Shown here: positions 1 to 64,000 of the stretch, in pieces | Numbering within the stretch: position 1 is the stretch's first letter | How the letters are laid out: each line of letters begins with the position of its first letter | Virus record (IMG/VR): IMGVR_UViG_3300043464_002284 | Span: 173,916 to 237,915 of that record | Length of the DNA: 64,000 nt | Direction: 5' to 3' (one strand) | Notes under the pieces: generated by a model | Databases searched by the model: none | What the model was told of the DNA's origin: nothing | The model's input: the letters and a program-made list of their open reading frames with translations, nothing else | Program-made: the position numbers and the translations under genes

Positions 1-504
1 ATACTATCTCAAATCCGTAAAATATCTGACATTATTAAGGTTATCTGGATTAGAGGCAATCATGATGGGCCTGCTGATATGGTGAGTCATTTGATTGGGG
101 TTGATTTTATGAATGAGTATAGTTTTATCAGCGGAGATGAAAAAATACTAATCTTGCATGGTGACATTTTTGATAATGTGATTTCAAAACATCCTAGATT
201 GACGAAAATAGCTGACTATGTTTACCGATGGCTACAGATTTATGCTGGGCTATATTTCTCCAACCTTGCTAAACGCAGCAGTAAAACCTTTTTAAGATGT
301 TCTCAGGAAGTTTGTGATAGGGCTAAGTCTTATTGTTCTATTAAGAAATGTGACTCAATAATTTGTGGTCATACTCATTTAGCTACAACTGATGTTTCTG
401 GATCAACCCATTACTATAATAGCGGATGCTGGACAGATCATCCATGTTCATATATTTCAATTAAAGATGGTCACATTAAAATAAATTATGTGGATATCCT
501 GTAG
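1..504 (+). CDS. Calcineurin-like metallophosphoesterase (LpxH/UDP-2,3-diacylglucosamine hydrolase-like), 5'-partial
   Basis: Frame 1 is open from base 1 (ILSQIRKISDIIKVIWIRGNHDGPADMV), giving the GNHD motif upstream of the track's Met79; also LHGD and CGHTH motifs. Confidence 0.85.
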   Translation: MLSQIRKISDIIKVIWIRGNHDGPADMVSHLIGVDFMNEYSFISGDEKILILHGDIFDNVISKHPRLTKIADYVYRWLQIYAGLYFSNLAKRSSKTFLRCSQEVCDRAKSYCSIKKCDSIICGHTHLATTDVSGSTHYYNSGCWTDHPCSYISIKDGHIKINYVDIL

Positions 505-541
505 ATTTTGAAAAAATCTCAGAACCACTAAAGAATCCCTC

Positions 542-569
542 TTGACAGTGCCGATAATTGAGTTATACT
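542..569 (+). promoter_or_regulatory. sigma70-type early promoter
   Basis: TTGACA-16 bp-TATACT upstream of ORF 606; spacer contains GCCGAT. Confidence 0.8.
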
Positions 570-605
570 TAGGATGTAACGTCAACAAACACAGGAGAAA
601 AGAAA

Positions 606-1010
606 ATGGGTAAGGGTCAAAAAACTTGTGAAAAATGTGGAGCTACCACAGGCCCGCGAGCTTATCTGTGTCCTAAATGCAATGCTCCGTTCGTCTTTAA
701 GGCAAAGAGCAAAGAGGCAAAGAACACAAAGATTATTCGTGACTTTAATTGGAAGGAACTGATCAAGGGAGACAGAATCAGGGTTGGTGGAGGCCCATAC
801 TTTGCTAAGGGTGCTGAATTCATCCCGATGGGTTATAGGGGTCGTTTTGTTGTCGAGGGGATCGACCAGCATGGAATTAAAGCATGGGGTCTGGACAAGC
901 ATCAAGGCTTCTGCCATATTTATATGGGGCCGGATATTCAGAACAAAGAGACTGGCGTTTGGAAGATTAAGCACAAGCTTATGAAACTCAAACAAAAGGT
1001 GGAGGCATAA
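606..1010 (+). CDS. Hypothetical protein with N-terminal zinc ribbon
   Basis: CEKC...CPKC; GGAG RBS upstream. Confidence 0.7.
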   Translation: MGKGQKTCEKCGATTGPRAYLCPKCNAPFVFKAKSKEAKNTKIIRDFNWKELIKGDRIRVGGGPYFAKGAEFIPMGYRGRFVVEGIDQHGIKAWGLDKHQGFCHIYMGPDIQNKETGVWKIKHKLMKLKQKVEA

Positions 1011-1291
1011 TGTCTCTCACCCAAGAACAAAAAGATCAGATCAATAGTCTGCTTGATAATAGAGACAAGATAGTCAATAGTCTCTATCATATCGAACGTA
1101 TTCTGAAAACCTATTTTCCAGAAGAATTTGAACGAGCAATCCAATTCTATCTACCTCAAATTACCACTGCTCTTTATGAGGATAAAAAGTGGCTAAGTAG
1201 GGGCGAATACAGTTTGCAGAACACTATTGACAATCTGCTTGAGCGGTGTAAAATTGATAGTGACGGTAAGGGTACTACAAAATATCTTTAA
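1010..1291 (+). CDS. Hypothetical protein
   Basis: Coupled TAATG junction with upstream ORF. Confidence 0.65.
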   Translation: MSLTQEQKDQINSLLDNRDKIVNSLYHIERILKTYFPEEFERAIQFYLPQITTALYEDKKWLSRGEYSLQNTIDNLLERCKIDSDGKGTTKYL

Positions 1292-1675
1292 TTGGAACAA
1301 ATAATGGAAAGCTATAGCGTTATTGATTTGGAAGGTTATGCAAAAGCTATGAGGGATGGGGCAGCATCTTCTTTTGAGAAGGATTATACTGAGAATTTGG
1401 ATGAGTTTATCACTATTGGTCAGGTGATCAACATGATTAAAAAGAACAACCTGGGTCTGGATGAGGAAGGACACTATCTAATCAATGAGGATATTTTTGA
1501 AGATGTATTCAACAATATCAGAACTTGGCTTTATGAAGTAGGTTTATGTAAACTAGCAGCAAAAGGCTTCGTAGACTGCTCATGGGATGATGAATCTAAC
1601 GAAATGGTATTCTGGTTGGCTAACAAAGATAAGACAGAAATTCCTGCTAAACCCTCAAAGGATAATGATGACTAA
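1292..1675 (+). CDS. Hypothetical protein, paralog family A
   Basis: C-terminal CSWDDESNEMVFW shared with the next ORF and with 20691..21167; probable start at ATG 1304. Confidence 0.7.
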   Translation: MEQIMESYSVIDLEGYAKAMRDGAASSFEKDYTENLDEFITIGQVINMIKKNNLGLDEEGHYLINEDIFEDVFNNIRTWLYEVGLCKLAAKGFVDCSWDDESNEMVFWLANKDKTEIPAKPSKDNDD

Positions 1676-2018
1676 TTATATTAAGATTAGAAACCTGAAG
1701 CTTTTTATTAATAGCATTAGAAAAAATGCCGCTATGGTTTTCCCAGAATCATATTATGAACAAATAGATCATTTAATTTCTTTGTCTCAAACAGAAAATC
1801 TAGCTAGACAATATATTGAGCCTGGATATAATAATGAATTTATTCTTAGCGATGAGAATTATGATCTTCTTTGTGAAGAAATTAAAAAGTGGATTTATAA
1901 CTCAAGTTTGAGCTTGGTGGCTTCATCTGGAAATATAGAGTGTGCTTGGGATGATGACTCTAATGAGATGATTTTTTGGCATCCAGAATCACACGAAACA
2001 TTCAACACTATTAAATAA
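1587..2018 (+). CDS. Hypothetical protein, paralog family A
   Basis: CAWDDDSNEMIFW; real start probably the ATGATG at about 1668, overlapping the previous stop. Confidence 0.7.
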   Translation: MMNLTKWYSGWLTKIRQKFLLNPQRIMMTNYIKIRNLKLFINSIRKNAAMVFPESYYEQIDHLISLSQTENLARQYIEPGYNNEFILSDENYDLLCEEIKKWIYNSSLSLVASSGNIECAWDDDSNEMIFWHPESHETFNTIK

Positions 2019-2019
2019 T

Positions 2020-2175
2020 ATGTCTCAACAAGAAATACAAGAACTTAAAGAGCAAATACATGACTTAAAGGAATATCTATATTCTGACTTGTGTAAGGCT
2101 TGTGGAGACGCAGCATTAGCTCTAGATAAAATTAGTGAAAGACTAAATCAGCTAGAGTCTCAACAAAATTCCTAA
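2020..2175 (+). CDS. Small coiled-coil hypothetical protein (51 aa, not in track)
   Basis: MSQQEIQELKEQIHDLKEYLYSDLCKACGDAALALDKISERLNQLESQQNS* fills the gap exactly. Confidence 0.55.
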   Translation: MSQQEIQELKEQIHDLKEYLYSDLCKACGDAALALDKISERLNQLESQQNS

Positions 2176-2180
2176 AGGTC

Positions 2181-2209
2181 TTGACAGTGGTTGGTCGATA
2201 TGATACAAT
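2181..2209 (+). promoter_or_regulatory. sigma70-type promoter for tRNA
   Basis: TTGACA-17-TACAAT with TGn extension, 13 nt before the tRNA. Confidence 0.8.
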
Positions 2210-2222
2210 AGAAAAATAACAC

Positions 2223-2295
2223 GGGGCGTTCGTCTAATGGTCTAAGACGCTAGTCTTATTAACTAGCTAAGGGAGTTCGATTCTCTCACGCCCTA
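2223..2295 (+). tRNA. tRNA-Ile(UAU), CCA not encoded
   Basis: Acceptor GGGGCGT/ACGCCCT, D stem GTCT/AGAC, anticodon stem CTAGT/ACTAG with loop CTTATTA (anticodon TAT), T arm GGGAG-TTCGATT-CTCTC. Confidence 0.8.
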
Positions 2296-2781
2296 TTTTT
2301 GCTTTATAGTAAACTTTCTAGTGCTATTCCCAATATTCCTTCCTTTAAAAGTAGGAAGCTGACTATCACAATTAGGACACACTAAACGAATATTAGATAC
2401 AGACCAGTTATCTGCCTTACCATCTATATGATCTACAATTAATGTCAACTGCTTTCCGTTCCAATTCTCTCCAGACTGATTACAAACGAAGCAATTATTT
2501 CCATGTTTTTTTATTAGATATTCTCTAATACTTTTGTTATTGTTCCAACTACTAGCAAAGCTACCACTTGTTTCAATTTTTTCTATCTTATATTCGTAAT
2601 GACATTGTTTAGAACAAAATTTTCTATTGCGTAGCCTATATGGATATTCTTTATTGCAAAACAAACAGAATTTTACTCTTTTCGTTCTTTTAGGTTTGGC
2701 CTTATTGTTATAAGAAACTCCACAAGAACGAGAGCAAAATTTAGGGTTATCAGTTAATTTATCACAATTTACACATTTCAT
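2293..2781 (-). CDS. HNH endonuclease (free-standing, homing-type) with Cys-rich N-terminal repeats
   Basis: LIVDHIDG...NWSVSNIRLVCPNCDSQ; N-terminal KFCSRSC/KFCSKQC repeats. Confidence 0.9.
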   Translation of the reverse strand: MKCVNCDKLTDNPKFCSRSCGVSYNNKAKPKRTKRVKFCLFCNKEYPYRLRNRKFCSKQCHYEYKIEKIETSGSFASSWNNNKSIREYLIKKHGNNCFVCNQSGENWNGKQLTLIVDHIDGKADNWSVSNIRLVCPNCDSQLPTFKGRNIGNSTRKFTIKQK

Positions 2782-2807
2782 AAATACCTCTCAAAAATGA
2801 ATCGAAC

Positions 2808-2835
2808 TTGACATAATATACACCGAAACTATAAT
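2808..2835 (+). promoter_or_regulatory. sigma70-type promoter overlapping a divergent GGTGTATA motif
   Basis: TTGACA-16-TATAAT; minus-strand GGTGTATA at 2817-2824; flanked by inverted repeat GAATCGAA (2799-2806)/TTCGATTC (2842-2849). Confidence 0.7.
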
Positions 2836-2866
2836 ATAGTATTCGATTCTTGATTGAAAGCAAGCA

Positions 2867-3049
2867 ATGAAACTTCAACCACTAACGGCTATTTTTGCAG
2901 GATTATTTCTAACATCATTAGGATTTAACATTCTTTTGAATGTAGAGATACAAAAACTAAAAAAGCTGGCAAACAAACCAGCAAGAATTATTATAGAAAG
3001 AGAACCGGAAATTCACATCAAACCAAAAGTTTGGGGGTATACTAAATAG
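2867..3049 (+). CDS. Small membrane-anchored hypothetical protein
   Basis: N-terminal hydrophobic helix; stop TAG overlaps the first base of tmRNA. Confidence 0.6.
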   Translation: MKLQPLTAIFAGLFLTSLGFNILLNVEIQKLKKLANKPARIIIEREPEIHIKPKVWGYTK

Positions 3050-3400
3050 GGCTAGTAAAGGTATCGACAGGTAAAATAGATATAGATGGCATCGACTGGT
3101 TAATCGACCGGCCAGTTTAAAAGTCGATTAAAATTGTTAATTGGCGAAGTTTCAACTCTCGCTCTCGCTGCCTAATTAGTTAGGTACGAGTGGGGCGGCA
3201 TGAGCCTTATTACCAAATCATGCTGACTCCGATATTCGGATATGGTAGTCCTACCAGACATAAATAGGAATGATGATTGTACTCAATCTGACTCAGATAA
3301 TTCTGATAGCTTTGTTGGTAGTGCGATAACAACTAAATAACGATGTAGAAGTTTATATTGATGTTTATTCTGGACGCGGGTTCGACTCCCGCCTAGTCCA
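3049..3400 (+). ncRNA. ssrA: tmRNA; tag peptide (A)GEVSTLALAA*
   Basis: Acceptor GGGCTAG/CTAGTCC with G3:U70 Ala identity pair and discriminator A; T arm GCGGG-TTCGACT-CCCGC; 5' TCGAC motif; tag frame 3143-3175 ending GCT GCC TAA. Confidence 0.95.
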
Positions 3401-3408
3401 CTTATATT

Positions 3409-3954
3409 ATGATAAGCTCTAATGATGTACTAACACATACAGTAGATCCAAAATTTGTAGACTTAATAATTACCAATGCTAAAAAAGCAGAAATTGGTGG
3501 CAGGTCTCAAATTAGGAACTCTAAAAGCAGAGTATCCAATCTATCAGAAGATCAATTGGTTGGTCAAATATCCACCTACTGTGCTTCAATGATCCTTACT
3601 GGTTCTCCAGAAGGATATATACAAGCAAGAGATAAAGCAAACGCTAATCCTCTGGCTGGAGATAATGGTGTAGATATATCTGGTCTACCCAATATGGATA
3701 TCAAAGGTAGCCTAATGAGATATTCAAATAACCCATTAAACTATAGATTATTGGTTAGGCCAAAAGAAAGACACGATAATTGGATTTATGTGTTGGCATT
3801 AGTACCAAAAGAAAGACCTTATAAGACTTATCTTGTTGGCTGGGCTAATGATAATGATTTACCTTTAAAGCCCTATGATGGAGAAATAAAGTCTTTACAT
3901 GGAGCATACGTTATAGAAGCTAAGAACCTAAGAAAGATTGCGGAACTAAGATGA
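3409..3954 (+). CDS. Hypothetical phage protein, possible PD-(D/E)XK nuclease fold
   Basis: GVD...MDIKGS pattern; weak. Confidence 0.5.
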   Translation: MISSNDVLTHTVDPKFVDLIITNAKKAEIGGRSQIRNSKSRVSNLSEDQLVGQISTYCASMILTGSPEGYIQARDKANANPLAGDNGVDISGLPNMDIKGSLMRYSNNPLNYRLLVRPKERHDNWIYVLALVPKERPYKTYLVGWANDNDLPLKPYDGEIKSLHGAYVIEAKNLRKIAELR

Positions 3955-5195
3955 ACCGAAGACATTTTTTAAATCACTGTGCCGCAACATCTTCTCTGGT
4001 AGCATCTTCGTCTTTTTTTACTCAGTCTATTTTAGCTAATGCTAATGATTTAAAGAAAAGACATAAGAGTGCTATTCTTTTATGGATGGGTGGTGGCCCA
4101 AGCACTATTGATCTATGGGATTTAAAGCCGGGTGCTGCTACTGGTGGAATTTTTAAGCCAGTATCTACTAGTGCTGATGGTATTCAGATTTGCGAACATC
4201 TGCCACTAATGGCACAGCAAATGCACCACATGAATATTGTACGATCTATGAGTACAAGAGAAGCAGACCACATGAGAGGTCGCTATTATATGCACACAGG
4301 ATATGTTCCTAATCCTAATGTTGAGCATCCTAGTTATGGATCAGTCATTTCTCATGAATTAATGTCTAGCATACCACAACTTGATATTCCTCCATTCGTT
4401 AGTATTGGAGGAACCAGTATTGGTGCTGGATTTTTGGGAACATCTTATTCTCCATTCGTAGTTAATTCTAATGGAACAGTTCGTGATCTTGATATGGGCA
4501 TAGATCAGTCTAGATTAGACCAAAGACTCAATATGCTTAAAACTATCGAAGATAAGTTTGTAAATGAAAAACGTGGAGACTATGCTTCTGACCACTCTAA
4601 ACTTTTGACTAAAACAGTCAAGCTAATGACTAGTCCTCAGATGGAAGTATTCAAAGTATCTAAAGAACCAAAAGAAGTTCAAGAAAGATATGGTAATACA
4701 GGATTTGGCCGAGGTTGTTTGATGGCACGAAGATTGGTGGAAATGGGTGTTCCATTTATTGAGGTTGATCTTGGCGGATGGGATAATCATACTGATATTT
4801 TTAAGACTCTACAGGATCAAAAACTTCCAGAACTAGATAAGGCTATGAGTGCCTTGATAAGCGACCTTAGCGATAAAGGACTGTTGCAGGATACTGCTAT
4901 TATTTGGATGGGTGAATTTGGACGAACGCCAAATATTAATGGTAATGGTGGGCGAGATCATTGGGCTAGAAGTTGGAGTGTCGTTGTTGGTGGAGCAGGA
5001 TTTAAGGGTGGTATTGTTGTTGGAGAAACTAGCAGTGATGGTAAGGAAGTAATTACGGAACCATACTCATCTCAAGACTTAATGGCTAGTGTTCTTAAAT
5101 CATTAGGAATATCTTTAGAAACCAATTTTACTGCTAAAAATGGACGACCAATGAGAATTGCTAATAGTGGCAAACTTATTAAAGAACTATTTTAA
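3951..5195 (+). CDS. DUF1501 family protein with Tat signal (Planctomycete-type)
   Basis: MNRRHFL twin-arginine signal; WMGGGPSTIDLWDLKP, GGWDNH, GEFGRTP, GRDHW motifs. Confidence 0.92.
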   Translation: MNRRHFLNHCAATSSLVASSSFFTQSILANANDLKKRHKSAILLWMGGGPSTIDLWDLKPGAATGGIFKPVSTSADGIQICEHLPLMAQQMHHMNIVRSMSTREADHMRGRYYMHTGYVPNPNVEHPSYGSVISHELMSSIPQLDIPPFVSIGGTSIGAGFLGTSYSPFVVNSNGTVRDLDMGIDQSRLDQRLNMLKTIEDKFVNEKRGDYASDHSKLLTKTVKLMTSPQMEVFKVSKEPKEVQERYGNTGFGRGCLMARRLVEMGVPFIEVDLGGWDNHTDIFKTLQDQKLPELDKAMSALISDLSDKGLLQDTAIIWMGEFGRTPNINGNGGRDHWARSWSVVVGGAGFKGGIVVGETSSDGKEVITEPYSSQDLMASVLKSLGISLETNFTAKNGRPMRIANSGKLIKELF

Positions 5196-5545
5196 TGTCT
5201 AGAAAAATTTGTACTTATTGTGAGAAACGTAAAAACTTAGCAAGTTTTCCCAAACATAGTATGTACAAAGACAATCTTGACAGTAGATGTAGAAAATGTG
5301 TCAAGAAACATTCTAAGATACGAGTTAAGCTACATAAAAAAGCGCCACCAAAACCAGAAGTATGTGAGTGCTGTAAAAAGGTTCCCTACAAATGGGCCTT
5401 AGATCATGATCATGATGATAATAGTTTTAGGGGTTGGCTCTGCGAACCTTGCAATACTGGTATAGGTAAATTGGGTGATGATTTTCAAAGCATCGTTAAC
5501 GCTATGAATTATTTTCTTTCAAGACAAAAACGATATGAAAAATAA
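5195..5545 (+). CDS. Recombination endonuclease VII family nuclease
   Basis: CECC...LDHDH...RGWLCEPCNTGIG. Confidence 0.88.
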   Translation: MSRKICTYCEKRKNLASFPKHSMYKDNLDSRCRKCVKKHSKIRVKLHKKAPPKPEVCECCKKVPYKWALDHDHDDNSFRGWLCEPCNTGIGKLGDDFQSIVNAMNYFLSRQKRYEK

Positions 5546-5750
5546 GATTAAAGAACACCTAGCAGAAAACAATATGACATACTATCAACATTTTAAATTT
5601 GCTGTATTTTTTGGATGCTTATCTTTATTGGCTGGATTTTGTTTGATAATTCATGCGTTTTTTCCATGTTGGTTTCAAACTTCTGGCAGCGATTTGGTTC
5701 AGTCTATGGCGATAGTATTTAAGAAACGAAACCGATTAGACGATACTTGA
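5535..5750 (+). CDS. Small membrane protein (DUF6356-like)
   Basis: YYQHFKFA...AG..LIIHAFFP pattern. Confidence 0.6.
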   Translation: MKNKIKEHLAENNMTYYQHFKFAVFFGCLSLLAGFCLIIHAFFPCWFQTSGSDLVQSMAIVFKKRNRLDDT

Positions 5751-5775
5751 CAAAGGGACTACCGTATGGTAGAGT
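5747..5775 (+). promoter_or_regulatory. sigma70-type promoter for DNA ligase
   Basis: TTGACA-17-TAGAGT with TGn. Confidence 0.7.
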
Positions 5776-7102
5776 TGGGACAACACAGGAGAAAATAAAA
5801 ATGTCGTTTGAGCATCTTAATGGTTTTGTTCGTGATTTGAAGTCAACTAGCAGCACACTTGATAAAGTTGGCATTATTGAGGATTATACTTCCTCTAATG
5901 AGAGTGGAGCAAATTTTCTTAAAAAGATTCTGCTCTATACTTATCATCCTCTTTGGCAGTACAATGTAACTAGTGATAATCTTAAAAAGAAAAGTCATCT
6001 GCGTGGTAAAGTATACAAGTCTATATTTGATCTGTTGGATGCTTTGAAGAATAGAGAAATCACAGGTCATGATGCTATTGGAGCAGTTAATAGCTTTATT
6101 GACAACCAAAGAGAATACGAAGAACTCGTTCATTGCATCATTGACAAGGATTTGAAAACCCGTGCTGGAGATAAGCTGATTAATAAGGCTATTCCAGATC
6201 ATATCCCAACATTTAGTGTTGCTCTAGCGGACAAGTATGTTCCTAAAATCGTAGACTGGAAGGATGGATGGTATGTTAGCAGGAAGATCGACGGTGCTAG
6301 ATGTATTGCTATTGTTGATAGTAATGGCAATACTACCTTTTATTCCCGCACGGGAAAAATCTTTGATACTCTTGATATTGTTAGCGGTGGGATTAAAGCT
6401 TTGGGACTTACTAATGTAGTTCTTGATGGAGAGCTTTGTCTTGTTGATAAAGATGGTAATGAAGATTTTCAGGGAGTAATGAAAGAACTTCGCAAAAAAG
6501 ATCATACTATTCCTAATCCTTCCTACAAGATTTTTGATATGATTACCCATGACGAATTCTATAGTCAGAAAGGCGAAAAGAATAGGCCGTTCAGTATCAG
6601 ACTCAAGAATCTTACAGAAATTATGAAGAAAAATGAGTGTCCTTGTTTGACACTTCTGGAACAGTCTTTGGTCAAGGATGAAAACCATTTTCAAGAGTTC
6701 GTGACTGAATCCAATCAAAATGGATATGAGGGGCTTATGCTTCGATCTGACGCTCCATATAAAGGTAAGCGATCCAAAGACCTATTGAAGTATAAAGCGT
6801 TTTCTGACGATGAATACGAGGTTGTGGATGTTGAAATGGGGCCATTTCGCTATGTTAAAGATGGTGCAGAGTGTGAGGAGACTATGCTCAGTTGCGTAAC
6901 CATTAAACATAAGGGTTACGATGTTAGGGTTGGGTCTGGTTTTAGTATCGAACAAAGACAAGAGTTTTATAAGAATCCTAAGAAAATTCTTGGAAAGCAA
7001 ATAACTGTACAATATTTTCAAGAGACAGAAAACGAGAAGGGTGGGCTTAGTCTTCGCTTCCCCACTTTTAAGATTCTTCATGGAGAAGAAAGAGATATAT
7101 AA
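5747..7102 (+). CDS. lig: ATP-dependent DNA ligase (T4 gp30-like); real start probably ATG 5801
   Basis: Motif I RKIDGAR, LDGEL, YEGLMLR, LLKYK, C-terminal OB fold with LRFP; CAGGAG RBS before 5801. Confidence 0.95.
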   Translation: MTKGLPYGRVGTTQEKIKMSFEHLNGFVRDLKSTSSTLDKVGIIEDYTSSNESGANFLKKILLYTYHPLWQYNVTSDNLKKKSHLRGKVYKSIFDLLDALKNREITGHDAIGAVNSFIDNQREYEELVHCIIDKDLKTRAGDKLINKAIPDHIPTFSVALADKYVPKIVDWKDGWYVSRKIDGARCIAIVDSNGNTTFYSRTGKIFDTLDIVSGGIKALGLTNVVLDGELCLVDKDGNEDFQGVMKELRKKDHTIPNPSYKIFDMITHDEFYSQKGEKNRPFSIRLKNLTEIMKKNECPCLTLLEQSLVKDENHFQEFVTESNQNGYEGLMLRSDAPYKGKRSKDLLKYKAFSDDEYEVVDVEMGPFRYVKDGAECEETMLSCVTIKHKGYDVRVGSGFSIEQRQEFYKNPKKILGKQITVQYFQETENEKGGLSLRFPTFKILHGEERDI

Positions 7103-7107
7103 TAATT

Positions 7108-8103
7108 ATGCCACCAGCATGGAAAGAGCTAGGTTTTAGGAGTTATGATGCCTATATAAAATCTAGGCTCTGGTGGAACATAAGGCAACTAGTCTTAGAA
7201 CGAGATGGTAAATGTTGTCAAGTTTGTGGCTCTCCATCTAAAATGGTTCATCATATTGATTACACAAAAATTATCATGCTGGGTCAAGGAGATCAGCATG
7301 AATTAATTACGTTATGTGAGCCATGTCATAATTTTGTTGAACAAGATAAAAGAGTTTCTGAAAAGAAAAGCTTGTTGAATAAACTATTTGGTCAGCATAG
7401 CAAAAATACTTTAGATGAATGGCAAATTTGGGCTGAAAAATTTAATAGCGATATTGGTTATAATAGATCTCAAATACTAGAGCCAAAAAATAACCGCAAG
7501 AAAAAATATAAGAAAAAGCCTATTGTTTTATCAGATAAAGGAACAATAGAAAAACAAAAAGAACAACCAAAACCTGAAATTAAATCTCTTAGAGATGATA
7601 TTGATTCTTATATCAAGACACATAAACGTAAAAGAAATAAGCAATACAAAACTCTTGCTCCTGCTACTGATGAAAACAGGAAAGAATTTATTACCAATAC
7701 GGTTCGCAAATACAGTAGAAAAAGCAAAAAAAATATTAGGAGATATTTAGATAATCATAGACCGCTAATAGAATTACTGTTTAATCATCCTGAGGCAAGT
7801 GATAAGCTAAAAAAAACTATTGCTGAACATCCATATTTCATTAAAGAATCAAGAAAAAATAATGACACAGAGGAACAAAAAAGACAACGCAGAGACGAAG
7901 AATATCGAAAGAAAAAACAAATAGAACAGGAAGAAATTGTTCAGATTCTTCACCAACAAGAATATAAAAAACAGAAACCTAGAAAAAGGGTAAATCCGTT
8001 TGGCAAATTGCCAGTATGGACAAAAAATCATAAGACCACAATACCAAAACAAGAAAATCCATTAATGAAATATGTAAGGGAAGTAAAAGATAAGACCAAT
8101 TGA
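7108..8103 (+). CDS. HNH endonuclease domain plus long Lys/Arg-rich C-terminal region
   Basis: RDGKCCQVC...VHHIDY...LITLCEPCH. Confidence 0.8.
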   Translation: MPPAWKELGFRSYDAYIKSRLWWNIRQLVLERDGKCCQVCGSPSKMVHHIDYTKIIMLGQGDQHELITLCEPCHNFVEQDKRVSEKKSLLNKLFGQHSKNTLDEWQIWAEKFNSDIGYNRSQILEPKNNRKKKYKKKPIVLSDKGTIEKQKEQPKPEIKSLRDDIDSYIKTHKRKRNKQYKTLAPATDENRKEFITNTVRKYSRKSKKNIRRYLDNHRPLIELLFNHPEASDKLKKTIAEHPYFIKESRKNNDTEEQKRQRRDEEYRKKKQIEQEEIVQILHQQEYKKQKPRKRVNPFGKLPVWTKNHKTTIPKQENPLMKYVREVKDKTN

Positions 8104-8117
8104 CCAGTTTCCAGTAT

Positions 8118-8125
8118 GGTGTATA
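8118..8125 (+). promoter_or_regulatory. Putative late-promoter motif GGTGTATA inside an RBS-occluding hairpin
   Basis: Motif recurs upstream of many genes; stem 8108-8116/8140-8148 covers GGAG. Confidence 0.5.
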
Positions 8126-8154
8126 AAATTATCCCGCCTTACTGGAGAAATTAA

Positions 8155-8565
8155 ATGATCAAAGTTATTCTTCGCTCTCTTATATATCCGTGGTTTATCT
8201 TATTTGTAGGATTTTCTATAGGTTTTATTTGCAATTCAGAATGGTTTGGCTACAAATATGTACTTGTGGAAAGATCAGTACGAAATATATTTTTTCCAAT
8301 CAAATATGACGAAAAAGTAGAAGAATGGGTTAAATCTAATGGACGATTAAGATTATGGGCAAGCCTAGACTGTCCAAAAGATTTTGAGATTGTTCATGAG
8401 TTTGTAAAAGGAGAAGAGCATTATTGGGCTGTTTATAAGATCAAAGACAAAAACGGAAAAGAAATTAAAGATATTGGCAGTGTTAGAGTGAAATGGAAAA
8501 CATGGGAATACTACTATAAATTAGATGAGATTTTAGATAAGTCTGGCGTTACGAAATTGGATTGA
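8155..8565 (+). CDS. Membrane-anchored hypothetical protein
   Basis: N-terminal TM helix; GGAG RBS. Confidence 0.65.
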   Translation: MIKVILRSLIYPWFILFVGFSIGFICNSEWFGYKYVLVERSVRNIFFPIKYDEKVEEWVKSNGRLRLWASLDCPKDFEIVHEFVKGEEHYWAVYKIKDKNGKEIKDIGSVRVKWKTWEYYYKLDEILDKSGVTKLD

Positions 8566-8580
8566 TTCAAGAACCGGGGC

Positions 8581-8609
8581 TTGACAAGACGATAGGACTA
8601 GTGTAGAAT
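8581..8609 (+). promoter_or_regulatory. sigma70-type promoter
   Basis: TTGACA-17-TAGAAT; spacer contains GACGAT. Confidence 0.8.
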
Positions 8610-8622
8610 GTGAGCATACACT

Positions 8623-9345
8623 TTGGAACCAACCTTTGAGGACATTATGACAGAGATTGTTGTTGAGAAAAAGCCGATTGTTATGAGTACCAGCAAGGCC
8701 GATGAGTTTTTCAAGAATTTTCCGAAGGATAAGGTAGTTGCCTATAAAGACTATTGGGAGAGTGTTCGCCCCAAGACTGACGAAGATATTTTCCGTCGCT
8801 ATCTCTTTGCCTATTGTTCAGTGCATACCACTTGGCAGGGTAATGTCAAGGGATACAATGCTATCAAGAATTTTAGCGAATGGGTAGATAGTAAAGAAAT
8901 TCTTTTGACAAAACTCCACAAGAGCGGCGTCGGTCTGCACAATAATCGTACCAATTATATCTGGGATTTTAGTACCAAGTTTTGGGCTAATCCTAAAGAT
9001 TTTTATCTGACTACTAAGAAGTATCATGTTAAGAAGCGAGACAGTATTCTGAATAAGATTAGCGGAATTGGTCTGGCTAAAATTAGCTTTGCTCTTGAGA
9101 TGATTCATCCCAATGAGGCAAGAGTATTGTGTGGAGATATTCATCAGCTTCGACTTTACGATGTTGAGGCTCTTAAATATAATAAAAGCAAGACTGGTTC
9201 GGCAATCTATAAGAAGATGGAGCGTCACTGGATGGTCAATTGTGGCAAATTGAAAGTTCCATCTTATGTAGCAAGGTCGATCTATTGGGATGATCTTCAA
9301 AAGAAAGAAGATAGTCGTTACTGGAGCTATGTTCTGGAGAGTTAA
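8623..9345 (+). CDS. HhH-GPD DNA glycosylase/AP lyase, Ogg (8-oxoguanine)-like; start probably ATG 8648
   Basis: ISGIGLAKISFAL helix-hairpin-helix and CGDIH, matching the IKGIGYKEASHF...DRH layout; GVGLHNNR. Confidence 0.75.
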   Translation: MEPTFEDIMTEIVVEKKPIVMSTSKADEFFKNFPKDKVVAYKDYWESVRPKTDEDIFRRYLFAYCSVHTTWQGNVKGYNAIKNFSEWVDSKEILLTKLHKSGVGLHNNRTNYIWDFSTKFWANPKDFYLTTKKYHVKKRDSILNKISGIGLAKISFALEMIHPNEARVLCGDIHQLRLYDVEALKYNKSKTGSAIYKKMERHWMVNCGKLKVPSYVARSIYWDDLQKKEDSRYWSYVLES

Positions 9346-9347
9346 TT

Positions 9348-9473
9348 ATGCGGAATGGTAAAGGTTCTAAAAGACGAGAGAGTTTGGTTTCTCAAGAGAC
9401 TTGGGATAAAAACTACGAAAGAATTTTTAGAAAGAAAAAAGATGGGAAGCGTAACAAATCTAAAGGAAAATAA
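9348..9473 (+). CDS. Small basic phage protein (41 aa, not in track)
   Basis: MRNGKGSKRRESLVSQETWDKNYERIFRKKK...; GKGSKRR...WD.N..RIF pattern is common among small phage ORFs; GGAG RBS. Confidence 0.7.
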   Translation: MRNGKGSKRRESLVSQETWDKNYERIFRKKKDGKRNKSKGK

Positions 9474-9720
9474 AACACTGTTCATCCCTTGTTCTTGCAA
9501 GAGCGAAATTTTAGTGATCGAATATGATCATGAAATTCAATTGGCTGATTTGGCAATATTTGAACATTACACAAACTATAGTCATAAGATGTCATTATGG
9601 CAGAGATTAAGGTATTGTTTTAAGGTATTGTTTGAAAAAAAACCATACGCCGATCAGATGGTACTTGACAATAAACAGCTTAAAGATTTGCAAAAATTCC
9701 TAAATGAACTTAATCTCTAA
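9442..9720 (+). CDS. Hypothetical protein (track ORF 9355..9720, start reassigned to MGSVTNLK)
   Basis: Upstream part of the track ORF is explained by the 9348 ORF; PCSCKSE motif. Confidence 0.6.
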   Translation: MGSVTNLKENKTLFIPCSCKSEILVIEYDHEIQLADLAIFEHYTNYSHKMSLWQRLRYCFKVLFEKKPYADQMVLDNKQLKDLQKFLNELNL

Positions 9721-9728
9721 GGTGTATA
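9721..9728 (+). promoter_or_regulatory. Putative late-promoter motif GGTGTATA
   Basis: Exact motif in an intergenic gap lacking TTGACA. Confidence 0.5.
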
Positions 9729-9765
9729 TTATAGGGTTATCAAACTCATCTTAAGGAGGCTAATC

Positions 9766-9981
9766 ATGGTTGTCAGAACAGCAACAGAATACATGAACGA
9801 TCAGTTAGCTAACAGAGTTAAATCTCTTCAGAAAGCTTTAAATCAAGCTGAAAAAATAATGAATACCCTTGAGATAGAAAATCAAAGACTAAAAGACGTT
9901 CTTGCTAACCTAACGTCAGAAAATAATCAAGGTTATATTCTCAATAGTGAGACCTTTAATGAGCCAGTGCTTACAGTCTAA
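9766..9981 (+). CDS. Coiled-coil hypothetical protein
   Basis: AAGGAGG RBS; heptad pattern. Confidence 0.7.
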   Translation: MVVRTATEYMNDQLANRVKSLQKALNQAEKIMNTLEIENQRLKDVLANLTSENNQGYILNSETFNEPVLTV

Positions 9982-10240
9982 GAACAAGAACAAAAGAATA
10001 ATAACACAAATTGGCGAATACGAATATTTGATTGAGGGCGAGAGCGATTGGGCGAAATTTGGTTGTCAATCAGATATTTCAATAATAACTTCTGCTAACT
10101 TAGACGGCGGGCCATTCTTATTGGTTGGTGATTCTTTCTTGGGTAAAGGAAGAATATCCTCAATACTAAATATTGACAGTGGGCGGGATGGGTATATAAT
10201 AATTAAGGTTACTCTATACTCACCAAAGGAAACATCATGA
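9947..10240 (+). CDS. Hypothetical protein
   Basis: Contiguous operon position. Confidence 0.6.
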   Translation: MRPLMSQCLQSKNKNKRIITQIGEYEYLIEGESDWAKFGCQSDISIITSANLDGGPFLLVGDSFLGKGRISSILNIDSGRDGYIIIKVTLYSPKETS

Positions 10241-10359
10241 TTTCAGAACTCATTCCCGTTATCGGTTATCATCAAGCAATGTTAATGTCTGGCTATTCAG
10301 AATATCAGATTCAACAAATTATTAAAGGATCTACTTATGAACCAATTTCACAAGAGTAA
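10237..10359 (+). CDS. Small hypothetical protein (40 aa, not in track)
   Basis: ATGA overlap with upstream stop, AAGGA RBS. Confidence 0.45.
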   Translation: MISELIPVIGYHQAMLMSGYSEYQIQQIIKGSTYEPISQE

Positions 10360-10522
10360 TAAGAATAGAGTTTTCTTTGGTGTTTGTGGAGGACTAGCAG
10401 AAAGTCTAGGATTAGATGTTTCTGTAGTTAGGCTGGGATTTGTTGCTGGTGCGATTTTCACCGGAAGTATTCTTTTCTGGGCATATTTACTAATGGCTCT
10501 GGTTCTTCCAACAGAGGATTGA
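10337..10522 (+). CDS. pspC: PspC domain membrane protein
   Basis: NRVFFGVCGGLAESLGLDVSVVRL...AYLLMALVLP, the classic PspC signature. Confidence 0.9.
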   Translation: MNQFHKSNKNRVFFGVCGGLAESLGLDVSVVRLGFVAGAIFTGSILFWAYLLMALVLPTED

Positions 10523-10526
10523 TCTA

Positions 10527-11147
10527 ATGGATAAGATAGTGGGTGGTCAGAAAGTATTTTTTACTGCTGATCTTCACCTTGGACATAAGAATATCATAGG
10601 ATATTGTAATCGTCCATTTTCTACTGGTGGAGAGATGGACGCTAAAATTATTTCTTCTATAAACGAAACAGTTGGACAAAACGATATTCTTTACGTTATA
10701 GGAGATTTCTGCCATAAAGGCGGAACGGCTCTATCTTATAGAGAAAGAATAGCTTGCCAAAATGTGCATATTATTCTTGGCAATCATGACGAACCAACTA
10801 AATTCACTAGCGGATTCTCTAGTGTCTCTGATCAAAAAATGATTCTGTATATCAATCAAAAAATATTCATGTGTCATTATCCTATGAGAAGTTGGTCTGG
10901 TAGCTATAGAAAAAGTTGGATGCTCTATGGTCATGTTCATGGCAGGCTGCATCGTGAGGACGTTGCTTCTGGAACCCTCACGCTTGATGTAGGCGTTGAT
11001 AATAAAAGAGATGGGGTAGGGTTTGGTACTCCTTGGAGTTTTAAAGACGTTCAACAGGAATTTCTGGCGAGAACGAAAAAAAAATCAAGGTCGCCCATTG
11101 ACATTGACGATACCATACTGTATAATCGAAGGAACAACGCGAGGTAA
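10527..11147 (+). CDS. Calcineurin-like phosphoesterase
   Basis: FTADLHLGH, GDF, GNHD, CHYP, LYGHVH motifs. Confidence 0.9.
   Translation: MDKIVGGQKVFFTADLHLGHKNIIGYCNRPFSTGGEMDAKIISSINETVGQNDILYVIGDFCHKGGTALSYRERIACQNVHIILGNHDEPTKFTSGFSSVSDQKMILYINQKIFMCHYPMRSWSGSYRKSWMLYGHVHGRLHREDVASGTLTLDVGVDNKRDGVGFGTPWSFKDVQQEFLARTKKKSRSPIDIDDTILYNRRNNAR
11098..11126 (+). promoter_or_regulatory. Consensus sigma70 promoter within the 3' end of the phosphoesterase gene
   Basis: TTGACA-17-TATAAT; spacer contains GACGAT. Confidence 0.85.
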
Positions 11148-11199
11148 GATCAGTCGCTCGACTGAGCCTAGCTTGTAAGATTGGTTAAGAATTTGGAGG

Positions 11200-11490
11200 T
11201 TGATTATGGCTGAAGTTACTACTACTGAGAAGCAGAGTCGTGTTCGTTGCAGTGATGACCAGTTCCTTGAGGCAGTTTTTTCCAGCAAGACTTATGCTGA
11301 GATTGCCGCTAAGACTGGTCAGAAGATTGCTAGTACGATGGCTCGTTACGCTCGTACCAAGGCTTCTCTGGCTAAGAAGGGTGAGGAATTGCCCGCGATG
11401 GAGCGAGCAAAGCCCACAAAGACAGTGGATAATGTCGAGGCTATGGCTGAGACAGTTCGCCGTCTAAAGGCCGCTCATTCTAACGGCTGA
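11200..11490 (+). CDS. Small basic protein, possible HTH/DNA-binding
   Basis: GGAGG RBS; KTYAEIAAKTGQKIAST helix-turn-helix-like segment. Confidence 0.65.
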   Translation: MIMAEVTTTEKQSRVRCSDDQFLEAVFSSKTYAEIAAKTGQKIASTMARYARTKASLAKKGEELPAMERAKPTKTVDNVEAMAETVRRLKAAHSNG

Positions 11491-11507
11491 GTCTTAGTTT
11501 AAACCAA

Positions 11508-11596
11508 ATGCTTCCAACTACATCCCTCATAAATATTAGTAGAGACAACATAGTCAACCATCTAACTAATCGTTATGATATGTAGTTCGGAAGTGT
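11508..11596 (+). ncRNA. Unclassified long rod-like hairpin RNA upstream of tRNA-Leu
   Basis: Stacked stems: 11508-11523/11580-11596, 11527-11532/11573-11578, 11535-11540/11565-11570, 11541-11543/11561-11563. Confidence 0.5.
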
Positions 11597-11599
11597 TAT

Positions 11600-11674
11600 G
11601 GGAGCGTAGTCCAATTGGCAGCAGACAAAGGACTTAAAATCCTTCCAGTGTGGGTTCGAGTCCCACCGCTCCTA
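11600..11674 (+). tRNA. tRNA-Leu(UAA) with short variable region, CCA not encoded
   Basis: Acceptor GGGAGCG/CGCTCCT plus A; anticodon arm AAGGA-CTTAAAA-TCCTT; T arm GTGGG-TTCGAGT-CCCAC; variable region CCAGT. Confidence 0.9.
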
Positions 11675-11704
11675 CTTAATCCTTTTTAAAATGAGTTTAC
11701 TCTT

Positions 11705-11935
11705 ATGACTTTTGACCACTGGATAAACGAAATCGAAGGATATAGCGTCAGACACGAAAGAGCTATAAGCGACATAAGAAACTGTGTTGCAAAAGGAAAA
11801 ACCGACGATATAATCAAATGGTTGATGGCAGCTTATGCTATGGGCCATGAACAAGGTTATGATGTTGGATATTATGACGCTAATGAAGAATGTCAAGAAA
11901 AGTTTGATGAATATCGAATGGGAGATGACTTTTAA
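11705..11935 (+). CDS. Hypothetical protein
   Basis: First of a tightly packed small-ORF run. Confidence 0.6.
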   Translation: MTFDHWINEIEGYSVRHERAISDIRNCVAKGKTDDIIKWLMAAYAMGHEQGYDVGYYDANEECQEKFDEYRMGDDF

Positions 11936-11937
11936 TT

Positions 11938-12156
11938 ATGCCATACAATCTATATAGCCTAACTACTGAAGAAATTAAAACAGCAATCATTCAATATATT
12001 GTTGAGAACAAAAAGATTTCTACTACTTCAGAACTTTACATAATGGAAAATAAGTATGACATTAGATTCATTCTTGAAGATACTTATCAGAAGGACAGTT
12101 TGACAGGATATTATAAGCCTGAATTGAAGGGCGTAGAAATTTCTATCTTAGAATGA
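11938..12156 (+). CDS. Hypothetical protein
   Basis: Operonic packing. Confidence 0.6.
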   Translation: MPYNLYSLTTEEIKTAIIQYIVENKKISTTSELYIMENKYDIRFILEDTYQKDSLTGYYKPELKGVEISILE

Positions 12157-12452
12157 TCGAAGAATATGAAAACTGGGAAGATGGTATAAGAAGAACCTTT
12201 ATAGAACTAGCTAATTATATGGAAAAACACGCTAACCCTCTTGAATCTATTATTGATTTTGCTTGGGCTTCTGGAGCTGATCTTTTCTTTGTGCAAAATG
12301 CCAAAGATGAACTAAAGAAACTAAAAGACAAGAATAAAGAGTGGGCTGAAGAAGTCTATAGGGCTAATGAGTTCGCCACTGAACAGATGAATCTATATCT
12401 GGAGAAAGTAGAAGAGCTAGAAAAATTTAAAAAACAAAGGATGGAAACATGA
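12153..12452 (+). CDS. Hypothetical protein
   Basis: ATGA overlap. Confidence 0.6.
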   Translation: MIEEYENWEDGIRRTFIELANYMEKHANPLESIIDFAWASGADLFFVQNAKDELKKLKDKNKEWAEEVYRANEFATEQMNLYLEKVEELEKFKKQRMET

Positions 12453-12652
12453 CAGAATATGAGAGACAATTAATAAAAAATCAAATAGTGGTTTTAGAAA
12501 AGAAGATTAAGCTTTTAGAAGAATCTTTTGACAAGCCTGTTGCTTGGGCTAGGATTAATGGTCGTGGTGATTTGTTTGATCTGAGAACTCAAAATAATCC
12601 GTATATTGATCAAAATACTGTAGTTCCTCTTTATAGGAAAAATCATGAGTAA
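12449..12652 (+). CDS. Hypothetical protein
   Basis: ATGA overlap; KPVAW...VVPLY pattern common in small phage ORFs. Confidence 0.6.
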   Translation: MTEYERQLIKNQIVVLEKKIKLLEESFDKPVAWARINGRGDLFDLRTQNNPYIDQNTVVPLYRKNHE

Positions 12653-12962
12653 TAGTTTGTGTAATGGGAGGGTTAAGAACAATAATCCAAAATCTCCAAT
12701 AGAATATTTCTTGTTGGTTACTGTAAGAGAGTTCAGCGACTATGAGGGTGGGTCTTATATAGACGAAATTAAGAGTGCTGAACATTTTCTAGATTCAGGA
12801 GAAGAAGCTCTTGATGATCCTTATTACCAAATCTATGGAGAAAGATACTCTCACGATACCGAATACAAATCTATTTTTCTTGGGGAATTTTATACCTTAG
12901 ATAAGGCAAAAGAGTTTTTGTATAATTTAACTGGCGAAGTTCCAGACATTATCTCTTATTGA
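12645..12962 (+). CDS. Hypothetical protein
   Basis: Operonic packing. Confidence 0.6.
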   Translation: MSNSLCNGRVKNNNPKSPIEYFLLVTVREFSDYEGGSYIDEIKSAEHFLDSGEEALDDPYYQIYGERYSHDTEYKSIFLGEFYTLDKAKEFLYNLTGEVPDIISY

Positions 12963-12963
12963 T

Positions 12964-13488
12964 ATGGTTAATACTAAACATAAGATTGATTTGTCTAACT
13001 ACTATAGTGACAATGGTGGTTACTGCACTCTGTTTAAAATATCTAATCAGCCATTTTTAGGCTTTAAAGAATTTATTTCCAAGTCTAGGGCAGAATATGC
13101 TAGAAAAATTCAGATCAAATTAAGTAAGTACGATCTCTCTCCCAAGGTATGTTCTGAATTATGTAAGATGGAGTATGAGCCATTCTTTCCTAATCAAATA
13201 AGTGGATGGGGATATATTACAGAATTAGCCAAGCCTACTAATACAAATATACAATCATGGAAAATACAAAGACTAGTCGATACTATTTACGATACAACAA
13301 AGTTAAAATTTTGGGACTGTCATTCGGCTAATCTTGGATATATCATAAGAGAAGGAAAGAAAAAGTTGGTTTGTATTGATACTGGTAAAGAAACTTGGGA
13401 TGGATATGCTAATTATTTTGGAAATTCTGATCCTGGCCCAAAGTGTTCGTATTGTTTAAGATATCAATGTAAGTGTGAAGGAATTTAA
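12964..13488 (+). CDS. Minimal protein-kinase-like fold protein
   Basis: NGGYCTLF (Gly loop), LGFKEF (beta3 Lys), WDCHSANLG (DxHxxN catalytic loop), CIDTG (DFG-like). Confidence 0.65.
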   Translation: MVNTKHKIDLSNYYSDNGGYCTLFKISNQPFLGFKEFISKSRAEYARKIQIKLSKYDLSPKVCSELCKMEYEPFFPNQISGWGYITELAKPTNTNIQSWKIQRLVDTIYDTTKLKFWDCHSANLGYIIREGKKKLVCIDTGKETWDGYANYFGNSDPGPKCSYCLRYQCKCEGI

Positions 13489-13840
13489 AATGCCATATAT
13501 AAAAGAAGAAAATAGATTATCTTTAGATGAATGTATAGACCATATGGTAATTTGTCTAAAAAACAGCGCTTTTAGATCATCATTTGATCCAAATAAAAAT
13601 AATTATCTGAATGAAGAACTGTGTAATGAAGATGTTCTAGCTATTCTTGGTGATATTAATTATGCTTTTAGTCGTATTTTAGGGGGTGTTATGGGAGATG
13701 TTTCATACTCTAAGATTGCTATGATTACTGGTGTATTAGAGAATATTAAGCAAGAACATTATCGTCGCGTGGCAGCACCATACGAAGATAAGAAAATCAT
13801 TGAAAATGGTGATATTAAAGAGTATAAACGCCTAAAATAA
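13475..13840 (+). CDS. Conserved phage protein (DUF6899-like); start probably ATG 13490
   Basis: MPYIK..R...GDINY...YRRVAAPYEDKKIIENGDI pattern. Confidence 0.7.
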   Translation: MKEFKMPYIKEENRLSLDECIDHMVICLKNSAFRSSFDPNKNNYLNEELCNEDVLAILGDINYAFSRILGGVMGDVSYSKIAMITGVLENIKQEHYRRVAAPYEDKKIIENGDIKEYKRLK

Positions 13841-13850
13841 AGAGGCCAAA

Positions 13851-14174
13851 ATGTCTAAAAATATTGATGATGTAATTAAAGAAGTAATGAAAAGCAATAA
13901 AGAAATCCACAATATGGATAATCATTTAACTAAAGATATTACTGAGGTTAAGAAAAGCATCAAAAATATTGAGAATAAGATCAAGACCTTAGAAAACAAG
14001 ATTGATCAAGCAATAGATATTTTAAATACATTCACCATTCTAATTTCTGACATGGACGATATGAATGATTCCGATATAGATGATGAAGAAGAGAATGAGG
14101 ATTGGACTCCATATGATCAGGCAGAAGATTATCAGTCTGATTATGATGAAGATACTGACGAAGATCAATACTAA
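13851..14174 (+). CDS. Coiled-coil protein with acidic tail
   Basis: Heptads followed by a D/E-rich C-terminus. Confidence 0.65.
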   Translation: MSKNIDDVIKEVMKSNKEIHNMDNHLTKDITEVKKSIKNIENKIKTLENKIDQAIDILNTFTILISDMDDMNDSDIDDEEENEDWTPYDQAEDYQSDYDEDTDEDQY

Positions 14175-14425
14175 TGGCTAGTTTAGCTCTACTAGTAACA
14201 ATAATTTTTTTATCTGTGCTAATTATAGGGCCATTAAGTTATCTTCTTTCATTATTTTCTTGGATGCCCAAACTTATTGTCTGGATAATGGGACTTCTCT
14301 GCATACTTGTTGGAGGAATGACATTCGCGTTACCAGTGGTCTTTTTAAAAGTTTTGGGTCTGATAGACATAGCCATAGGCTTTAAAATAATAGCCGACAG
14401 ACGAAAAAAGAAAACTGGAGCTTGA
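14174..14425 (+). CDS. Small membrane protein (3 TM)
   Basis: Strongly hydrophobic; basic C-terminus. Confidence 0.65.
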   Translation: MASLALLVTIIFLSVLIIGPLSYLLSLFSWMPKLIVWIMGLLCILVGGMTFALPVVFLKVLGLIDIAIGFKIIADRRKKKTGA

Positions 14426-14450
14426 CAAGACGGTTTGCCGATGATATACT
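14422..14450 (+). promoter_or_regulatory. sigma70-type promoter for rIIA
   Basis: TTGACA-17-TATACT with TGn; spacer contains GCCGAT. Confidence 0.8.
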
Positions 14451-14490
14451 TGAGCCATCACAGGAACGATAACACTTTTGGAGAAATAAG

Positions 14491-17175
14491 ATGAAGTTGG
14501 CAGATAGGACGATTGAGACTCACAGTATTGGCGTTGCAAGCAGGAATCAGTTTAACATTGCTCAGACGAGCAAAATGTTTAAAATCCTTTCAGACTCTCT
14601 TTATTCTGATAAGGTTATGGCTGCGATTCGTGAGCTTTCTACTAATGCTTATGATAGTCATATCTCTGCCGGTAATAAGAATCCCTTTAAGGTTACTCTC
14701 CCCACTGCTGCCAATCCCACCTTTGTGGTGAGAGATTATGGCACTGGTCTTAGTCAGACCGATATGGAGGACTTGTATACAACCTACGGAGCATCCAACA
14801 AGAATGATAGCAATGATTTTGTTGGTTGTCTTGGTCTAGGATCTAAGAGTCCCTTCGCATATACCAAGAGCTTTACAACCGCATCATATTACAACGGTAA
14901 GAAGTATACCTATATTGCTGCGATTGACGAGAGCGGAGTTCCTACTCTGAATCTTTTTAATACTTCTAATACGTCTGAGCCTAATGGTCTTGAAATTAGT
15001 TTCGCTGTTAAGCAGCATGACTTCCAAGAGTTTACCGACAAGGCTAAGAGAATCTTCCACTATTTCCGAATGAAACCCATCCTTGAAGGTGGTATCGGGA
15101 ATAATCTGCAAGATCATAAGTACAGCAATACCAACATTATCATTAGTGGTGATGGCTGGAGAGTTTGCCGTCTTAATAATGACAATAGCTATTTCCCCAG
15201 CAACTACCACCGAATTGATAGTGGTATCGTAGCTATCATGGGCAATATTGCCTATCCTGTTCAGACCGCACAGATTGTGGGTCAAGAAAAGGAAGAAATG
15301 CCCGATCATATTCAGAAGTGGAATAGGGCTTTCCAGAAAGCAGATATTGATTCTTGGAAGAGCTTTGTGGGAGAGATTCTTAACTCCGGCCTTTATCTGG
15401 AACTTGATTTTGGTATCGGTGAACTGGAAATGGACGTTTCCCGCGAAGGTTTGCAGTACACCAAGGATGTTATCAAGACTCTGCGTAAAAAGACTCAAGA
15501 AATCTATATGGAGATGAAGGAAGAATTCTCCAAGAAGATTAAATCTGCTCAGAATAAGGTAGAGGCAATTACTTCATACTATACTATGAATGAATTGGCT
15601 GGCGGCTGGGGTGTTGGTGCTACTTGGACTGATCCCAAGGGCAAAGATCATCCTATCAACTCTGGCAATGACTTGGAATATAAAATTCCTGCCGGTAAGA
15701 GTCTGTACGTTTTTAATTACAAGACTGCTGGCTATCGTTCTCGTCGCCAAGTTGCTCTGACAGACAGAATCCATCACGAAACCCTTACTGGTAAAGGTTC
15801 TTATTATTGGAATAACCAGAAGAAGAAGGGTAAGATGAGTTTCTTTGTGTGCGATGTTGCCAGCGAAGAAAGTGCTAAGAAGATTCTTACAAGGTTTTGT
15901 AATGCAAATGATTGCTTTGCATATCTCTTGATTGATACTAAAGATCACACAAAAAGTCGAGAAGGTTTTGATCAACTTATCGAAGATGTTGGGGCTGAAA
16001 ATCTGCTCAAGGTTTCAGACTACAAGCATCTGACACAAAGTTCTGGCCCAAGAAAATCTTACAATAGAAATTCTAATGGTAGCGTTAGTGATCAAGACGC
16101 ATTCTTTATCCACGGTTATGATAAGGACAGTAAACAGATTACTAATCCTTATAATGACGCTACTTGTCTCAGAATTCTTTCAGAAGAACAACTAGATGAT
16201 TTTCTGGAACAGGATGAGATTGTGTATGTTCCTATGCTTCGTTATAAGACCGAACCTGAGTCTGGCTATCCTGAGATTAACGACATTGCTATTACTCTTA
16301 GTGATGATAAGCTCAAGAGCATAGTCAAGGATTTGGTTGGTGATAATAAGATTTATGCTATCAAAACAGCTTTTGCTAAAAAGCTTGAGAAAGAAGGATA
16401 TAATCTTGTTAACTTCAATGATTTCTTGAAGCGTCAACTTAAAGTTGTTGCTAACAAACACTTTAAGAATCTTGCTTCTATCAACAAGCTTGTTGAATAT
16501 TGTAAGAAAGATTTCGCAACCGACGAAAAGACCAGTGGTGGATATAGGTATTATCAGTACGGAACAACAGATAAGCAGTTTATGTTTCATATTCTGAATA
16601 TCTTTGGATTGGATTATGATAAGTTTATCGGCAATAAGACTCTTGTTGATTGCTTGAATAAAACAATGCTAACAGAGTTCTTTGCTAATACTGTTCATAT
16701 TCATCCTTTTAATATCACTAAGTTCAATCAAACAGAATACCTCTCTCATATCTCTAAGCTTATGAAAGAGGCTGGGATTGAAGATGTTGACAGTAAAGAG
16801 ATTCGTAATGCTAATTTGGCCTATAACACCTTGACAAACATGATCGTCACTCGTTTGTATTCTGTGACTAATCAAGACAAGGCAGAGGGTTATCTCAAGA
16901 TTATTCGTGGAACTTCTACTGAAGATCTTAAGAGATGGAAAATCTCTGAAATTAGGGAGAAGATTAAGTCTGAAGTAGACAAGAATCCTATGCTGAAGTA
17001 TATTATGGGAACTCATCAAGTTAGTGGTAATCTGACAGACCTAAAGCCTAGTCAGAATCCTATTCTTGAAGATCGTAGCTCGTATTATGGAAAGTCTAGC
17101 AAGGATTGGATTGAGCAGATGAGTCAAGAGAATATTGACCTATTTAAGATTCAGTTGAGTAGTTTGATCAAGTAG
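14491..17175 (+). CDS. rIIA: rIIA-like protein (GHKL ATPase N-terminus); start probably ATG 14510
   Basis: LSDSLYSDK..AIRELSTNAYD, VRDYGTGL, GCLGLGSKSPFAY; followed by rIIB. Confidence 0.92.
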   Translation: MKLADRTIETHSIGVASRNQFNIAQTSKMFKILSDSLYSDKVMAAIRELSTNAYDSHISAGNKNPFKVTLPTAANPTFVVRDYGTGLSQTDMEDLYTTYGASNKNDSNDFVGCLGLGSKSPFAYTKSFTTASYYNGKKYTYIAAIDESGVPTLNLFNTSNTSEPNGLEISFAVKQHDFQEFTDKAKRIFHYFRMKPILEGGIGNNLQDHKYSNTNIIISGDGWRVCRLNNDNSYFPSNYHRIDSGIVAIMGNIAYPVQTAQIVGQEKEEMPDHIQKWNRAFQKADIDSWKSFVGEILNSGLYLELDFGIGELEMDVSREGLQYTKDVIKTLRKKTQEIYMEMKEEFSKKIKSAQNKVEAITSYYTMNELAGGWGVGATWTDPKGKDHPINSGNDLEYKIPAGKSLYVFNYKTAGYRSRRQVALTDRIHHETLTGKGSYYWNNQKKKGKMSFFVCDVASEESAKKILTRFCNANDCFAYLLIDTKDHTKSREGFDQLIEDVGAENLLKVSDYKHLTQSSGPRKSYNRNSNGSVSDQDAFFIHGYDKDSKQITNPYNDATCLRILSEEQLDDFLEQDEIVYVPMLRYKTEPESGYPEINDIAITLSDDKLKSIVKDLVGDNKIYAIKTAFAKKLEKEGYNLVNFNDFLKRQLKVVANKHFKNLASINKLVEYCKKDFATDEKTSGGYRYYQYGTTDKQFMFHILNIFGLDYDKFIGNKTLVDCLNKTMLTEFFANTVHIHPFNITKFNQTEYLSHISKLMKEAGIEDVDSKEIRNANLAYNTLTNMIVTRLYSVTNQDKAEGYLKIIRGTSTEDLKRWKISEIREKIKSEVDKNPMLKYIMGTHQVSGNLTDLKPSQNPILEDRSSYYGKSSKDWIEQMSQENIDLFKIQLSSLIK

Positions 17176-17196
17176 TCAGGAATTTCTCAAGACCCC

Positions 17197-17224
17197 TTGA
17201 CAAGCTTGCCGATTAGTGTAAAAT
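17197..17224 (+). promoter_or_regulatory. sigma70-type promoter for rIIB
   Basis: TTGACA-16-TAAAAT; spacer contains GCCGAT. Confidence 0.75.
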
Positions 17225-17271
17225 GACAGTATCACAGGTATCGTAACTATAAAGTATTAGGAGTTTGGATT

Positions 17272-18141
17272 ATGGCTGTTCCGTTTATGTTTGTGGATGG
17301 TAATTTGACGCTGGTTCTTAACAACCAGAGTTATCAGGTGTTGCCGGATCATATCAACTATAAGTTGATTCTGGAAAGACTTCCTACTGCTACGGCAGAG
17401 GAACTCTTGGAAGTTGTTGATGTTCAAAAGGCTGTTGCTACTTTTAGCGATGGTCTTGTGGAGATCAAGAACGGTCAGGTTCTCTACGAGGGTGAGGAAG
17501 TTCATGGTAGTATTAGTAAGCGTATTCTGGAGTTTATGAGCAAGGGATTGCCGTTTCAGCCCCTTGTTAATTTCCTGAATAATCTCATGGAAAATCCAAG
17601 TATGCAGAGTCAGAAGGAACTGTATGATTTCTTGGAGCATGAGCATCTGCCTATTACTGAGGATGGTTTCTTCCTCGCCTATAAGGCTGTTCGTTCAGAC
17701 TTTAAGGATAAGTATAGGGGAGTTTTTGACAACAGAGTTGGTAAGGTCTGTGAAATGCAACGAGCAAAGGTAGACGATGATCGTGGTCGTGGTTGTTCTA
17801 ATGGACTTCATGCTGGAGCATTGAATTATGTTGCTGGCTATGGTAGTCTTGAGGCTGGCGACCGCATTGTGATCGTCAAGATTAATCCCAAGGATGTTGT
17901 GAGTGTTCCTAGTGATTGTAACTATGAAAAGCTCCGCACTTGTCGCTACGAAGTAGTTGGTGAGTATGAGGGCGAATTGCTCAAGCCTCTTTATAAGGCT
18001 GATTTTAGTCAGGATGATTACGAGGATGATGACGACGATTATCTAAATGACTATGATGAAAGCTATTGGGATCAGTTTGACGAAGAAGATGAGGACGAAG
18101 ATGAGGATGAGGATTATGACGATGAGGATGACCAGTATTGA
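17272..18141 (+). CDS. rIIB: rIIB-like protein with acidic tail
   Basis: LPITEDG.FLAYK, CSNGLHAG, VKINPKDVVSVPSDCN..KLRTCRYEVV. Confidence 0.92.
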   Translation: MAVPFMFVDGNLTLVLNNQSYQVLPDHINYKLILERLPTATAEELLEVVDVQKAVATFSDGLVEIKNGQVLYEGEEVHGSISKRILEFMSKGLPFQPLVNFLNNLMENPSMQSQKELYDFLEHEHLPITEDGFFLAYKAVRSDFKDKYRGVFDNRVGKVCEMQRAKVDDDRGRGCSNGLHAGALNYVAGYGSLEAGDRIVIVKINPKDVVSVPSDCNYEKLRTCRYEVVGEYEGELLKPLYKADFSQDDYEDDDDDYLNDYDESYWDQFDEEDEDEDEDEDYDDEDDQY

Positions 18142-18153
18142 TTCTTGATAGTC

Positions 18154-18236
18154 AAGGTGGTGTTTGGTAACTTGTAAGATAGCACCTATATAGTTTCTGC
18201 TATCGTACAATAACGGTTCGATTCCGTTACCATCTT
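18154..18236 (+). ncRNA. tRNA-like structured RNA (8-bp acceptor-like stem, 5-bp T arm, no canonical anticodon arm)
   Basis: AAGGTGGT/ACCATCTT; AACGG-TTCGATT-CCGTT; internal TTGTA-A-GATAGCA/TGCTATC-G-TACAA stem. Confidence 0.6.
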
Positions 18237-18296
18237 TTCCGATATTGCTTTTGATGGTAGTGTTTACTGTCCCAATATCAAAATTGTAGGTAGGAA

Positions 18297-19469
18297 GTGG
18301 AAAAAGGAAAACAAATGTTTAGCGATACTTTGGCTTTTAATCCGTTCGATAAGACTCATAGTGCTATTGGAACAAGAGATCAGATTGCTTTGCGAAATAA
18401 GTTTTTTGATTCTTTTGGTGGTCAGCAGATTTTTTGCTATAACGGTGATCCTCGTAAGAAGATCAGCAGTATGAATCATACGGATCATCTTACCACCGTT
18501 GCTATTGCAAATGATAGTCAGGGTGCTGATGCTTACTTCTATGTTAATGGTGGACGTAAGCAATATGCTATTAGTAGAATTCGTGCTTGTTTTGTTGATA
18601 TGGATGCTGGGCGAGATGATCAAGGTCGTTATTTTAAACCCAGCATCGTCATGCAGAAGAAAAAGGAATTCTTGAACCAGATTAATAACTTTCCAGTAAA
18701 GCCAAGTTGGGTTGTTGATACTCGTAATGGTTATCAGTGCTATTGGATTCTAAACCAAAACAATATAAATCCTCACAAGACCTATTGGAATGGTATTCAA
18801 AAGAAACTTGTAAATCATTTTGGTGGTGATGCCCGAGCTATTAAAATCAATCAGATTTATAGGATCCCTTATACTTGGTGGAGGAAGGGTTGGGAAGGAA
18901 AGCAGCCTTATTTTACCAGTATTTTATCGGGATCAACTGGTGATTGGGTTAATATTGAACAGCTTAAAGAAGCTCTTGATGGTGTTTCTGCTGTGGTTAA
19001 TATTGTTGCTAATAAGACTAGTGACGAATGGTTTAAGGAATATGCTAAGGCTTATAAAAGGTCTGACGTTACTGGGGTTCCGGTATCAGTTAATGTTGCT
19101 GCAACCATTGCCAATCAGATGAACTCTTTAAACCTTAACACCTATACAAATAGTACAGACGATATCAAGAAGTATAACCATTCTAAGTATGTTTATACTA
19201 GTAGCGGCGCTCTGTTCAATAAGGCTTATGGTGATCCTACTCCAGTGTCTCCTGTGACTGAGGACGATACAGACGCTCTTGAGCCGCTTCCTGTTGACGC
19301 TGGGGGCGAGGATTTAGATCTTGACGGTTCACAGACCAAGCTTTTAAAGACGGTCGTGGAGTTCCTTAATCAAGTCTCAACGCCCCTCTACTTTAGTAAC
19401 AACAGATTCTTGTCTAATGCTGCTAAAGAACTAGCCTCTAAAATTAGTGACAAGTTTTGTATTGGATGA
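18297..19469 (+). CDS. RepB-type (AEP superfamily) DNA primase domain protein; start probably ATG 18315
   Basis: CFVDMD, PSWVVDTRNGYQCYW, QIYRIPYT. Confidence 0.75.
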   Translation: MEKGKQMFSDTLAFNPFDKTHSAIGTRDQIALRNKFFDSFGGQQIFCYNGDPRKKISSMNHTDHLTTVAIANDSQGADAYFYVNGGRKQYAISRIRACFVDMDAGRDDQGRYFKPSIVMQKKKEFLNQINNFPVKPSWVVDTRNGYQCYWILNQNNINPHKTYWNGIQKKLVNHFGGDARAIKINQIYRIPYTWWRKGWEGKQPYFTSILSGSTGDWVNIEQLKEALDGVSAVVNIVANKTSDEWFKEYAKAYKRSDVTGVPVSVNVAATIANQMNSLNLNTYTNSTDDIKKYNHSKYVYTSSGALFNKAYGDPTPVSPVTEDDTDALEPLPVDAGGEDLDLDGSQTKLLKTVVEFLNQVSTPLYFSNNRFLSNAAKELASKISDKFCIG

Positions 19470-19470
19470 G

Positions 19471-19517
19471 GGTTTAGTGTCAGGGGTATTGGAAATTCCA
19501 TACCCTTTGACACAACC
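19471..19517 (+). terminator. Strong intergenic hairpin (terminator, processing or regulatory)
   Basis: GTGTCA-GGGGTAT...ATACCCT-T-TGACAC plus flanking GGTT/AACC. Confidence 0.5.
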
Positions 19518-19534
19518 GCATAAGGAGAAAACAA

Positions 19535-19771
19535 ATGGGCAGACATACTAATAAATTAACACAGATGTTACTTAATGACGAATCAGCGAAACAAGCATTT
19601 GTTGAACTGATGAAGAAGTACAATTGTTCTTTCGATGTATATGAACACATAAAAAACAATGGTTTTAGAGGCATTAAATTCTATAACGGATATCAAACTA
19701 TGTGTCATGTTATACGTCGATTAGGGTTCAAGGGGCAAAAAGAGGAAGAAAACCAACAAGAGCAAATGTAA
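19535..19771 (+). CDS. Hypothetical protein
   Basis: AAGGAG RBS. Confidence 0.65.
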   Translation: MGRHTNKLTQMLLNDESAKQAFVELMKKYNCSFDVYEHIKNNGFRGIKFYNGYQTMCHVIRRLGFKGQKEEENQQEQM

Positions 19772-19819
19772 TTGCCAATACTGGATCAAGATGGTCTAAT
19801 ATAGAAAATTGAGAATTTT

Positions 19820-20236
19820 ATGGGACAGCAAGACGAAGATTTCAACTATGATGATGACTATGAAGATGATAGTCAGGACACTCCAGAGAGTCATTATAAA
19901 AAATACTTCAAGTTTGATCCCGATGCTTGGGATGCTTGGGGAAAAATGCTATATGATACTCTAAATGAAATAGTTGAATATCCTTCAAACGTATGGTATA
20001 TTGGCCCTAGCTTTCCGAAAGGTTCGTTACCTGTGAATGATTACTTCTCCAAATCAGGGAACTTTAAAAACTCTCTGTATTTGGGGAACAATCATTACAA
20101 AGAACCGATCTATAAAACACAATACTTTGTTCATGATAAATTGCAAAGCGGCTATAAGAATCACTTAAGATCAAACGCAGTTCATTTTTTACAACAGCCC
20201 AATTACTATAAAGGACTGTTCGATATCTTGAACTAA
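19820..20236 (+). CDS. Hypothetical protein with acidic N-terminus
   Basis: ORF fills the gap; D/E-rich start. Confidence 0.6.
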   Translation: MGQQDEDFNYDDDYEDDSQDTPESHYKKYFKFDPDAWDAWGKMLYDTLNEIVEYPSNVWYIGPSFPKGSLPVNDYFSKSGNFKNSLYLGNNHYKEPIYKTQYFVHDKLQSGYKNHLRSNAVHFLQQPNYYKGLFDILN

Positions 20237-20245
20237 GGAGCAAGG

Positions 20246-20494
20246 ATGTTACCAGCAGCACTTTTATATTTAGCAATAGCTCTTGGCTCATTAACGGAAA
20301 CTCCCTTTGTAGCCTATGATCTTGCCACTCATATGAGTAGGTCGCAAAGAGTAGAGTGGACAAAAATGACTGACGATAATGGGAATGTAAGATTTACTAT
20401 TACATTTCATAAGATGCCGATTTTAGATGAGTTAGGTTTTGAAAGAACTTTTGTAGACAAACACAACAACTGTCAGTCAGAAATCAAGAAATAA
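20246..20494 (+). CDS. Hypothetical protein, possible signal peptide
   Basis: AAGGAG RBS; hydrophobic N-terminus. Confidence 0.6.
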   Translation: MLPAALLYLAIALGSLTETPFVAYDLATHMSRSQRVEWTKMTDDNGNVRFTITFHKMPILDELGFERTFVDKHNNCQSEIKK

Positions 20495-20496
20495 AT

Positions 20497-20736
20497 ATGA
20501 ATACGTATTTTGAAATAAGGTTTAATAGAACAGAGTATAATAAAGCTTGTAATACAATGTCAGAGGTTATTCTAGCAATAGAAAAAGCTCTCAATGAAGA
20601 CAGAGTAATAGCTGAAACCATAACGGAAAAAGACAAAAAGACAGATAGAGTCACAACCATTTACAAACCCGACTTCTCTGCTAAACTGGAGTGGACAGAG
20701 ATTCCCAAATACAGAGGCGAAACCCTAGTATCATGA
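20497..20736 (+). CDS. Hypothetical protein
   Basis: Operonic packing. Confidence 0.6.
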   Translation: MNTYFEIRFNRTEYNKACNTMSEVILAIEKALNEDRVIAETITEKDKKTDRVTTIYKPDFSAKLEWTEIPKYRGETLVS

Positions 20737-21167
20737 AAGATGAACAATGGTTTTTTATTAATGATTTTGATGATTTTGTTGACCATTCAAGATCTTTAGT
20801 CTTTAAGTTTTTTGGAGCCGTAAATGAGATGGCTGATGATTCTATGACGGCATCTCTCACACAGATGAGCCAAGAAGAGTTAGAGGAGATGGATGAAACA
20901 CTAACTCATGATGAGTCTGCTATTATCATAAAAAATTACGCCAGAAAACAGGTCAATAGAAAAACAAAAGAAACCAGATATTGTCTAACAGACAAACTTC
21001 TTCAGTCTATTATAGAAGACATGAATAATAGAATGATTAGTAATATATTAAACTCTTTGGTCAATAAAGGAGTTCTTGATAGTGCATACGATAGTGATCA
21101 AAACGACTTTATTTTTTGGGTGAAAGATGACGACAATAAACAAAATCAAAAACCTGAGACCGACTGA
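20691..21167 (+). CDS. Hypothetical protein, distant member of paralog family A; start probably ATG 20733
   Basis: C-terminal LVNKGVLDSAYDSDQNDFIFW parallels LAAKGFVDCSWDDESNEMVFW. Confidence 0.65.
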   Translation: MDRDSQIQRRNPSIMKDEQWFFINDFDDFVDHSRSLVFKFFGAVNEMADDSMTASLTQMSQEELEEMDETLTHDESAIIIKNYARKQVNRKTKETRYCLTDKLLQSIIEDMNNRMISNILNSLVNKGVLDSAYDSDQNDFIFWVKDDDNKQNQKPETD

Positions 21168-21531
21168 GATTGACGGAAGTTTTAAGTATAGTTGCCCAAA
21201 CTGCTCTAGCGATTATTGGGCTACCTTAAAACAAGTCAGATGTAGAGAATTTGTAATAGTTTGTGATTGTGAAACTATTTTAAAACCAAAACCAGTAGAA
21301 CTTATTAGAATAGTATACAAAAAGAAAAAACAAAAAAAAGTATCAGAAGATGTTTTAGATCCTGAAATTTTGGATCGTTGTTGTAAGTCTTTAATGTCTT
21401 ATGGTTTTGACAAAGAAGAAGCAACAAAGCTAATACAAAAAGCCTATAAAGATACAAAAAATACTGATTGTGCTACTTTGGTAAAAATGTCCCTATCTAA
21501 TTTTGGAGAAAATAATGGCAAATGCAATTAG
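21127..21531 (+). CDS. Zinc-ribbon plus RuvA domain III-like protein
   Basis: CPNC...CDC N-terminus; C-terminal SLMSYGFDKEEA...TLVKMSL resembles the RuvA C-terminal domain; directly upstream of ruvB. Confidence 0.65.
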   Translation: MTTINKIKNLRPTEIDGSFKYSCPNCSSDYWATLKQVRCREFVIVCDCETILKPKPVELIRIVYKKKKQKKVSEDVLDPEILDRCCKSLMSYGFDKEEATKLIQKAYKDTKNTDCATLVKMSLSNFGENNGKCN

Positions 21532-22417
21532 ACCCACTCGTTTTAGTGAGATTATTGGTCAGGCAGAGGTTGTGAATCGACTAGGTATCGTTGTGGCGGG
21601 CTGTAAAAACTCAAATGGTGTGATGCCTCATGTTTTAATAGACGGCCCGCCTGGGCTTGGTAAGACCACCATAGCGAGTGCCATAGCTACAGAGATGGGT
21701 GAGAATCTTTATACTGTGAATGGTGCTAATGTACGGAGCGTAAAAAATCTGTTACCATATCTTATGGGTATTGCTCCAAGATCAGTTCTTTTTATTGATG
21801 AAATCCACAGACTTCCAAAAATAGTGGAAGAATTCCTTTATCCTGTTATGGAAGATTTCGTTCTTAGTATTGTAGTGGAAGATAAGCCAGAGAATATTGA
21901 ATTGCCAATGTTTACCTTGGTGGGGGCTACTACTAGTGGGGGTAGTTTAAGTCAACCATTTTATGATAGGTTTCAAATTAAAGAACATTTGTCTTTCTAT
22001 AGCGACGATGATTTAGCTAAACTCGCCAGGTCGAACGCAGACAAGCTCGGACTAATGATTGACGATAATGATTTGCTAGAAATCGCAAAGAGGAGCAAAG
22101 GAACTCCGCGTATTTTAAATGGTAGATTGCAGTGGTACAAGAATTGCGTCTCTTACTATGCGGATAAGAAGATGACAGTTGATGATATATTTAATAATCA
22201 GGGTATTGATAAAAACGGGTTGGATGTGTATGATAAGATGTATTTAACGGTACTTACTAAATCTCGGGGTACGGCATTGGGTTTGAAAAGCATTTCTTCT
22301 TTGACTGGCATAGCTATTGAAACTATTGAAAATAGCATAGAGCCATATCTTGTTCGTCGAGGTTTTGTGGTCAGAACCCAAAAGGGAAGGGTAATAGGCT
22401 CATATAAAAATGAATGA
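21503..22417 (+). CDS. ruvB: Holliday junction branch migration ATPase RuvB; start probably ATG 21515
   Basis: RPTRFSEIIGQ, GPPGLGKTT, LFIDEIHRL, GATT, RSKGTPR, IEPYL, RTQKGR. Confidence 0.95.
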   Translation: MEKIMANAIRPTRFSEIIGQAEVVNRLGIVVAGCKNSNGVMPHVLIDGPPGLGKTTIASAIATEMGENLYTVNGANVRSVKNLLPYLMGIAPRSVLFIDEIHRLPKIVEEFLYPVMEDFVLSIVVEDKPENIELPMFTLVGATTSGGSLSQPFYDRFQIKEHLSFYSDDDLAKLARSNADKLGLMIDDNDLLEIAKRSKGTPRILNGRLQWYKNCVSYYADKKMTVDDIFNNQGIDKNGLDVYDKMYLTVLTKSRGTALGLKSISSLTGIAIETIENSIEPYLVRRGFVVRTQKGRVIGSYKNE

Positions 22418-22742
22418 AATATCAATATCCATAAATTTACCAACTATAATTTTTTTCTCAATCACACTCCTAGTAATAGGGGTGTGTTTGTTTTTAATTG
22501 GCTATTTTATCGGAAAACAACACAGTGCTGGTGTATCTATTAGTGCTACTAATATAAGGCCAACAAGCTTTTTTGAAGAAGCAAAAAAAGAAAAACAAGC
22601 TTTGAGTATTGATGACACCAAGTATGTTGTTGATATTAAAACGTCAGGAATGGAAAAGAAATACGAGTCTTTAGGTGATATTAAAAAATCCGAAGAAAAC
22701 ATAAGCAATTCTATAAATAAACTTAAGAATATGAAGAGGTGA
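22410..22742 (+). CDS. Single-TM protein upstream of the actin-like ATPase
   Basis: N-terminal TM, soluble C-terminal tail. Confidence 0.65.
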   Translation: MNEISISINLPTIIFFSITLLVIGVCLFLIGYFIGKQHSAGVSISATNIRPTSFFEEAKKEKQALSIDDTKYVVDIKTSGMEKKYESLGDIKKSEENISNSINKLKNMKR

Positions 22743-22746
22743 AAAA

Positions 22747-23751
22747 ATGGCAGCTGGATTAGACGTCGGTACAAGCTATATTGTTTTATCAAAAGAAGAT
22801 AAAAAAAGCCACATCATGTATAAAGATTTTAGAGATGCATTTTATGTCATCAAACCCACAACACCAGTTGCTACAAAAATGATTGAAAAAGGTCTTGCTG
22901 GTAAGGTTTTCATTAAAGATAGTGACGGTTCTTTTGTTCTCTTAGGTAAAGATGCGATTGAAAAAGCCATAGAGAGAAACGACACAGCAAAAAGACCTAT
23001 GTATAAGGGTGTTGTTTCCGCTAAAGAAAAAGATGCCAAAAAGATCCTGGCTTTCATCTTGAAAGAAGTTGTTGGTCAAGCCTCAGAGGAAAACGAACAG
23101 CTTGTATTTTGCGTACCTGCTCAACCAGTAGATCAAGAAGATGAAGATTTTGATGTTGGATATCATGAAGATGTGGTAAAGACAATTTTAAGAGAGTGTG
23201 GATATAATGCAAAAGCAATAAATGAAGCCGAAGCTCTTTGTTACGCTGAATTAGATGTTGAGGACTATACGGGTATTGCTGTTAGTTGTGGTGCTGGGAT
23301 GACTAATGTTTGTGTTATGTTGAACGGTGAGCCTACTGTTGTTTTTAGTACAACTAAAAGTGGCGATTGGGTAGATCGTATGAGTGCCGTAGCAACGGGA
23401 GAACCAGACAGTGTTGTTCAAGCAGAGAAGGAGGGCGGGGGTTTTGTAATAGGAGAACCCAGCGATAGTCCTGTTTTGGGTGCTGTGTCAGCATACTATG
23501 AAAGACTGATCGACTATACAACTAAACAGTTAGCTCACGCACTATCTAATCATAAATCTTTGCCAAAGTTTAAAAATCCATTAACTATTGTTGTTGCTGG
23601 TGGAACTTCGCAAGCCGCTGGATATATTGAGCAATTTGCTAAAAAACTAGAAGAGAATGGATTTCCTCTTAAAATTAAAGAAGTAAAACATGCAGCAGAT
23701 CCACTGCACGCTGTTGCTAAGGGGTGTTTGATAGCAGCAAAGGTTTTGTAA
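22747..23751 (+). CDS. Actin-like ATPase (MreB/ParM/Hsp70 fold)
   Basis: Phosphate-1 GLDVGTS, connect INEAEA, phosphate-2 SCGAGMTN, adenosine VVAGGTS, AVAKG. Confidence 0.85.
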   Translation: MAAGLDVGTSYIVLSKEDKKSHIMYKDFRDAFYVIKPTTPVATKMIEKGLAGKVFIKDSDGSFVLLGKDAIEKAIERNDTAKRPMYKGVVSAKEKDAKKILAFILKEVVGQASEENEQLVFCVPAQPVDQEDEDFDVGYHEDVVKTILRECGYNAKAINEAEALCYAELDVEDYTGIAVSCGAGMTNVCVMLNGEPTVVFSTTKSGDWVDRMSAVATGEPDSVVQAEKEGGGFVIGEPSDSPVLGAVSAYYERLIDYTTKQLAHALSNHKSLPKFKNPLTIVVAGGTSQAAGYIEQFAKKLEENGFPLKIKEVKHAADPLHAVAKGCLIAAKVL

Positions 23752-24063
23752 ATGTTTAATTTTCTGAAAAAACTCAGATATGCGGTCCGGTCTCCAAAAT
23801 GGCAAAACGTAAGAAAAGAACACATTAAAAATAATCCGTCTTGTATTGCCTGTGGCAGAGATAGGAAATTAGAAGTACACCACATAAAGCCTGTACATTT
23901 ATTTCCTGAGCTAGAACTAGATCCTTCAAATCTTGTTACATTGTGTGCTGATCCATGTCACTTATTGTTTGGTCATTTAATGCATTTCAAGAGTTGGAAT
24001 AGCTCTGTTATAGAGGATAGTTCTGATTATTTAGATAAGATAAAACGCAGACCATATTTTTGA
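23752..24063 (+). CDS. HNH endonuclease
   Basis: CIACG...EVHHIKP...NLVTLC..PCH. Confidence 0.9.
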   Translation: MFNFLKKLRYAVRSPKWQNVRKEHIKNNPSCIACGRDRKLEVHHIKPVHLFPELELDPSNLVTLCADPCHLLFGHLMHFKSWNSSVIEDSSDYLDKIKRRPYF

Positions 24064-24109
24064 ATATAGTGTATGTATAATATGACCAAAATACCCAAGA
24101 GGTTATATT

Positions 24110-25060
24110 ATGGCTAAAAAAAGATCCAATAAAAATAATTGTGGACTGTTTCCGTATATCAAAGAAGAACTATACGGGGATTTCTCAGATGGTCAAAAAA
24201 TACCTTGGTCTATTGAGAAGTTTCATATAGATCAACTGTGGAATGCTTCAACTGGCGAAGGTATTAAGGTTGCTGTTATAGATAGTGGATGTGATTTAAA
24301 TCACGAAGATCTTAAAGACAATTTTATCCAGGGTAAAAACTTTGTTGAACCAAACAAAGACCCTATGGACGAGAACAGTCACGGTACTCATGTTGCTGGT
24401 ACTATCTGTGCAAAAAATAATAATCTGGGGGTTGTTGGAATAGCCCCAAACGTACAGATCATGCCCATTAAAGTCTTTGGGGCTGATGGTCGTGGCGACA
24501 ACAGAACGGTCTCTAATGCGATTGTGTGGGCTGCTGATCATGGCGCTGATATCCTGTGTATGTCTTTGGGTTCTCCGTATCAGTCAGCAGATCTGGAATC
24601 AGCTATTAATTATGCTCTTAAAAAAGGAGCTGTTTCATTTTGTGCTGCTGGCAATGGTGGTGAATCATCAGAAATATATTATCCAGCTAGGTATGAGCAA
24701 ACAGTTAGCACCGGAGCAATTGACGAAAAATTAAATCGAGCTTACTTCACATGCAAGGGTAGCGAATTAGATTTTCTGGCTCCAGGATTTAATATCTTAA
24801 GTACTATTCCTGGAAATAAATATGCTTTGATGAGCGGCACCAGTATGGCTAATCCATTTGTTGTGGGATGCGCATCATTATTGCTGTCTTATGTAAGAAA
24901 AGCCAAACTAAATACTAAATTAAAAACAGCAAATGACTATATAGAAATTTTACAAAAATACACATTTAATTTATCTAATCCTAATTATTCTAATCATAAA
25001 GAATACGAAGGAAACGGTGTGCTAGACCCAAGGAAATTCAACGGATGGCAAGACCTGTGA
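24110..25060 (+). CDS. Subtilisin-like serine peptidase (S8), intracellular type
   Basis: VAVIDSG, HGTHVAG, AAGN, SGTSMA; no signal peptide; N-terminal GLFPY resembles the LIPY motif of ISPs. Confidence 0.95.
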   Translation: MAKKRSNKNNCGLFPYIKEELYGDFSDGQKIPWSIEKFHIDQLWNASTGEGIKVAVIDSGCDLNHEDLKDNFIQGKNFVEPNKDPMDENSHGTHVAGTICAKNNNLGVVGIAPNVQIMPIKVFGADGRGDNRTVSNAIVWAADHGADILCMSLGSPYQSADLESAINYALKKGAVSFCAAGNGGESSEIYYPARYEQTVSTGAIDEKLNRAYFTCKGSELDFLAPGFNILSTIPGNKYALMSGTSMANPFVVGCASLLLSYVRKAKLNTKLKTANDYIEILQKYTFNLSNPNYSNHKEYEGNGVLDPRKFNGWQDL

Positions 25061-25074
25061 AATGAGGTGATAAG

Positions 25075-25833
25075 ATGTTTAGATCTTTATTATTGATATT
25101 TTTTATTCTGTCTGGTATTCAATTAGGATTTGCTGGCACAATAGACCCTAACACTCCAGACTCAAAGCATATAGAATATGGGTCTAAATTTCATAGTGTA
25201 GTCAAGCTATGTTGTTTTGATGGAAAAGGAATGTCTTGTGGTTCTGCCGTAGTAATAGATCCACACTGGATAATTACTGCTGCTCATGTAGTAGAGAATT
25301 GCCATAGTTGGTCAGTCACAGTAGGAGAAGAACATTACAAAATTGATAAAATAATTATGCATGAAGATTATAAGACTGATATATTTGGATATAACGACAT
25401 CGCTTTAGGTTATTTAGAGAAAGAGATAAAACTAGATCACTACCCTGATCTATATAAAGATTCTGACGAGGTTGGGAGGGTGTGTTCGATGGCAGGATGG
25501 GGTTTTACCGGAACATTTAATACTGGAATAGAGAAAGCCGACGGAAAAAGAAGAGCCGGATCTAATTTTATAGATAGAACAGAACGAAAAATTCTGGTTT
25601 GCTCTCCCTCAAGACGTAATGAAAAAACCACAGAACTTGAATACCTCATAGGTAGCGGAGATAGTGGTGGGGGTCTATTTATAAACAATAAGCTTGCGGG
25701 AATTCACTCTTCTGTTATTGGATATGATGGTAAGCCAAATTCTACTTACACAGATGAGAGTTGTCATACGAGGATTAGTTTATATTCTGATTGGATTGAT
25801 TTGACAATCAAGGGGAATACAAATCCTCAATAG
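25075..25833 (+). CDS. Secreted trypsin-like serine protease (S1)
   Basis: Signal peptide; TAAHV, NDIAL, GDSGG. Confidence 0.92.
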   Translation: MFRSLLLIFFILSGIQLGFAGTIDPNTPDSKHIEYGSKFHSVVKLCCFDGKGMSCGSAVVIDPHWIITAAHVVENCHSWSVTVGEEHYKIDKIIMHEDYKTDIFGYNDIALGYLEKEIKLDHYPDLYKDSDEVGRVCSMAGWGFTGTFNTGIEKADGKRRAGSNFIDRTERKILVCSPSRRNEKTTELEYLIGSGDSGGGLFINNKLAGIHSSVIGYDGKPNSTYTDESCHTRISLYSDWIDLTIKGNTNPQ

Positions 25834-26224
25834 CTTCCCGTCCCCAGAGTCCCTCTTTTTTCAGTCTGGCTTTCTCTTCTCTTCTCCATACCTCCAGCTC
25901 TTTATAGTATGAATTCATTCTTCTTGTTTCAAAAACAGTATAAGTATGGACTATTCTGGGATTATATAGATGGTGTGGATTGTTAGTATTTAATCCAGCA
26001 CTATTTCTAGGAGTATAATTACTACTCTGAATACGATCCGCATATAAGTATGATTCTCCATATATTCTTCCAGACTGACCATAGCCAGAAGTTTCTGCTA
26101 CTTTAGCCGTATTGATAAAGCTACCCAAATTTTGATTAATGGGTAGTAAATCCATAGACTGTTGAGCAATAGCCGTCGAGTTAGTTGAAGCTATCAGTAA
26201 AATAAAAAAAACTGAACGAAACAT
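25808..26224 (-). CDS. Hypothetical secreted protein
   Basis: Signal-peptide-like N-terminus; GAGG RBS on minus strand. Confidence 0.6.
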   Translation of the reverse strand: MFRSVFFILLIASTNSTAIAQQSMDLLPINQNLGSFINTAKVAETSGYGQSGRIYGESYLYADRIQSSNYTPRNSAGLNTNNPHHLYNPRIVHTYTVFETRRMNSYYKELEVWRREEKARLKKEGLWGREAIEDLYSP

Positions 26225-26292
26225 AAAAGTACCTCATAGTGTCAATTATAGCCTATGATAGTAGTCAGGTCCAGTTGGTGGTCAATTATTTT

Positions 26293-27267
26293 TCATAAAA
26301 CCACATCAACGAGATTATTGCCTAATCCTATGATTCTCTCTTTTGTTCCTAATGTATGTACTAAATATGGCGATTCAACATTTAAATTATATTCAACATT
26401 AGGTAGGCCATAGTTGTCTGCTAGTTCACAGTATGTAGATGCGTATTGTGGATTTTGTTGCATAAAAAGGTTGAGCTTGTCAATGCTTCCGTCAAAATTC
26501 CTGATATGTGCAACTGTATTTCTGTTAAATTCTGAATTTTCATATATTTTGTTTAAGCTATTATGAAAACCTATGGGTATTTCGGTATCTAAGGTGCTCC
26601 ATATTGTTCTCTGGTAGTTTCCCCATATCCATTGACTATAATTGACTGGCCCAAGTGAGGGCTGTAGAGTTGAAATAAATCCTACTCCATGATGAAATAT
26701 TTGGACATTTGTTGCTAAAGAATTAAATCCACAATAAGTAAGATAGGGTAAGATATCATCTATAGCTAATCTGTCTCTATGATAATTAAAGTTTTTTAGA
26801 ACATATTGGTATGCTCTTTTTTTGATTATATATGCCCACCCTCCAGTTGATTTGAAATTTTTTGATAAATGAGGAGATATTGGTATGCAGTGTTTTCTTC
26901 CATTAAATCCGAGCAATACAACATCCCAATCAGAATCAAGTAGATGACTACACAGTTCTGGCAAATATTCTCTCAGTGGCAAGACGTTGCTGTCAAATAA
27001 AACGCTAACATTATTATATAACTGAAAGTCATCTTCAAAAACACAAACACTTTCATACCCTCTTTCATCAGATATTTCAAGTGCTCTAAAGTGGCTTTTG
27101 GTTGCAGAAGCCTGATGTAGGGAGTCTTTGAGTGCTTCTAATCTTGTTAGTCCTTGTATTTCAAACTCATCTATTTGTTTTTCTACATTGGATAATCTGT
27201 CTATAGAACTAGGTAAGTTTATATAAAAAGCATGATCAGATAATACATTGTTGTGTAATGAAAACAT
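26293..27267 (-). CDS. Glycosyltransferase family 25-like
   Basis: FYINLPSSIDRL, SHFRAL, CVFEDD, GGWAYIIKK, AIDD. Confidence 0.85.
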   Translation of the reverse strand: MFSLHNNVLSDHAFYINLPSSIDRLSNVEKQIDEFEIQGLTRLEALKDSLHQASATKSHFRALEISDERGYESVCVFEDDFQLYNNVSVLFDSNVLPLREYLPELCSHLLDSDWDVVLLGFNGRKHCIPISPHLSKNFKSTGGWAYIIKKRAYQYVLKNFNYHRDRLAIDDILPYLTYCGFNSLATNVQIFHHGVGFISTLQPSLGPVNYSQWIWGNYQRTIWSTLDTEIPIGFHNSLNKIYENSEFNRNTVAHIRNFDGSIDKLNLFMQQNPQYASTYCELADNYGLPNVEYNLNVESPYLVHTLGTKERIIGLGNNLVDVVL

Positions 27268-27924
27268 TTAGTTATTCAAATAAAAGTTGTGTGATTTTCT
27301 AGTATTATAATTCCGTTCGTCTTCGTTGTTGAAATTCCAATTTTTATTTGCTGTTGGATCAGATATGACATAATTGTGAGTAAATATCTGATTTTGAATA
27401 TATTTGTGTTTACCTAAAATTTTAGCCACTTCCATGTACTCATTATCACAGTAGATGCTTTTATATGTAGGATTGTATATAAAATTAAATCTATCATAAT
27501 ATTTTTTAGTCATTATGCATCCTATGTCTAATCTTTCTTCCCAGCTAGGATTCATATAGTGTAAAGTTCCATCCATATCTGGATGATACTCAATCATATT
27601 TTTCACTATGATGTCATCGTAATCTTGAACTATAGGGAACAGATCGTCTGCGGCTAATATCAGTATATCGTAATCATTGGCATTATCCATATCGGCATTT
27701 ATTGCTTCAATTTTATTGCTTGATGTTCCATAATAGTATTCTATATTGGATTTGTTATTCAGGTAGTTTTTTATTTCTTCTGAGTTCATGCTCTCGTCAT
27801 CAGTATCAAATGAACATATAAATTTAAGAGTGTGTTTATGTGATTGCTTATCTATATACTCTGATAATACTTGTTTAAATTTTTCTGGACGACCCCTAGA
27901 AGGGAATTTTATTAAGATTTTCAT
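27268..27924 (-). CDS. GT-A fold (GT2-like) glycosyltransferase
   Basis: LIKFPSRGRPE, SFDTDD, AINAD, LAADDLFP, YCDNE. Confidence 0.75.
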   Translation of the reverse strand: MKILIKFPSRGRPEKFKQVLSEYIDKQSHKHTLKFICSFDTDDESMNSEEIKNYLNNKSNIEYYYGTSSNKIEAINADMDNANDYDILILAADDLFPIVQDYDDIIVKNMIEYHPDMDGTLHYMNPSWEERLDIGCIMTKKYYDRFNFIYNPTYKSIYCDNEYMEVAKILGKHKYIQNQIFTHNYVISDPTANKNWNFNNEDERNYNTRKSHNFYLNN

Positions 27925-28496
27925 AGTCTTTTACTTTCTGTTTTTTGTGCCAATGATGTCCAGCCATTGGTTCCTGTATTTTTGATTATTTTATAGTGGT
28001 TGTTTTCTAGATAATTATACACATTAGATTTTAAATGTAGATTTTCAAAATATATATTCAGGATATTAAATCGGCTAAAATCAATTGTTTGTATTATTCC
28101 ATCATCTAGGCCCTCTGTATCAATAAATAATATATCTATAGTATTAATATTATATCTATCAAATAGACCGTTTATTGTTTGACATGCTATCTTTTTTTCT
28201 ATAATGCCGTCTTCATCATATCCGTGTTTCAGTATGTGGCTTTTGTCTAAAGATGCAACCTCATACAAAGGTCCATCATTTTTGTGATAATAAAAGCTTG
28301 TTTCTGTTGCATCATTCTTTATTGATACTGCTATGTTTTCTATATGTTTATTTTTGATATGACTATAGCATTTCTCTATGTCTGAATTATGAAAGTCTAA
28401 TGGTTCGACTAAAACAAGTAAGTCAATATCTTTGTTTTTAATGATTTCCGTTAGGTCATCATTTCCTTTACAAACGCCTAGCTGAAATATTTTCAT
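27921..28496 (-). CDS. FkbM family methyltransferase
   Basis: QLGVCKGND, LVEP, IDILFIDTEGLD, IYFE. Confidence 0.85.
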   Translation of the reverse strand: MKIFQLGVCKGNDDLTEIIKNKDIDLLVLVEPLDFHNSDIEKCYSHIKNKHIENIAVSIKNDATETSFYYHKNDGPLYEVASLDKSHILKHGYDEDGIIEKKIACQTINGLFDRYNINTIDILFIDTEGLDDGIIQTIDFSRFNILNIYFENLHLKSNVYNYLENNHYKIIKNTGTNGWTSLAQKTESKRL

Positions 28497-29368
28497 ACAA
28501 ATTCCTTGACTAATTTTATAAATTCAGACGCTCTATTTTGGTAGCTGTGATTTTTTATTACTTTATTGTATCCAGATTCAGCGATTTGTTTTGTCAGTCT
28601 TAGGTCGTTAATCAACATATTTGCTTTGTATGTTAAGTCTTGCATATTATGATATATGACAATATCTTCCATATCAATAAACAGTTTATCAATATTTTCT
28701 GTGTGGTTTGTTAATAGTGCCGTTTTACACGCTAGTGTCTCGAATACTCTGTAGTTTATATCTTTGCTTATTGTTTTGTTTAGATGTATATCATAGGTAT
28801 TAATAGCAGACACCATGTCGTAACCTATATGCCAAACATCTTTTTGTATATTTATATCTAGATTTTTTTCTAATTCCTTTATGAGAGATTCTCTTTCTGG
28901 AAAAAGAGTACCACAAAATCCTATGTTGTATAATTTATTTGCTTTAAAAATTGGTTGAATTAAATCAGTATCTACAGCGTTAGGAAAATAATATGTTTTA
29001 GCTCCCAGAGCAGAAAAATGTTCTTGATCAGATTCTATTGAGCATAGAACGCCGTCTATTTTATGCTTTTGAACAGTTACCTTGTGAGCATTTAAATTAC
29101 AGTGAGAATCTATGCTCCAAAAAAATTTAGGTATTTTTATAGAAGATAGATCTGGTACCCAAGACGTTGTGTCGTAATTTTCTAGTAACAATACAGCATC
29201 ATGAGATGTGACTAAATCTTGAATATTGCTGGGGTGGTTGGGGTAGTTAAGACCCCAAACTGTACAGGAGTCACCATTTTTTTCAAAAGCTCTTTGAAGA
29301 CTCAGTGATTCTCTAAATAATTGATTTTTTTCGTGCCGACCCTTTTCTTGAATAATTAGTATTTTCAT
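28493..29368 (-). CDS. CgeB-like GT-B glycosyltransferase
   Basis: GFCGT...R, INYRVFETLAC...LLT, DIVIY, HSYQNRA. Confidence 0.85.
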   Translation of the reverse strand: MKILIIQEKGRHEKNQLFRESLSLQRAFEKNGDSCTVWGLNYPNHPSNIQDLVTSHDAVLLLENYDTTSWVPDLSSIKIPKFFWSIDSHCNLNAHKVTVQKHKIDGVLCSIESDQEHFSALGAKTYYFPNAVDTDLIQPIFKANKLYNIGFCGTLFPERESLIKELEKNLDINIQKDVWHIGYDMVSAINTYDIHLNKTISKDINYRVFETLACKTALLTNHTENIDKLFIDMEDIVIYHNMQDLTYKANMLINDLRLTKQIAESGYNKVIKNHSYQNRASEFIKLVKEFV

Positions 29369-29379
29369 TATTTAATTAT

Positions 29380-29991
29380 TTATTGTGGTATAAAAAATGT
29401 ATTACCAGAAGTTTTTGCATATTCTTTATAGTTTATGCTTTTAATAAAATCAATCAGAACGTATGTTTCCATGCTGTGTTCTACGCAAACAAGAGATGGT
29501 CTATTTTTAGTCCAGTCATTTGATGATAATACCTCCATATCCACACCTTCTGCATCTACACTTAAAAAGTCTACTAAATTATTATTTATGATACTATTTA
29601 GTGTTTTTGTTTGCGTTTTCACTGGATGATATTCAAACTTATCTCCGTGTTTTGATATCACTCTATTTTTAAAAGATTCAGAAATAGTAGAAACACAGGC
29701 ATCCTGTCCAGTAGAATACATAAAAAAATCGACTTCAGTTTCTTTATTTAAACAGGCGTTATTTAGTATAGTTATTTGATCATTATTACCATATAGTGAT
29801 TTTAGTGTTTCAAAAAAAACAGGGTGTGGTTCTACCAGAATTCCTCTCCAATTATATTGTTCTACTAAATATCTTGTATTAGAATAAGTAATCCCATCCA
29901 TTGCTCCTATATCCACAAAAAATCCATTTGTTTTCCCATTAAAAAATGGAATTATTATTGATTCCTCACCATATTGTGCATAAAATGACAT
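29380..29991 (-). CDS. FkbM family methyltransferase
   Basis: YAQYGEE, FVDIGAMDGITYSNT, GILVEP, DFLSVDAEG. Confidence 0.9.
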   Translation of the reverse strand: MSFYAQYGEESIIIPFFNGKTNGFFVDIGAMDGITYSNTRYLVEQYNWRGILVEPHPVFFETLKSLYGNNDQITILNNACLNKETEVDFFMYSTGQDACVSTISESFKNRVISKHGDKFEYHPVKTQTKTLNSIINNNLVDFLSVDAEGVDMEVLSSNDWTKNRPSLVCVEHSMETYVLIDFIKSINYKEYAKTSGNTFFIPQ

Positions 29992-30005
29992 AAATATTCC
30001 TAATA

Positions 30006-30692
30006 TTATAACATTGTGTAGTGATCTGGGTGTCTATTATTATATTCGTCATATATTTCTCCAACAAATCCACTATTTGTTCTTTCTGTTGGAAATGACT
30101 TGCTTTGATTCTCATCCAAAAGACGATATGAATCATGAATAAAAGAATACTCTTTAACTTTAGGATAGACGTATTCTCTTAGAAAGTTTTGATCAACTTG
30201 CCAGAAATTACCGTCCTCTGGAACAACCATAGCAATCTCCAGCCTGTTTAGTAAATTATTCCTACATCCCCACATTCCTCCTAATATAGCGGTATTGTGA
30301 TAAGGATGATCTCTCATAATATGAAAATCTTTATCGGAAGCCAACCATTCAGCAACAGCGTCCCCTTCCCTACTGCTTAATCTACTGTCAGCATCACGAG
30401 AAAGCATAACGTCTATCTTTTCATCGAAAGCCGGAAGAAATCTCCAAAACATTCCGGTCCAATTCCCCGGCTGATCCATAAAAATCAACTCAGTATTATC
30501 TATTCTTCTAAGAACGGCTACAGTAGATGATGGAACAGACTGACCTAGATAAACAATGGTTTTCCAGTCAGGGTATATTTGTAATCTCAGTTTAGCATTT
30601 TCTATTACCCCAATATTATATTTGGGATGATTTCCCCATAGACTGAAACATACTGCTTTGGTCATAGGTTTCCCGTGATTCTCTCGCACCAT
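30006..30692 (-). CDS. GT-A-like putative glycosyltransferase; start probably MTKAVCFSLWG (30664)
   Basis: FSLWG..PKY, GMFWRF, SRDADSR (DxD), FHIMRDHPYH, ILGGMWG. Confidence 0.6.
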   Translation of the reverse strand: MVRENHGKPMTKAVCFSLWGNHPKYNIGVIENAKLRLQIYPDWKTIVYLGQSVPSSTVAVLRRIDNTELIFMDQPGNWTGMFWRFLPAFDEKIDVMLSRDADSRLSSREGDAVAEWLASDKDFHIMRDHPYHNTAILGGMWGCRNNLLNRLEIAMVVPEDGNFWQVDQNFLREYVYPKVKEYSFIHDSYRLLDENQSKSFPTERTNSGFVGEIYDEYNNRHPDHYTML

Positions 30693-31936
30693 CCTTTTGA
30701 TTTGCTATAAGGCCACACAACCCAGTATTTGGGTTTAATATCAGTAGAGAATTCTCTCCAAATTTTACAGTATTTATCAGGGTCATTTTTCATCATATTG
30801 ATTTCATTGTCGTCTGCATCTTTTCGGAATAGGGTATTATCGTGCTCATCGTGGAATGCAACTACCCAGAAATCATAATCGGTTTCTGGAACCCTTTCGT
30901 ATCCAACATCTATACAATGTTTGAAAATCTTTAACAGAGCAATATCAAATTCTTCGTCAGAAGCATTTTGTAAAAGATCAGGAGGAGCTTTATGGTCTAA
31001 TACGTGTCTCTGGATAGCTCTTTTACCGAATGATAGTCCAGAATATTTTTCATAATCTCTTAGTGATCTAACTTTTCCAAATCCATAGGGTCCGAAATCA
31101 ATATCTCTTTTTTCTCCATCCATTTCAAAGAGTTTTCTATTTCTCAGATGAGATTCGTTATTTCTATTGACCCAGATAGGATCGTCGTCCCATTGTTTTG
31201 TTCGTCCTTTTCTGGTATATTCATGCCAACAAACAACTTTATGAGGATGATATAAGTCATATCCCTGAGTATAGGCTCTGGCTGCTATGCTTATTTCTTC
31301 TCCATGAAAATAATAATTAGGATCATGCTTTACTTCTTTGCAAAATTCTCCGACAGTAAAAGCAAAATGAGCACTATAAAATCTAGCTGGTAAAGGCTTA
31401 GTTTTATCGTCCCATGAATCAAATGATGCAGGAAGAAAAAAGACAGCTCCTTCTGGTATAAATCTATCAAAATTCATTTTCCATGGTTCTTGAACCCTCG
31501 CGGCTGGATCGTTATCTGGATCAAAACTGGGGATATAAGCCGTTAATAGGGGTTTGGGACTTCCGTTTTTTTGTAGTTCGGTTATCATTTCTATTAATGT
31601 TTCATCCCAATCTTGAACAAATCTATGATGACTATCGAGTTGTAGAGTATATTTTTCTCCTTGATATAATGCCTGAACAGCATTTCTGGCCCAGCATACA
31701 CCCTTGGACTCTTTGTAGTTTACGTCTAGGATTCTAAATCTTGAATCGTTTTTATATTCAGATATATCATCCCAATCATCTCCGTCTTTATGTTGCCATG
31801 CTATCCCGATCCTTAAATTTTCTGGATATTTAGCTTTCTCTATCATGTCCTTGAGAGTGGGGGATAGTTGAGGATCTCTATAAGCGGCTATTTGTACAAA
31901 AATTGTATTAGTTTTCTCTTCGCTCATGGGCTTCAT
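30662..31936 (-). CDS. GT60-like GlcNAc transferase (Skp1 hydroxyproline GlcNAc-transferase Gnt1 family)
   Basis: IFVQIAAYRDPQL, GVCWAR, LQLDSHHRF..WDETL, KPLLTAY, SAHFAF, FHGEE..IAARAYTQGYDLYHP, HEY. Confidence 0.85.
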   Translation of the reverse strand: MKPMSEEKTNTIFVQIAAYRDPQLSPTLKDMIEKAKYPENLRIGIAWQHKDGDDWDDISEYKNDSRFRILDVNYKESKGVCWARNAVQALYQGEKYTLQLDSHHRFVQDWDETLIEMITELQKNGSPKPLLTAYIPSFDPDNDPAARVQEPWKMNFDRFIPEGAVFFLPASFDSWDDKTKPLPARFYSAHFAFTVGEFCKEVKHDPNYYFHGEEISIAARAYTQGYDLYHPHKVVCWHEYTRKGRTKQWDDDPIWVNRNNESHLRNRKLFEMDGEKRDIDFGPYGFGKVRSLRDYEKYSGLSFGKRAIQRHVLDHKAPPDLLQNASDEEFDIALLKIFKHCIDVGYERVPETDYDFWVVAFHDEHDNTLFRKDADDNEINMMKNDPDKYCKIWREFSTDIKPKYWVVWPYSKSKGWCERITGNL

Positions 31937-33560
31937 AAAAATGTACTCTGTTGTGTGTTATGGGGCTTGCAAGTAGTATTGCTGATCTAATTTTATCTTC
32001 TCTGGTTAAACTATAAATATGACTCATCCATGTTTGTTCGTAAGGATGAGCCCATGTAGTATCTAAAAATAGTTTTTGATTGCCTTCTTGATCTATAATA
32101 TGAGGCCAATTGGAGTAGTAAATCTCTCCTTCAGCATAAGGATTCTGATTTAGCGTTTTAATAGCCTTGAATTTTGTAAATGGTTTTTTATTAATAGGAC
32201 CAAAGTATTCTATTTTCTTTGCCATTGGTACATTATGCCAACTCCACTGTTCTCCATTATGGCCATAAAATTCGCTAAAGCTAAACTTTAGAAAATCGTA
32301 CTCTTCAGTATCCATTATTCTAATAACACTATTAAAAAGATCATTGACATATTTAGATAATCCGAAATCGCATCTAGTATTTTTTTCTAGATCTATTAAC
32401 ATGTCGTCTTCAAAAAACATCATATACTTAGAGCCTAAATCCCTAAAATGTTCAGCTGCTAATTGTCTGCCTCCGCAAACTCCTATATTTCCTTTTCTTA
32501 TCTCGGTAAAACCATATTCCGATGAAATTCTATCGTATGCAGGGAAGAGTTCTTCTTTTGTGGTATTATTAATTAGATACTTATCTGTTTTCTTCAGAAA
32601 ATTGGCATCATATTTTTCGAATGAGTCTAGAACCATCTGCAACTGCGCTGGCGAATTAAATGCATTAATATACAAAACATTATTATTGTTCGAGGGCTGT
32701 TTGCGTTTTGTTACTTTAGACTCAAGTGTTGTGGTGTTGTTTTTGACATTCTCAAAAAAAGTACTAATTAATCCATCTTCATTGATTTTTTCGTATTCAT
32801 AAATATCTGGTTGAAGGTATGTCATTAGGGTAAATATGCTTTCTTCAGTACCCATAAAACCTTCGGATAGAGAATCTCTTAGGAGTCCATAGTAAAGTTC
32901 ATTGGCTTGGGATATGTATTCTTTATGTCCACCAAAAAATCCACCTCTAGCTACCCTATTCACTGTAGGAGAGTTAGCGAATTTTTTCATGCCATTAATG
33001 TCAAAACCATGAATTTCAGTAGACGTTTCATAAGGAAAACATATAAACATAAATTTTTTAACTAATTTGTCTATTTTTTCCATCACTTTGTCATGTGTAA
33101 AATAGCCGGGGTGAACAGTATTGGTAATACCACCATCAAGCCAGAATAGATAATCAGTATTAAAGAAATTAAATACTTTAGCATTATGTAATAAAAACAT
33201 CTTGCTCATAACCATAGGATTATACCACTCCATAGATCCTTGGGTACTATCTTTAAGCCAGCCTACTTGGTTTTGCCACTCGGGATTATTTCTTATTTCC
33301 TGAACTCTGTCAAAAAACGGGAAAAATGGTGACGTAAACTGGTCCTTTGAGTGATAAACTACTCTTGTGTTTTCTTTATTCCTTATTTCCCAAACGATAT
33401 CTTCTATAGAAGGGTCTATAAAAATACACATGGGTATCTCTTTAGCAGATAGTAGTCTCTTGAAATTGGTTAGATAGTGATCAAATCCTCTACTCCAACC
33501 CCCCTTTGCTTCACCTCTTCCGAGATCCCATACGCCAGTTACTATTGTGGAATTTATCAT
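31908..33560 (-). CDS. HtrL/YibB-like domain fused to a GT-A domain
   Basis: TIVTGVWDLGR, YNPMVMSKMFLL, N.FNTDYLFWLDGG, GGFFGG, EESI; C-terminal FFEDDM. Confidence 0.8.
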   Translation of the reverse strand: MINSTIVTGVWDLGRGEAKGGWSRGFDHYLTNFKRLLSAKEIPMCIFIDPSIEDIVWEIRNKENTRVVYHSKDQFTSPFFPFFDRVQEIRNNPEWQNQVGWLKDSTQGSMEWYNPMVMSKMFLLHNAKVFNFFNTDYLFWLDGGITNTVHPGYFTHDKVMEKIDKLVKKFMFICFPYETSTEIHGFDINGMKKFANSPTVNRVARGGFFGGHKEYISQANELYYGLLRDSLSEGFMGTEESIFTLMTYLQPDIYEYEKINEDGLISTFFENVKNNTTTLESKVTKRKQPSNNNNVLYINAFNSPAQLQMVLDSFEKYDANFLKKTDKYLINNTTKEELFPAYDRISSEYGFTEIRKGNIGVCGGRQLAAEHFRDLGSKYMMFFEDDMLIDLEKNTRCDFGLSKYVNDLFNSVIRIMDTEEYDFLKFSFSEFYGHNGEQWSWHNVPMAKKIEYFGPINKKPFTKFKAIKTLNQNPYAEGEIYYSNWPHIIDQEGNQKLFLDTTWAHPYEQTWMSHIYSLTREDKIRSAILLASPITHNRVHFYEAHERREN

Positions 33561-33604
33561 TGATATGGATTAGTTATAAAGAGGTTATCTGCCCGGCCTG
33601 CATA

Positions 33605-33684
33605 ATATTATTCCTTCTCCATCTGGTTGTCAATGCTTAATTTTTTTAGCAACATCTTGACTTTTTGAAAGATACGATTATACT
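33605..33684. promoter_or_regulatory. Divergent sigma70-type promoter pair driving both arms of the glycosylation island
   Basis: Minus: TTGACA (33633-33628)-17-TAATAT; plus: TTGACT (33657)-16-TATACT. Confidence 0.65.
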
Positions 33685-33735
33685 AATATTGGTTGTCGGT
33701 TTGAAAATTAATACGATTTTTTTAGCGAAAAGGCA

Positions 33736-33933
33736 ATGAAAAAGCAGAATAATGAAGGTGAATGGGACAAGAAGGAAGCAAGAAGAAAAAAGCTTCAGGA
33801 AAAGAGCCTATTTAAGGACGATCCCAAAAACGAAAAAACAGTGTCTCATTCTCTAAAGAAAGAGCTTAAAAAGAAAAAGCAGGAAATAGACGAAGAAGAG
33901 TGGGAAGATTGGGACAGGCATTATAATAGATAA
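33736..33933 (+). CDS. Small charged hypothetical protein
   Basis: K/E-rich. Confidence 0.6.
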   Translation: MKKQNNEGEWDKKEARRKKLQEKSLFKDDPKNEKTVSHSLKKELKKKKQEIDEEEWEDWDRHYNR

Positions 33934-33935
33934 TC

Positions 33936-34190
33936 ATGGAAAAATTTATCGAGGAACTCGGTGCTGGGGACATCTTTGAGGTAGAAAATCAAAGATTTGT
34001 AATAACATCTGATTTTAAGAAAAATGGAGATAGGCTTTGCATAAATCTTAATACTGGAAACGTTAGATGGTTTAAATCAGATTCTCACGTTATTCATATT
34101 AGTCTATATGCAATGGATAATAATAACAATTTTCATCCTATAAAAGAGATTAAATCAGATGTATCTACTAAAATTCAAAGTATTTTTTAA
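33936..34190 (+). CDS. Hypothetical protein
   Basis: Operonic packing. Confidence 0.6.
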   Translation: MEKFIEELGAGDIFEVENQRFVITSDFKKNGDRLCINLNTGNVRWFKSDSHVIHISLYAMDNNNNFHPIKEIKSDVSTKIQSIF

Positions 34191-34407
34191 GTCCTTGCTA
34201 TTTCATGTTTATTCAGGATTCCCAAAATCCACACAACAGCAAATCAACGATAGATACTCTATATGTATATCTTGTGAAAAATTCAATAAACAGAAATCAG
34301 AGTGTTCAGTTTGTGGATGTCTTATAGGAAAGAAAAAAAGATTTCTCAATAAATTAGCATGGGCAGATCAAGAATGCCCGATAGGCAAATGGAATAAACT
34401 CATTTAA
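34159..34407 (+). CDS. Small Cys-rich zinc-binding phage protein
   Basis: RYSICISC...CSVCGC...K...CPIGKW. Confidence 0.7.
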   Translation: MYLLKFKVFFKSLLFHVYSGFPKSTQQQINDRYSICISCEKFNKQKSECSVCGCLIGKKKRFLNKLAWADQECPIGKWNKLI

Positions 34408-34419
34408 TGGAGACCAATA

Positions 34420-34971
34420 ATGCAAACCAAAACAAGACAAAACCAAAACTATTATTTGATCAACAATAACGATATCTTTGAGTGCATCAAAAAAAGAACC
34501 CAAGCAGAAAGTAACGGATCAACAGTTATTGTTCCGCATGTATGTAATAATATTGATTTGTTTGACGCTGGCTTCGCTGGGCAAGTTGCACAATATTATC
34601 CAGAAGTAAAAGCCAATTATCACATGCTTGGAAAAACCTTTTTGAAAAACAATTTAGGACATGCACAAATAATTAAAGTTTATGAGCAACCAAAATACAA
34701 ACACAAACTATATTTTGTTAATATGATTTCTCAGAATGGGGTACGTAGTCCCAAAAATCCAAGACCCTTAAACTATGCGGCTTTAATAAGAAGCATGATC
34801 CATGTTAGTCAATTTATTCATAGTAACACTTCTTTTTTCCAAAAAAACGAAAACGTAGAAATCCATGCTCCTAAATTTGGGAGCGGCCTTGCTGGGGGTA
34901 ATTGGAATTTTATTAATGATTTGATTGATGATATTTGGTCAAAATATTCAGTATACATATATAATCAATAA
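34420..34971 (+). CDS. Macro domain (Appr-1''-p processing; T4 tk.4-like) protein
   Basis: PHVCNN...AGFA, VNMISQ, APKFGSGLAGGNW. Confidence 0.85.
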   Translation: MQTKTRQNQNYYLINNNDIFECIKKRTQAESNGSTVIVPHVCNNIDLFDAGFAGQVAQYYPEVKANYHMLGKTFLKNNLGHAQIIKVYEQPKYKHKLYFVNMISQNGVRSPKNPRPLNYAALIRSMIHVSQFIHSNTSFFQKNENVEIHAPKFGSGLAGGNWNFINDLIDDIWSKYSVYIYNQ

Positions 34972-34985
34972 GATATACTATTATT

Positions 34986-35648
34986 ATGAAAATACTAATT
35001 CTAGGCGGAACACAAATGCTAGGCAGGGATCTCGTTGAAAGATTACGAGATAATACAAATTATGACATAACTTTGGCTAATAGAGGAATAACTAATTCTA
35101 ATATTTTTCCAGAACTTAAACGTATAAAGCTAGATAGAAACAATAAAGAATCCTGTCTAGTATTGTCTAATAACGCTTATGATTATATACTAGATTTTTC
35201 TTGTTATAATTTAGCACAATTTCAAAATACCTGTCACTCAATACGCGGGAATAACTACATATATATATCCACACTTGGTGTTTTTGATGTTTCTGACGAT
35301 AACTACCTAAGTAATGATACTCCATATAGAAGATATATAAACTATTGTATAGACAAAAAAAGTATAGAACAATATATTTCTCAAACAGAATTTGCTTACA
35401 ACATCTTTATTATCAGACCATGTATCATATACGGAGAAAATGACTATACTCAAAGATTTGAACAAAGAAATAACATATACTATTGGAAGGGGACCGACAC
35501 CAAAGCAGACGAAGCAACTAATTGTGTAAATGTCTCAGTTGTTACACAAAAACTAGTAGGAATCTTAGAGAATGAGACCGAAAACAATAACAAAAAACAA
35601 ATTATTAATATAGGAAAAATACCCAATGCTCCAATATCAGCTCAATAG
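34986..35648 (+). CDS. NAD-dependent epimerase/dehydratase (SDR)
   Basis: ILILGGTQMLG, YIYIST, YCIDK, IRPCIIYG. Confidence 0.8.
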   Translation: MKILILGGTQMLGRDLVERLRDNTNYDITLANRGITNSNIFPELKRIKLDRNNKESCLVLSNNAYDYILDFSCYNLAQFQNTCHSIRGNNYIYISTLGVFDVSDDNYLSNDTPYRRYINYCIDKKSIEQYISQTEFAYNIFIIRPCIIYGENDYTQRFEQRNNIYYWKGTDTKADEATNCVNVSVVTQKLVGILENETENNNKKQIINIGKIPNAPISAQ

Positions 35649-36534
35649 AGATCCCAATTTACTTGAATCTCTGAAAGCACACAGCTATATCAATTCAAAT
35701 ATAAATATTGAGTACTACGATACTCCATTCCACCACATCCTTCTGAATAATGTCTTCACCCCTGAAGCATATCAATTATTGTGTGATAATTTTAGCGAAT
35801 ATATTAGCAGAACAGGACCATACAAAGACCAGCCAGGAGCGGTTCATGATTATGCCGGATATATATATGGCTTAAAAACAGCAGATTGTACTAATGGATA
35901 TGATTTCTTTATAAGTCCTATTTGGAAAAATTTTTGTTCTAGTATATTTAACATAGAGACAAATCAATATACTGCACTTAGCGCTCATTGGCATAAATCT
36001 CCAGCTAAACCTGGATTTGTACATAAAGACTTAAATATATGCTCAACATTACCGTCTAACGATGAAAATATTCAACTTACCGGCAATTGTTATTATTCTG
36101 ATGATTCTATAGACACACAACCCAACACCATTAAAATAATACGAAGCATAGCCCTCTTGTTTTATTTTAACAATAAAGACATTTTGGAAGAAAACGACAA
36201 GGGAGGAACAAGCATATATACAAATTGGAATTTTGATAGTTTTGTAAAAGAGATTAAACCAGTTAACAATAGTCTTTTTATATTTGAGGTTTGTCCTGAT
36301 TCTTTTCATGGATTTTCTGGAGCAAATTTCGATAGATCCAGTGTTGTACAATGGTTCCATTCTTCTCCAGCAGCACACCTTCATAGGCATTTAGATCGGG
36401 TCAAATATTATCATAAACACCATAATATGGCATACGAAAGATGGAACAGAAACAATAATCCGTGGCCAATAGAGCATGATGTTGAGTACCATAAATATTT
36501 CCAAAAAGACTTTCACAGTACGCTAAACGATTAG
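35626..36534 (+). CDS. 2OG-Fe(II) oxygenase (prolyl-hydroxylase-like)
   Basis: PFHHILLNNVF, HKD facial motif, GGT, KP..NSLFIF, SFHG, R for 2OG. Confidence 0.8.
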   Translation: MLQYQLNRDPNLLESLKAHSYINSNINIEYYDTPFHHILLNNVFTPEAYQLLCDNFSEYISRTGPYKDQPGAVHDYAGYIYGLKTADCTNGYDFFISPIWKNFCSSIFNIETNQYTALSAHWHKSPAKPGFVHKDLNICSTLPSNDENIQLTGNCYYSDDSIDTQPNTIKIIRSIALLFYFNNKDILEENDKGGTSIYTNWNFDSFVKEIKPVNNSLFIFEVCPDSFHGFSGANFDRSSVVQWFHSSPAAHLHRHLDRVKYYHKHHNMAYERWNRNNNPWPIEHDVEYHKYFQKDFHSTLND

Positions 36535-36555
36535 ACAGAAGACAAAAGAAAAGCA

Positions 36556-36584
36556 TTGCCTAGTCCCAGCGTCCCATGTATAAT
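36556..36584 (+). promoter_or_regulatory. sigma70-type promoter
   Basis: TTGCCT-17-TATAAT. Confidence 0.65.
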
Positions 36585-36623
36585 GTAATACTGGGAAAAG
36601 TCTACACTTTGGAGTAACATATT

Positions 36624-36764
36624 GTGCTTGGTTTTATTCTCGTCCTAACAGCGATATACGCTATCTTGAAAGCCCTTTGTGAAATACATGTCAATAGCAC
36701 AGATCCCTCAAAGAGCGTAAAATCCTCAAAAAACCTAATTTCTTTTTTATTCAATCTGGACTGA
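36624..36764 (+). CDS. Small membrane peptide (46 aa, GTG start, not in track)
   Basis: GGAG 9 nt upstream; MLGFILVLTAIYAILKALCEIHV... Confidence 0.45.
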   Translation: MLGFILVLTAIYAILKALCEIHVNSTDPSKSVKSSKNLISFLFNLD

Positions 36765-36771
36765 ATCCCAA

Positions 36772-37521
36772 ATGTCAAAATCGGCTATCTTTACTACCTA
36801 TTTTTCTCAAAAAAAACACCCTAACGATCCAAATGATCAGGCTGTAATAGGTAGAGGTAACGATGGTAGGGTATTGCAAAACTCAATCAAATACATAGAA
36901 CCTTGGTATGATTCGGTCGATAAGCTCAAAATTAATGGCGTTGTTTTTTACGATAATCTAGATAAAGACTTTATAAAAAAACATGAAACCGACTTGATTA
37001 AGTTCGTAAAAGTAGAGACATCAGAATATTCCAATAACGACTGGAGATTTTTTTGTTATCGTAAATATCTGGAAGACAACCCAGTAGACTCTGTATTTTT
37101 ATCAGATGGCTCAGATGTGATCGTTGTTCAAGAACCGTCCGACATTCTTAAAAAATATCCAGAAACAGACATATTCGTTTGTAAAGACTCAATCAAATTA
37201 TTCCAGTTTCCATACATATCAATACACAGAGAAGCTAAATGGGATGGGTATATATTTTTCTTATTGAACCAATATAAGCTAGATTTAATAAATATGGGTG
37301 TGATTGGCGGCGATTATAGCAATATTATGGATTTCTTGGATAAGTTTTGCCTTACAAGACTACAATTAGGCTCCCCAGATTTTAATTCGGACATGTGGAT
37401 CGGACAGTATGTTTTTAGATATTTAATGCAAAACAAGAATATACTAATTGGAGATCCATTTACCAGTAATTTTAAACAATACGAATACTCTAGAAAGGAT
37501 GTATATTTTATTCACAAATGA
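36772..37521 (+). CDS. GT-A-like putative glycosyltransferase
   Basis: VFLSDGSDVIV and LINMGVIGG, reminiscent of the lysyl-hydroxylase (PLOD) GT domain motifs FTDSYDV/LNSGGFIG. Confidence 0.55.
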   Translation: MSKSAIFTTYFSQKKHPNDPNDQAVIGRGNDGRVLQNSIKYIEPWYDSVDKLKINGVVFYDNLDKDFIKKHETDLIKFVKVETSEYSNNDWRFFCYRKYLEDNPVDSVFLSDGSDVIVVQEPSDILKKYPETDIFVCKDSIKLFQFPYISIHREAKWDGYIFFLLNQYKLDLINMGVIGGDYSNIMDFLDKFCLTRLQLGSPDFNSDMWIGQYVFRYLMQNKNILIGDPFTSNFKQYEYSRKDVYFIHK

Positions 37522-38432
37522 AATTTCATCTTATTAGCGATGGCTCGATACCAGTACCTCCCGTAATGGGATGGGGAGCATTAGAACGTGTAGTCTGGGC
37601 CTATAAAATAGAATTAGAAAAAGCTGGACACGAAGTCCTTATATCTAATCACATAGAAGACTTTATGGTTCTAGAAGACTATCGAAAATTCAAACCAGAC
37701 GTTGTACATAATCATCTAGGTAAGCACTATATGCCATTTAGTATGATGAAAGCACAACACAAGATTTTTACTAATCACGGAGGTGCTTTTAGATATTCAA
37801 TATCTTTTTGGAAAAGCATTTTGCCATTTTTACAAAAATCAAAAGCATTTATATTATCTAATATAGAAGAGTCCTTTTTTTTGGCTAATAATATAGATAC
37901 TCAAATTATGCCTAATGGAGTATTTTGTGATGAGATATCTTTCAACAACCAAGCAAAATATGATGCTTCTATATATCTAGGTAAAATAATGTCTATAAAA
38001 AGACAGGCAATTTTCCAGAGATTGGGTTTAGATGTAGTATATGTAGGAAATCAAGAAGACAGCAATTTTAATTACTCATCAGATAGGTACCTAGGCTCTT
38101 GGAATTACGAACAAGTTAAGGCTAACTTAACCCAATTCAGTAATCTTGTGTTACTCAGCCAGGACGAACTTCAGCCCTTGGTGTGTTTAGAAGCAATGTC
38201 TGCTGGTCTTGGACTAGTATTATCAGAGCCAGCAAGTCAATCACTAGATAAAACCAAACCCTGGATAACAGTAATACCAGAAACAAGAATTCAAGACATA
38301 GACTATATTAATAATACTATATCTAACAATAGACAAATTAGCAATCTAATGAGAACAGAGATTAGAACATATGCAAAAACTTTTGACTGGTCTAATATTA
38401 TTACAAATTACCTATCACAAATCATAATATGA
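37518..38432 (+). CDS. GT4-like glycosyltransferase
   Basis: PVPPVMGWGALERVV; ELQPLVCLEAMSAG (Ex7E); FDW. Confidence 0.8.
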   Translation: MKFHLISDGSIPVPPVMGWGALERVVWAYKIELEKAGHEVLISNHIEDFMVLEDYRKFKPDVVHNHLGKHYMPFSMMKAQHKIFTNHGGAFRYSISFWKSILPFLQKSKAFILSNIEESFFLANNIDTQIMPNGVFCDEISFNNQAKYDASIYLGKIMSIKRQAIFQRLGLDVVYVGNQEDSNFNYSSDRYLGSWNYEQVKANLTQFSNLVLLSQDELQPLVCLEAMSAGLGLVLSEPASQSLDKTKPWITVIPETRIQDIDYINNTISNNRQISNLMRTEIRTYAKTFDWSNIITNYLSQIII

Positions 38433-39100
38433 ACATACAAACAATATTATTTATGTGTAATGATTTCGAACGAGCTTTCTTTACACTACACTCTTTTCGT
38501 AGACATCATTCCAATATCCCAATAAGAGTAATTAATGCTGGTGGTAAAGATCCATCAAAGTATTTATCTTCTATTGGCGTGGAAGTAATAAATACAGACA
38601 ATCTATGGCATAAAAAAACCCACTGCGGTGTTGGATCTTTCAGCCCAGACTTTGCTAATCATCTATTTGAATACGGACTAAATCCTAAATATGACTACAC
38701 TCTATTCCTAGAAACAGATGTCCTAACAAATAGAACCATAAAGATTAAACCAAAGTATCACATCTCTGGGGTAACAAATCCATGTGGACCAAAAGAATCT
38801 ATTCTATATACTCACTTGGGTATTACTAATAATTTCTTACACACAGGATGTGGCGGAACTATCTTTTCTAAAGAATATTTTAGTCATATACATAATACAA
38901 ATTTTCACTTTTTTACTGAAATGTTTATTAAGTATCCGGAAAATTATTTTATGGATCTTATCCTCACCCTGGCTGCTAGAACAGCAGGACTGTCTTTTGG
39001 ATATTGGGAAGAGGTATCTAATATCCCCATACATTTTATTGGAGATAAACAATATAATGCAAACTATAACCAAACACTAGTACATAATTTTAAAATATGA
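38429..39100 (+). CDS. GT-A-like putative glycosyltransferase
   Basis: LFLETDVL DxD-like motif, GCGGTIF; cluster context. Confidence 0.55.
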   Translation: MNIQTILFMCNDFERAFFTLHSFRRHHSNIPIRVINAGGKDPSKYLSSIGVEVINTDNLWHKKTHCGVGSFSPDFANHLFEYGLNPKYDYTLFLETDVLTNRTIKIKPKYHISGVTNPCGPKESILYTHLGITNNFLHTGCGGTIFSKEYFSHIHNTNFHFFTEMFIKYPENYFMDLILTLAARTAGLSFGYWEEVSNIPIHFIGDKQYNANYNQTLVHNFKI

Positions 39101-39930
39101 GCAATCGTTTACTATATATATATCAGAAAGAGAGAGTATTAAAAGTCTATCATGGGGCAGAAGTCTATGAATCCAGAGGTATAATACTTGAAAAGATGAT
39201 AAAAGAAGCAGCAGAGTCTCAGGAGATAAATCAAAACTATAGATTTTTGATTAACACAGATGACTCCCCAATACAACATAATATTAATGGCATATCCTGT
39301 TATTCTTTTAGCACAATAACAAAAGACTACGATCATTGCTGTCCGTGTTATATTTTTCATAGCTGGCCCGAAGTAGGTATCGACAACTATTCTCGTCTGA
39401 CGGATTCCTTTATCGACTCTGAACCAGAATCATCAAAAGTTGGATGGATAGGACATCCAATGAGTATACCAAGAAAAATATTTAACGCTTATTATTCTAA
39501 CACATATTTTAGTCAAAGCCTAATTAATGATTGGAATAGATCAGACCCAAAACAACTACATATTCACACTAAAACATATTTGACTTTTCAGCAACAAATA
39601 GACAAATGGAAATACCTGATAGACTTCGAAGGAGCAGGATATTCTGGCAGAACTAAAATTTTATTAAATTCTCCTAGAATTGTTTTCTTTGTGGATCGAG
39701 AATATCAAGAATTTTGGCAGAAAAAATTAATACCCTGGAAACATTATGTTCCAGTTAAAAAAGACCTATCTGATCTGGAAGAAAACTACTCTAAAATAGA
39801 AAAAGATAAAGATTTACAACGATATATTAAAAATGAACAAAAACAATTTTGTCAAGAAAATCTTTTATACAAACACGCTATCCTTGAACTACAAAGAATA
39901 ATTAAAGAAAATATATATGTTGAAAGCTAA
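39097..39930 (+). CDS. GT90 / CAP10 domain glycosyltransferase
   Basis: KWKYLIDFEGAGYSGR, EFW...LIPWKHYVPVKKDLSDL. Confidence 0.85.
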   Translation: MSNRLLYIYQKERVLKVYHGAEVYESRGIILEKMIKEAAESQEINQNYRFLINTDDSPIQHNINGISCYSFSTITKDYDHCCPCYIFHSWPEVGIDNYSRLTDSFIDSEPESSKVGWIGHPMSIPRKIFNAYYSNTYFSQSLINDWNRSDPKQLHIHTKTYLTFQQQIDKWKYLIDFEGAGYSGRTKILLNSPRIVFFVDREYQEFWQKKLIPWKHYVPVKKDLSDLEENYSKIEKDKDLQRYIKNEQKQFCQENLLYKHAILELQRIIKENIYVES

Positions 39931-40930
39931 AATTATAGGTTGTGGACTAAGTGGTGTAACATCAGCAATTATCCTCAAAGAACGAGGATATGATGTGGAA
40001 ATATTTGATAGTAGAAGTCATATAGCCGGAAATTGTTATGACACAAAAGAAAATGATGTAACTGTACACAAGTACGGAGCACATATATTCCACACAAACG
40101 ATGAAGAGGTTTGGAGATTTTTAAATAGATACACATCTTTTAATTCTTATTCACACAAAGTAAGAGCTAATACTGACTATGGTTTAATTTCTATTCCCTA
40201 TAACTACCTTACACGCGATCAGATAGGAAAAGATTTAAGTCCGGAAGAAATACAGAAAACTATTTTTGTTGACTATTCTGAAAGACACTGGGGTATACCG
40301 TGGAAAGATCTGCCAAAATCTATTTCCTCAAGATTACCAAATAAGAGAGAGAACTATGACGATAGATACTTTACAGATAAATATCAAGGTATTCCATCTC
40401 TTGGATATACTTCTATGTTTTCAAATATGCTGGATGGTATAAAAGTAAATCTAGATGTACCAAAAAACCTTTACAAAAAAATTCTTAGAGATAACAATTA
40501 TGACATATTAGTATATACAGGCAAGCCAGATGATTATTTTGAATATTGTTATGGAGAACTAGAATATAGATCTCTCAAATTTGAGCATACTATCGCACCA
40601 AAGAATGGTCTATTTTCTTGGGAAAACGGGGCAGTAATTAATGAATGCAATAAATTATTATATAACAGAACTGTTGATAACTCTGTATTTTTAAATGAAG
40701 AAGTTAATCATACAGTATACACACGAGACTATCCAGAAGAACACAATAGCACCAACGACCCTATCTATCCCAAAAATTTTGGAAGTCACAACGATAAATA
40801 TAGCTTATATAACAGGCTGATGCATCAACAGAATAAAACAATATTTGTTGGAAGATTAGCTACTTATAAATATCTTGATATGTGGATGGCTATTAAACAA
40901 GTTTTTCAAAAACTAGAATTTAATATATGA
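39917..40930 (+). CDS. glf: UDP-galactopyranose mutase
   Basis: GCGLSG, HIAGNCYD, HKYGAHIFHT, WG, YFTDKYQGIP, LEYRSL, YTR, GRLATYKYLDM. Confidence 0.95.
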   Translation: MLKAKIIGCGLSGVTSAIILKERGYDVEIFDSRSHIAGNCYDTKENDVTVHKYGAHIFHTNDEEVWRFLNRYTSFNSYSHKVRANTDYGLISIPYNYLTRDQIGKDLSPEEIQKTIFVDYSERHWGIPWKDLPKSISSRLPNKRENYDDRYFTDKYQGIPSLGYTSMFSNMLDGIKVNLDVPKNLYKKILRDNNYDILVYTGKPDDYFEYCYGELEYRSLKFEHTIAPKNGLFSWENGAVINECNKLLYNRTVDNSVFLNEEVNHTVYTRDYPEEHNSTNDPIYPKNFGSHNDKYSLYNRLMHQQNKTIFVGRLATYKYLDMWMAIKQVFQKLEFNI

Positions 40931-40943
40931 GTTATGAAATAAT

Positions 40944-42251
40944 TTAAAAATTATTCCTTTCATAAAAACACATATATTCTTGATGTCCAATATTTCTGTA
41001 CTTGTTATTTATCTCATCAAAATGAGAATAAAACTTATACAAAAACTTATACATATCAGATACAGAAGCAATAAAAATATTATCTATACCCATTACAGGA
41101 TTATTAGAAATAAACTTTATCCTTTCTCCGTCTGTAGATAAATGCAGAGGAGTATTTTGATTTATAAAATCTATAATTTGGTGTTTTTTCAAAGGAAAAG
41201 GATTAGATAATATGTCAAATCGGAATTGTATAACTTTCTCGTTAGGATCGGTATTGTTATATAGATATTCTGCTATTTTTGCTTTACCGTATAACATATT
41301 TTTAAAACCTTTAACTGGGCACCTAGTACTACCAACAAATCCATCAAGATCACCTAATAGTTCTATATTGTTATCATCGTCTATTATAACATGTTTTATC
41401 TTAGCAGAAATATGCTCTCCAAAATAATTTCTAATGACGTTCTCATCAATCATAGAGTAGTCGTTGCTCATAGCTCGGTAACTAAGACTATTCTGTACAA
41501 TATTCCAAGAATGCACGTATATATTAACATCAAAGCTGCAAGAAATATCATCAATCAAATCCTTTAAATCTTTATTCAAAAAAGAATTTCTAATATGTCC
41601 TCTTAAAATAATATTTAATTTAGGTTTTGCAAAAGGAACTATAGGTAAGAAAGTAGCATCTGATAAAAATAGAGCACCCTCATCTTTTTCGTCTACTCTT
41701 AGAAAACCGCTTTGATGTCTTAAATATTTATTAGAATTAACAAGCTTTAAAGATATATGCCAAAAATTATACAAACCATTAACAACACTAAAATTTGCTA
41801 CTTCAGATAAATTAGATGTTAATGTAATTTTATTTTGACTATCAACAGAAAAAAATAAACCAGGATATTCTACAGACTCCAACTGAACATATTGGTCACC
41901 ACTAACGTCAGTTACTGGAATAAACCTAAACTGAAAAGCTTGATGAACATAATGAGTTAACTTAAAATCAGTTTTTTTAAATTTAAAATGCAAATTACTA
42001 GCACATATATATGAATTATATGTTGTATGACATTGTAGAATTAGCGGATCATACAACTTTAATTTACCTGGAACTACTAAAGACCCAACAGGAAAATAAA
42101 TGTCATTTGAATTAGTTTCTTTTGTCATATCCTTTTTTTCTATTTCTGGCTTTTTTTTTACATCGAGATTGGTTGTCTTAATTGTTTTTTTATTCCACCA
42201 TAAAAACATATAATAGATCTTTTTTATAAAAACGTTATGAATCAATATCAT
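40944..42251 (-). CDS. AbfB/CBM42-like beta-trefoil fused to a C-terminal GT-like domain
   Basis: LESVEYPG, KYLRHQSGFLRV...LFLSDATF (AbfB repeats); C-terminal IILRGHIR, VYVHSW, RFD. Confidence 0.7.
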   Translation of the reverse strand: MILIHNVFIKKIYYMFLWWNKKTIKTTNLDVKKKPEIEKKDMTKETNSNDIYFPVGSLVVPGKLKLYDPLILQCHTTYNSYICASNLHFKFKKTDFKLTHYVHQAFQFRFIPVTDVSGDQYVQLESVEYPGLFFSVDSQNKITLTSNLSEVANFSVVNGLYNFWHISLKLVNSNKYLRHQSGFLRVDEKDEGALFLSDATFLPIVPFAKPKLNIILRGHIRNSFLNKDLKDLIDDISCSFDVNIYVHSWNIVQNSLSYRAMSNDYSMIDENVIRNYFGEHISAKIKHVIIDDDNNIELLGDLDGFVGSTRCPVKGFKNMLYGKAKIAEYLYNNTDPNEKVIQFRFDILSNPFPLKKHQIIDFINQNTPLHLSTDGERIKFISNNPVMGIDNIFIASVSDMYKFLYKFYSHFDEINNKYRNIGHQEYMCFYERNNF

Positions 42252-42291
42252 ATATTCTCATTTTACACCATTAATTCACAATATCTCACGA

Positions 42292-42319
42292 TTGACAGAA
42301 AACAGACTTTCAGTATTAT
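42292..42319 (+). promoter_or_regulatory. sigma70-type promoter
   Basis: TTGACA-16-TATTAT; divergent GGTGTAAA on the minus strand at 42262-42269. Confidence 0.65.
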
Positions 42320-42345
42320 AAGACATACCAAGGAGAAAACAAGAC

Positions 42346-42876
42346 ATGAATAGGTTGGAGAATCAAAGAGTTTATTTAGCAGGGGCAATGGACAGAGTGG
42401 CTGATCGTGGTGCTACTTGGAGAGACAATATTACTCCATTTTTGACCGAAATGGGCATAGTAGTTTTTAATCCAATAAGCAAACCAACAGATGTAGGCTT
42501 GGAAGATCAAGATACACATACCATCAAAACCAAGCTTAAAGAAAAAGGCAGATACGACGAACTTTCTGCTATGATGAAAATGATTCGATCCGTAGATCTA
42601 AGATTAGTCGATATTAGTGATTTTATGATAGTTAATTTAGACCTTAATGTACATCCTTGTGGTACACTGGAAGAAATTTTTTGGGCTAACCGACAAAAAA
42701 AACCTATCATAGTACATATGGTTCAAGGTAAAAACCAAACGCCAGACTGGCTATTTGGAACAATCCCTCACCAACTAATTTTCTCAACATGGGAAGAAAT
42801 ACAGTCTTATTTGATACATATTCATTCTGCCGAAAACATAGACACTCACAAAAGATGGTATTTTTTTTCAGTATAA
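42346..42876 (+). CDS. Nucleoside 2-deoxyribosyltransferase-like protein
   Basis: RVYLAGAM, WR, VFNP, DLRLVDISDF, GTLEE...A....KP. Confidence 0.8.
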   Translation: MNRLENQRVYLAGAMDRVADRGATWRDNITPFLTEMGIVVFNPISKPTDVGLEDQDTHTIKTKLKEKGRYDELSAMMKMIRSVDLRLVDISDFMIVNLDLNVHPCGTLEEIFWANRQKKPIIVHMVQGKNQTPDWLFGTIPHQLIFSTWEEIQSYLIHIHSAENIDTHKRWYFFSV

Positions 42877-42890
42877 TTTAAGTAGACCAT

Positions 42891-43091
42891 ATGCCCAAAT
42901 ACTATGTTCAGTCTGGACAGATTAAGACAGTAATAGATAGACTAAATCATAAAACAGCAATACTAGATGTTTTACGAGAGCATAGAGGCAAAGGTATGCT
43001 AACTGTTGAAAAAATATGCTTAAGCGAAACCGGATGGACTGCGGACTTAAAATGTTATGATGTTGACCCTTATTTAAAACTAATACAATGA
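42891..43091 (+). CDS. Hypothetical protein
   Basis: Operonic packing. Confidence 0.6.
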   Translation: MPKYYVQSGQIKTVIDRLNHKTAILDVLREHRGKGMLTVEKICLSETGWTADLKCYDVDPYLKLIQ

Positions 43092-43492
43092 TTCAAACAA
43101 TATTTCAAATACAAGACAATATTATTGTTGGGGACTCTAAAATTCACGGTCGTGGAGTTTTTGCTACCAAAGACATACCAGAAGGCACCGTAATAGAAAA
43201 GTGTCCAATGTTAAAACTAGATTTCCCATCAAAATATCATGCTGATCTTAAAGTTCTAGACTACGCCTTTGCTAGACCATCTGAAGCAAATTGGCAGGAC
43301 CACGGATGGGATCTTTATTTGATGATGGGATACGGGATGATGTATAATCATCAAGATATTCCTAACTCATCCATTTCTTTCGATTATGAAAAGAATATAG
43401 CCCAGATAACCGCAACACAATATATTAAAGAAAATTCAGAAATCTACATATCATACGGACCAATGTATTTCCTCAACAAAAAGAAGATATAA
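43088..43492 (+). CDS. SET domain protein (putative lysine methyltransferase)
   Basis: SKIHGRGVFATKDIPEG, MMYNHQDIPN, EIYISYG. Confidence 0.9.
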   Translation: MIQTIFQIQDNIIVGDSKIHGRGVFATKDIPEGTVIEKCPMLKLDFPSKYHADLKVLDYAFARPSEANWQDHGWDLYLMMGYGMMYNHQDIPNSSISFDYEKNIAQITATQYIKENSEIYISYGPMYFLNKKKI

Positions 43493-43496
43493 TACT

Positions 43497-44180
43497 ATGA
43501 ATACAAATAAAATATACGATAAAGTTTTTAATGAAGTCATAATAGCAATTAAAGACGAATACATAACAAAGATAGGAGGAGAAGAGTATGTGGCTAACAA
43601 CCATCATCAGGCTTCGACTCAAGCACACGATGGTTCTATCAAACAAATAGATATCCAACACCTACCACAACTAATCAATAAAAAAATTAGAAACTACCTA
43701 GAAATAGGATCCTATATAGGGGTGAGTTTTAGAATACTTAATGAAATTTTCAGTCCGGATGTTTGTTATTCTGTAGACCCTAACATACCACACAGGGTCT
43801 TTGCAAAACCCAGGAATGTTTTTAGAAAGCTTAATAGTAGCTATTTAAATAAAACAACTTTGCTTGATGCTTATTGGGTACAAGGAGGAAGTCCCACAAT
43901 AGATTCATCATATTTTACTCAATTAGGAATTCAGTTTGATCTTATTTTTATAGATGCTATGCACACATACGAATCTGTAAAATCTGATTTTTTTGAAGCA
44001 ATAAAAATCTTGTCCCCTGATGGTTTAGTATTATTGCATGACGTATACACTTGGCCAGAGGTTGGGCAATTTGTTGAGGAATTAGCATCAGACGATACGT
44101 ATATTATCAAGTACTCTCCTAAAGATGTTGCTATAGACGGATTTTGTACCATAGGCATAAATTATGCAAAAAATAATTAA
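43497..44180 (+). CDS. Class I SAM-dependent methyltransferase (Methyltransf_24-like)
   Basis: YLEIGSYIG, FDLIFIDAMHTYESVKSD, LSPDGLVLLHD. Confidence 0.9.
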   Translation: MNTNKIYDKVFNEVIIAIKDEYITKIGGEEYVANNHHQASTQAHDGSIKQIDIQHLPQLINKKIRNYLEIGSYIGVSFRILNEIFSPDVCYSVDPNIPHRVFAKPRNVFRKLNSSYLNKTTLLDAYWVQGGSPTIDSSYFTQLGIQFDLIFIDAMHTYESVKSDFFEAIKILSPDGLVLLHDVYTWPEVGQFVEELASDDTYIIKYSPKDVAIDGFCTIGINYAKNN

Positions 44181-45294
44181 TGAAATCAAGTTAGATTTTG
44201 ACGATGTCTTAATAAGACCAAAGAGATCAACACTCTCAAGTAGATCAGAAGTTAATCTAATTAGAGACTTCCACTTCAAGAATTCTCCAAGAAAAATTTC
44301 CGCTATACCAGTAGTAGTGGCTAATATGGATACTACCGGAACATTCCGTATGGCGAACGTGGTTTGTGAGAATCAAGCCATGGTGGCATTACACAAACAC
44401 TATAAACCAGAACAACTAATAGAATATTATTGTAGCAGTACTAATGATCATAAAGAACTAACGTTTTATTCCACAGGAACATCGTCTTCAGATATTGAAA
44501 AACTTACATATGTTTTCAATGCCATAAAAAATAAAGGATGTCTACTACCCAATATCTGTGTTGATGTTGCTAATGGATATAGTGAAAAATTTGTAAAAAC
44601 AGTAGCTCACATCAGAAAACTATATGAAGAAATAGTAATAATGGCCGGTAATGTCGTCACACCAGAAATGGTGGAAGAGCTTATTTTACATGGTAGGGTC
44701 GATATAGTAAAAGTTGGCATAGGACCAGGGTCGGTTTGTACTACCAGATTAAAAACGGGCGTAGGATACGCACAAATATCAGCTTGTTTGGAATGTTCGG
44801 ACGCTGCTCATGGTCTTGGTGGACACATTTGTGGAGATGGTGGATGTAAACACGTTGGAGATATTTGTAAAGTTTTTGGTAGTAATGCTGATTTTGTAAT
44901 GTGTGGAAACTTTTTCGCTGGATGTGAAGAATGCGAAGGAGAATGGGAATACGAATATCAGGCTGGAGTCGGCGTGGCATTAGCAGAGCCATTCTGGCAA
45001 CCATTTGATCCTGGGACTGGCGGCCCCAAAAGAAAGAAGAACCTAAAATTTTATGGAATGAGTAGCAAAGAAGCTATGGAAAAACATAATAATGGAGTTG
45101 CTAACTATAGAACAAGCGAAGGAAGATGCGTTACGGTTCCATATAAAGGACATGTTGAAGATGTTTTACTAGATATCTTTGGCGGACTAAGAAGCGCATG
45201 TACATACATTGGAGCATCTAAAATGAAAGATTTTGGTAAAAAAACCACATTCGTAATGGTCAACAATACTCATACAAAGACGTACGACAAATGA
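44164..45294 (+). CDS. guaC: GMP reductase
   Basis: LDFDDVLIRPKRS, ANMDT, ICVDVANGY, MAGNV, VGIGPGSVCTTR, CGDGG, FYGMSS, YRTSEG, GGLRSACTYIG. Confidence 0.95.
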   Translation: MQKIINEIKLDFDDVLIRPKRSTLSSRSEVNLIRDFHFKNSPRKISAIPVVVANMDTTGTFRMANVVCENQAMVALHKHYKPEQLIEYYCSSTNDHKELTFYSTGTSSSDIEKLTYVFNAIKNKGCLLPNICVDVANGYSEKFVKTVAHIRKLYEEIVIMAGNVVTPEMVEELILHGRVDIVKVGIGPGSVCTTRLKTGVGYAQISACLECSDAAHGLGGHICGDGGCKHVGDICKVFGSNADFVMCGNFFAGCEECEGEWEYEYQAGVGVALAEPFWQPFDPGTGGPKRKKNLKFYGMSSKEAMEKHNNGVANYRTSEGRCVTVPYKGHVEDVLLDIFGGLRSACTYIGASKMKDFGKKTTFVMVNNTHTKTYDK

Positions 45295-46364
45295 CAAAAA
45301 TCAACCTATCTTGTCCAATTAACCAAACTGGTTATGGTATTTCATCTTTAAATATTCTCAAAGAGTTAATTCAAATATCTGAATTAAGTTATTTGCCTAT
45401 CGGGCAACCTTCTGTTGGAACTCAAGAAGACTACAACATAATACAGTCACTCCTAAACAATCAAGATTTAGCAAATATTAATTCGCCATTTATCAAGATT
45501 TGGCACCAGTTCGATCTTGGTACTCGTTTTGGTCGTGGTAAATATTTTGCATTTCCCTTTTTTGAACTAGATACATTCAACACCAGAGAAAAGCAGCATC
45601 TATCTGTTCCAGATGTTTTATTTGCCACCTCTGAGTGGGCAAAAAACGTAATGACCAATAACGATATAACCACACCCATAGAAGTAATACCTCTGGGAGT
45701 TGATATGTCTATTTTTAATTATCTTGAAAACCCAAAACAGACTGACAAATACATATTTTTAAATATTGGTAAATGGGAAGTTAGAAAAGGTCACGATATT
45801 TTACATGAATTATTTAAAAAAGCTTTTCCAAATGAAACAGATGTAGAGTTATGGGTGCTGGCGTCAGAAACTACTAATTCTTATTCTAGTGAAGAACAAT
45901 TAGTTGAATGGAAAAACTTATATAGTAATGATAACAGAATTAAAATATCTTCTGGAGTTACATCACAAAAAGAAATAGCTCAAATTATGTCGCAAGCTAG
46001 TTGTGGTATTTTTCCTTCCAGAGCAGAGGGATGGAATTTAGAACTATTGGAAATGATGGCCATGAATAAACCAGTTATAGCAACTAACTACTCCGCACAT
46101 ACCGAGTTTTGTGATAAAAATAATTCCTATTTAGTAGATATTGAAACAACAGAACCGGCTAATGATAAGAAGGCATTTTATGGTCAAGGCAATTGGGCTA
46201 AATTAGGCCAAAATCAACAAGATCAGATTATTGAACATATGAGATATGTTTATCAAAACAAGATTCTCACCAACACGTCGGGACTAACAACGGCTAAAAT
46301 CTTTTCTTGGAAAAATTCGGCCAGTAAAATTTTGAGGTGTATACAAGAGTATACAGGAGAATAA
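45291..46364 (+). CDS. GT4 glycosyltransferase
   Basis: TGYG, FLNIGKWEVRKG, PSRAEGWNLELLEMMAMNKPVIATN, FSW. Confidence 0.9.
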   Translation: MTKINLSCPINQTGYGISSLNILKELIQISELSYLPIGQPSVGTQEDYNIIQSLLNNQDLANINSPFIKIWHQFDLGTRFGRGKYFAFPFFELDTFNTREKQHLSVPDVLFATSEWAKNVMTNNDITTPIEVIPLGVDMSIFNYLENPKQTDKYIFLNIGKWEVRKGHDILHELFKKAFPNETDVELWVLASETTNSYSSEEQLVEWKNLYSNDNRIKISSGVTSQKEIAQIMSQASCGIFPSRAEGWNLELLEMMAMNKPVIATNYSAHTEFCDKNNSYLVDIETTEPANDKKAFYGQGNWAKLGQNQQDQIIEHMRYVYQNKILTNTSGLTTAKIFSWKNSASKILRCIQEYTGE

Positions 46365-46876
46365 TTATGCCTATTCCTCAACCAAATCCAAATGAAGATA
46401 AAGAAAAATTTGTATCTCGATGCATGTCTAACGAGACAATGAAAAAAGAGTACAGTGACTCAAAACAAAGAGTAGCTGTTTGCTTAGGTCAAACCAAAGC
46501 AGAAGAAAATTGCTTATTGAGCGAAATTCAAGACGTTATACTGTCTAGTCAAGAATATGATGAGGAGTGGGATGAGTTTGTATATGATATTGAAGCGTTC
46601 CATATTTATGATGAAGACGAAAAGCTAGTAGCTGCCGAAAAAAATGGACGTAAAGTTACGCTTAACAAACCCTTTAGAACACCTGATGGTCCTAAAAAAT
46701 TTAGCGTTTATGTCAAAAATGGTAGTGGCAATGTTGTCAAAGTAAATTTTGGCGACCCAAACATGGAAATCAAAAAAGACATTCCAGCAAGAAGAAAAAG
46801 CTTTAGAGCTAGAATGAGATGTGATACTCCTGGTCCCAAATGGAAAGCCAGATACTGGGCATGTAAGAGCTGGTGA
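46337..46876 (+). CDS. Conserved large-phage protein; start probably ATG 46367
   Basis: MPIPQP...EKFVSRCM...QRVAVC N-module; C-terminal KVTLNKPFRT...KVNFGDP...ARYWAC module; GGAG RBS before 46367. Confidence 0.65.
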   Translation: MYTRVYRRIIMPIPQPNPNEDKEKFVSRCMSNETMKKEYSDSKQRVAVCLGQTKAEENCLLSEIQDVILSSQEYDEEWDEFVYDIEAFHIYDEDEKLVAAEKNGRKVTLNKPFRTPDGPKKFSVYVKNGSGNVVKVNFGDPNMEIKKDIPARRKSFRARMRCDTPGPKWKARYWACKSW

Positions 46877-47448
46877 ATAATATGACAAACAAAACAATAG
46901 AAGAATTACTAAACGAAACTCCCGAGATAAAGGAAAATCAAGTGGACGAGACACAAGCGAATGAAACGATAGAGAGCGCAGTATCTGAGACCAATACTGT
47001 AATCGAATTACTAAAAAAATCTCTAAACATACACTGGCAACAAACCACATCTCTAACTGCACAAGCTGCCCACCTAGACAGATGGGGTTACAAAAAACTA
47101 GCAGCAATCATCAAAATAGATGCAGAACAAGAGCACGAACATTCGCTAGAGAATATCAAAAGACTAGAGTTTTTTGATGCTGACTATCAACCCCTTGTAG
47201 TATCCCCACCATCTTGGACAAGACACGATATGCTGTCCATGATCCGATACAATCTTGATTCTGTTAGAGAAGCTGCCGCTGCTGAAAAAGCAACAATTGT
47301 TGCTGCTAGAGCTGTTGGAGACGAACTAACTGCTAATATCATGATTCCTCTTCTTCAAGGCAGTGAAGATGGTATCGCTTTATATGAAGGTTTCTTGAAG
47401 ATGATTGAACAAATGGGTCTAGATAACTTCCTTAGTATACAGGTGTAA
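46873..47448 (+). CDS. Bacterioferritin/ferritin-like protein
   Basis: WGYKKL...EQEHEH...RLEF helix pair, E..A..A, EED-like ligands, ends MGLDNFL (cf. Bfr MGLQNYL). Confidence 0.75.
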   Translation: MNNMTNKTIEELLNETPEIKENQVDETQANETIESAVSETNTVIELLKKSLNIHWQQTTSLTAQAAHLDRWGYKKLAAIIKIDAEQEHEHSLENIKRLEFFDADYQPLVVSPPSWTRHDMLSMIRYNLDSVREAAAAEKATIVAARAVGDELTANIMIPLLQGSEDGIALYEGFLKMIEQMGLDNFLSIQV

Positions 47449-47450
47449 TT

Positions 47451-48044
47451 ATGGATCGTATAAATAATATTCTCTCTGATGTTAATAGTGCTCTAACTCA
47501 ACAGGCTAGGTCTTGTGACGATATGATCAATGACCCAAGACTAACACTAGAAGACATGCAAGAACTACTAGAAATACAAGCCATTCAAAAAAAACTTAAT
47601 CAACTAAAAAACACCAAAGCTGAAGATGGCGATTTTTTAGAGGTCGAAAATACGGAAATTGAATCTATTGAACAGGAAATGATGGAGTATAAGAAAGATT
47701 TCTATGACATGAGTGTAGGATCTCTCATGGCAATTATGTCGAACGCTCAGAAAATAGTAGAAAATCTGTCCAATCCCCAAGTAGCAGAAAACTTGACAGA
47801 GAGCTGGCTACAGGGTAAAATCGCCATAACTGAGGACTACATGCGAACTATTCACGATTTTGTCATGTACGTCAACCAGTCTGACGATAACACAGAAGCG
47901 GCCAATCGGCCAGGACTATGGGAAAATATCCGCAGAAAAAAAGAGAGGATGGGCAAAAACTATAAACCAGCAAAGACTGGAGACAAGGACAGACCGGATT
48001 CAAAAACATGGAAAAAGCTAACAGACGAAAACAAAAAAGTCTAA
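47451..48044 (+). CDS. Hypothetical protein with basic C-terminal phage module
   Basis: RPGLWENIRRKK...KDRP tail. Confidence 0.6.
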   Translation: MDRINNILSDVNSALTQQARSCDDMINDPRLTLEDMQELLEIQAIQKKLNQLKNTKAEDGDFLEVENTEIESIEQEMMEYKKDFYDMSVGSLMAIMSNAQKIVENLSNPQVAENLTESWLQGKIAITEDYMRTIHDFVMYVNQSDDNTEAANRPGLWENIRRKKERMGKNYKPAKTGDKDRPDSKTWKKLTDENKKV

Positions 48045-48676
48045 AAGCTCGTAGGACTTTAAAAACAAAAAAACAAGGAAAACAAATGGACAAACAATTT
48101 GAGTCGCTATCTTTCTATATCAACCTAGCTAAAAAAACTATTTCTAAATTCGCCCCAAAGTTTTACAATGGACTCTCTGTTGAAATGCTCAAAAATGAGG
48201 ACGCTGTATCAGATATAGCTACTGCATTGATGTATGCCGATTGGAGATATGATGAAAATCGCAAGGGCAAAACAGGTTTACAGAAAACATTATACTCATA
48301 CCGCAACCAGTGTGCTATATGGGCTATTAAAACTTATGTAACCAATAAGTATAAGCAAACTAAACTATCTAGCTTAGACTTTGAACTGGATAATGAAAAA
48401 TTCTTAGATTCTATTATTCAAGATAAGAAGCACTTGTCTCCTTTAGAGATCATTATAGATCAAGAGTATACTGATAATCTATCTCTGTCTATAGACACTC
48501 TGTTATCTAATAATCTTCTTAGCGAAAAGCAAAAAACGCAAATTAAGATGTATTACTTTGAAGAAAAAACTTTGTCTGAAATAGGAGACACATTCGGGGT
48601 TTCCAGAGAGGCAGTAAGACAGAATATCAAAAGGGGTCTTGAGATAATCAAGAGCTACGATCCAGCAAATGCTTAA
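48008..48676 (+). CDS. sigma70-family RNA polymerase sigma factor; start probably ATG 48086
   Basis: Region 4 HTH LLSEKQK...KTLSEIGDTFGVSREAVRQ; region-2-like N-terminal half. Confidence 0.85.
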   Translation: MEKANRRKQKSLKARRTLKTKKQGKQMDKQFESLSFYINLAKKTISKFAPKFYNGLSVEMLKNEDAVSDIATALMYADWRYDENRKGKTGLQKTLYSYRNQCAIWAIKTYVTNKYKQTKLSSLDFELDNEKFLDSIIQDKKHLSPLEIIIDQEYTDNLSLSIDTLLSNNLLSEKQKTQIKMYYFEEKTLSEIGDTFGVSREAVRQNIKRGLEIIKSYDPANA

Positions 48677-49097
48677 ACCTATCAAAAGATTTTTATCGTA
48701 TCTATTTGGTTTTATTGATGAGACTAAGAACAATAAAACAGAAACAGAAACAGATAAGCAAGAAGCTGTCGGAGGCATCACATTTAAACTAAATGATGAT
48801 CAGACTATAAACATATCTTGTTATATTCCAGAGACCCAAAATCTCTCGGTAGATAATATAACGTCTATGGCAGAAAATTATGCAGAATTATTGATGTATA
48901 TTAACGATGGATTATTGTCTGGTAAAATTATTAACTTTATTAAGGAAACCATTAAAAAGTCCGAACATGAGCAAGATAAGTTATTTTTTGAGAACGTTCT
49001 AGTTTTTTGGGTTATGCATCATGTTGAGCACCTAAAAGAAGAGAAGAGCAAAAGTAACCAACCCTTAATTATGCCATCCAGAGTTTTTAACGCTTAA
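48669..49097 (+). CDS. Hypothetical protein
   Basis: Operonic packing. Confidence 0.6.
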   Translation: MLKPIKRFLSYLFGFIDETKNNKTETETDKQEAVGGITFKLNDDQTINISCYIPETQNLSVDNITSMAENYAELLMYINDGLLSGKIINFIKETIKKSEHEQDKLFFENVLVFWVMHHVEHLKEEKSKSNQPLIMPSRVFNA

Positions 49098-49144
49098 TTT
49101 GCAGGACTTCTCTTCTTGCTTACTATATTTAGGAGGTTTTACAT

Positions 49145-49594
49145 ATGGATCCAAAAATAGTCTGGCAAAAATGGATGGACCCGTTCGGTTCTGATGATGA
49201 GAATTTATTGACCGATGAAGATGGTGAGCCAAAATTTTTAGACGATGAAAATAGTGGTGATATATACAGTAATAAAAATAAGAACGATGGTCCACCAGAA
49301 CCGTATGAAAAATTTAAAGACTTAAAATCACATACGGTTAGAGTAATGGCTACTCCTATGGGTATTATTCCTATAACAGAAAATACAGCTAGTAGTAAAA
49401 TTTTTAATTTTTGGACAGGACATACAAATTTTAACATCACACGAAAAGTAGCAGAAATAATAGAAAATACAGAAGGGGTTGAAGCTTTAGATATTTTTAC
49501 CAGATATAGATTTAGAATAGCAATAGGTAAAGTATTTACAGATTCTGATGTCATGAGAAATATTAATGACAATGTTTATACATACTTAGGATAA
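49145..49594 (+). CDS. Hypothetical phage protein
   Basis: GGAGG RBS; WTGHTNF.IT...IE..EGVE.L....RYRF pattern. Confidence 0.65.
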   Translation: MDPKIVWQKWMDPFGSDDENLLTDEDGEPKFLDDENSGDIYSNKNKNDGPPEPYEKFKDLKSHTVRVMATPMGIIPITENTASSKIFNFWTGHTNFNITRKVAEIIENTEGVEALDIFTRYRFRIAIGKVFTDSDVMRNINDNVYTYLG

Positions 49595-49598
49595 TATA

Positions 49599-50273
49599 GT
49601 GGTACAAAATAAAGACACCAACGATATAGCATATTTACATGATCATAATATAGATATTTCTAATAGAGAAATATATCTTCACTCTTACATAGGGGAGGGT
49701 GATGAAGAGGGAGGAGTAGACTATAGAAGTTCTGTTAAGTTTGAAAAAAATCTTAGACATTTAAATTTAATATCTTTAGAGCCAATATTAGTACATATGC
49801 ATTTGCCCGGTGGGGATTGGCAAGATTGTTTAGGTATGTACGATGCTATTAAAGCGTCCAAAGCAAAAGTGATTATTCTAGCGTATGCTAAAGCAGAATC
49901 TTCTAGTAGTGTTTTATTACAGGCGGCTGATTTGAGAATATTAATGCCGAACACAAATGTATTAATCCACTATGGTTCATTTAGCGTAGACGCAGAGCAC
50001 AGCAAGGCGGCTGCTGCTGGCATACAATGGAACGAAAGAGAGTGTGACAAGATGGTGGATGTATTCACTGATCGGTGTATGAGTAGTATTATATGTAAAG
50101 AAAAAAATTGGAAAAGAATGATGGCAAAAAAACACATTGTTTCTCAGTTAGCCAATAAATGCGATTGGATCCTAACCGCTCAACAAGCTGTTGACTATGG
50201 TTTTGCTGATGGTATTTTGGGTACTAAAAAATTTCCAAATATGGACTATTTAAAAACATACGCCAAGAGATAA
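49599..50273 (+). CDS. clpP: ClpP-like (S14) protease subunit
   Basis: LPGG, YDAI, AESS (Ser), LIHY (His), CDWILTAQQAVDYGFAD (Asp). Confidence 0.85.
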   Translation: MVQNKDTNDIAYLHDHNIDISNREIYLHSYIGEGDEEGGVDYRSSVKFEKNLRHLNLISLEPILVHMHLPGGDWQDCLGMYDAIKASKAKVIILAYAKAESSSSVLLQAADLRILMPNTNVLIHYGSFSVDAEHSKAAAAGIQWNERECDKMVDVFTDRCMSSIICKEKNWKRMMAKKHIVSQLANKCDWILTAQQAVDYGFADGILGTKKFPNMDYLKTYAKR

Positions 50274-50275
50274 CT

Positions 50276-50929
50276 ATGCAACTAGAGTATGCTTGCTATG
50301 ATGTAGCAATAAATGAAGACGAAGTAAAAAAAAATATTCAAAATGCAATACAATATAATCCCTATTGTATTTCTATTCATCCATATTCATTGTCGTCAGT
50401 AAAAACATTAATTCCAGAAAATATAAAACTCTCATGTGCTATTGATTACCCAATGGGACTAACTGACGTAACCACAAGAAATCAAATTGTTCAACAGGTA
50501 GCTAAAAATAATCAAGTCTCTATTATAGACCTAAATATTCCATCTAAATCAATTGTTAATCGAAAATATGACAAGTTTAGAGAAGATATCAAGCTCAATT
50601 CTGAAACATGCAAAGAGCACAATGTTGAGTTAAGGTATGTTTTAGAATATAGGGTATTTAGTCACGAAATACTGGCTAAACTTTGTCAAATCCTAAAAAC
50701 CTTTGATATTGGCCATGTTTTCCCAGCCTCTGGCTTTCTTTTAGATGACATTAACGACAATATTATTGCGGCCAAATATTTAATGGCTAAATCTAATATG
50801 AAAGTTATCTGTAATGGCAATGTATGGACTAAGCAGCAAGTGGAAAATGTTCGTAAATCAGGAGTGACTGGTCTTAGGGTTTCAAACATACCATCACTCG
50901 AATTAGCTGCTAAAAATAACGCTTTTTGA
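50276..50929 (+). CDS. DeoC (deoxyribose-phosphate aldolase)-like TIM barrel, probably inactive
   Basis: AIDYPMG, IIDLN, LRYVLEY, GVTGLRVS; FIKTSTGF segment reads HVFPASGF. Confidence 0.7.
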   Translation: MQLEYACYDVAINEDEVKKNIQNAIQYNPYCISIHPYSLSSVKTLIPENIKLSCAIDYPMGLTDVTTRNQIVQQVAKNNQVSIIDLNIPSKSIVNRKYDKFREDIKLNSETCKEHNVELRYVLEYRVFSHEILAKLCQILKTFDIGHVFPASGFLLDDINDNIIAAKYLMAKSNMKVICNGNVWTKQQVENVRKSGVTGLRVSNIPSLELAAKNNAF

Positions 50930-50984
50930 TTTTTTGGGGTATAAAGAGTATGACTAGTCATCACTTTTATCCTAGGAGATTAAA

Positions 50985-51527
50985 ATGGCAACACAACAAG
51001 TTAATGGTTCGGCCGTAACTGGCAACTATCGTTTTGGCGGTTCCACCAAAAACAATAATGGTGTTGCTGTCAATGCTGGTAGTCCAACAGGCAGAGTATC
51101 CAAGGTAGGTCTTGGTAGAAGTCATGTAACAACTGGCTCAGTAGTAGTAGACAGAGAAACAACAGACAAAGCTGTTAGTGCTGGCGCTTTTGCTTATAGT
51201 ACACAAAAGCCTATTTCAGCCAGACTATCAGTGGTAGTCGGAGCTACTTCAAGCAATGTTCTTCTTGGACTTGCTAATGTTCCAAGTCAGATTAAAAGTA
51301 TCCACAAAATTGAGTCTCGCAGAGTTGTTCGCAAAGCAACAGCTATGAGAGCTGGTAACTTTAATCTAATTACAGGTAAGTTCACAGTTAACCCAACATC
51401 AGCAACAGATAGTTTCGGTTCGGACGTTGCAGCAAGCCCAACAAGAGCCGTTCCTGGCAAACTTGTTTACAAGCTTGGTTCTCGTACTCCGGTCAGAACT
51501 GATTATAAGGCCAAAACTGGCGGTTGA
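50985..51527 (+). CDS. Putative abundant virion structural protein
   Basis: G/S/T/V-rich, strongly biased codon usage, AGGAG RBS, followed by a strong hairpin. Confidence 0.5.
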   Translation: MATQQVNGSAVTGNYRFGGSTKNNNGVAVNAGSPTGRVSKVGLGRSHVTTGSVVVDRETTDKAVSAGAFAYSTQKPISARLSVVVGATSSNVLLGLANVPSQIKSIHKIESRRVVRKATAMRAGNFNLITGKFTVNPTSATDSFGSDVAASPTRAVPGKLVYKLGSRTPVRTDYKAKTGG

Positions 51528-51553
51528 TTTTATTAGATTTTAAAATTTTCATT

Positions 51554-51597
51554 AAGGTCACTGATACAGTGTATAATACATAAGTATCAGTGGCCTT
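51554..51597 (+). terminator. 14-bp hairpin enclosing AGTGTATA motif
   Basis: AAGGTCACTGATAC/GTATCAGTGGCCTT followed by T-rich sequence. Confidence 0.6.
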
Positions 51598-51943
51598 TCT
51601 GATTTTATGGAGCTTTATTATGAGTGATACTAATCTAGCACATGTCTGGCAAATTGTTGCAACCACCAGCATAGGGATTATAGTTACATTGATCACATTC
51701 TGGGCAGCATTAGTTCGTCATGTTGTAACTAAATCTGAAATTGAGAATTTGATACAAACTCATTCTCCATATTTGCAAGATCGTCAGTTTATTATGGAAA
51801 GGCTAGCCAGCAACAAAGAAAGCCAAAATGCATTTTCCATGGCACTACAAAGGAATACAGAAGTCATGAATGAATTAAAAGTGCAAATTGCAATGTTGGC
51901 TAAAACTCTTGAAGCTATAGAATATAGAATAGAAAAAACTTAA
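51590..51943 (+). CDS. TM plus coiled-coil protein; start probably ATG 51620
   Basis: One TM then heptads; GGAG RBS before 51620. Confidence 0.6.
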   Translation: MAFLILWSFIMSDTNLAHVWQIVATTSIGIIVTLITFWAALVRHVVTKSEIENLIQTHSPYLQDRQFIMERLASNKESQNAFSMALQRNTEVMNELKVQIAMLAKTLEAIEYRIEKT

Positions 51944-51959
51944 TTAAGGAATTTTTATA

Positions 51960-53348
51960 ATGAGCACACCAGACATAACAAAGGCCATCTCTGCTAACGA
52001 TATTAAAAACGGAGCGTCATTATTATTAATTAATAAAACTGGCATAGAAACACTTTTTGATAACAGTAGAGATGCCGAACAAGGACTAAGTCCATTAGGC
52101 CCCGAAACAACAGATAGATTTGATGACGTAGGATACTATCTACTGCCAACATCATCCCCTGGACCAGTTAACACAGACACACTTGATAATGTTACTGATC
52201 GTGGAGCAATAACTACCAATGGAATAACTGTAAGCTCTTTGACACTATCTCAAGGTAGCAAAATAAGCGAAACAAATAATACAATATTACTAGCACCCCC
52301 AACAGCAGCATCCGGACAAAGTTTAGTAATTCGCCCAACTGCTGCTCCCGACCATAGCCATGTGCATCTTGTTGCGGAGGATCCCTCAACCGTGGACCTG
52401 TGCTTGGGCGACGATGATCAATATGTTAAGATTCAAAAAAATGGTGGAGACGTTATTGTTGGCACACAAAGAACACTTACTACCAATAACAACTATATAA
52501 ATGGTACTGATTTTTCAACAGATGTTGATCTAGGTATCGGAATAGGTATAATAGCAGGTTGGTATCAACGAAACGCAAGCCAAATTGAATTTGCATTATT
52601 TGGAAATTCTGTATTTCAATCATACCTTACTGGACTGGCATTAGGTAGAACTGTAATTGTTACATATACCAATGGCGCCACTCCGAGTGGCACCGCTACA
52701 CTTACAGCAACATTAACACAAGTATTTAGTAGCACAGGACAAGCTGATCCTAATAATCCTACTTGGAGTCGGGTTAGTGGTAGAATAGATGCAACATTAC
52801 CAACTGTAGTAGGCGAATTGAGCATTGTTAGTATTAACTTCCCAGTATACTCTACGGATACAAATAACTGGACATTTGGCACAGATGGCAAATTAATATT
52901 GCCAGGAGGATATGCTCAAGTTGTTGTAGAGGGAGATAGTGGTGTTCGTATTGGAACAGCAGGAACTAATGTCGCTCCTAATAGCCAAATTAAAATTGGC
53001 GGTGCTGAACATGCGTTTGAAATCTTCGGAGGGCCTCCTGGGTATAGCTGGACGTTTGACGGAAATGGTGAACTAACATTACCAACTAGCGGTAGCATCA
53101 CATTCCCAAATAACACAACCCAAACTTCTGCTGGAATACCAAGTAATACTGGATTGGTTCCAAATTCAGATAGTATTACTAATATTGTTAGTATATGTCA
53201 AGCAGCTTATGATGGTCTTATTACTAAAAATTCTAGTACTCTATATATTATCTTAGAGTCTTGTGGAGGCGGCGGTCCTGGCGGTGGTAATCCTTTTCCT
53301 CCTGGTAGTGGCCCCGGTCCCGGTCCTGGCCCCGGTCCCGGAGGCTAA
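51960..53348 (+). CDS. Putative tail fibre/appendage protein
   Basis: Beta-rich T/G/S composition; WTFG.DG.L.LP repeats; ITNIVSICQAAYDGL...TLYII fibre C-terminal motif; Gly-Pro tail. Confidence 0.65.
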   Translation: MSTPDITKAISANDIKNGASLLLINKTGIETLFDNSRDAEQGLSPLGPETTDRFDDVGYYLLPTSSPGPVNTDTLDNVTDRGAITTNGITVSSLTLSQGSKISETNNTILLAPPTAASGQSLVIRPTAAPDHSHVHLVAEDPSTVDLCLGDDDQYVKIQKNGGDVIVGTQRTLTTNNNYINGTDFSTDVDLGIGIGIIAGWYQRNASQIEFALFGNSVFQSYLTGLALGRTVIVTYTNGATPSGTATLTATLTQVFSSTGQADPNNPTWSRVSGRIDATLPTVVGELSIVSINFPVYSTDTNNWTFGTDGKLILPGGYAQVVVEGDSGVRIGTAGTNVAPNSQIKIGGAEHAFEIFGGPPGYSWTFDGNGELTLPTSGSITFPNNTTQTSAGIPSNTGLVPNSDSITNIVSICQAAYDGLITKNSSTLYIILESCGGGGPGGGNPFPPGSGPGPGPGPGPGG

Positions 53349-53353
53349 ACAAT

Positions 53354-54334
53354 ATGTCTATATTCTTAAATAATTCTGAAATATCTGCTATTAAATTAGG
53401 TAATAATAATGTTTCTAAAATATTTTTAGGAAACAATTTAGTATTCCCTCCTACTACCCCTACTCCTACATGTCCTGACTCAACCTCTAGCGTTAAAATG
53501 ACTGGATGGTTTGTTGGTGATCGAATTCTTGCTCCTTGGGGATATGCTCCATATGGACGCGAAACTTATATTTATGGGGATGAAGCTGTTCGATATGAAA
53601 CTGGAGTATGGATTTACACAAATACGACGTACGGAGAACTGGCGCGGGCGTATAGTTATGCAGATTGGCCTTGGTTAGTAGATTGGCCGTCTCCTTATGC
53701 TGCTGAGAAAGTTCGTCAAGACGGCACAAGTTGTGGTTCTCCAGTTTCCACTCCTACTCCCACACCCACGCCTAGCCCCACACCTCCAGCTTTTGGTAGC
53801 TCAGGATTTCAGTGGATGACGATGAATTCTATTACGGAATCTACAGCATCAGGCATTGGTCAAAATAATATAACAATAAGTGTTACCCAAACCGGCGGGG
53901 GTATGTTTCTACATAATGGAGCGGTTGGCGCTACACTGTTTCCTCCAGAATATGGAGTACCAACTGATGGTAATCAAATTGCAAATACCCAGCCCGGAGT
54001 ATTTACTGCAACATTTAGTTCACCCGTCACAGATGCTTTAGTTGCATTTGCCAGTGTCGGACAGTACGGATTGCAAGTTCCTGTTATGGTACTTGATGAG
54101 AATTCTAATCCAAAACCTTTTACCCCCATTTGGTCGTCAAACGGTATTGTCCCAGGAACACAAACAACATACTTAAATCAAGTAAGTCCAACTCAATACA
54201 CACAATTTATTGGAGAAGAAGGATTCAATATTATTCGAATCGATGGAACAATGAGCAGTGTGACATTCAACTACGGTTCTGCCGAATTTTATTGTACGGT
54301 TTGTTTCGGATTTGTTGATCAAAATGTTCCATAA
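53354..54334 (+). CDS. Putative virion appendage protein with PT linkers
   Basis: SAIKLGNNNVSKIFLGNNLVFP N-motif typical next to fibre genes; TPTPTPTPSPTP linker. Confidence 0.6.
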   Translation: MSIFLNNSEISAIKLGNNNVSKIFLGNNLVFPPTTPTPTCPDSTSSVKMTGWFVGDRILAPWGYAPYGRETYIYGDEAVRYETGVWIYTNTTYGELARAYSYADWPWLVDWPSPYAAEKVRQDGTSCGSPVSTPTPTPTPSPTPPAFGSSGFQWMTMNSITESTASGIGQNNITISVTQTGGGMFLHNGAVGATLFPPEYGVPTDGNQIANTQPGVFTATFSSPVTDALVAFASVGQYGLQVPVMVLDENSNPKPFTPIWSSNGIVPGTQTTYLNQVSPTQYTQFIGEEGFNIIRIDGTMSSVTFNYGSAEFYCTVCFGFVDQNVP

Positions 54335-54358
54335 ATAATTAATTAAAGAGACTTCATT

Positions 54359-54562
54359 ATGAGCACGCTTAATATTACAACAGTTATATCATCTAATGCA
54401 ATTAAAAATGGAGCATCCCTATTATCAGTTACAAAAACTGGTTTAGAGACAACTTTTGACAACAGCAAAGACACTGAACAAGGACTATCTTCTCTAGACA
54501 GCTTTACAAATAATCGTTTTGATGATACGAGTTATTATATTCCCAGAGGAACACCCTCATAA
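54359..54562 (+). CDS. Stand-alone copy of the N-terminal module of 51960..53348
   Basis: MST..IT..IS.N.IKNGASLL...KTG.ET.FDNS.D.EQGLS...RFDD..YY aligns along its length. Confidence 0.7.
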   Translation: MSTLNITTVISSNAIKNGASLLSVTKTGLETTFDNSKDTEQGLSSLDSFTNNRFDDTSYYIPRGTPS

Positions 54563-54577
54563 TTTGGAGATTAATAT

Positions 54578-54913
54578 ATGGTTAAACCTGGATATAGAAC
54601 TAGTGAATTTTGGTTTACTATGGTTAGCTTTATTTTTAGTGGACTTTATCTTGTTGGTCTTATAAGTGAAAATTCTCAAAAAGAAGATTTAATTCAAGAA
54701 ACTACCAGAGGAGTAGAAGCTACTATTCTTATTATAGGGCAATTAACGGTATTATTTAAATATATTAACGGAAGAACAGATCTTAAGAAAACTTGGTGGA
54801 GTACCGCAACACCCGAAGAAAGAAAAGTGGCAAATAAAGCAAATGATAGAAGCAAAAAGAAAACAACCAAAAAGAAACCAGTAACCAAAACCAAAGCTAA
54901 GCCATTGACCTAA
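54578..54913 (+). CDS. Holin-like membrane protein
   Basis: KPGYRTSEFW N-motif, two TMs, highly basic C-terminus. Confidence 0.6.
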   Translation: MVKPGYRTSEFWFTMVSFIFSGLYLVGLISENSQKEDLIQETTRGVEATILIIGQLTVLFKYINGRTDLKKTWWSTATPEERKVANKANDRSKKKTTKKKPVTKTKAKPLT

Positions 54914-54922
54914 TTTCTCTAT

Positions 54923-55387
54923 TTGGTGTATTCTATTATAACAATAGGAGTTTTTATGGATATTAATATTCTCGGTTTAGAACTATCTTCTAAGTTAGAA
55001 GATCTTGTGAATAAAGTTAAAAGCACCCTAGCTAATAGCAAATCTGTTGCTGTAACTCAAGCGTGGGGAATCCTACAACTTGCAGTAGCAGATACAGTAC
55101 AAGTTATTGAAGACAATAATCCTTCTTTGAAGGGATCTAGTAAAAAAGAAATTGCTTTGAGCATGATAAGTAATTTTTATGATAAGGTTTTTCTAGTGGT
55201 GAACATCCCCTTTGTTCCGGTCATGTTCCAGCCTATTATACAAAAGCACATCAAAGCTCTTTTGATGTTGTTGGTAAGTTCGACTATAGATTCTATGGTT
55301 GAAATTTTCAGGCAAACCGGTGTGTTTGAAGATCATAATACCGTTGATCCAAGTGTAGATAATACCCCAAAAGTTTCAGATAAATAA
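54923..55387 (+). CDS. Hypothetical protein; start probably ATG 54956
   Basis: AGGAG RBS before 54956; helical. Confidence 0.6.
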   Translation: MVYSIITIGVFMDINILGLELSSKLEDLVNKVKSTLANSKSVAVTQAWGILQLAVADTVQVIEDNNPSLKGSSKKEIALSMISNFYDKVFLVVNIPFVPVMFQPIIQKHIKALLMLLVSSTIDSMVEIFRQTGVFEDHNTVDPSVDNTPKVSDK

Positions 55388-55402
55388 AACGAGGAATATA
55401 AA

Positions 55403-55801
55403 ATGAATTTTACAGAAAGCTTTCAAGAGTTTAGTAGCAAGTTGAGCACAACGGATTTGGCTCTTTACGCTGGTGTAGGTTTAGTGTTATGGGTACTATT
55501 TAAGGATAAACTTAGTCCCGTACAACAACTACTAACTTCTGTTATGGACAGAGTTAAGGGCTTAACGTCTGGTGGTGGAATGAAGCTACCAACAGTTGAT
55601 GTTCCAAAGTTTGACCCAGTTGTACTACCTAAAGCAGTCGGTGATAAAGATGATATATTTTTTAAGCTTGTGGTATCATGGAAGCAAACTCGTGATTTAG
55701 CAGAAAAGAGTGGCTGTGCCGAAGCTATTAAGGTTGCCGATCAGATGTTTCCATTTCTAAGTCCTAATGTATGTGCTAAAAAAGAGGATAAAGTTGTATG
55801 A
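55403..55801 (+). CDS. Single-TM hypothetical protein
   Basis: GAGG RBS; one TM. Confidence 0.6.
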   Translation: MNFTESFQEFSSKLSTTDLALYAGVGLVLWVLFKDKLSPVQQLLTSVMDRVKGLTSGGGMKLPTVDVPKFDPVVLPKAVGDKDDIFFKLVVSWKQTRDLAEKSGCAEAIKVADQMFPFLSPNVCAKKEDKVV

Positions 55802-56292
55802 AAAACAATAATTTATTACTAGTAGTTGCTGGCTTACTTATTCTGGTTGGATTAACTAAGTTTGATTTCTCAGGATTCAATATTCTGCCAAATAGACCCA
55901 ATGTTGTTGATGTATTAGAACTACCAGAACCAACAGACGAAACTGTTAAAAAAGAAGCTGATGATGTTGTTGCAGTATTAAAAGAGTCTGGAGCAAAGGG
56001 TGATGCTAAGAGATTAAGAGACCTATATCTTGATCTAGCAAAGCTTGTTGAGCTTGACGGAGAAAACGAAGTAGTTAAGAGTACAGAAGAAATTCGCCAA
56101 GCAAATAGTTTAGCTGGTGTTATGCTTAGACTAGACATTAAAGGCAAATATCCCAATCTAGCAAAAGAGGCAAAAGAAGTAGTTGTTGCTTCAATTGGCG
56201 ATGATCAAATTCTATTATCTAAAGAGCTAAGAGTTAAAGCCGTAGAAGGCCTTAATGCTTTAGCTTGGGCTTGTAATATGGGGTCAAAATAA
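55798..56292 (+). CDS. Membrane-anchored/secreted hypothetical protein
   Basis: N-terminal hydrophobic segment; ATGA overlap. Confidence 0.6.
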   Translation: MKNNNLLLVVAGLLILVGLTKFDFSGFNILPNRPNVVDVLELPEPTDETVKKEADDVVAVLKESGAKGDAKRLRDLYLDLAKLVELDGENEVVKSTEEIRQANSLAGVMLRLDIKGKYPNLAKEAKEVVVASIGDDQILLSKELRVKAVEGLNALAWACNMGSK

Positions 56293-57215
56293 TGCCAAGA
56301 CTATCTCCAAAAGAACTATACGATAATTATCGCAAAGGATTCAGCGGGTGCTTATGGGAACAGCACATATACGATGCTTTAATGGAACACTCTAAGTATC
56401 CATTATTTGGTGATGCTAGTAAAAAAATTAGCGGTAGTGGTAAAGGTAAACTTTCAACACCATACAAGAGCGTATTAAAATTTGATAAGCATCCTTATAA
56501 CGAAAGACAAACCACTGGGGATTGTGTTAGTCATGGAACACGAAATGCTTGTGACGTTTCGCGGGCAGTAGAAATAGATATACATAATGAGAGAGAAGAC
56601 TGGATAGCAAGGGGTGCAACAGAGGCTATCTATGGATATAGAGGATTCAGTGGACAAGGCATGAGTTGTGCAAGAGCAGCTGAATTTGTTAGTAAGGTTG
56701 GTGGCCTTGTTGTTAGAAAGAATTACGGCTTTGTAGACTTCAGTAAATACAATGGTAATTTAGGAGCGGGCTGGGGCGGTAGGGGTCTCCCTGATAAAGT
56801 ATTAGATCTTTCTAATGACCACCAAATTAAGACGGCTTCACTGATTAGAACAGTAGAAGAAGCTCGTGATGCTCTTGCTAATGGTTATGGATTAGCAGTA
56901 TGTTCTAATTATGGATTTAGTAATACCAGAGATAAAAAGGGATTTGCTAGAACATCTGGTAACTGGGCTCATTGTATGGCTTGGATAGCATGTGACGATA
57001 CTGGTAGTGAGCCAGCATTCTTAGTACAAAATAGCTGGGGTAAATGGAATGACGGAGGACATCCAGAATGGGGACCTATTCCAGAAGGGTCATTTTTAAT
57101 TCATGCTGATGCTGCTGCTGGAATGTTATCAGCTAATGGTTCTTATGCTTTTAGTGGTTTTGATGGTTTTCCTCTTCAAAAACTACCAAGTTATGGATTT
57201 GACGACTATTTGTAG
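56292..57215 (+). CDS. Papain-like cysteine peptidase (C1-like)
   Basis: QTTGDCVSHG (Gln oxyanion plus Cys), WAHCMAWIA (His), LVQNSWG (Asn). Confidence 0.88.
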   Translation: MPRLSPKELYDNYRKGFSGCLWEQHIYDALMEHSKYPLFGDASKKISGSGKGKLSTPYKSVLKFDKHPYNERQTTGDCVSHGTRNACDVSRAVEIDIHNEREDWIARGATEAIYGYRGFSGQGMSCARAAEFVSKVGGLVVRKNYGFVDFSKYNGNLGAGWGGRGLPDKVLDLSNDHQIKTASLIRTVEEARDALANGYGLAVCSNYGFSNTRDKKGFARTSGNWAHCMAWIACDDTGSEPAFLVQNSWGKWNDGGHPEWGPIPEGSFLIHADAAAGMLSANGSYAFSGFDGFPLQKLPSYGFDDYL

Positions 57216-57306
57216 TCTAGCCGTTTGAAATAATCAGGGACGTAAAACTAATCAAAGAAATTTGGTGTATATATTTATGTCCTTTTTTAAATAAGAGATT
57301 ATTTCT

Positions 57307-57495
57307 ATGAGACTAATAGACAAAATAGTTTTGAATAGATCAGTAAAAATACTTTTGGATTTTATCTTGTCTGTGCTCAAGATATTTGAAAAACACATTC
57401 CAGAAGATAAGCCTGATGGTCCGGTGAAACCAAAGCCAAAACCCAAAAGACCCTTAAAAGATCTGGTAGATAATATCTTACCATGGAGAAAGTAA
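57307..57495 (+). CDS. Small hypothetical protein
   Basis: Amphipathic N-terminus, PKPKPK, ends PWRK. Confidence 0.55.
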   Translation: MRLIDKIVLNRSVKILLDFILSVLKIFEKHIPEDKPDGPVKPKPKPKRPLKDLVDNILPWRK

Positions 57496-57496
57496 A

Positions 57497-57829
57497 ATGA
57501 ATAAATTATTTATAGGTCTATTTTGCGTTAGCCTATTGTTTACTGGATCTAACTACTATGGGTCAACAACAGCCCCAGTAACTCTTGCTGGAGGAATTAT
57601 TAAAGCCAAGCATACACAGGAGAGTGTCTCAAAATATAAAAGAAAAGATTGTCCAGTTTGCAAGGGTAAAGGATATTATATTAGTGGAGATGGTATTCTT
57701 AAAATAGATTGCACATATTGCGAACCAGACAAAGGAGCTATTACTGTTGGACCAATAAAATCTATAACCCCAACACAAAAAACACCATCTAAAAATAGTT
57801 GCATTACTGGCCAGTGTCCTTTAAAATAA
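57497..57829 (+). CDS. Secreted protein with DnaJ-type CxxCxGxG zinc motif
   Basis: Signal peptide; CPVCKGKG...CTYC. Confidence 0.65.
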   Translation: MNKLFIGLFCVSLLFTGSNYYGSTTAPVTLAGGIIKAKHTQESVSKYKRKDCPVCKGKGYYISGDGILKIDCTYCEPDKGAITVGPIKSITPTQKTPSKNSCITGQCPLK

Positions 57830-57886
57830 TTGGAATGTATGGTGTAGTCTATTGTAGACGCATTCTGTATATGTTTAGGAAACACT

Positions 57887-58798
57887 ATGGCCAAACAATT
57901 AGATCCATTTGTAAAATTTGTGGGACAAATATGTCGCAAGTGTTGCGATTGTAGGATATTAGACCCAAATGGAACCAACCCAAATTTAAAGTGCTGTAAT
58001 AGTTTGGAAGGAGTTACGCCACAATGTTACGATCCCAAAGACAGTTGTATGGAATGCATAGATGTATTCCCGGCGCCTGCTGCAAATTCAAATGAACCAA
58101 AACAAAAATTAGTACCTAAATGCCAAGAACAATCATTAAAATTTGTACATGAAAATAAAAACAAATGTTGTGATGGTGAATGTTATGATAATTGTAGTGA
58201 GTGTATAGAGAAAAAAGTTCAATTAAAATTTAATAATAGTACACCCCCCGCAAAAAAAGAATCAAAAACCGATCCAGACAAGATATATATCTGTTGTGGT
58301 GGAACAACAGTCTCAGCCCCCAAAAGAGAAGCTGATTGTTATGAGTGTGTAGATACACTAGAAAAATACATCTTAAATGATGGCAGAGAAGTTACATATA
58401 CTAAGAGTGTTCCAAGACTAAAAGAACCACCACAGGGCAAAACAACATGCTGTTACGGAGAATGGTATGATCCTAAGGAACCCTGCGATACATGCGACGA
58501 TGATGGAAAAAAATTAATCAAATTAGCATGCAATCCGCCTAAATTTGCAACAAACATATGGGATTATGTGCTTAATAAGGCATGCTGTAATGGTGAATGT
58601 TATAATCCAACATGTTATGACTGTATTAAAACAGAAGCTGGTACTTCGACTATAACACCAAAACTTGATTGCAAATGCTGTATTAATTATAGCTATCCGA
58701 TTTCAAGTCAATGTTGTAAGGGTAAACAATTGTGCTGTGTTGGTAGCTCATCTGAGCCTTCAGAATGCTATGATCCTAATTGCGATGTGTGTACCTAA
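57887..58798 (+). CDS. Cys-rich repeat protein
   Basis: Repeated CC..G.CY.P..C..C units. Confidence 0.75.
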   Translation: MAKQLDPFVKFVGQICRKCCDCRILDPNGTNPNLKCCNSLEGVTPQCYDPKDSCMECIDVFPAPAANSNEPKQKLVPKCQEQSLKFVHENKNKCCDGECYDNCSECIEKKVQLKFNNSTPPAKKESKTDPDKIYICCGGTTVSAPKREADCYECVDTLEKYILNDGREVTYTKSVPRLKEPPQGKTTCCYGEWYDPKEPCDTCDDDGKKLIKLACNPPKFATNIWDYVLNKACCNGECYNPTCYDCIKTEAGTSTITPKLDCKCCINYSYPISSQCCKGKQLCCVGSSSEPSECYDPNCDVCT

Positions 58799-58816
58799 TT
58801 TTTAAAGAAATATTTT

Positions 58817-61800
58817 ATGCCCGTTAAAAAAACAGTCTGCGAAAAACCACTCGAATGTTGCAAAGACCAAGCTACTCAAACAACGGAATGCTATGATCCA
58901 ACAAAATGTGAAGTTTGTGTTGGAGGAAAAGTTATCAAAGAGGCATCTAATAATGATGAATTAAAAAAGAAATGTAAAGAATGCCAGAAAACTGAAGTTA
59001 AAGATGTGGCTGATCCGACAATAGTCATTCATACACTGTATAATACAATTGATTTGTGTGATAATCCGGAATTTGGAACACAGAATAAGCCAAATTGTTG
59101 TTTTGGTACTTGTTGGAATGAAGATACTGATAAGTGTAAAAGATGTGACGCTACTCTTGGAGTAGTAGATAAATATGATAGCTTTAACATATGCGAAATA
59201 TGTGATCCAGCAACAGGAAACAAAATAACGAAACCATGCCCACAAGGCAAAGAATGTTGTCCTTCTCAATCTGAAGAATGTGTTGACATTTGTCATTGCG
59301 ATGGAGACAATACTATGACTCCTTGCGGCGCCTGTGGGTGTTGCGAACCATGCGAAAAATGTGAAAATGGAAATAAAATTACGGGCGCTTCAATTTCGTC
59401 ATCTGACGAATTTGAATGTAAAGTTTGTGACAAAGGAGAAAAAGTAAGCGCATGTGGAACTTGGGGTACGTGTTGTGGCGGAAAATGTATTAGCAATAAT
59501 GCTTCGGCTTGTGAATATTGTGGTTATTCCGGTTCTCCAACAAGTACTTGTACTAATTTCAGTCCAAATTGTTGTGGTACTGAATGTTGGAATCAAGATA
59601 CTGATAGGTGTTACAAGTGCGTGTCGGGTCCAAATAGGCCTCCAGTATTGGTTGCAAAATGTGGTATTTCGGATCCTAACCATATAGCAGATAAGCCGTT
59701 ATGTTGTAATGGTCAGTGTTACGATCCGAAAGGATGCGAGATATGCATTAATAATACCACTCTGAGATACATTATAGAAACTGATTCAGAAGGCTGCTGT
59801 ACTAATTATGATGGCGATAGAATAGTTTCAAGAAAATATACAAAAGCTACACATACTTGCTGTAATGGAGATATAGTTCCAAAAAATGAGTGTTGTGGTA
59901 ATTCTAGAATAAATACTAATGGCATTAAATGTTGTAATGATCTACCATATAATACAGATACAGATATGTGCTGTGATAACAAAATAATCAAAAAAACAGA
60001 TGATATTGATTGTTGTGTATATAAAGATCCTGTGGGAGATATTTTTTTAGAAAGAACATATGAAACAAGATGTGAAAAATGCACAACAGACGGAGTCATC
60101 AAAACATATGATGAGGGATGCTATAGCTGTTCATGGGAAGAAGGTCCAGTATTGATATGTGACAGTAAAAAACCTGACTGTTGTAGCTCCTGGAATATAG
60201 ACACAGCAAACGACAAAAAGGGGAAATGTTGGAATAAAGAACTACAAAAATGCGAGATGTGCGATGATGGTTCAATAGTCCCAGTAAAAGGATTAGTAGA
60301 ATTTCCTAGCTACGACCCACCTCATAAGACTGCTTTAGATGCCGATGACCTTCGTGGGGTAGCGACATGTTGCGGAGGAAAGTGGTACAGAAATACTGAC
60401 GATAGTTTACTCTTACAAGACTGGGCCCCTGAATTTCTTGAATTTCTTGGTCCGTTAAATATAGGACCAAAAACATGCTATGAGTGTATTAATGACTCAG
60501 TTGATAAATATTGTCTTTTTGAATATGACATTACCGAAAAACTATGGAAACCAAAAGATGTCAAAAAAGATCCAAAGATCGAATGCTGTATAGTTAATGG
60601 AGTAAGACAATGTTATAGTAAATGCGAATACAGATGCGTTCCAGACGGAAACACCTTCAAGCTTGAAGAAAACACCTCTGGATCATTGTCTCTAATACAA
60701 GATGTCACAAATGCTAAATTCAAATGTTGTCTTTTTACTCAAACACAATTCAATGAAAATTGTGAAATTTGCACCCCGATGGGCGTCTTGCCAAGATTAG
60801 ACTGTAAGTCTTGTTGTGATTATTTATGTTGCAAAAATGATTGTTGCGATGGTACTCCAGAATTTTGTTGTCCAGATAATTCTCCCAAATGTGTGGGTGG
60901 CGGTTTATGTTGCAAAAATGATGAAATAAAATGCGGATCGGTTTGCTGTCCATCAAATAGATGTAGTGGTAATGGTATCTGCTGTCCAGAGGGACAAGAA
61001 GTTTGCGGATCCTCTGGCGCATGCTGCCCAATAGGGTCTTGCTGCGCCAATGGAGAATGCGCATCTAGCAATCAAATTTGTTGTGGTGGATCTCCTAAAA
61101 ATCTCAATGAGTGCTCTGAATGCTGCAATAATACTTGTGTAAATACTTCACAAAAATGCTGTAACGATACTGATAATAATCAGTTTATCTGTAGCGATAA
61201 TCAAATATGTTGCGGTGATTCTTGTTGCAATAGCGGTGACGCATGTTGCGATGGAACTTGTTATAATTCGCTAAACTGCGAAAAATGTACAAATTTTGGT
61301 ATAGTAGGCCTAGAACTAAATGAAGCTTGTTGTGCTGGTATGACATATAGACCGATTGATTGTGAGAAATGTGAAAACGGAGTTAAAAAACCTTATATAA
61401 GTACTAGTAATGTCTGTTTTTGTTATAAAGGACAAGAATATTGTACATGTCCAATAGCTGGTTTGCGCATAGAAATAGATACGGAAAATACAGGACATTG
61501 CTGTGATGCTGCTACTTTTAAGGTTAGGCTGGTTAGTGCTTTGAGTGGTCAAGGCTCAATAATTGGTTCAGTTAATTTAAATAATTCAGATTCCTGCATC
61601 CCACCATTCAGACAAATAACTGTATCAGACGATGCAGCCAGGGATCTATTAAATAATTTAGTTGGACAAGATTGTTGTAATTTTAGGTTAGAATTAGTAT
61701 GCGACCCAACTGGATTCGGTGCCTTTCAGCCCTTCGGTCCTGATCAATGTCATACCTCCATAGCGAACGGAAGAGTCTTTAAGACACTATCTAACGGATC

Positions 61801-61876
61801 AGAATCACTGATATGGAGTGGGTATTTAGATAATACTGGAACATTTAATATTTGTGATGAAACACTATTACCATAA
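58817..61876 (+). CDS. Giant Cys-rich repeat protein (1019 aa)
   Basis: Many CC-x-G-x-C-[YW]...C-E-x-C repeats; distinct C-terminal domain; no signal peptide. Confidence 0.8.
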
Positions 61877-61893
61877 TTGTAGGTAAAATTATA

Positions 61894-63051
61894 ATGGCAG
61901 AAATAGACATTAATAAAAGTAAACCAGATAAAGAAGTAGATAATAGCGACTTGTTCGTTAATTATCCATTTCAAGGACAAGGAAGAACTGATGGGGATAC
62001 TCCAGCAGAAATAGATAGATTAAATAATTTTGCTAATTTATTAGCTGGTAGGTTTTTTAGATCAAACAGAAATCCTGTCAATACTCCTACTCCTACTCCT
62101 AGTTACGGGGCTCCACCTACTCCAACCCCAACAAATAGTAGAACACCCACACAAACCAGAACTCCAACCCCAACCTTAACACCAACACAATCGGTCACCC
62201 CCACCTTAACAGTAACTCCCACAAGCACAATAACTCCTACGCTAACCGCATCTGTAAGTCCCACAAATACTCCGACGAATACTCCAACAGCAACAACCAC
62301 TCCTACTCCAACAGCTACTAGTACGGCTACGCCAACGGCTACGGCTTCAGCTACGCCAACAGTTACACCAACCAACACGCCAACTAACACACCAAGCGTT
62401 ACTGCAACGCCAACAGCAACAAATACAGCTACCCCAACCGTTACGCCAACAGTTACGCCAACGGCTACAGCGTCAGCTACTCCAACAGCCACAGTATCGG
62501 CTACTCCAACTAACACTTCAAGCGCCACACCTACTGTAACTCCAACGGCCACGGCTTCGGCTACTCCGACATCTACAGTAACCGCAACTCCAACTGAAAC
62601 TCCAACAGCTACCCCAACCAACACGCCAACTAACACACCAAGCATAACACCCACAGAAACTCCTACTAATACTCCGTCGGTAACGCCTACTAACACATCA
62701 ACAGTCACAGCTACTCCAACAGCCACCCCAACCCCATCAGCATACTCTGGTTTTGATGTATATCTTGGCATAACATCAGGGAACTATGTTTCTGGCGGCG
62801 GAGTAACTCTATATGGAGCAACTGGTAGTCGTTTATATTTTGACGAGCTATCTTCGATTAATAATCCTTTGAACTTTACAGAAATTAGATTATACATAAA
62901 CAATACATATACTTATCGAATGACGGTATTCACTGAAATCATAACGGCAAACCTACCATTTGTATTAATATCTAGTACTGGTGTCGTATATCAGTCTAGT
63001 TTTGGGGCAGGATATAGTGTTGGAGCAGATAGGAGAATAGATTTAGTCTAA
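61894..63051 (+). CDS. Mucin-like Pro/Thr-repeat protein
   Basis: About 200 residues of TP/TAT/TVT repeats between globular ends. Confidence 0.85.
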
Positions 63052-63062
63052 ACGGATATAAT

Positions 63063-64000
63063 ATGAAACAAGATAAACAAATAATAGACGACCTATCTGC
63101 TTTATATGTACCACCAGCTCCGGGCGGCGGTCCACCTCCAGGCGGACCTCCACCCCCACCAGGACCGGGTGGGTATGTCGGCCAACCATGGAATATTAAT
63201 GCTGGTAAAATTTTAACAGAATATCTAGGCACTGATATTATTTCTATTGACTCTTTAAATAGTTTACAGTATATAGATAAAATTTGTAAATATGTTAATG
63301 GTTCTCTTATTTGCTGGGATGGGGACGAGCCATCTTTTTTAAGAGGTTTTAGTACATTAGATCCTAATACTGGTTATTTAATATTATCTAAAAGTTCTGC
63401 TGTCTTTCCTTATGTTATCTGGTACTACGATCCTGTAGTTCCATCAACGAGATCCATAACATCAGCTTATCAGATAGTCACATACCTAGGTTCTGAATTA
63501 GTATTAGATGACAACCCAGACTTTATCAATAACATTGTCAAAATTTTTAATCTCAACAATAACAGTCCGTTAACATGGATTAAAGCAGAACCATCTTTTG
63601 CTCAAGGGTTTGGTTCTTTGGAGTACGGCAAGACCTACTTATTTGTAAGCTCCAACACACCGTACTTGCTATATAATAGTGTCACGCCTACCCCAACAGC
63701 CACACAAACACAAACTCCTACAATCACGCCAACCAGCACGGCTACGCCAACAGCCACAGCGTCAGCTACTCCAACAGCAACAGCCACGGTAACTCCAACT
63801 GAAACCCCAACAGTTACCCCAACCGAAACACCTACTAACACGCCCAGTGTAACTCCCACTGAAACACCAACAGCAACCAGCACGGCTACGCCAACAGCCA
63901 CAGCGTCAGCTACTCCAACAGCAACAGCCACGGTAACTCCAACTGAAACCCCAACAGTTACCCCAACCGAAACACCTACTAACACGCCCAGTGTAACTCC
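63063..64000 (+). CDS. Second mucin-like Pro/Thr-repeat protein, 3'-partial (not in track)
   Basis: Open from ATG 63063 to the window end; Pro/Gly N-terminus, duplicated YLG...I.KI...N...W...EPSF..GF..L...Y domain, then TP repeats. Confidence 0.85.
63731..64000 (+). repeat. Exact 144-bp intragenic tandem duplication (48 codons)
   Basis: aaccagcacggctacgcc... starts at 63731 and 63875; identical to the window end. Confidence 0.9.

What the first reader, a model, noticed from the sequence alone, without database searches (positions are those of the whole stretch)
3034..57848. Second promoter class (G/A)GTGTA(T) and a phage sigma factor
Genes lacking TTGACA have GGTGTA(T/A) or a close variant upstream: 8118, 9721, 46336, 54925, 57264, 57841, minus 2824 and 42269; AGTGTA at 24068 and 51568; GGGGTA at 3034 (10 nt before the tmRNA 5' end) and 50936. 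These include proteases, structural and lysis-like genes. The window encodes a sigma70-family factor (48008..48676), a plausible reader of a late promoter unlike the T4 TATAAATA.
Basis: partly seen in the sequence, partly recalled or inferred. Interest (0 to 1): 0.6.

Follow-up and report, generated by a model that had tools for sequence, protein, structure and literature searches.

The report
Phage GGTGTAT promoter class and sigma
A complete 238-kb uncultured jumbo phage, probably infecting freshwater Planctomycetes, has a real and conserved one-element promoter-like motif, tGGTGTAT, in front of its replication and structural genes, and it most likely works like the phage-sigma promoters of coliphage phiEco32, but which of the phage's two sigma-like proteins reads it is not shown.

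Summary
GGTGTA is not over-represented in the window as a plain hexamer (21 found, 20 expected). It is strongly mis-placed, though: genome-wide, 36% of copies lie 25-75 nt upstream of a gene in the sense orientation, against 3-4% for composition-matched hexamers. It is the most enriched upstream hexamer, ahead of TTGACA. The motif is enriched and positionally conserved in related phage contigs.

It is a single element, tGGTGTATa, with no conserved -35. It is too close to the ribosome-binding sites to be a -35 itself. It lacks the conserved -7 T of the phage's own TTGACA/TAGAAT early promoters. It precedes replication, tail, portal and protease genes, so it is a middle-plus-late class, not late only.

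The window's sigma (48008-48676) is a genuine two-domain sigma (sigma2 + sigma4). The closest known system is phiEco32 gp36, which reads the single element tAATGTAtA.

The link between sigma and motif remains an inference. A second sigma-like gene lies outside the window, and host sigma-A is not excluded.

The parts
48008..48676 (+). Sigma-A: a 222-aa sigma-70-family protein. The sigma2-like domain spans about residues 34-116, followed by a disordered linker and a canonical sigma4 HTH at 145-217. There is no sigma3.
   Evidence: Pfam Sigma70_r4 49 bits. TIGR02937 sigma70-ECF 50.8 bits against a cut-off of 42.9. AF2 model and Foldseek/VIA matches to sigma factors; sigma4 aligns to Taq region 4 at rmsd 0.9 A over 49 aa. 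1395 metagenomic homologues.
47793..47821 (+). Host-type promoter-like site TTGACA-17-TAAAAT, inside the upstream ORF and 215 nt before the sigma-A start.
   Evidence: 11 of 12 consensus matches. Both hexamers are exact in 12 of 13 related loci while the spacer codons vary.
42292..42319 (+). Host-type promoter-like site TTGACA-16-TATTAT, at the head of the gene string that contains sigma-A.
   Evidence: It is not conserved in relatives.
46336..46342 (+). G-class site GGTGTAT, 31 nt before the ATG of gene 46367-46876 and upstream of sigma-A in the same gene string.
   Evidence: GGTGTA is conserved at the orthologous place in 11 of 13 related loci and is GGGGTA in one more. It overlaps the 3' end of the glycosyltransferase ORF.
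8118..8124 (+). G-class site GGTGTAT, 37 nt before gene 8155-8565. TTGACC lies 12 nt upstream of the motif.
9721..9727 (+). G-class site GGTGTAT, 45 nt before gene 9766-9981.
2818..2824 (-). G-class site GGTGTAT, 43 nt before the HNH-endonuclease-like gene 2293-2781 (-).
3034..3040 (+). Variant GGGGTAT, whose first G is 15 nt before the tmRNA 5' end. It lies inside the last codons of the small membrane-protein ORF 2867-3049.
   Evidence: It is not conserved before the tmRNA of relative G006.
3049..3403 (+). tmRNA gene.
   Evidence: Rfam RF00023, 91.5 bits. ARAGORN did not call it.
19483..19489 (+). Variant GGGGTAT, 52 nt before gene 19535-19771.
24068..24074 (+). Variant AGTGTAT, 42 nt before the S8 subtilase gene 24110-25060, which is followed by the trypsin-like gene 25075-25833.
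39953..39959 (+). GGTGTAA, 42 nt before a possible start at 39995. It lies inside the ORF if the start is 39917 instead.
42263..42269 (-). GGTGTAA, only 18 nt before the ATG of the AbfB-domain gene 40944-42251 (-). The site is ambiguous: it would give a near-leaderless transcript.
50936..50942 (+). Variant GGGGTAT, 49 nt before gene 50985-51527.
   Evidence: Orthologous upstream regions in L010-L013 carry GGTGTAT.
51568..51574 (+). Variant AGTGTAT, 52 nt before gene 51620-51943. It lies in the loop of a terminator-like hairpin.
   Evidence: -27 kcal/mol, z -6.0. AGTGTAT is conserved in L002, L005 and L006.
54925..54931 (+). G-class site GGTGTAT, 31 nt before gene 54956-55387. TTGACC lies 14 nt upstream of the motif.
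   Evidence: Relatives carry the motif before this gene or before the preceding one.
57264..57270 (+). G-class site GGTGTAT, 43 nt before the 62-aa ORF 57307-57495.
57841..57847 (+). G-class site GGTGTAG, 46 nt before gene 57887-58798, which is followed by the 1019-aa and 385-aa genes.
   Evidence: L002 has GGTGTAA at the orthologous place.
1227..1251 (+). Dual site: TTGACA, 12 nt, then GGTGTAA. It lies inside a coding region, 59 nt before gene 1304-1675.

Best explanation
tGGTGTAT(a), with the tolerated variants AGTGTAT, GGGGTAT and GGTGTAA/G, is the single-element core promoter of the phage's non-early genes: replication, virion, proteases and perhaps the tmRNA.

Proposed mechanism. After infection, host RNA polymerase with the host primary sigma transcribes the early region from the cTTGACAA-17-TAGAAT promoters. 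It also transcribes the sigma gene, from the TTGACA-17-TAAAAT site embedded just upstream of it. The phage sigma (window 48008-48676; sigma2 + linker + sigma4, no sigma3) then binds host core polymerase. Its sigma2 domain reads GGTGTAT around -14 to -8, in the way phiEco32 gp36 reads tAATGTAtA. Transcription starts about 6-8 bp downstream of the element. No specific -35 is needed. Sigma4 holds the beta flap and can use a TTGAC hexamer where one is present.

Shown: the motif, its placement, its conservation, the absence of a -35, the gene sets it serves, and the sigma fold.

Inferred: that the motif is a promoter, its register, and which protein reads it.
For: Placement and enrichment.

The element must lie in the -10 region. 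In many sites the first G is only 28-34 nt from the ATG, with a Shine-Dalgarno sequence at +18 to +25.

No -35: information content is about 0 from -50 to -2 across 50 sites.

It is unlike the phage's own sigma-70-type -10. T at the '-7' position occurs in 24 of 50 G-class sites against 34 of 38 early-class sites (Fisher P 4e-5).

Conservation in 13 related loci:
- 39 intergenic copies against 9.7 expected.
- The motif is kept at orthologous positions while the flanks diverge, and it shifts between neighbouring genes, which looks like promoter turnover.
- It is also enriched in a 171-kb relative.

Gene sets:
- Early TTGACA sites fall 30 of 38 inside 128.5-192 kb; G sites fall 19 of 28 outside it (P 3e-4).
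- G sites precede PhoH, the DnaE operon, tail-like genes, the tail tube and the portal.

Sigma-A is a true sigma and has a conserved host-type promoter in front of it.

Precedent: gp36 is 214 aa, built as NTD/linker/CTD. It reads the single element tAATGTAtA centred at -11.5, with the TSS 6-8 bp downstream (PMC8948821, PMC12276001).

A weak profile alignment puts the family-invariant Y98, R99 and W105 of sigma-A on gp36 Y83, R84 and W90, the residues that stack on -11G and -12T. It puts different residues (A106, Y110) on gp36 S91 and N95, which read the two bases that differ between the motifs, AA against GG.

No third motif was found.
Against: - No transcript 5' ends are available; no RNA run was listed.
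- The alignment to gp36 is statistically insignificant (hhalign E 0.027, probability 1.9%). The second sigma-like protein aligns about as weakly.
- Sigma-A has a canonical sigma4 whose recognition helix GVSREAVRQ resembles that of primary sigma, GVTRERIRQ. That would predict a TTGACA-like -35, yet only about 5 G sites have one.
- Both sigma genes have early-type and G-type sites upstream, so cascade logic does not separate them.
- Early promoters are also G-rich at -15 to -13, so a host-sigma reading of GGTG is not excluded.
- The site before the tmRNA is not conserved in the one relative checked.
Confidence: 0.45

Rival explanations
1. The motif is a promoter, but it is read by the second phage sigma-like protein, alone or together with sigma-A. 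That protein is encoded at genome 124452-125150 (minus strand), outside the window. It is 232 aa, with a sigma2 region followed by four invariant cysteines and a small helical C-terminal domain.
For: - Pfam Sigma70_r2 scores 23.0 bits against a cut-off of 24, and TIGR02937 gives E 2e-4.
- It has 1686 homologues, found on the same large phage contigs as sigma-A.
- All top fold matches are sigma factors; the SigE N-terminal domain matches with probability 0.99.
- It has no recognisable sigma4 HTH by sequence, which would fit a promoter without a -35.
- Only one non-host motif exists for two phage sigma-like proteins.
Against: - Its sigma2 lacks the Y-R...W arrangement that sigma-A shares with gp36.
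- Its fold matches are weak (E 0.03 or worse).
- The only co-occurrence test was uninformative: the 171-kb relative keeps the motif and lacks this gene, but that contig also lacks the portal region and is probably a fragment.
Confidence: 0.2
2. The motif is a -35-independent promoter read by the host primary sigma. GGTG would act as an upstream extension of a TAnnnT -10. A phage factor that blocks -35 recognition might help, as in Thermus phage P23-45 (that system is recalled from my own knowledge, not checked here).
For: - GGTG abuts a TA, so the sites can be read as GGTG + TAnnnT.
- Early TTGACA promoters of the same phage prefer G at -13 (23 of 38) and G or T at -14.
- Several sites combine TTGAC(A/C) at 16-18 nt with GGTG-TAnnnT.
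Against: - T at -7, nearly invariant in sigma-70-type -10 elements and 89% in this phage's early class, is only 48% here.
- The TG is one base out of the canonical TGn register.
- The conserved part is GGTGTAT, not the hexamer.
- The class is tied to a different gene set from the early class.
- Eight strict TTGACA/TAnAAT matches in putative host genomes show no GGTG or TG preference, though they are too few to judge.
Confidence: 0.22
3. The motif is not a promoter. It would instead be an RNA-level or DNA-binding signal, for example a processing site or a regulator operator, that happens to lie in 5' regions.
For: No TSS data exist. One copy lies in a terminator hairpin loop, and some copies lie in the 3' ends of ORFs.
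Against: - It is strand-specific.
- Its distance to the ATG varies (28-73 nt) but it is never closer than an SD-plus-leader would allow.
- A/T-rich sequence follows it.
- It is the only strong signal in about 60% of non-early upstream regions.
- It is nearly identical in form to an experimentally mapped phage promoter element.
Confidence: 0.08

Closest known systems
Escherichia phage phiEco32 gp36 sigma and its middle/late promoters (tAATGTAtA)
   Same: - Both are small two-domain phage sigmas: a sigma2-like N-terminal domain, a long linker and a sigma4-like C-terminal domain (214 aa against a core of about 196-222 aa).
- Both promoters are one conserved 8-9 bp element around -11.5 with no -35 consensus, placed upstream of non-early genes.
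- The two elements match at t..TGTAta and differ only at the two bases before TGTA (AA against GG).
- Y-R-x5-W in the last sigma2 helix is shared in a weak alignment.
   Different: - There is no significant sequence homology (hhalign E 0.027; no PDB sequence hit).
- Sigma-A has a canonical sigma4, 37% identical to Taq region 4. The gp36 C-terminal domain is atypical.
- A gp79-like partner was not looked for.
- The phage is a 238-kb myovirus-like jumbo phage of a different host phylum, and it has a second sigma-like gene.
- Nothing here is experimentally mapped.
T4 late transcription (gp55 with gp33, promoter TATAAATA at -10)
   Same: A phage-encoded sigma-like protein and a single -10-region element without a -35, serving late genes. 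An RIIA homologue is present in the window.
   Different: The motif is different. Sigma-A has a full sigma4. The class also covers replication genes. gp55, gp33 and clamp dependence were not tested.
Bacillus phage SPO1 sigma cascade (gp28, then gp33/gp34); recalled from my own knowledge
   Same: Host sigma reads the early genes, and phage sigmas replace it for later classes. Two phage sigma-like genes are present.
   Different: SPO1 promoters are bipartite (-35 and -10), with one motif per sigma. Here only one non-host motif is detectable.
Extended -10 (TGn) sigma-70 promoters
   Same: They are -35-independent, with extra conserved bases just upstream of a TA.
   Different: The TG is out of register by one base, the -7 T is not conserved, and the conserved core is GGTGTAT.

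Membership tests
Sigma-70 family, group-4 (ECF-like) architecture, tested for window ORF 48008-48676 | Sigma2 domain (regions 2.1-2.4) | tested here: met
   TIGR02937 spans residues 41-216 at 50.8 bits, above the 42.9 cut-off. The AF2 model has four helices at 34-116, aligned to sigma2 of many sigma factors. Pfam Sigma70_r2 itself did not hit.
Sigma-70 family, group-4 (ECF-like) architecture, tested for window ORF 48008-48676 | Sigma4 HTH domain | tested here: met
   PF04545 scores 49 bits. Rmsd is 0.9 A over 49 aa to Taq sigma region 4 bound to -35 DNA. The alignment pairs GVSREAVRQ with GVTRERIRQ.
Sigma-70 family, group-4 (ECF-like) architecture, tested for window ORF 48008-48676 | No sigma3 domain | tested here: met
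   Residues 117-144 are low-confidence and non-helical in the model, and there is no room for a three-helix sigma3.
Sigma-70 family, group-4 (ECF-like) architecture, tested for window ORF 48008-48676 | Binds core RNA polymerase and confers promoter-specific initiation | not testable with these tools
   This needs biochemistry.
phiEco32 gp36-type single-element phage promoters | One conserved element of about 8-9 bp in the -10 region with a TGTA core | tested here: met
   The logo of 50 sites is tGGTGTATa, against tAATGTAtA for phiEco32.
phiEco32 gp36-type single-element phage promoters | No conserved -35 element | tested here: met
   Information content is about 0 upstream of the motif. After masking, EM finds nothing above shuffled sequence.
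phiEco32 gp36-type single-element phage promoters | Transcription starts 6-8 bp downstream of the element | not testable with these tools
   No RNA run was listed. The only indirect hints are the distances to the SD sequences and the tmRNA 5' end lying 15 nt after the first G.
phiEco32 gp36-type single-element phage promoters | Located before middle and late genes, not early genes | tested here: inconclusive
   The gene functions fit: replication, tail, portal and proteases. The regional split from the TTGACA class is significant. Timing was not measured, and 9 of 28 sites lie in the early region.
phiEco32 gp36-type single-element phage promoters | Reader is a homologue of gp36 | tested here: inconclusive
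   hhalign probability is 1.9%, E 0.027. The domain plan and the Y-R-x5-W residues are shared, but homology beyond the sigma superfamily is not shown.
Extended -10 sigma-70 promoters | TG at -15/-14, one base before a TATAAT-like hexamer with conserved A-11 and T-7 | tested here: not met
   The TG abuts the TA, and T at the -7 position is 48% against 89% in the early class.
T4-type late promoters | TATAAATA at -10 | tested here: not met
   The enriched motif is GGTGTAT. TATAAATA-like words are not among the enriched upstream k-mers.

The most novel reading that the evidence does not exclude
Sigma-A and phiEco32 gp36 would belong to one widespread but so far unrecognised lineage of phage sigma factors that read single 'nnTGTAt' elements with the same Y/R/W fork-junction residues. 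The two bases before TGTA would be set by two variable residues in the last sigma2 helix. In this jumbo-phage family a second, cysteine-rich sigma-like protein would act as a partner or as a further switch on the same element.
Probability: 0.2. Interest if true: 0.65.

Novelty: new member of a known kind. Interest (0 to 1): 0.45.

Why it matters
If this is right, a large and globally distributed group of uncultured freshwater jumbo phages has a readable transcription programme. Each sigma family in this group has more than 1000 homologues in metagenomes, and the probable hosts are Planctomycetes. Host-type early promoters and a GGTGTAT middle/late class can be used to annotate operons and temporal classes directly from sequence. 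The near-identity in form to the phiEco32 gp36 element offers a natural experiment on how a minimal sigma reads a -10-only promoter. It is a prediction, not a new principle: phage sigma cascades and single-element phage promoters are already known.

Tried and rejected
- DNA similarity to GenBank phages: no match. The sigma has no named phage relative.
- RNA evidence: none was listed for a 10-kb stretch.
- GGTGTA as a -35 element: rejected. Many sites are only 28-34 nt from the ATG with an SD in between.
- A third promoter class for the second sigma-like protein: not found, by k-mers or by EM after masking.
The 171-kb contig G009 keeps the motif and sigma-A and has no match to the second protein even with hmmsearch --max. 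But it also lacks any match to the portal region, so it is probably a fragment despite its completeness label.
- Conservation of the site before the tmRNA: not seen in G006, where the tmRNA follows the homologous small ORF without the motif.
- Host promoter preferences: strict TTGACA/TAnAAT matches in five putative host-lineage genomes were too few (8 against 3 control) to show whether hosts favour G/TG before the -10.
- The high-identity DUF1501 hits as phage contigs mis-binned into MAGs: rejected. They are 60-70% GC, with unrelated flanks.
- Literature search for GGTGTA together with phage sigma, or for Planctomycete phages with DUF1501: nothing relevant.

Full report
**Context.** The window is the last 64 kb of a complete virus record of 237,915 bp with direct terminal repeats. 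Its GC content is 36.8%. It has no close relative among GenBank phages. It does have many relatives in metagenomes and IMG/VR.

The genome encodes:
- RIIA.
- A split DnaE-type polymerase, helicase, primase, ribonucleotide reductase and PhoH.
- Tail-like proteins, a tail tube and a portal.
- 12 tRNAs and a tmRNA.

A DUF1501 gene at window 3951-5195 is 79-80% identical in protein to genes on 60-70% GC contigs of freshwater Planctomycetaceae/Pirellulales MAGs. The flanks of those contigs are unrelated to the phage. The host is therefore probably a freshwater Planctomycete. This is an inference.

**Observation.** All the listed sites exist. As a plain word GGTGTA is not over-represented in the window: 21 found against 20.1 expected. 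Its placement is highly non-random:
- Genome-wide, 26 of 64 copies fall in the 10.3% of the genome that is intergenic.
- 23 of 64 copies lie 25-75 nt upstream of a same-strand start, in a zone that holds 2.9% of positions. The other 59 permutations of the same letters average 3.8%.
- It is the most enriched hexamer in upstream regions, ahead of TTGACA.
- Among single-base variants of GGTGTAT, only AGTGTAT, GGGGTAT, GGTGTAA and GGTGTAG are also enriched.
- An EM search finds TgGTGTATta in about 60% of the 52 upstream regions outside the early region. After masking, nothing exceeds a shuffled control.

**Anatomy.** I aligned 50 sites from this genome and its relatives. The logo is tGGTGTATa followed by A/T-rich sequence, with essentially no information from -50 to -2.
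- The first G lies 28-73 nt (median 45) before the start codon.
- In the closest cases the Shine-Dalgarno sequence begins about 18 nt after it. The element must therefore sit in the -10 region and cannot be a -35.
- Read as GGTG + TAnnnT, the last hexamer position is T in only 24 of 50 sites.
- The phage's own early promoters have the form cTTGACAA, 16-17 nt, (G-rich) TAGAAT/TATAAT. In those, the same position is T in 34 of 38 (P 4e-5).
- So the conserved unit is GGTGTAT itself, not a sigma-70 hexamer.
- About five sites also have TTGAC(A/C) at a suitable distance, including 8118 and 54925.

**Gene sets.**
- Early-type promoters cluster in the 128.5-192 kb region of small genes: 30 of 38 sites.
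- G sites lie mostly outside it: 19 of 28 sites (P 3e-4).
- G sites precede PhoH and the operon holding the two DnaE pieces.
- They precede tail-like genes at 2.2, 12 and 13 kb, the tail tube, and a gene next to the portal. The portal itself has AGTGTAT.
- In the window they precede the S8 and trypsin-like proteases, an HNH endonuclease and several unknown genes.
- The class is thus 'non-early' (middle plus late), not late only.

**Conservation.** In 13 IMG/VR loci around sigma homologues (53-80% identity), 39 of 102 GGTGTA copies are intergenic, against 9.7 expected.
- The site before the orthologue of gene 46367 is GGTGTA in 11 of 13 loci and GGGGTA in one more.
- The motif appears before the orthologue of 54578 in seven loci, and before 54956 in the window and in L001. 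That pattern is the one expected of promoter turnover.
- AGTGTAT before the orthologue of 51620 recurs in L002, L005 and L006.
- In a 171-kb relative, GGTGTA is again among the three most enriched upstream hexamers.

**The sigma in the window.** ORF 48008-48676 passes the sigma70-ECF superfamily model and Pfam Sigma70_r4.
- The AF2 model has a four-helix sigma2-like domain (34-116), a disordered linker and a four-helix sigma4 (145-217). There is no sigma3.
- All strong fold matches are sigma factors. Sigma4 superposes on Taq region 4 at 0.9 A.
- Its recognition helix GVSREAVRQ resembles GVTRERIRQ of primary sigma.
- Inside the upstream ORF lies TTGACA-17-TAAAAT (47793-47821). Both hexamers are exact in 12 of 13 relatives while the spacer codons vary. 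This suggests that host holoenzyme transcribes the sigma gene early.
- The conserved G site at 46336 lies further upstream in the same gene string.

**Closest known system.** In phiEco32, middle and late promoters are a single element, tAATGTAtA, centred at -11.5, with starts 6-8 bp downstream. They are read by gp36, a 214-aa protein with a sigma2-like NTD, a linker and a sigma4-like CTD (PMC8948821, PMC12276001).
- The present element differs only at the two bases before TGTA.
- In the gp36 structure, W90 stacks on -12T, Y83 stacks on -11G and R84 binds a phosphate. S91 and N95 read -13A and -14A.
- A weak profile alignment (E 0.027) places the family-invariant Y98, R99 and W105 of sigma-A on Y83, R84 and W90. 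It places A106 and Y110 on S91 and N95.
- This is suggestive but not significant.
- In the gp36 register the tmRNA site predicts a start at about 3048-3050. Rfam places the tmRNA 5' end at 3049.
- That site lies within an ORF and is not conserved in relative G006.

**Complication.** The genome has a second sigma-like gene outside the window, at genome 124452-125150 on the minus strand.
- It has a near-threshold Sigma70_r2 match, four invariant cysteines after region 2, and weak but consistent fold matches to sigma factors.
- Its family is as large as that of sigma-A and is found on the same contigs.
- Its operon has both an early-type and a G-type site, in this genome and in G006.
- An attempt to separate the two candidates with a relative lacking the second gene failed, because that contig also lacks the portal region.

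**Verdict.** The motif class is real, conserved and promoter-like.
- The best-supported mechanism is a phage-sigma-directed, -10-only promoter of the gp36 type.
- The window's sigma is the leading but unproven reader, at about 0.45.
- The rivals are the second sigma-like protein (about 0.2), host sigma-A (about 0.2) and a non-promoter role (under 0.1).

Noticed in passing
Outside the window: genome 124452-125150 (-), which is L020:4452-5150:-: A second sigma-like protein of 232 aa. It has a near-threshold Sigma70_r2 match, four invariant Cys after region 2 (a possible zinc site) and a small helical C-terminal domain. It has 1686 homologues on the same phage contigs.
   Followed up: partly
Window 47793-47821: TTGACA-17-TAAAAT embedded in the ORF upstream of the sigma gene. 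Both hexamers are exact in 12 of 13 relatives although the codons between them vary. This looks like a promoter maintained inside coding sequence.
   Followed up: yes
Early promoters, e.g. window 542-570, 8581-8609, 11098-11126; genome 137-192 kb: 13 of 38 TTGACA-class promoters carry CGATA (often CCGATAA/C) 3-5 nt after the -35 hexamer. This is a conserved spacer element of unknown role, possibly an operator for early shut-off.
   Followed up: partly
Genome 132.7-136.7 kb (L020:12650-16700): A sub-type of early promoter, ...TGGTA(T/G)AAT followed at once by GTCGATA, seen upstream of three small ORFs.
   Followed up: no
Window 3951-5195: The DUF1501 gene is 79-80% identical in protein to genes of 60-70% GC freshwater Planctomycetota MAGs, although the phage is 37% GC. 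It is a probable host-derived gene and a host clue. The GC gap of about 30 points is striking, alongside 12 tRNAs and a tmRNA.
   Followed up: partly
Window 2867-3403, and L112:1500-2070 (-): The tmRNA is directly preceded by a small membrane-protein ORF, both here and in a 186-kb relative. Here the ORF's stop codon overlaps the tmRNA 5' end. ARAGORN misses this tmRNA; Rfam finds it at 91.5 bits.
   Followed up: partly
Window 51549-51602: A strong hairpin (-27 kcal/mol, z -6) followed by a U-tract, with AGTGTAT in its loop. It looks like a terminator and a promoter-like site superposed between genes 50985-51527 and 51620-51943.
   Followed up: partly
Genome 41507-43372 and 44294-45913 (L016): The DnaE-type polymerase is encoded in two separate ORFs, with two small genes and a G site between them.
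   Followed up: no
Genome 81201-100883 (-): A single ORF of 6560 aa in the virion-gene block, next to ORFs of 2591, 2232 and 1833 aa.
   Followed up: no
Window 48008-48088: The sigma has a 27-37 aa Lys/Arg-rich N-terminal extension, found only in its closest relatives. Most family members start at the equivalent of residue 38.
   Followed up: no
G009 (IMGVR_UViG_3300024324_000009, L120-L128): This 171-kb contig is labelled 100% complete but has no detectable homologue of the portal region of the window's genome. The completeness estimate looks unreliable for this group.
   Followed up: partly

What the first reader, a model, noticed from the sequence alone, without database searches (positions are those of the whole stretch)
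3951..5195. Planctomycete hallmark DUF1501 Tat-exported protein on a phage
DUF1501 is greatly expanded in Planctomycetota and a few related phyla. An intact copy with an RRHFL Tat signal, embedded by ATGA/TAATG overlaps among phage genes, is a strong host clue. It is also an unusual auxiliary gene of unknown function. Planctomycete phages are poorly characterised.
Basis: partly seen in the sequence, partly recalled or inferred. Interest (0 to 1): 0.65.

Follow-up and report, generated by a model that had tools for sequence, protein, structure and literature searches.

The report
Planctomycete DUF1501 enzyme on jumbo phage
A complete 238-kb freshwater phage carries an intact, exported copy of one core periplasmic enzyme-like gene (DUF1501) of uncultured lake planctomycetes, without the host partner it is predicted to dock onto, which points to the phage's host and gives a new handle on an unexplained planctomycete protein system.

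Summary
Window 3951-5195 (+) is an intact 414-aa ORF with a full-length DUF1501 match (E 1.8e-103). It has an N-terminal RRHFL twin-arginine motif and ATGA/TAATG overlaps with its neighbours. The window is the last 64 kb of a complete 237,915-bp tailed phage with terminal repeats.

The gene came from Planctomycetota. All 80 best matches among 185,579 species genomes are planctomycete contigs by clade and context (one is labelled Chitinophaga). The nearest (74-80% identity) are freshwater Pirellulales MAGs. There the orthologue is a single-copy, near-universal gene directly downstream of a PSCyt2/PSD1 (DUF1549/DUF1553) partner.

The phage has only the DUF1501 half. Its codon usage is fully phage-like (GC3 0.23 against 0.75-0.97 in the hosts). 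It is under strong purifying selection (dN/dS 0.07-0.15). It sits in a nuclease-rich flexible island beside DNA ligase, and close relatives lack it.

The fold belongs to the alkaline-phosphatase/sulfatase superfamily, but with a non-canonical active site. A controlled complex prediction supports docking onto the host PSD1 partner (0.86; best control 0.00).

No DUF1501 was found in 50,697 GenBank phage records, in PHROGs or in the searched literature.

The host assignment stays indirect. No CRISPR spacer was found, and phage and candidate hosts differ by about 25-30 points of GC.

The parts
3951..5195 (+). DUF1501 coding sequence (414 aa, P0001), an alkaline-phosphatase-superfamily protein of Pirellulales origin
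   Evidence: PF07394, E 1.8e-103. (nearest relatives and tree). (fold). (dN/dS 0.07-0.15).
3951..4043 (+). Predicted Tat signal peptide, residues 1-31: RRHFL motif, hydrophobic stretch, A-N-A before the inferred cleavage site
   Evidence: Sequence. R3, R4 and F6 are nearly invariant. The same motif is found in all phage and cellular orthologues. The cleavage site is inferred, not predicted by a dedicated tool.
3409..3954 (+). Upstream 181-aa gene, translationally coupled by ATGA. It belongs to a phage nuclease-like family (DUF5843 / T4 endonuclease IV-like clusters) and is not a PSCyt/PSD1 partner.
   Evidence: It occurs upstream of DUF1501 in loci L082, L084, L097 and L098.
5195..5545 (+). 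Endonuclease VII gene, overlapping the DUF1501 stop codon (TAATG)
   Evidence: PF02945 E 5e-13; phrog_2633 E 3e-22..
5535..5750 (+). DUF6356 small protein, a conserved neighbour
   Evidence: E 7.5e-17. Synteny.
5747..7102 (+). ATP-dependent DNA ligase, the conserved anchor downstream of the island
   Evidence: phrog_114, E 2.6e-84. Synteny.
2293..2781 (-). HNH endonuclease within the flexible island
   Evidence: phrog_1271, E 5e-18. The block is absent from the close relative G009.
2223..2295 (+). tRNA-Ile (anticodon TAT) at the island's edge
7108..8103 (+). Second HNH endonuclease, downstream of the ligase
8623..9345 (+). Ogg-HhH type DNA glycosylase, a conserved downstream neighbour
   Evidence: Synteny.

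Best explanation
This is a host-derived auxiliary gene. A lineage of freshwater jumbo phages captured the single-copy core DUF1501 orthologue of a freshwater Pirellulales family. In those bacteria the gene sits directly downstream of a PSCyt2/PSD1 (DUF1549/DUF1553) protein that carries a CxxCH haem motif. The phage kept only the DUF1501 half.

Proposed mechanism, inferred. The gene lies in the DNA replication and repair module with overlapping start and stop codons, so it is probably co-transcribed and translated with those genes during infection. The product is exported folded through the host Tat system. In the periplasm it docks by its helical insert (residues about 147-226) onto the C-terminal PSD1 region of the host-encoded partner. 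In this way it would maintain or raise the activity of that two-protein module while host gene expression declines.

The protein has an alkaline-phosphatase/sulfatase-superfamily fold with a conserved but non-canonical set of polar residues. The most likely chemistry is metal-dependent hydrolysis or transfer of a phosphate- or sulfate-type ester in the periplasm. The substrate is unknown.

Shown here: gene identity, origin, intactness, selection, the missing partner, the fold, and in-silico support for docking.

Inferred: export, timing, the benefit to the phage, the chemistry, and that the present host is a Pirellulales planctomycete.
For: Identity and intactness.

Genuine complete phage.

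Origin. All 80 best loci among GTDB species genomes belong to Planctomycetota (L016 is labelled Chitinophaga but lies inside the planctomycete clade). The best reach 74-80% identity. In the careful tree the low-GC phage copies form one group (88/74). They are sister to the high-GC Pirellulales clade (95/93), the two together have 100/99 support, and both lie inside Pirellulaceae orthologues.

The donor contigs are cellular. The gene order is rpoA, PSCyt2/PSD1, DUF1501, MatE, arginine decarboxylase. The contigs are 61-70% GC.

The orthologue is single-copy in 140 of 151 genomes of that family, although these genomes hold tens of paralogues.

No PSD1 or PSCyt2 gene was found in the phage, even at E<=1.

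Long residence under selection. GC3 is 0.23 in the phage copy against 0.75-0.97 in the cells. dN/dS is 0.07-0.15 with dS up to 1.6. All 45 invariant family columns are kept, including D278, H280, R335, D336 and H337.

TatC is present in all 5 candidate host genomes tested.

Docking. ipSAE is 0.86 against 0.00 for the best of 3 controls. That mark was reached by 51 of 78 solved complexes and 2 of 108 mismatched pairs. The runs agree in at least 92% of contacts and the partner's pLDDT is at least 87. The interface includes the invariant residues R192 and L196.

Second planctomycete-type gene. In relatives L116 and L117 a 627-aa VWA gene is coupled to DUF1501 by ATGA. It has single-copy homologues at 36-40% identity in all 5 Pirellulales genomes, and its Atlas clusters are commonest in Planctomycetota.

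The 12 phage tRNAs mostly read A/U-ending codons, as expected for an AT-rich phage in a GC-rich host.

A different 45% GC, 261-kb contig (L114) carries the same orthologue in another gene context and nests next to lake MAGs (99/93).
Against: There is no direct link between phage and host. One 18-kb DNA query against 151 genomes of the candidate family gave no spacer-like match.

The phage is about 25-30 GC points below the nearest donor contigs. By my recollection that gap is large but has precedent in T4-like cyanophages of Synechococcus.

The gene is dispensable. Four complete relatives with 79-81% identical terminase lack it. One of them has 94-97% identical flanking genes.

The predicted interface is somewhat less conserved than the rest of the protein (65-74% against 78-83% identity to the nearest host orthologues).

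The complex test cannot tell which family member binds, and it is a model's own confidence, not a measurement.

The canonical sulfatase/LtaS Asp-His pair aligns to Glu-Phe in DUF1501, and no CxPxR motif is present, so the chemistry is uncertain.

The tmRNA tag of a relative phage (GETQLALAA) is only loosely like the Pirellulales tags (AEAQFSLAA, AEENLALAA).

Confidence: 0.6

Rival explanations
1. Decoy or exclusion. The phage protein docks onto the host PSD1 partner not to sustain its activity but to block or re-purpose the complex. It might, for example, alter an envelope structure used as a receptor by competing phages (superinfection exclusion) or shut down a host uptake pathway.
For: The phage carries only the half of the module predicted to bind the host partner. 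The gene sits in a flexible island that is present or absent among very close relatives, a pattern typical of phage-phage or phage-host conflict genes. Related phages couple it to another envelope-type planctomycete protein, the VWA gene.
Against: Every column that is invariant across cellular orthologues and distant paralogues, including the putative metal and catalytic residues, is retained in all phage copies. dN/dS is uniformly low. A pure binder would be expected to relax the catalytic core. Instead the interface is slightly less conserved than the core.
Confidence: 0.15
2. Relic of a past host. The gene was taken from a Pirellulales ancestor long ago, but the phage now infects another, lower-GC freshwater lineage (for example Bacteroidota or Verrucomicrobiota). 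There the enzyme works on its own, or with that host's PSD1-type proteins, as a periplasmic phosphatase/sulfatase-like scavenger.
For: The phage is 37% GC against 61-70% for the nearest donor contigs. Synonymous sites are saturated, so the capture is old. No spacer was found in the candidate family. The tmRNA tag of relative L091 starts with G-E, which by my recollection (not tested here) resembles Bacteroidota tags at least as much as the Pirellulales tags. The terminase family is very abundant in lake viromes (at least 580 matches).
Against: All top cellular homologues are planctomycete. A second, unrelated planctomycete-type gene (VWA) lies beside DUF1501 in relatives. A different phage-like contig carries the same orthologue and groups with present-day lake MAGs. 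The predicted docking onto a Pirellulales partner is strong. The tRNA set fits a host much richer in GC than the phage. One relative (L116) comes from the same metagenome, 3300044695, as a Pirellulales MAG that carries the orthologue (L011).
Confidence: 0.2
3. Artefact. The gene is cellular DNA joined to the phage by misassembly, or the contig is a misclassified cellular fragment.
For: None found. This was considered only because metagenome-assembled viral contigs can be chimeric.
Against: The gene has phage-like GC (0.38, GC3 0.23) while the cellular copies have GC3 0.75-0.97. It overlaps both neighbours by shared start and stop codons. The same gene occupies the same position in more than 20 independent viral contigs from different samples. 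The record has terminal repeats and phage hallmark genes.
Confidence: 0.01

Closest known systems
Planctomycete DUF1501 + PSCyt/PSD1 (DUF1549/DUF1553) gene modules (Kamneva et al. 2012, PMC3542564)
   Same: Same Pfam family at full length. Twin-arginine signal. The nearest cellular orthologues sit directly downstream of a PSCyt2/PSD1 protein with a CxxCH motif. The phage protein is predicted to dock onto that partner.
   Different: The phage encodes only the DUF1501 half. No PSCyt or PSD1 gene occurs anywhere in its 238 kb. Its codon usage is fully phage-like. The function of the cellular module is itself unknown.
Host-derived auxiliary metabolic genes of large aquatic phages, for example cyanophage psbA, pstS and phoA (from general knowledge, not tested here)
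   Same: It is a conserved copy of a core host gene, under purifying selection, carried by a large AT-rich phage with its own tRNAs. The presumed role is to keep a host function running during infection.
   Different: The family (DUF1501) was not found in 50,697 GenBank phage records or in PHROGs. The function is unknown. The product must be exported by Tat and apparently needs a host-encoded partner.
Alkaline-phosphatase superfamily enzymes: PafA and SPAP phosphatases, NPP phosphodiesterases, S1 sulfatases, LtaS
   Same: The core fold is shared. VIA-align gives Z 17.8 for PafA (rmsd 4.2 A, 272 aligned residues) and Z 17.5-16.9 for NPPs and sulfatases. Foldseek gives E about 1e-5 for sulfatases and LtaS-type enzymes.
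   Different: Sequence identity is only 9-15%. No PDB entry was found by sequence or profile search. There is no CxPxR formylglycine motif. The sulfatase G-D-H-G-R motif aligns to G-E-F-G-R. The family's own invariant motifs are W-D-x-H (277-280) and R-D-H (335-337).

Membership tests
Pfam DUF1501 (PF07394) | Full-length match to the family HMM above the gathering score | tested here: met
   E 1.8e-103, 347 bits against a cut-off of 27, profile positions 2-390 of 390. Confirmed by the genome search.
Tat-exported DUF1501 proteins | N-terminal twin-arginine motif (RRxFL) followed by a hydrophobic region and an AxA-type cleavage site | tested here: met
   Residues 3-7 read R-R-H-F-L, followed by a hydrophobic stretch and A-N-A at 29-31. 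R3, R4 and F6 are at least 90% conserved. This is motif-level evidence only: no dedicated Tat predictor was available and export was not shown.
DUF1501-PSCyt/PSD1 two-gene module | An adjacent gene encoding a PSCyt2/PSD1 (DUF1549/DUF1553) partner | tested here: not met
   No PSD1 or PSCyt2 match was found anywhere in the phage at E<=1. The upstream gene is a nuclease-like phage protein. In relatives the upstream gene is a VWA protein with no similarity to the partner. The feature is met in the cellular orthologues.
DUF1501-PSCyt/PSD1 two-gene module | Physical interaction of DUF1501 with the PSD1-containing partner | tested here: inconclusive
   The in-silico result is supportive. ipSAE is 0.86 against 0.00 for the best control. 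That mark was reached by 51 of 78 solved complexes and 2 of 108 mismatches. Contacts agree in at least 92% and the partner's pLDDT is at least 87. This supports binding but does not show it.
Alkaline-phosphatase superfamily (fold level) | Core alpha/beta fold shared with phosphatases, NPPs and sulfatases | tested here: met
   AF2 model with pLDDT 79.4 and pTM 0.81. Z 16-18 to PafA, NPPs and sulfatases, with the aligned ranges spanning residues 30-414. Foldseek probability 1.00.
S1 formylglycine sulfatases | C/S-x-P-x-R formylglycine motif and the D-H metal/catalytic pair in the G-D-H-G motif | tested here: not met
   No CxPxR or SxPxR motif occurs in the sequence. The sub-threshold profile alignment places E322-F323 where sulfatases have D-H.
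Phage auxiliary (host-derived) genes | Lies inside a bona fide phage genome between phage genes, and has a close cellular homologue | tested here: met
   (phage context). (cellular orthologue at 74-80% identity with cellular synteny).
Phage auxiliary (host-derived) genes | Expressed during infection, with an effect on host physiology | not testable with these tools
No culture exists.

The most novel reading that the evidence does not exclude
Freshwater jumbo phages have repeatedly captured the one single-copy housekeeping DUF1501 of their Pirellulales hosts and plug it into the host's own haem-motif PSD1 partner. This would mark that module as a rate-limiting periplasmic machine during infection, for example for nutrient-ester acquisition. 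It would also give the first experimentally tractable entry into the function of DUF1501 and PSCyt/PSD1, which are among the most expanded and least understood planctomycete protein families. The entry points are a small soluble phage enzyme and a predicted interface.
Probability: 0.3. Interest if true: 0.75.

Novelty: new member of a known kind. Interest (0 to 1): 0.6.

Why it matters
No cultured planctomycete phage related to this lineage turned up here: the nearest isolate terminase is under 28% identical. This gene gives a concrete, testable host hypothesis for a very abundant group of lake jumbo phages, with at least 580 terminase relatives in IMG/VR.

DUF1501 and its PSCyt/PSD1 partners are among the largest protein families of Planctomycetota and still have no known function (PMC3542564). 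A phage has selected exactly the single-copy core orthologue out of tens of paralogues and kept it nearly unchanged through complete codon turnover. That argues this particular module matters for cell physiology.

The predicted DUF1501-PSD1 interface offers a direct experiment. The case would also add a Tat-exported, partner-dependent periplasmic enzyme to the known range of phage auxiliary genes.

Tried and rejected
1. A hidden partner in the phage. Pfam PSD1 and PSCyt2 searches of the whole 238-kb genome found nothing at E<=1.

2. The 627-629-aa gene coupled upstream of DUF1501 in relatives L116 and L117 has the same length as the host partner, so I tested it as a diverged partner. BLASTP shows no similarity and Pfam finds only a VWA domain. 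It is instead a separate planctomycete-type gene.

3. The window's own upstream 181-aa gene is not a remnant of either protein. It belongs to phage nuclease-like clusters.

4. Cyanophage phoA-type gene. I suspected from memory that this might be one. There is no tblastn match in 50,697 GenBank phage records and no PHROG match.

5. tmRNA as a host signal. The tag of relative L091 against three Pirellulales tags is ambiguous, and I had no tmRNAs of other phyla to compare.

6. CRISPR or other DNA matches. One 18-kb query against 151 genomes of the candidate family gave no spacer. It gave only a 180-nt, 73% match to a 2.7-kb low-GC contig binned in one MAG, which is a weak hint at most. The remaining 220 kb were not searched.

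7. Nearest cultured phage by terminase. All hits are under 28% identity and carry no host information.

8. Sequence and profile searches of the PDB gave nothing significant.

9. Two independent captures. The ML tree puts L114 inside the cellular clade (99/93). The AU test does not reject a single clade of all phage copies (p 0.133), so this stays unproven. L114 was also not verified as a phage by hallmark genes.

The database was too small for this to mean much.

12. The big representative-protein search was not used. One word-index search and the family scans were enough.

13. The published bS21 phages of lake Bacteroidetes are a different group (293-331 kb).
Full report
**1. What is at the coordinates**

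Window 3951-5195 (+) is an uninterrupted 414-codon ORF. Pfam gives a full-length DUF1501 match: PF07394, E 1.8e-103, 347 bits against a cut-off of 27, profile positions 2-390 of 390.

The N-terminus is M-N-R-R-H-F-L-N, followed by a serine/alanine-rich hydrophobic stretch and A-N-A at residues 29-31. That is a twin-arginine signal by motif. R3, R4 and F6 are at least 90% conserved in a 36-sequence alignment.

The start codon overlaps the stop of the upstream ORF (ATGA, 3951-3954). The stop overlaps the start of the downstream ORF (TAATG).

**2. The replicon is a real, complete phage**

The window is bases 173,916-237,915 of a 237,915-bp IMG/VR record with direct terminal repeats and 100% CheckV completeness. 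I found an 81-bp exact terminal repeat.

PHROG scans identify these phage functions:
- terminase large subunit and portal
- baseplate-wedge and tail proteins
- family-B-type DNA polymerase and ribonucleotide reductase
- rIIA, endonuclease VII, ATP-dependent DNA ligase and HNH endonucleases

The genome is 36.8% GC. It carries 12 tRNAs, most of them reading A/U-ending codons: AGA, ACA, CAA, GAA, AAA, GGA, AUA, UUA, AGU and others. The closest cultured phage by terminase is under 28% identical. In IMG/VR at least 580 contigs encode a related terminase, so this is a large uncultured freshwater group.

**3. Where the gene came from**

A word-index search found thousands of homologues. The best 120 are all at least 78% identical and nearly all 414 aa long, and several lie on 223-262-kb contigs.

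Among one genome for each of 185,579 prokaryote species, all 80 best loci belong to Planctomycetota. One is labelled Chitinophaga by NCBI, but it lies inside the planctomycete clade at 69% GC. The identities fall in tiers:
- 74-80%: freshwater Pirellulales and "Planctomycetaceae" MAGs, some with an implausible Kuenenia label
- 63-69%: "Pirellula sp." MAGs and the isolate SH449
- about 37%: paralogues

The donor contigs are cellular. In L025 and L004 the gene order is rpoA, PSCyt2/PSD1 protein (587-629 aa), DUF1501, MatE transporter, arginine decarboxylase. The contigs are 61-70% GC.

In a sample of 151 genomes of that family, 140 have a match at E<=1e-100 with 67-81% identity. Nearly all have exactly one full-length match. 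The same genomes hold tens of DUF1501 paralogues. The phage gene therefore corresponds to the one conserved, single-copy DUF1501 of this lineage.

**4. Phylogeny**

I built a careful IQ-TREE tree of 59 rows under LG+C20+F+G4. Partial and identical rows were left out, as were database proteins whose genomic context I had not verified.

- The 16 low-GC phage copies form one group (88/74; recovered in 90% of bootstrap trees).
- That group is sister to the high-GC Pirellulales clade (95/93).
- The two together have 100/99 support, with the Pirellula-type orthologues outside.
- A quicker tree with 110 rows agrees.

A different 261-kb, 45% GC contig (L114) carries the same orthologue. Its neighbours are a split DNA polymerase III alpha, IS605-type genes and glycosyltransferases. 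Its DUF1501 nests beside two lake MAGs (99/93). This suggests a second capture. However, the AU test does not reject one clade for all phage copies (p 0.133), and I did not verify hallmark phage genes on L114.

One caveat applies to the tree. The AT-driven amino-acid composition of the phage copies could help pull them together. The placement next to the Pirellulales clade does not depend on that.

**5. Residence time and selection**

The phage gene is 38% GC with GC3 0.23. The cellular orthologues have GC3 0.75-0.97, with a few at 0.45-0.6. The proteins nevertheless remain 74-80% identical.

Among phage copies, dN/dS against the window copy is 0.07-0.15, with dS from 0.26 up to about 1.6. All 45 columns that are invariant across phage copies, cellular orthologues and distant paralogues are kept. 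The capture is old, and the protein is maintained by selection.

**6. Genomic setting in the phage group**

In every low-GC viral locus, DUF1501 lies immediately upstream of the block endonuclease VII / DUF6356 / DNA ligase / Ogg-type glycosylase. What lies upstream varies:
- a nuclease-like 181-aa gene, in this window and in L084, L097 and L098
- a SpoU methylase plus a tmRNA in L091
- a 627-629-aa VWA protein coupled by ATGA in L116 and L117

Four complete relatives (200-244 kb, terminase 79-81% identical) have no DUF1501 at all. One of them, G009, has ligase, DUF6356 and endonuclease VII at 94-97% identity to the window. There, only about 845 bp occupy the place where the window has tRNA-Ile, HNH, the nuclease-like gene and DUF1501.

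The gene is therefore part of a flexible, nuclease-rich island and is not core.

**7. The partner question**

None exists in the phage.

The VWA gene of the relatives is not a diverged partner. It is a second planctomycete-type gene. It has single-copy homologues at 36-40% identity over nearly its full length in all five Pirellulales genomes tested. Its nearest Atlas clusters are commonest in Planctomycetota.

The host partner P0121 has a signal peptide and a C-T-Q-C-H haem-type motif.

I ran one controlled complex prediction with mature phage DUF1501 (residues 32-414) and the mature host partner (residues 44-587). The result:
- ipSAE was 0.86 in three runs. The best of three controls was 0.00.
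- The pass mark was reached by 51 of 78 solved complexes and 2 of 108 mismatched pairs.
- Contacts agreed in at least 92% between runs, and the partner's pLDDT was at least 87.
- The interface joins DUF1501 residues 147-226, a helical insert that includes the invariant R192 and L196, to the C-terminal PSD1 region (residues 416-587).

This supports binding but does not show it, and it cannot say which family member binds. The interface residues are somewhat less conserved than the rest of the protein: 65-74% against 78-83% identity to the nearest host orthologues.

TatC is present in all five candidate host genomes.

**8. Fold and chemistry**

An AlphaFold2 model built from 36 sequences has pLDDT 79.4 and pTM 0.81. 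Foldseek finds sulfatases and LtaS-type enzymes at E about 1e-5.

VIA-align gives effectively tied scores:
- Z 17.8 to the phosphatase PafA (rmsd 4.2 A, 272 aligned residues)
- Z 17.5-16.9 to NPP phosphodiesterases, SPAP and S1 sulfatases

This shows membership of the alkaline-phosphatase superfamily and nothing finer.

By sequence no solved relative exists. The only sub-threshold alignment puts G-E-F-G-R of DUF1501 against G-D-H-G-R of sulfatases. No CxPxR motif is present. The family's own invariant polar residues are H107, D278, H280, R335, D336 and H337. A metal-dependent ester hydrolase or transferase is the most likely chemistry. The substrate is unknown.

**9. Host inference: strength and limits**

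For a Pirellulales host:
- the gene's origin and placement in the tree
- a second planctomycete-type gene beside it in relatives
- a possible second capture of the same orthologue by another element (L114)
- the predicted fit to a Pirellulales partner
- a tRNA set suited to an AT-rich phage in a GC-rich cell
- the occurrence of relative L116 in the same metagenome (3300044695) as a Pirellulales MAG with the orthologue (L011)

Against, or missing:
- no spacer match in the one DNA search made
- a GC gap of 25-30 points
- an ambiguous tmRNA tag

**10. Comparison with what is known**

Kamneva et al. 2012 (PMC3542564) described the DUF1501-PSCyt/PSD1 modules, their twin-arginine signals and their unknown function.

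I found no paper describing a phage-encoded DUF1501. Only two papers in the searched library mention both words. One is a 61-aa weak CDD hit in a Pseudomonas phage; I did not open the other, a Dickeya genomics paper. There is no match in 50,697 GenBank phage records or in PHROGs. IMG/VR holds at least 22 viral contigs with the gene.

Planctomycete phages have been predicted from metagenomes (PMC9040852 and bioRxiv 10.1101/655167), but not with this gene.

**11. Verdict**

It is a new member of a known kind: a host-derived auxiliary gene on a large aquatic phage. Two features stand out. It is Tat-exported and apparently depends on a partner that only the host encodes. It also belongs to a major planctomycete family of unknown function.

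Interest is 0.6. Confidence in the overall explanation is 0.6. Confidence in the origin of the gene is much higher, about 0.95, and confidence in any specific chemistry is much lower.

Noticed in passing
window 22747-23751 (+), with 21503-22417 (+): A phage-encoded actin-like protein matches Pfam Volactin (PF25216, E 2.7e-62) and weakly MreB. It lies just downstream of a RuvB-like AAA+ ATPase. It may be a cytoskeletal or DNA-positioning element of this jumbo phage.
   Followed up: no
window 24110-25060 (+) and 25075-25833 (+): Adjacent subtilase (Peptidase_S8, E 5.5e-54) and trypsin-like protease genes. A trypsin-like gene also sits directly downstream of DUF1501 in relative L116.
   Followed up: no
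window about 26000-48000, both strands: A low-GC (29-33%) glycan-biosynthesis island. It holds several glycosyltransferases, UDP-galactopyranose mutase (39917-40930), a 2OG-Fe(II) oxygenase, an HtrL/YibB-like gene, an AbfB-domain protein and an IMPDH/GMP-reductase-like gene (44164-45294).
   Followed up: no
whole genome G000; in the window, tRNAs at 2223-2295 and 11600-11675: The 12 tRNAs mostly read A/U-ending codons (Arg-TCT, Thr-TGT, Gln-TTG, Glu-TTC, Lys-TTT, Gly-TCC, Ile-TAT, Leu-TAA and others). This fits an AT-rich phage in a host with much higher GC.
   Followed up: partly
L091 5630-5980 (relative phage, 197-kb contig): A phage-encoded tmRNA with tag GETQLALAA lies immediately upstream of DUF1501. 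Tags in Pirellulales genomes are AEAQFSLAA and AEENLALAA.
   Followed up: partly
L117 6121-8004 and L116 6115-8004 (relative phages): A 627-629-aa VWA-domain protein is translationally coupled to DUF1501. It has single-copy homologues at 36-40% identity in all five Pirellulales genomes tested, and its Atlas clusters are commonest in Planctomycetota. In isolate SH449 the homologue lies about 7 kb from the DUF1501 orthologue.
   Followed up: partly
L117 12987-14228: A second, distant DUF1501 paralogue (27% identical to the window protein; best Pirellulales match 37-38%) lies in the same relative phage, downstream of the Ogg gene.
   Followed up: partly
G000 81201-100883 (-), outside the window: A single 6,560-codon ORF, with neighbouring ORFs of 2,591, 2,232 and 1,833 codons, in the structural region of the phage.
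   Followed up: no
L209 (G140:C268, 2,693 bp): A 38% GC contig binned in a Pirellulales MAG shares a 180-nt, 73% identical stretch with a structural gene of this phage. It is probably a fragment of a related phage binned with the MAG, and at most a weak co-occurrence hint.
   Followed up: partly
window 62001-64000: Composition shifts abruptly at the window's end, which is also the genome's end: GC 0.44 and GC skew -0.31, against about 0.36 and +0.15 before.
   Followed up: no
L016, and L005, L008, L012, L013, L017, L019, L023, L025: The NCBI organism labels of several MAG contigs (Chitinophaga sp., Candidatus Kuenenia) disagree with their placement inside the Pirellulales DUF1501 clade and with their 61-69% GC. 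They are probably mislabelled bins.
   Followed up: no

What the first reader, a model, noticed from the sequence alone, without database searches (positions are those of the whole stretch)
18154..18279. tRNA-like RNA with 8/5 acceptor-T architecture and no anticodon, after rIIB
It has an 8-bp acceptor-like helix stacked on a perfect T arm (TTCGATT), a tiny GTT-TGGT-AAC D-like hairpin, and a 12-bp interrupted stem with a 13-nt loop in place of the anticodon arm. The 8/5 geometry is that of bacterial tRNA-Sec, but there is no TCA anticodon, no long variable arm and no CCA. A second hairpin (18241-18279) follows. It is a candidate tRNA mimic or decoy for anticodon nucleases, or a YrlA-like RNA.
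Basis: partly seen in the sequence, partly recalled or inferred. Interest (0 to 1): 0.6.

Follow-up and report, generated by a model that had tools for sequence, protein, structure and literature searches.

The report
tRNA-shaped RNA element after phage rIIB
A freshwater jumbo phage and about 160 related phage contigs carry a conserved tRNA-shaped RNA with no usable anticodon arm right after the rIIB gene; it most likely marks where host tRNA-processing enzymes cut the phage messenger RNA.

Summary
The structure is real. Window 18154-18236 (+) folds into a cloverleaf: a closing helix, a tiny D hairpin with GG, a long central arm and a canonical T arm. No Rfam family reaches its gathering score, and default ARAGORN finds nothing.

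One copy lies 2-16 nt after the preceding ORF's stop in about 160 IMG/VR contigs with rIIB 77-99% identical (about 72 unique variants). That ORF is rIIB, or an inserted HNH gene.

All helices covary. The D-loop GG, the T loop UUCGAUY and the G53-C61 pair are fixed. The central arm ranges from a 12-bp stem to 13 unpaired nucleotides, so this is not a decoding tRNA. It is also not tRNA-Sec, not YrlA-like (no Ro gene, opposite topology) and not an anticodon-nuclease decoy.

- The closing helix extends into a 5' A-rich leader and a 3' U-rich trailer.
- In about a third of variants the next gene starts 4-27 nt downstream, so transcription must read through.
- Distant relatives (PA5oct, Xoo-sp13) have a plain terminator at this position.

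Best reading: a tRNA-derived "top-half" mimic used as an intercistronic processing or 3'-end signal, analogous to mascRNA and plant mitochondrial t-elements. The structure and its position are shown; cleavage is inferred. The second hairpin is real but belongs to the downstream gene.

The parts
17197..17224 (+). sigma-70-like promoter (TTGACA-16-TAAAAT, 11/12) ahead of rIIB; the likely start of the transcript that carries the element
   Evidence: consensus scan only
17272..18141 (+). rIIB gene (289 aa, acidic C-terminal tail, stop TGA 18139-18141)
   Evidence: phrog_609 RIIB 9e-72; ORF list
18142..18153 (+). 12-nt spacer / 5' leader between the rIIB stop and the element; A-rich in most relatives, where it pairs with the U-rich trailer
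18154..18161 (+). 5' strand of the acceptor-like closing helix (AAGGTGGT)
18162..18171 (+). D-like hairpin GTT-TGGT-AAC; the loop GG is invariant in all variants (equivalent to G18 G19)
18172..18210 (+). central arm: 5 bp + bulge + 7 bp, 13-nt loop CCTATATAGTTTC (18185-18197). Stems covary within a type, but the arm is replaced or lost between types
18211..18229 (+). T arm: stem AACGG/CCGTT (18212-18216 / 18224-18228), optional sixth pair T18211-A18229, loop TTCGATT (18217-18223)
   Evidence: 4 of 5 pairs change on both sides
18229..18238 (+). 3' strand of the closing helix (ACCATCTT, 18229-18236) running into a T run (TTTT, 18235-18238)
18241..18279 (+). second, two-tier hairpin (outer GATATTG/CAATATC, inner GATGGTA/TACTGTC). 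A conserved 5'-UTR element of the downstream gene, not part of the tRNA-like fold
   Evidence: 23 unique variants, compensatory and G.U pairs; always found with the MFSD... gene
18336..19469 (+). downstream 377-aa ORF (MFSDTLAF...). Function unknown; weak sub-threshold RepB_primase similarity

Best explanation
The element is a tRNA-derived RNA that keeps only the "top half" of a tRNA: the acceptor-like helix, the T arm and the D-loop/T-loop elbow. Decoding has been lost.

It is transcribed as part of the early rIIB transcript and sits between rIIB and the next cistron. I propose that the host's tRNA-maturation nucleases treat it as a pre-tRNA. RNase P would cut at its 5' side. RNase Z or 3' exonucleases would cut after the discriminator, as they must for the phage's own CCA-less tRNAs.

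This would set the 3' end of the rIIB message and create the 5' end of the downstream message. In the window that message would start at the conserved hairpin 18241-18279. In other variants it would start a few nucleotides before the start codon. A stable tRNA-like RNA of about 60-90 nt would also be released.

Shown: the fold, its covariation, its strand, its fixed position after the upstream stop codon, the leader-trailer pairing, and the need for read-through transcription. Inferred: the cleavages, which enzymes make them, and any role of the released RNA.
For: - **Fold and covariation:**. The + strand scores 105.6 bits against 23.5 for the - strand, and G.U pairs only make sense on + strand RNA.
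- **What is conserved:** the invariant parts are the ones top-half-binding enzymes recognise (established knowledge, from memory): D-loop GG, T loop UUCGAUY, the G53-C61 pair, and a 7-9-bp helix stacked on the T stem. The central arm is hypervariable or absent.
- **Position:** one copy per genome. It lies 2-16 nt after the upstream stop codon in all but one unique variant and was found in 79 of 80 further rIIB loci. It stays next to the stop codon even where an HNH gene is inserted after rIIB.
- **Read-through:** the downstream start codon lies 4-27 nt after the element in about a third of variants, with the Shine-Dalgarno sequence directly after the U run. There is no room for a promoter, so the element is intercistronic.
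- **Leader-trailer pairing:** the A-rich leader pairs with the U-rich trailer and extends the helix, often with one irregular pair. The same arrangement is needed for RNase P processing of MALAT1-mascRNA (PMC8457004).
- **Match to the phage's own tRNAs:** all 12 lack CCA and 11 of 12 have trailers starting with T, as the element does.
- **tRNA ancestry:** the type-B model scores the phage's own tRNA-Ile at 37.4 bits.
- **Relatives:** PA5oct and Xoo-sp13 carry an ordinary terminator at the same position, so this site is a 3'-end-forming site.
Against: - There are no expression or end-mapping data. No RNA run was listed.
- The +1/-1 nucleotides are A/A rather than the usual G/U of bacterial pre-tRNAs.
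- Within each type the central arm keeps its base pairing and its loop changes little. Pure processing would not need this, so the released RNA may have its own function.
- A T run of at least 4 follows in 64 of 72 variants. That also fits simple termination.
- No bacterial or phage precedent for an anticodon-less tRNA mimic used as mRNA punctuation was found in the papers searched.
Confidence: 0.42

Rival explanations
1. The element is an elaborated intrinsic terminator or 3'-end stabiliser. The closing helix followed by the U run stops or pauses RNA polymerase. The compact tRNA-like fold then stays attached to the rIIB mRNA and blocks 3' exonucleases, without being cut off.
For: - An A-tract, helix and U-tract arrangement is present, with a T run of at least 4 in 64 of 72 variants.
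- The scan flags 18211-18229 plus CCATCTTTTC as terminator-like.
- PA5oct and Xoo-sp13 have a classical terminator at the same place.
Against: - A plain hairpin would do the job. The invariant elbow nucleotides and T loop are unexplained.
- The downstream genes start 4-27 nt after the element in about a third of variants, and hairpin 2 starts 4 nt after it in the window, so much transcription must read through.
- Outer helix pairs covary to U-A and G-C, which interrupts the U tract in several variants.
Confidence: 0.2
2. The element is a trans-acting tRNA mimic. Once released, the stable RNA binds a tRNA-binding protein through its acceptor/T-arm/elbow. It would act as a sponge or decoy for a host defence factor or enzyme that recognises tRNA by shape or by the acceptor end, not by the anticodon.
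For: - The top-half-only conservation fits.
- The central arm and loop are maintained within types but are swapped between types, as expected under diversifying pressure.
- It lies next to rII, in a mosaic region where the downstream genes change.
Against: - No partner has been identified.
- There is no TROVE/Ro, SmpB or CCA-adding enzyme in the phage.
- The strict position next to a stop codon is not needed for a free-standing RNA gene.
- No complementary target longer than 11 nt occurs in the phage genome.
Confidence: 0.2
3. The element is an aminoacylatable tRNA-like RNA charged with alanine. If RNase P uses its usual 12-bp ruler, the window's G18157.U18233 falls at position 3:70, the alanine identity pair also used by tmRNA.
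For: - G.U occupies this position in 16 of 18 type-A and L068-group variants.
- The phage's own tmRNA also has G3.U70 and lacks CCA.
- In type B the same pair is the most irregular of the helix.
Against: - The position is A-U in L016 and L046 and G-C in L035.
- In type B it is A-U in 17, G-C in 6 and G.U in only 2 of 37 variants, so it is not a family trait.
- The true 5' end is unknown.
Confidence: 0.05
4. The element is a decoding tRNA with an intron-like insertion. In type B the heptamer CU-CUG-GU or CU-CUA-GU looks like an anticodon loop for Gln or amber, followed by a 12-17-nt insert.
For:
- There is similarity to the phage tRNA-Ile anticodon stem.
Against: - Only 5 of 72 variants pass. 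Relaxed runs give 23 different anticodon assignments.
- Type A, the armless variants and the tetraloop variants cannot be read this way.
- The genome uses the standard code, with TAG as a stop in 27 long ORFs.
- No splicing system for such inserts is known in bacteria (from memory).
Confidence: 0.04
5. The element is a decaying tRNA pseudogene with no function.
For: There is no anticodon loop, default ARAGORN and Rfam do not call it, and it has tRNA ancestry.
Against: Compensatory changes occur in every helix across about 72 variants, key nucleotides are invariant, and its position is fixed in about 160 contigs.
Confidence: 0.03

Closest known systems
MALAT1-mascRNA / MEN-beta menRNA (vertebrate tRNA-like 3'-end processing modules)
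   Same: - A small tRNA-like fold with a reduced anticodon arm lies directly 3' of the RNA whose end it defines.
- An A-rich leader pairs with a U-rich trailer and extends the acceptor stem, with an irregularity near the cleavage site (PMC8457004; compare).
- In mascRNA, processing releases a small stable tRNA-like RNA; here that release is proposed, not shown.
   Different: - The host is a eukaryotic nucleus rather than a phage and bacterium.
- There is no upstream triple-helix element here.
- Cleavage has not been shown here.
- There is no sequence relationship.
Plant mitochondrial t-elements
   Same: These are tRNA-like structures next to protein-coding genes that serve as RNase P / RNase Z signals for mRNA 5' and 3' end formation (PMC1920247, listed).
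   Different: They occur in an organellar system. They are mostly partial tRNA copies without the strong family-wide covariation seen here.
E. coli secG-leuU and other mRNA-tRNA co-transcripts
   Same: An mRNA is followed by a tRNA-shaped RNA and a terminator, and RNase P separates the two (PMC2241853, listed).
   Different: There the 3' partner is a genuine decoding tRNA. Here decoding is lost and only the processing determinants remain.
tmRNA tRNA-like domain
   Same: It has an acceptor helix plus T arm with a reduced D region and no anticodon arm. G3.U70 is present in the window's lineage, and the phage carries a real tmRNA 15 kb upstream.
   Different: The element has no pseudoknots and no tag reading frame, and G.U is not conserved across the family. 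In Rfam only the T arm matches tmRNA.
YrlA / bacterial Y RNAs
   Same: A tRNA-like module with a T arm and D arm.
   Different: In YrlA the RNA ends form the Ro-binding stem and the acceptor-like end is closed (from memory). Here the ends are at the acceptor. There is no Ro/TROVE gene and no Rfam match.
Bacterial tRNA-Sec
   Same: 13 stacked pairs in the acceptor/T branch and a 4-nt D loop. It is the best Rfam hit.
   Different: The score is 18.6 bits against a gathering score of 47. There is no UCA, no long variable arm and no 6-bp D stem, and the 8/5 count is ambiguous with 7/6.

Membership tests
canonical tRNA (RF00005) | Acceptor helix stacked on a 5-bp T stem with a T loop of the UUCRANY type and a G53-C61 pair | tested here: met
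canonical tRNA (RF00005) | 5-bp anticodon stem with a 7-nt loop (U33, purine 37) and the same anticodon in relatives | tested here: not met
   The window has a 12-bp arm with a 13-nt loop. The arm is absent or a tetraloop hairpin in some variants. Relaxed ARAGORN gives 23 different anticodon calls.
canonical tRNA (RF00005) | Detected by ARAGORN or the Rfam tRNA model at threshold | tested here: not met
tRNA-Sec (RF01852) | 8/5 acceptor/T geometry | tested here: inconclusive
   8/5 and 7/6 are both compatible. T18211-A18229 covaries.
tRNA-Sec (RF01852) | UCA anticodon, long variable arm, 6-bp D stem, score at or above the gathering score | tested here: not met
   18.6 bits against 47; sequence
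tmRNA tRNA-like domain | G3.U70, tag reading frame, pseudoknots | tested here: not met
   G.U is found only in the window's lineage. There is no tag frame or pseudoknot, and Rfam matches the T arm only.
YrlA / Y RNA | Ends form a Ro-binding stem, and a Ro (TROVE) gene is present | tested here: not met
   The topology seen puts the ends at the acceptor. No TROVE gene in the genome. No Rfam hit.
tRNA-like 3'-end processing signals (mascRNA, t-elements; a functional class) | tRNA-like fold without a working anticodon arm, placed directly 3' of the RNA whose end it sets | tested here: met
tRNA-like 3'-end processing signals (mascRNA, t-elements; a functional class) | Leader-trailer pairing that extends the acceptor stem | tested here: met
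   compared with PMC8457004
tRNA-like 3'-end processing signals (mascRNA, t-elements; a functional class) | Cleavage by RNase P (5') and RNase Z (3') | not testable with these tools
   No RNA run was listed.
intrinsic (Rho-independent) terminator | Stable helix directly followed by a U tract, at the end of a transcription unit | tested here: inconclusive
   A T run of at least 4 occurs in 64 of 72 variants. However, the next start codon lies 4-27 nt away in about a third of variants.

The most novel reading that the evidence does not exclude
The released RNA is a natural "tRNA scaffold". A conserved tRNA top half gives stability and processing. The swappable central hairpin or loop is the working part, acting as a decoy or ligand for a host tRNA-binding defence or enzyme. 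Its turnover between phage lineages would reflect an arms race. That would make it a new class of phage counter-defence RNA attached to the rII locus.
Probability: 0.12. Interest if true: 0.85.

Novelty: new variant of a known kind. Interest (0 to 1): 0.6.

Why it matters
tRNA-shaped processing signals are known from vertebrate nuclei (mascRNA) and plant mitochondria (t-elements). Bacteria have co-transcripts of mRNAs with real tRNAs. I found no description of a dedicated, anticodon-less tRNA mimic used as mRNA punctuation in a bacteriophage.

If cleavage is confirmed, it would show that phages recruit host RNase P and RNase Z to shape their own early messages. It would also give a compact, naturally diversified tRNA scaffold of about 72 variants for RNA engineering. 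Finally, it would add an RNA family that default ARAGORN and the Rfam models missed here.

If the released RNA acts in trans, it would be a new kind of phage regulatory or counter-defence RNA.

Tried and rejected
- **Rfam.** Gathering and permissive thresholds on the window and on type-B loci gave nothing but a weak tRNA-Sec hit and a T-arm-only tmRNA hit.
- **ARAGORN.** Default runs found no call. With introns allowed, 5 of 72 variants pass. Relaxed runs give inconsistent anticodons, so the intron-tRNA reading was rejected as a family trait.
- **Alternative genetic code or suppressor role.** Long ORFs under code 11 already cover about 200 kb of 238 kb, and TAG is used as a stop. Rejected.
- **YrlA, tmRNA partner or phage CCA-adding enzyme.** No TROVE, SmpB or PolyA_pol domain in the genome.
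- **Antisense target of the 13-nt loop in the phage genome.** Only chance-level matches, at most 11 nt.
- **GATATTG as a repeated promoter motif.** Not an obvious repeated intergenic motif in the genome.
- **Expression data.** No RNA run was listed.
- **GenBank phages.** No DNA-level relatives; only the acidic-tail repeat matched.
- **More distant IMG/VR rIIB loci using a profile.** The 80 loci returned were again the close clade.
- **Covariance models on rIIB loci of PA5oct, Xoo-sp13, a 595-kb uncultured phage and a Microcystis phage.** No hit.
- **Exclusion from one alignment.** Four type-B variants with a 6-bp T stem (L105, L107, L110, L125) were left out of alignment A4 because MAFFT misplaced their 3' strand.
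- **Not used.** The large protein searches, structure prediction and complex prediction were not used, because the question is about an RNA.

Full report
**Where it lies.** The window is bases 173916-237915 of a complete 237,915-bp IMG/VR phage genome with direct terminal repeats. GC content is 37%. The genome uses the standard genetic code: ORFs of at least 150 aa already cover about 200 kb, and TAG ends 27 of them. The finding lies between rIIB and a 377-aa ORF. rIIB is at 17272-18141 (phrog_609, 9e-72). It is preceded by rIIA at 14491-17175 and by a sigma-70-like promoter at 17197-17224. The 377-aa ORF is at 18336-19469.

**The observation.** The minimum-free-energy and centroid folds of 18154-18236 are the same cloverleaf: -23.3 kcal/mol, z = -3.3, 1 of 200 shuffles as good. 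It has an 8-bp closing helix, a 3-bp D-like hairpin with loop UGGU, a 5 + 7-bp central arm with a 13-nt loop, and a 5-bp T arm with loop UUCGAUU. ARAGORN finds only tRNA-Ile(UAU) at 2223-2295 and tRNA-Leu(UAA) at 11600-11675 in the window. Rfam at gathering thresholds finds those two and a tmRNA. In a permissive local search the element's best match is tRNA-Sec at 18.6 bits, against a gathering score of 47.

**Relatives.** Searching IMG/VR with the rIIB protein gave 348 relatives, of which 80 loci were kept. The element is present in every locus that extends far enough. A pattern built on the D hairpin and T loop of a divergent form pulled in 95 further stretches. Nearly all lie directly after an rIIB gene 77-95% identical to the window's. 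In all there are about 160 loci and about 72 unique variants. A covariance model of the divergent form found exactly one + strand match just after rIIB in 79 of 80 additional loci; the last locus is truncated. Each genome searched has one copy. The other hits are its ordinary tRNAs.

**Forms of the element.**
- Type A (the window) has the 12-bp interrupted arm and the loop CCUAUAUAGUUUC.
- The L068 group has a continuous 12-bp arm.
- Type B has the D hairpin AGUC-UGGY-GACU. Its central arm has a 6-bp stem, an internal loop CUCU(G/A)...A(A/C/U)AC, and a hypervariable inner hairpin.
- Short forms have a 6-7-bp hairpin (L093, L130, L139) or only 13 unpaired nucleotides (L056, L080).

**Covariation and strand.** On 18 type-A and L068-group sequences, 99.4% of cells pair and 11 pairs change on both sides; no shuffle reached this in 500 tries. 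On 37 type-B and short sequences, 93.4% of cells pair and 19 of 30 pairs change on both sides. The covariation score is 0.312 against 0.121 shuffled, and slid controls fall to 44-51% paired. The closing helix changes sequence completely between lineages, for example AAGGUGGU/ACCAUCUU, AAAGGAAU/AUUCCUUU and GAAAAUGG/CCAUUUUU. The D-loop GG, the T loop UUCGAUY and the last T-stem pair G-C never change. The + strand scores 105.6 bits and the - strand 23.5. Several pairs are G.U, so this is an RNA structure on the + strand. T18211-A18229 covaries with C-G in L044 and the L068 group, so "8/5" can equally be read as "7/6". With flanks included, the helix runs on into an A-rich leader and a U-rich trailer, up to 13 bp. 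The four inner pairs hold in at least 35 of 37 variants. The fifth pair from the inside is position 3:70 if the innermost is 7:66, and it is unpaired in 12 of 37.

**What it is not.**
- *Not a decoding tRNA.* The arm in the anticodon position is the least conserved part and can be absent. ARAGORN with introns allowed passes only 5 of 72 variants, four of them as tRNA-Gln(CUG) with a 16-nt "intron". Relaxed runs give 23 different anticodon assignments.
- *Not tRNA-Sec*.
- *Not YrlA-like.* The ends are at the acceptor side, the genome has no TROVE/Ro gene, and Rfam is silent.
- *Not a tmRNA piece.* There is no tag frame or pseudoknot, and only the T arm matches. The phage also lacks SmpB and a CCA-adding enzyme.
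- *Missing CCA is not informative.* All 12 real tRNAs of this phage lack an encoded CCA, and the trailers of 11 of them begin with T, as the element's does.
- *It does have tRNA ancestry.* The type-B model's best hit in the window's genome is the phage's own tRNA-Ile at 37.4 bits, above the element itself at 34.6. The match includes the anticodon-stem region.

**Context that bears on mechanism.**
- The element starts 2-16 nt after the upstream stop codon in all but one unique variant.
- In five or six loci an HNH endonuclease gene (phrog_3106, 7e-20) is inserted after rIIB. There the element follows the HNH stop codon just as closely.
- The downstream gene differs between loci. In about a third of unique variants its ATG lies only 4-27 nt after the element, with a Shine-Dalgarno sequence directly after the U run. 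There is no room for a promoter, so transcription must pass through the element.
- In the window, the conserved second hairpin (18241-18279) begins 4 nt after the element. It covaries, and its G.U pairs fit only + strand RNA. It is always linked to the MFSD... gene, whatever the type of the tRNA-like element. This again implies read-through, and hairpin 2 would become a 5'-terminal stem-loop if the element were cut out.
- A T run of at least 4 follows in 64 of 72 variants.
- In the nearest cultured relatives (rIIB 41-43% identical) the same position holds a plain A-tract/hairpin/U-tract terminator and no T-loop motif. The covariance model finds nothing there.

**Most likely mechanism.** The parts under selection are those that RNase P, RNase Z and the CCA-adding enzyme recognise: the stacked acceptor/T helix and the D/T elbow (established knowledge, cited from memory). 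This, together with the context above, points to a tRNA-derived "top-half" mimic serving as an intercistronic processing and 3'-end signal. I rate this at 0.42.

The closest analogues are:
- MALAT1-mascRNA, where an A-rich leader pairing with the trailer and an irregularity next to the cleavage site are required for RNase P processing (PMC8457004);
- plant mitochondrial t-elements (PMC1920247);
- E. coli secG-leuU (PMC2241853).

The cleavages themselves are inferred, because no RNA run was listed.

**Rivals.** These are not mutually exclusive.
- An elaborated terminator or 3' stabiliser that stays attached: 0.20.
- A released trans-acting mimic or decoy for a tRNA-shape-binding factor: 0.20. 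It is supported by the maintenance of the central arm within types and its replacement between types.
- An alanine-accepting RNA: 0.05. G.U would sit at 3:70 in the window's lineage under the 12-bp ruler, but it is not conserved across the family.
- An intron-bearing tRNA: 0.04.
- A dead pseudogene: 0.03. This is contradicted by the covariation.

**Novelty.** No Rfam family fits. The papers I could search describe no such element after rIIB or as phage mRNA punctuation. A bulk catalogue of IMG/VR structured RNAs mentions tRNA-like candidates in general, and I cannot exclude that this one is among them (PMC10690425). I class it as a new variant of a known kind, namely tRNA-like processing and mimic elements, with interest 0.6.

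Noticed in passing
window 3049-3403 (+): Phage-encoded tmRNA (Rfam 91.5 bits, E 2e-36) that ARAGORN missed. The acceptor has G3.U70 and no encoded CCA. By eye, a tag frame reads ...GEVSTLALAA-stop. The phage genome has no SmpB.
   Followed up: partly
window 2223-2295 and 11600-11675; G000 145345-185590: The phage has 12 ordinary tRNAs (Arg, Asp, Thr, Gln, Asn, Ser, Tyr, Glu, Lys, Gly, Ile-UAU, Leu-UAA). None has an encoded CCA, and the trailers of 11 of 12 start with T. This points to a host that relies on RNase Z plus CCA addition.
   Followed up: partly
L236:2381-3013 (also L237-L240, L071-L075, L078): A 210-aa HNH endonuclease gene (phrog_3106, 7e-20) is inserted exactly between the rIIB stop and the tRNA-like element. 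It looks like a free-standing homing endonuclease.
   Followed up: partly
window 18241-18279 (+): A two-tier hairpin conserved in 23 unique variants, with compensatory and G.U pairs. It is always linked to the downstream MFSD... gene, about 55 nt before its start codon. Its role is unknown; it may be a 5'-UTR stabiliser or regulator.
   Followed up: partly
window 18336-19469 (+): A 377-aa protein of unknown function (phrog_3123). It has only a sub-threshold RepB_primase hit (E 0.023) and, by eye, a CFVDMD motif reminiscent of primase-polymerases. No PDB sequence match.
   Followed up: partly
window 18185-18197: The loop contains the 8-nt palindrome CUAUAUAG. Variant L044 has CUAAUUAG, which is also palindromic. 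A UAGUU-like motif recurs in the central region of several types. This could allow loop-loop dimerisation or protein binding.
   Followed up: no
window 22747-23751 (+): An actin-like protein of the Volactin family (PF25216, 2.7e-62; also MreB-like).
   Followed up: no
window 17197-17224 (+): A near-consensus sigma-70 promoter (TTGACA-16-TAAAAT) lies between rIIA and rIIB, suggesting early transcription by the host polymerase.
   Followed up: no
L098, L112, L115, L166, L174 (pattern hits): An unrelated set of phage contigs carries another odd tRNA-like sequence with the same D hairpin AGTCTGGTGACT. It has a 32-nt central region and an ...ACCTACCA 3' end, and it is not next to rIIB.
   Followed up: no
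L178:2560-2680, L179:2225-2325, L181:2540-2745: In Xoo-sp13 and PA5oct, rIIB is followed by a classical bidirectional-type terminator. In Microcystis phage Mwe-JY26 it is followed by a series of GC-rich repeated hairpins.
   Followed up: partly
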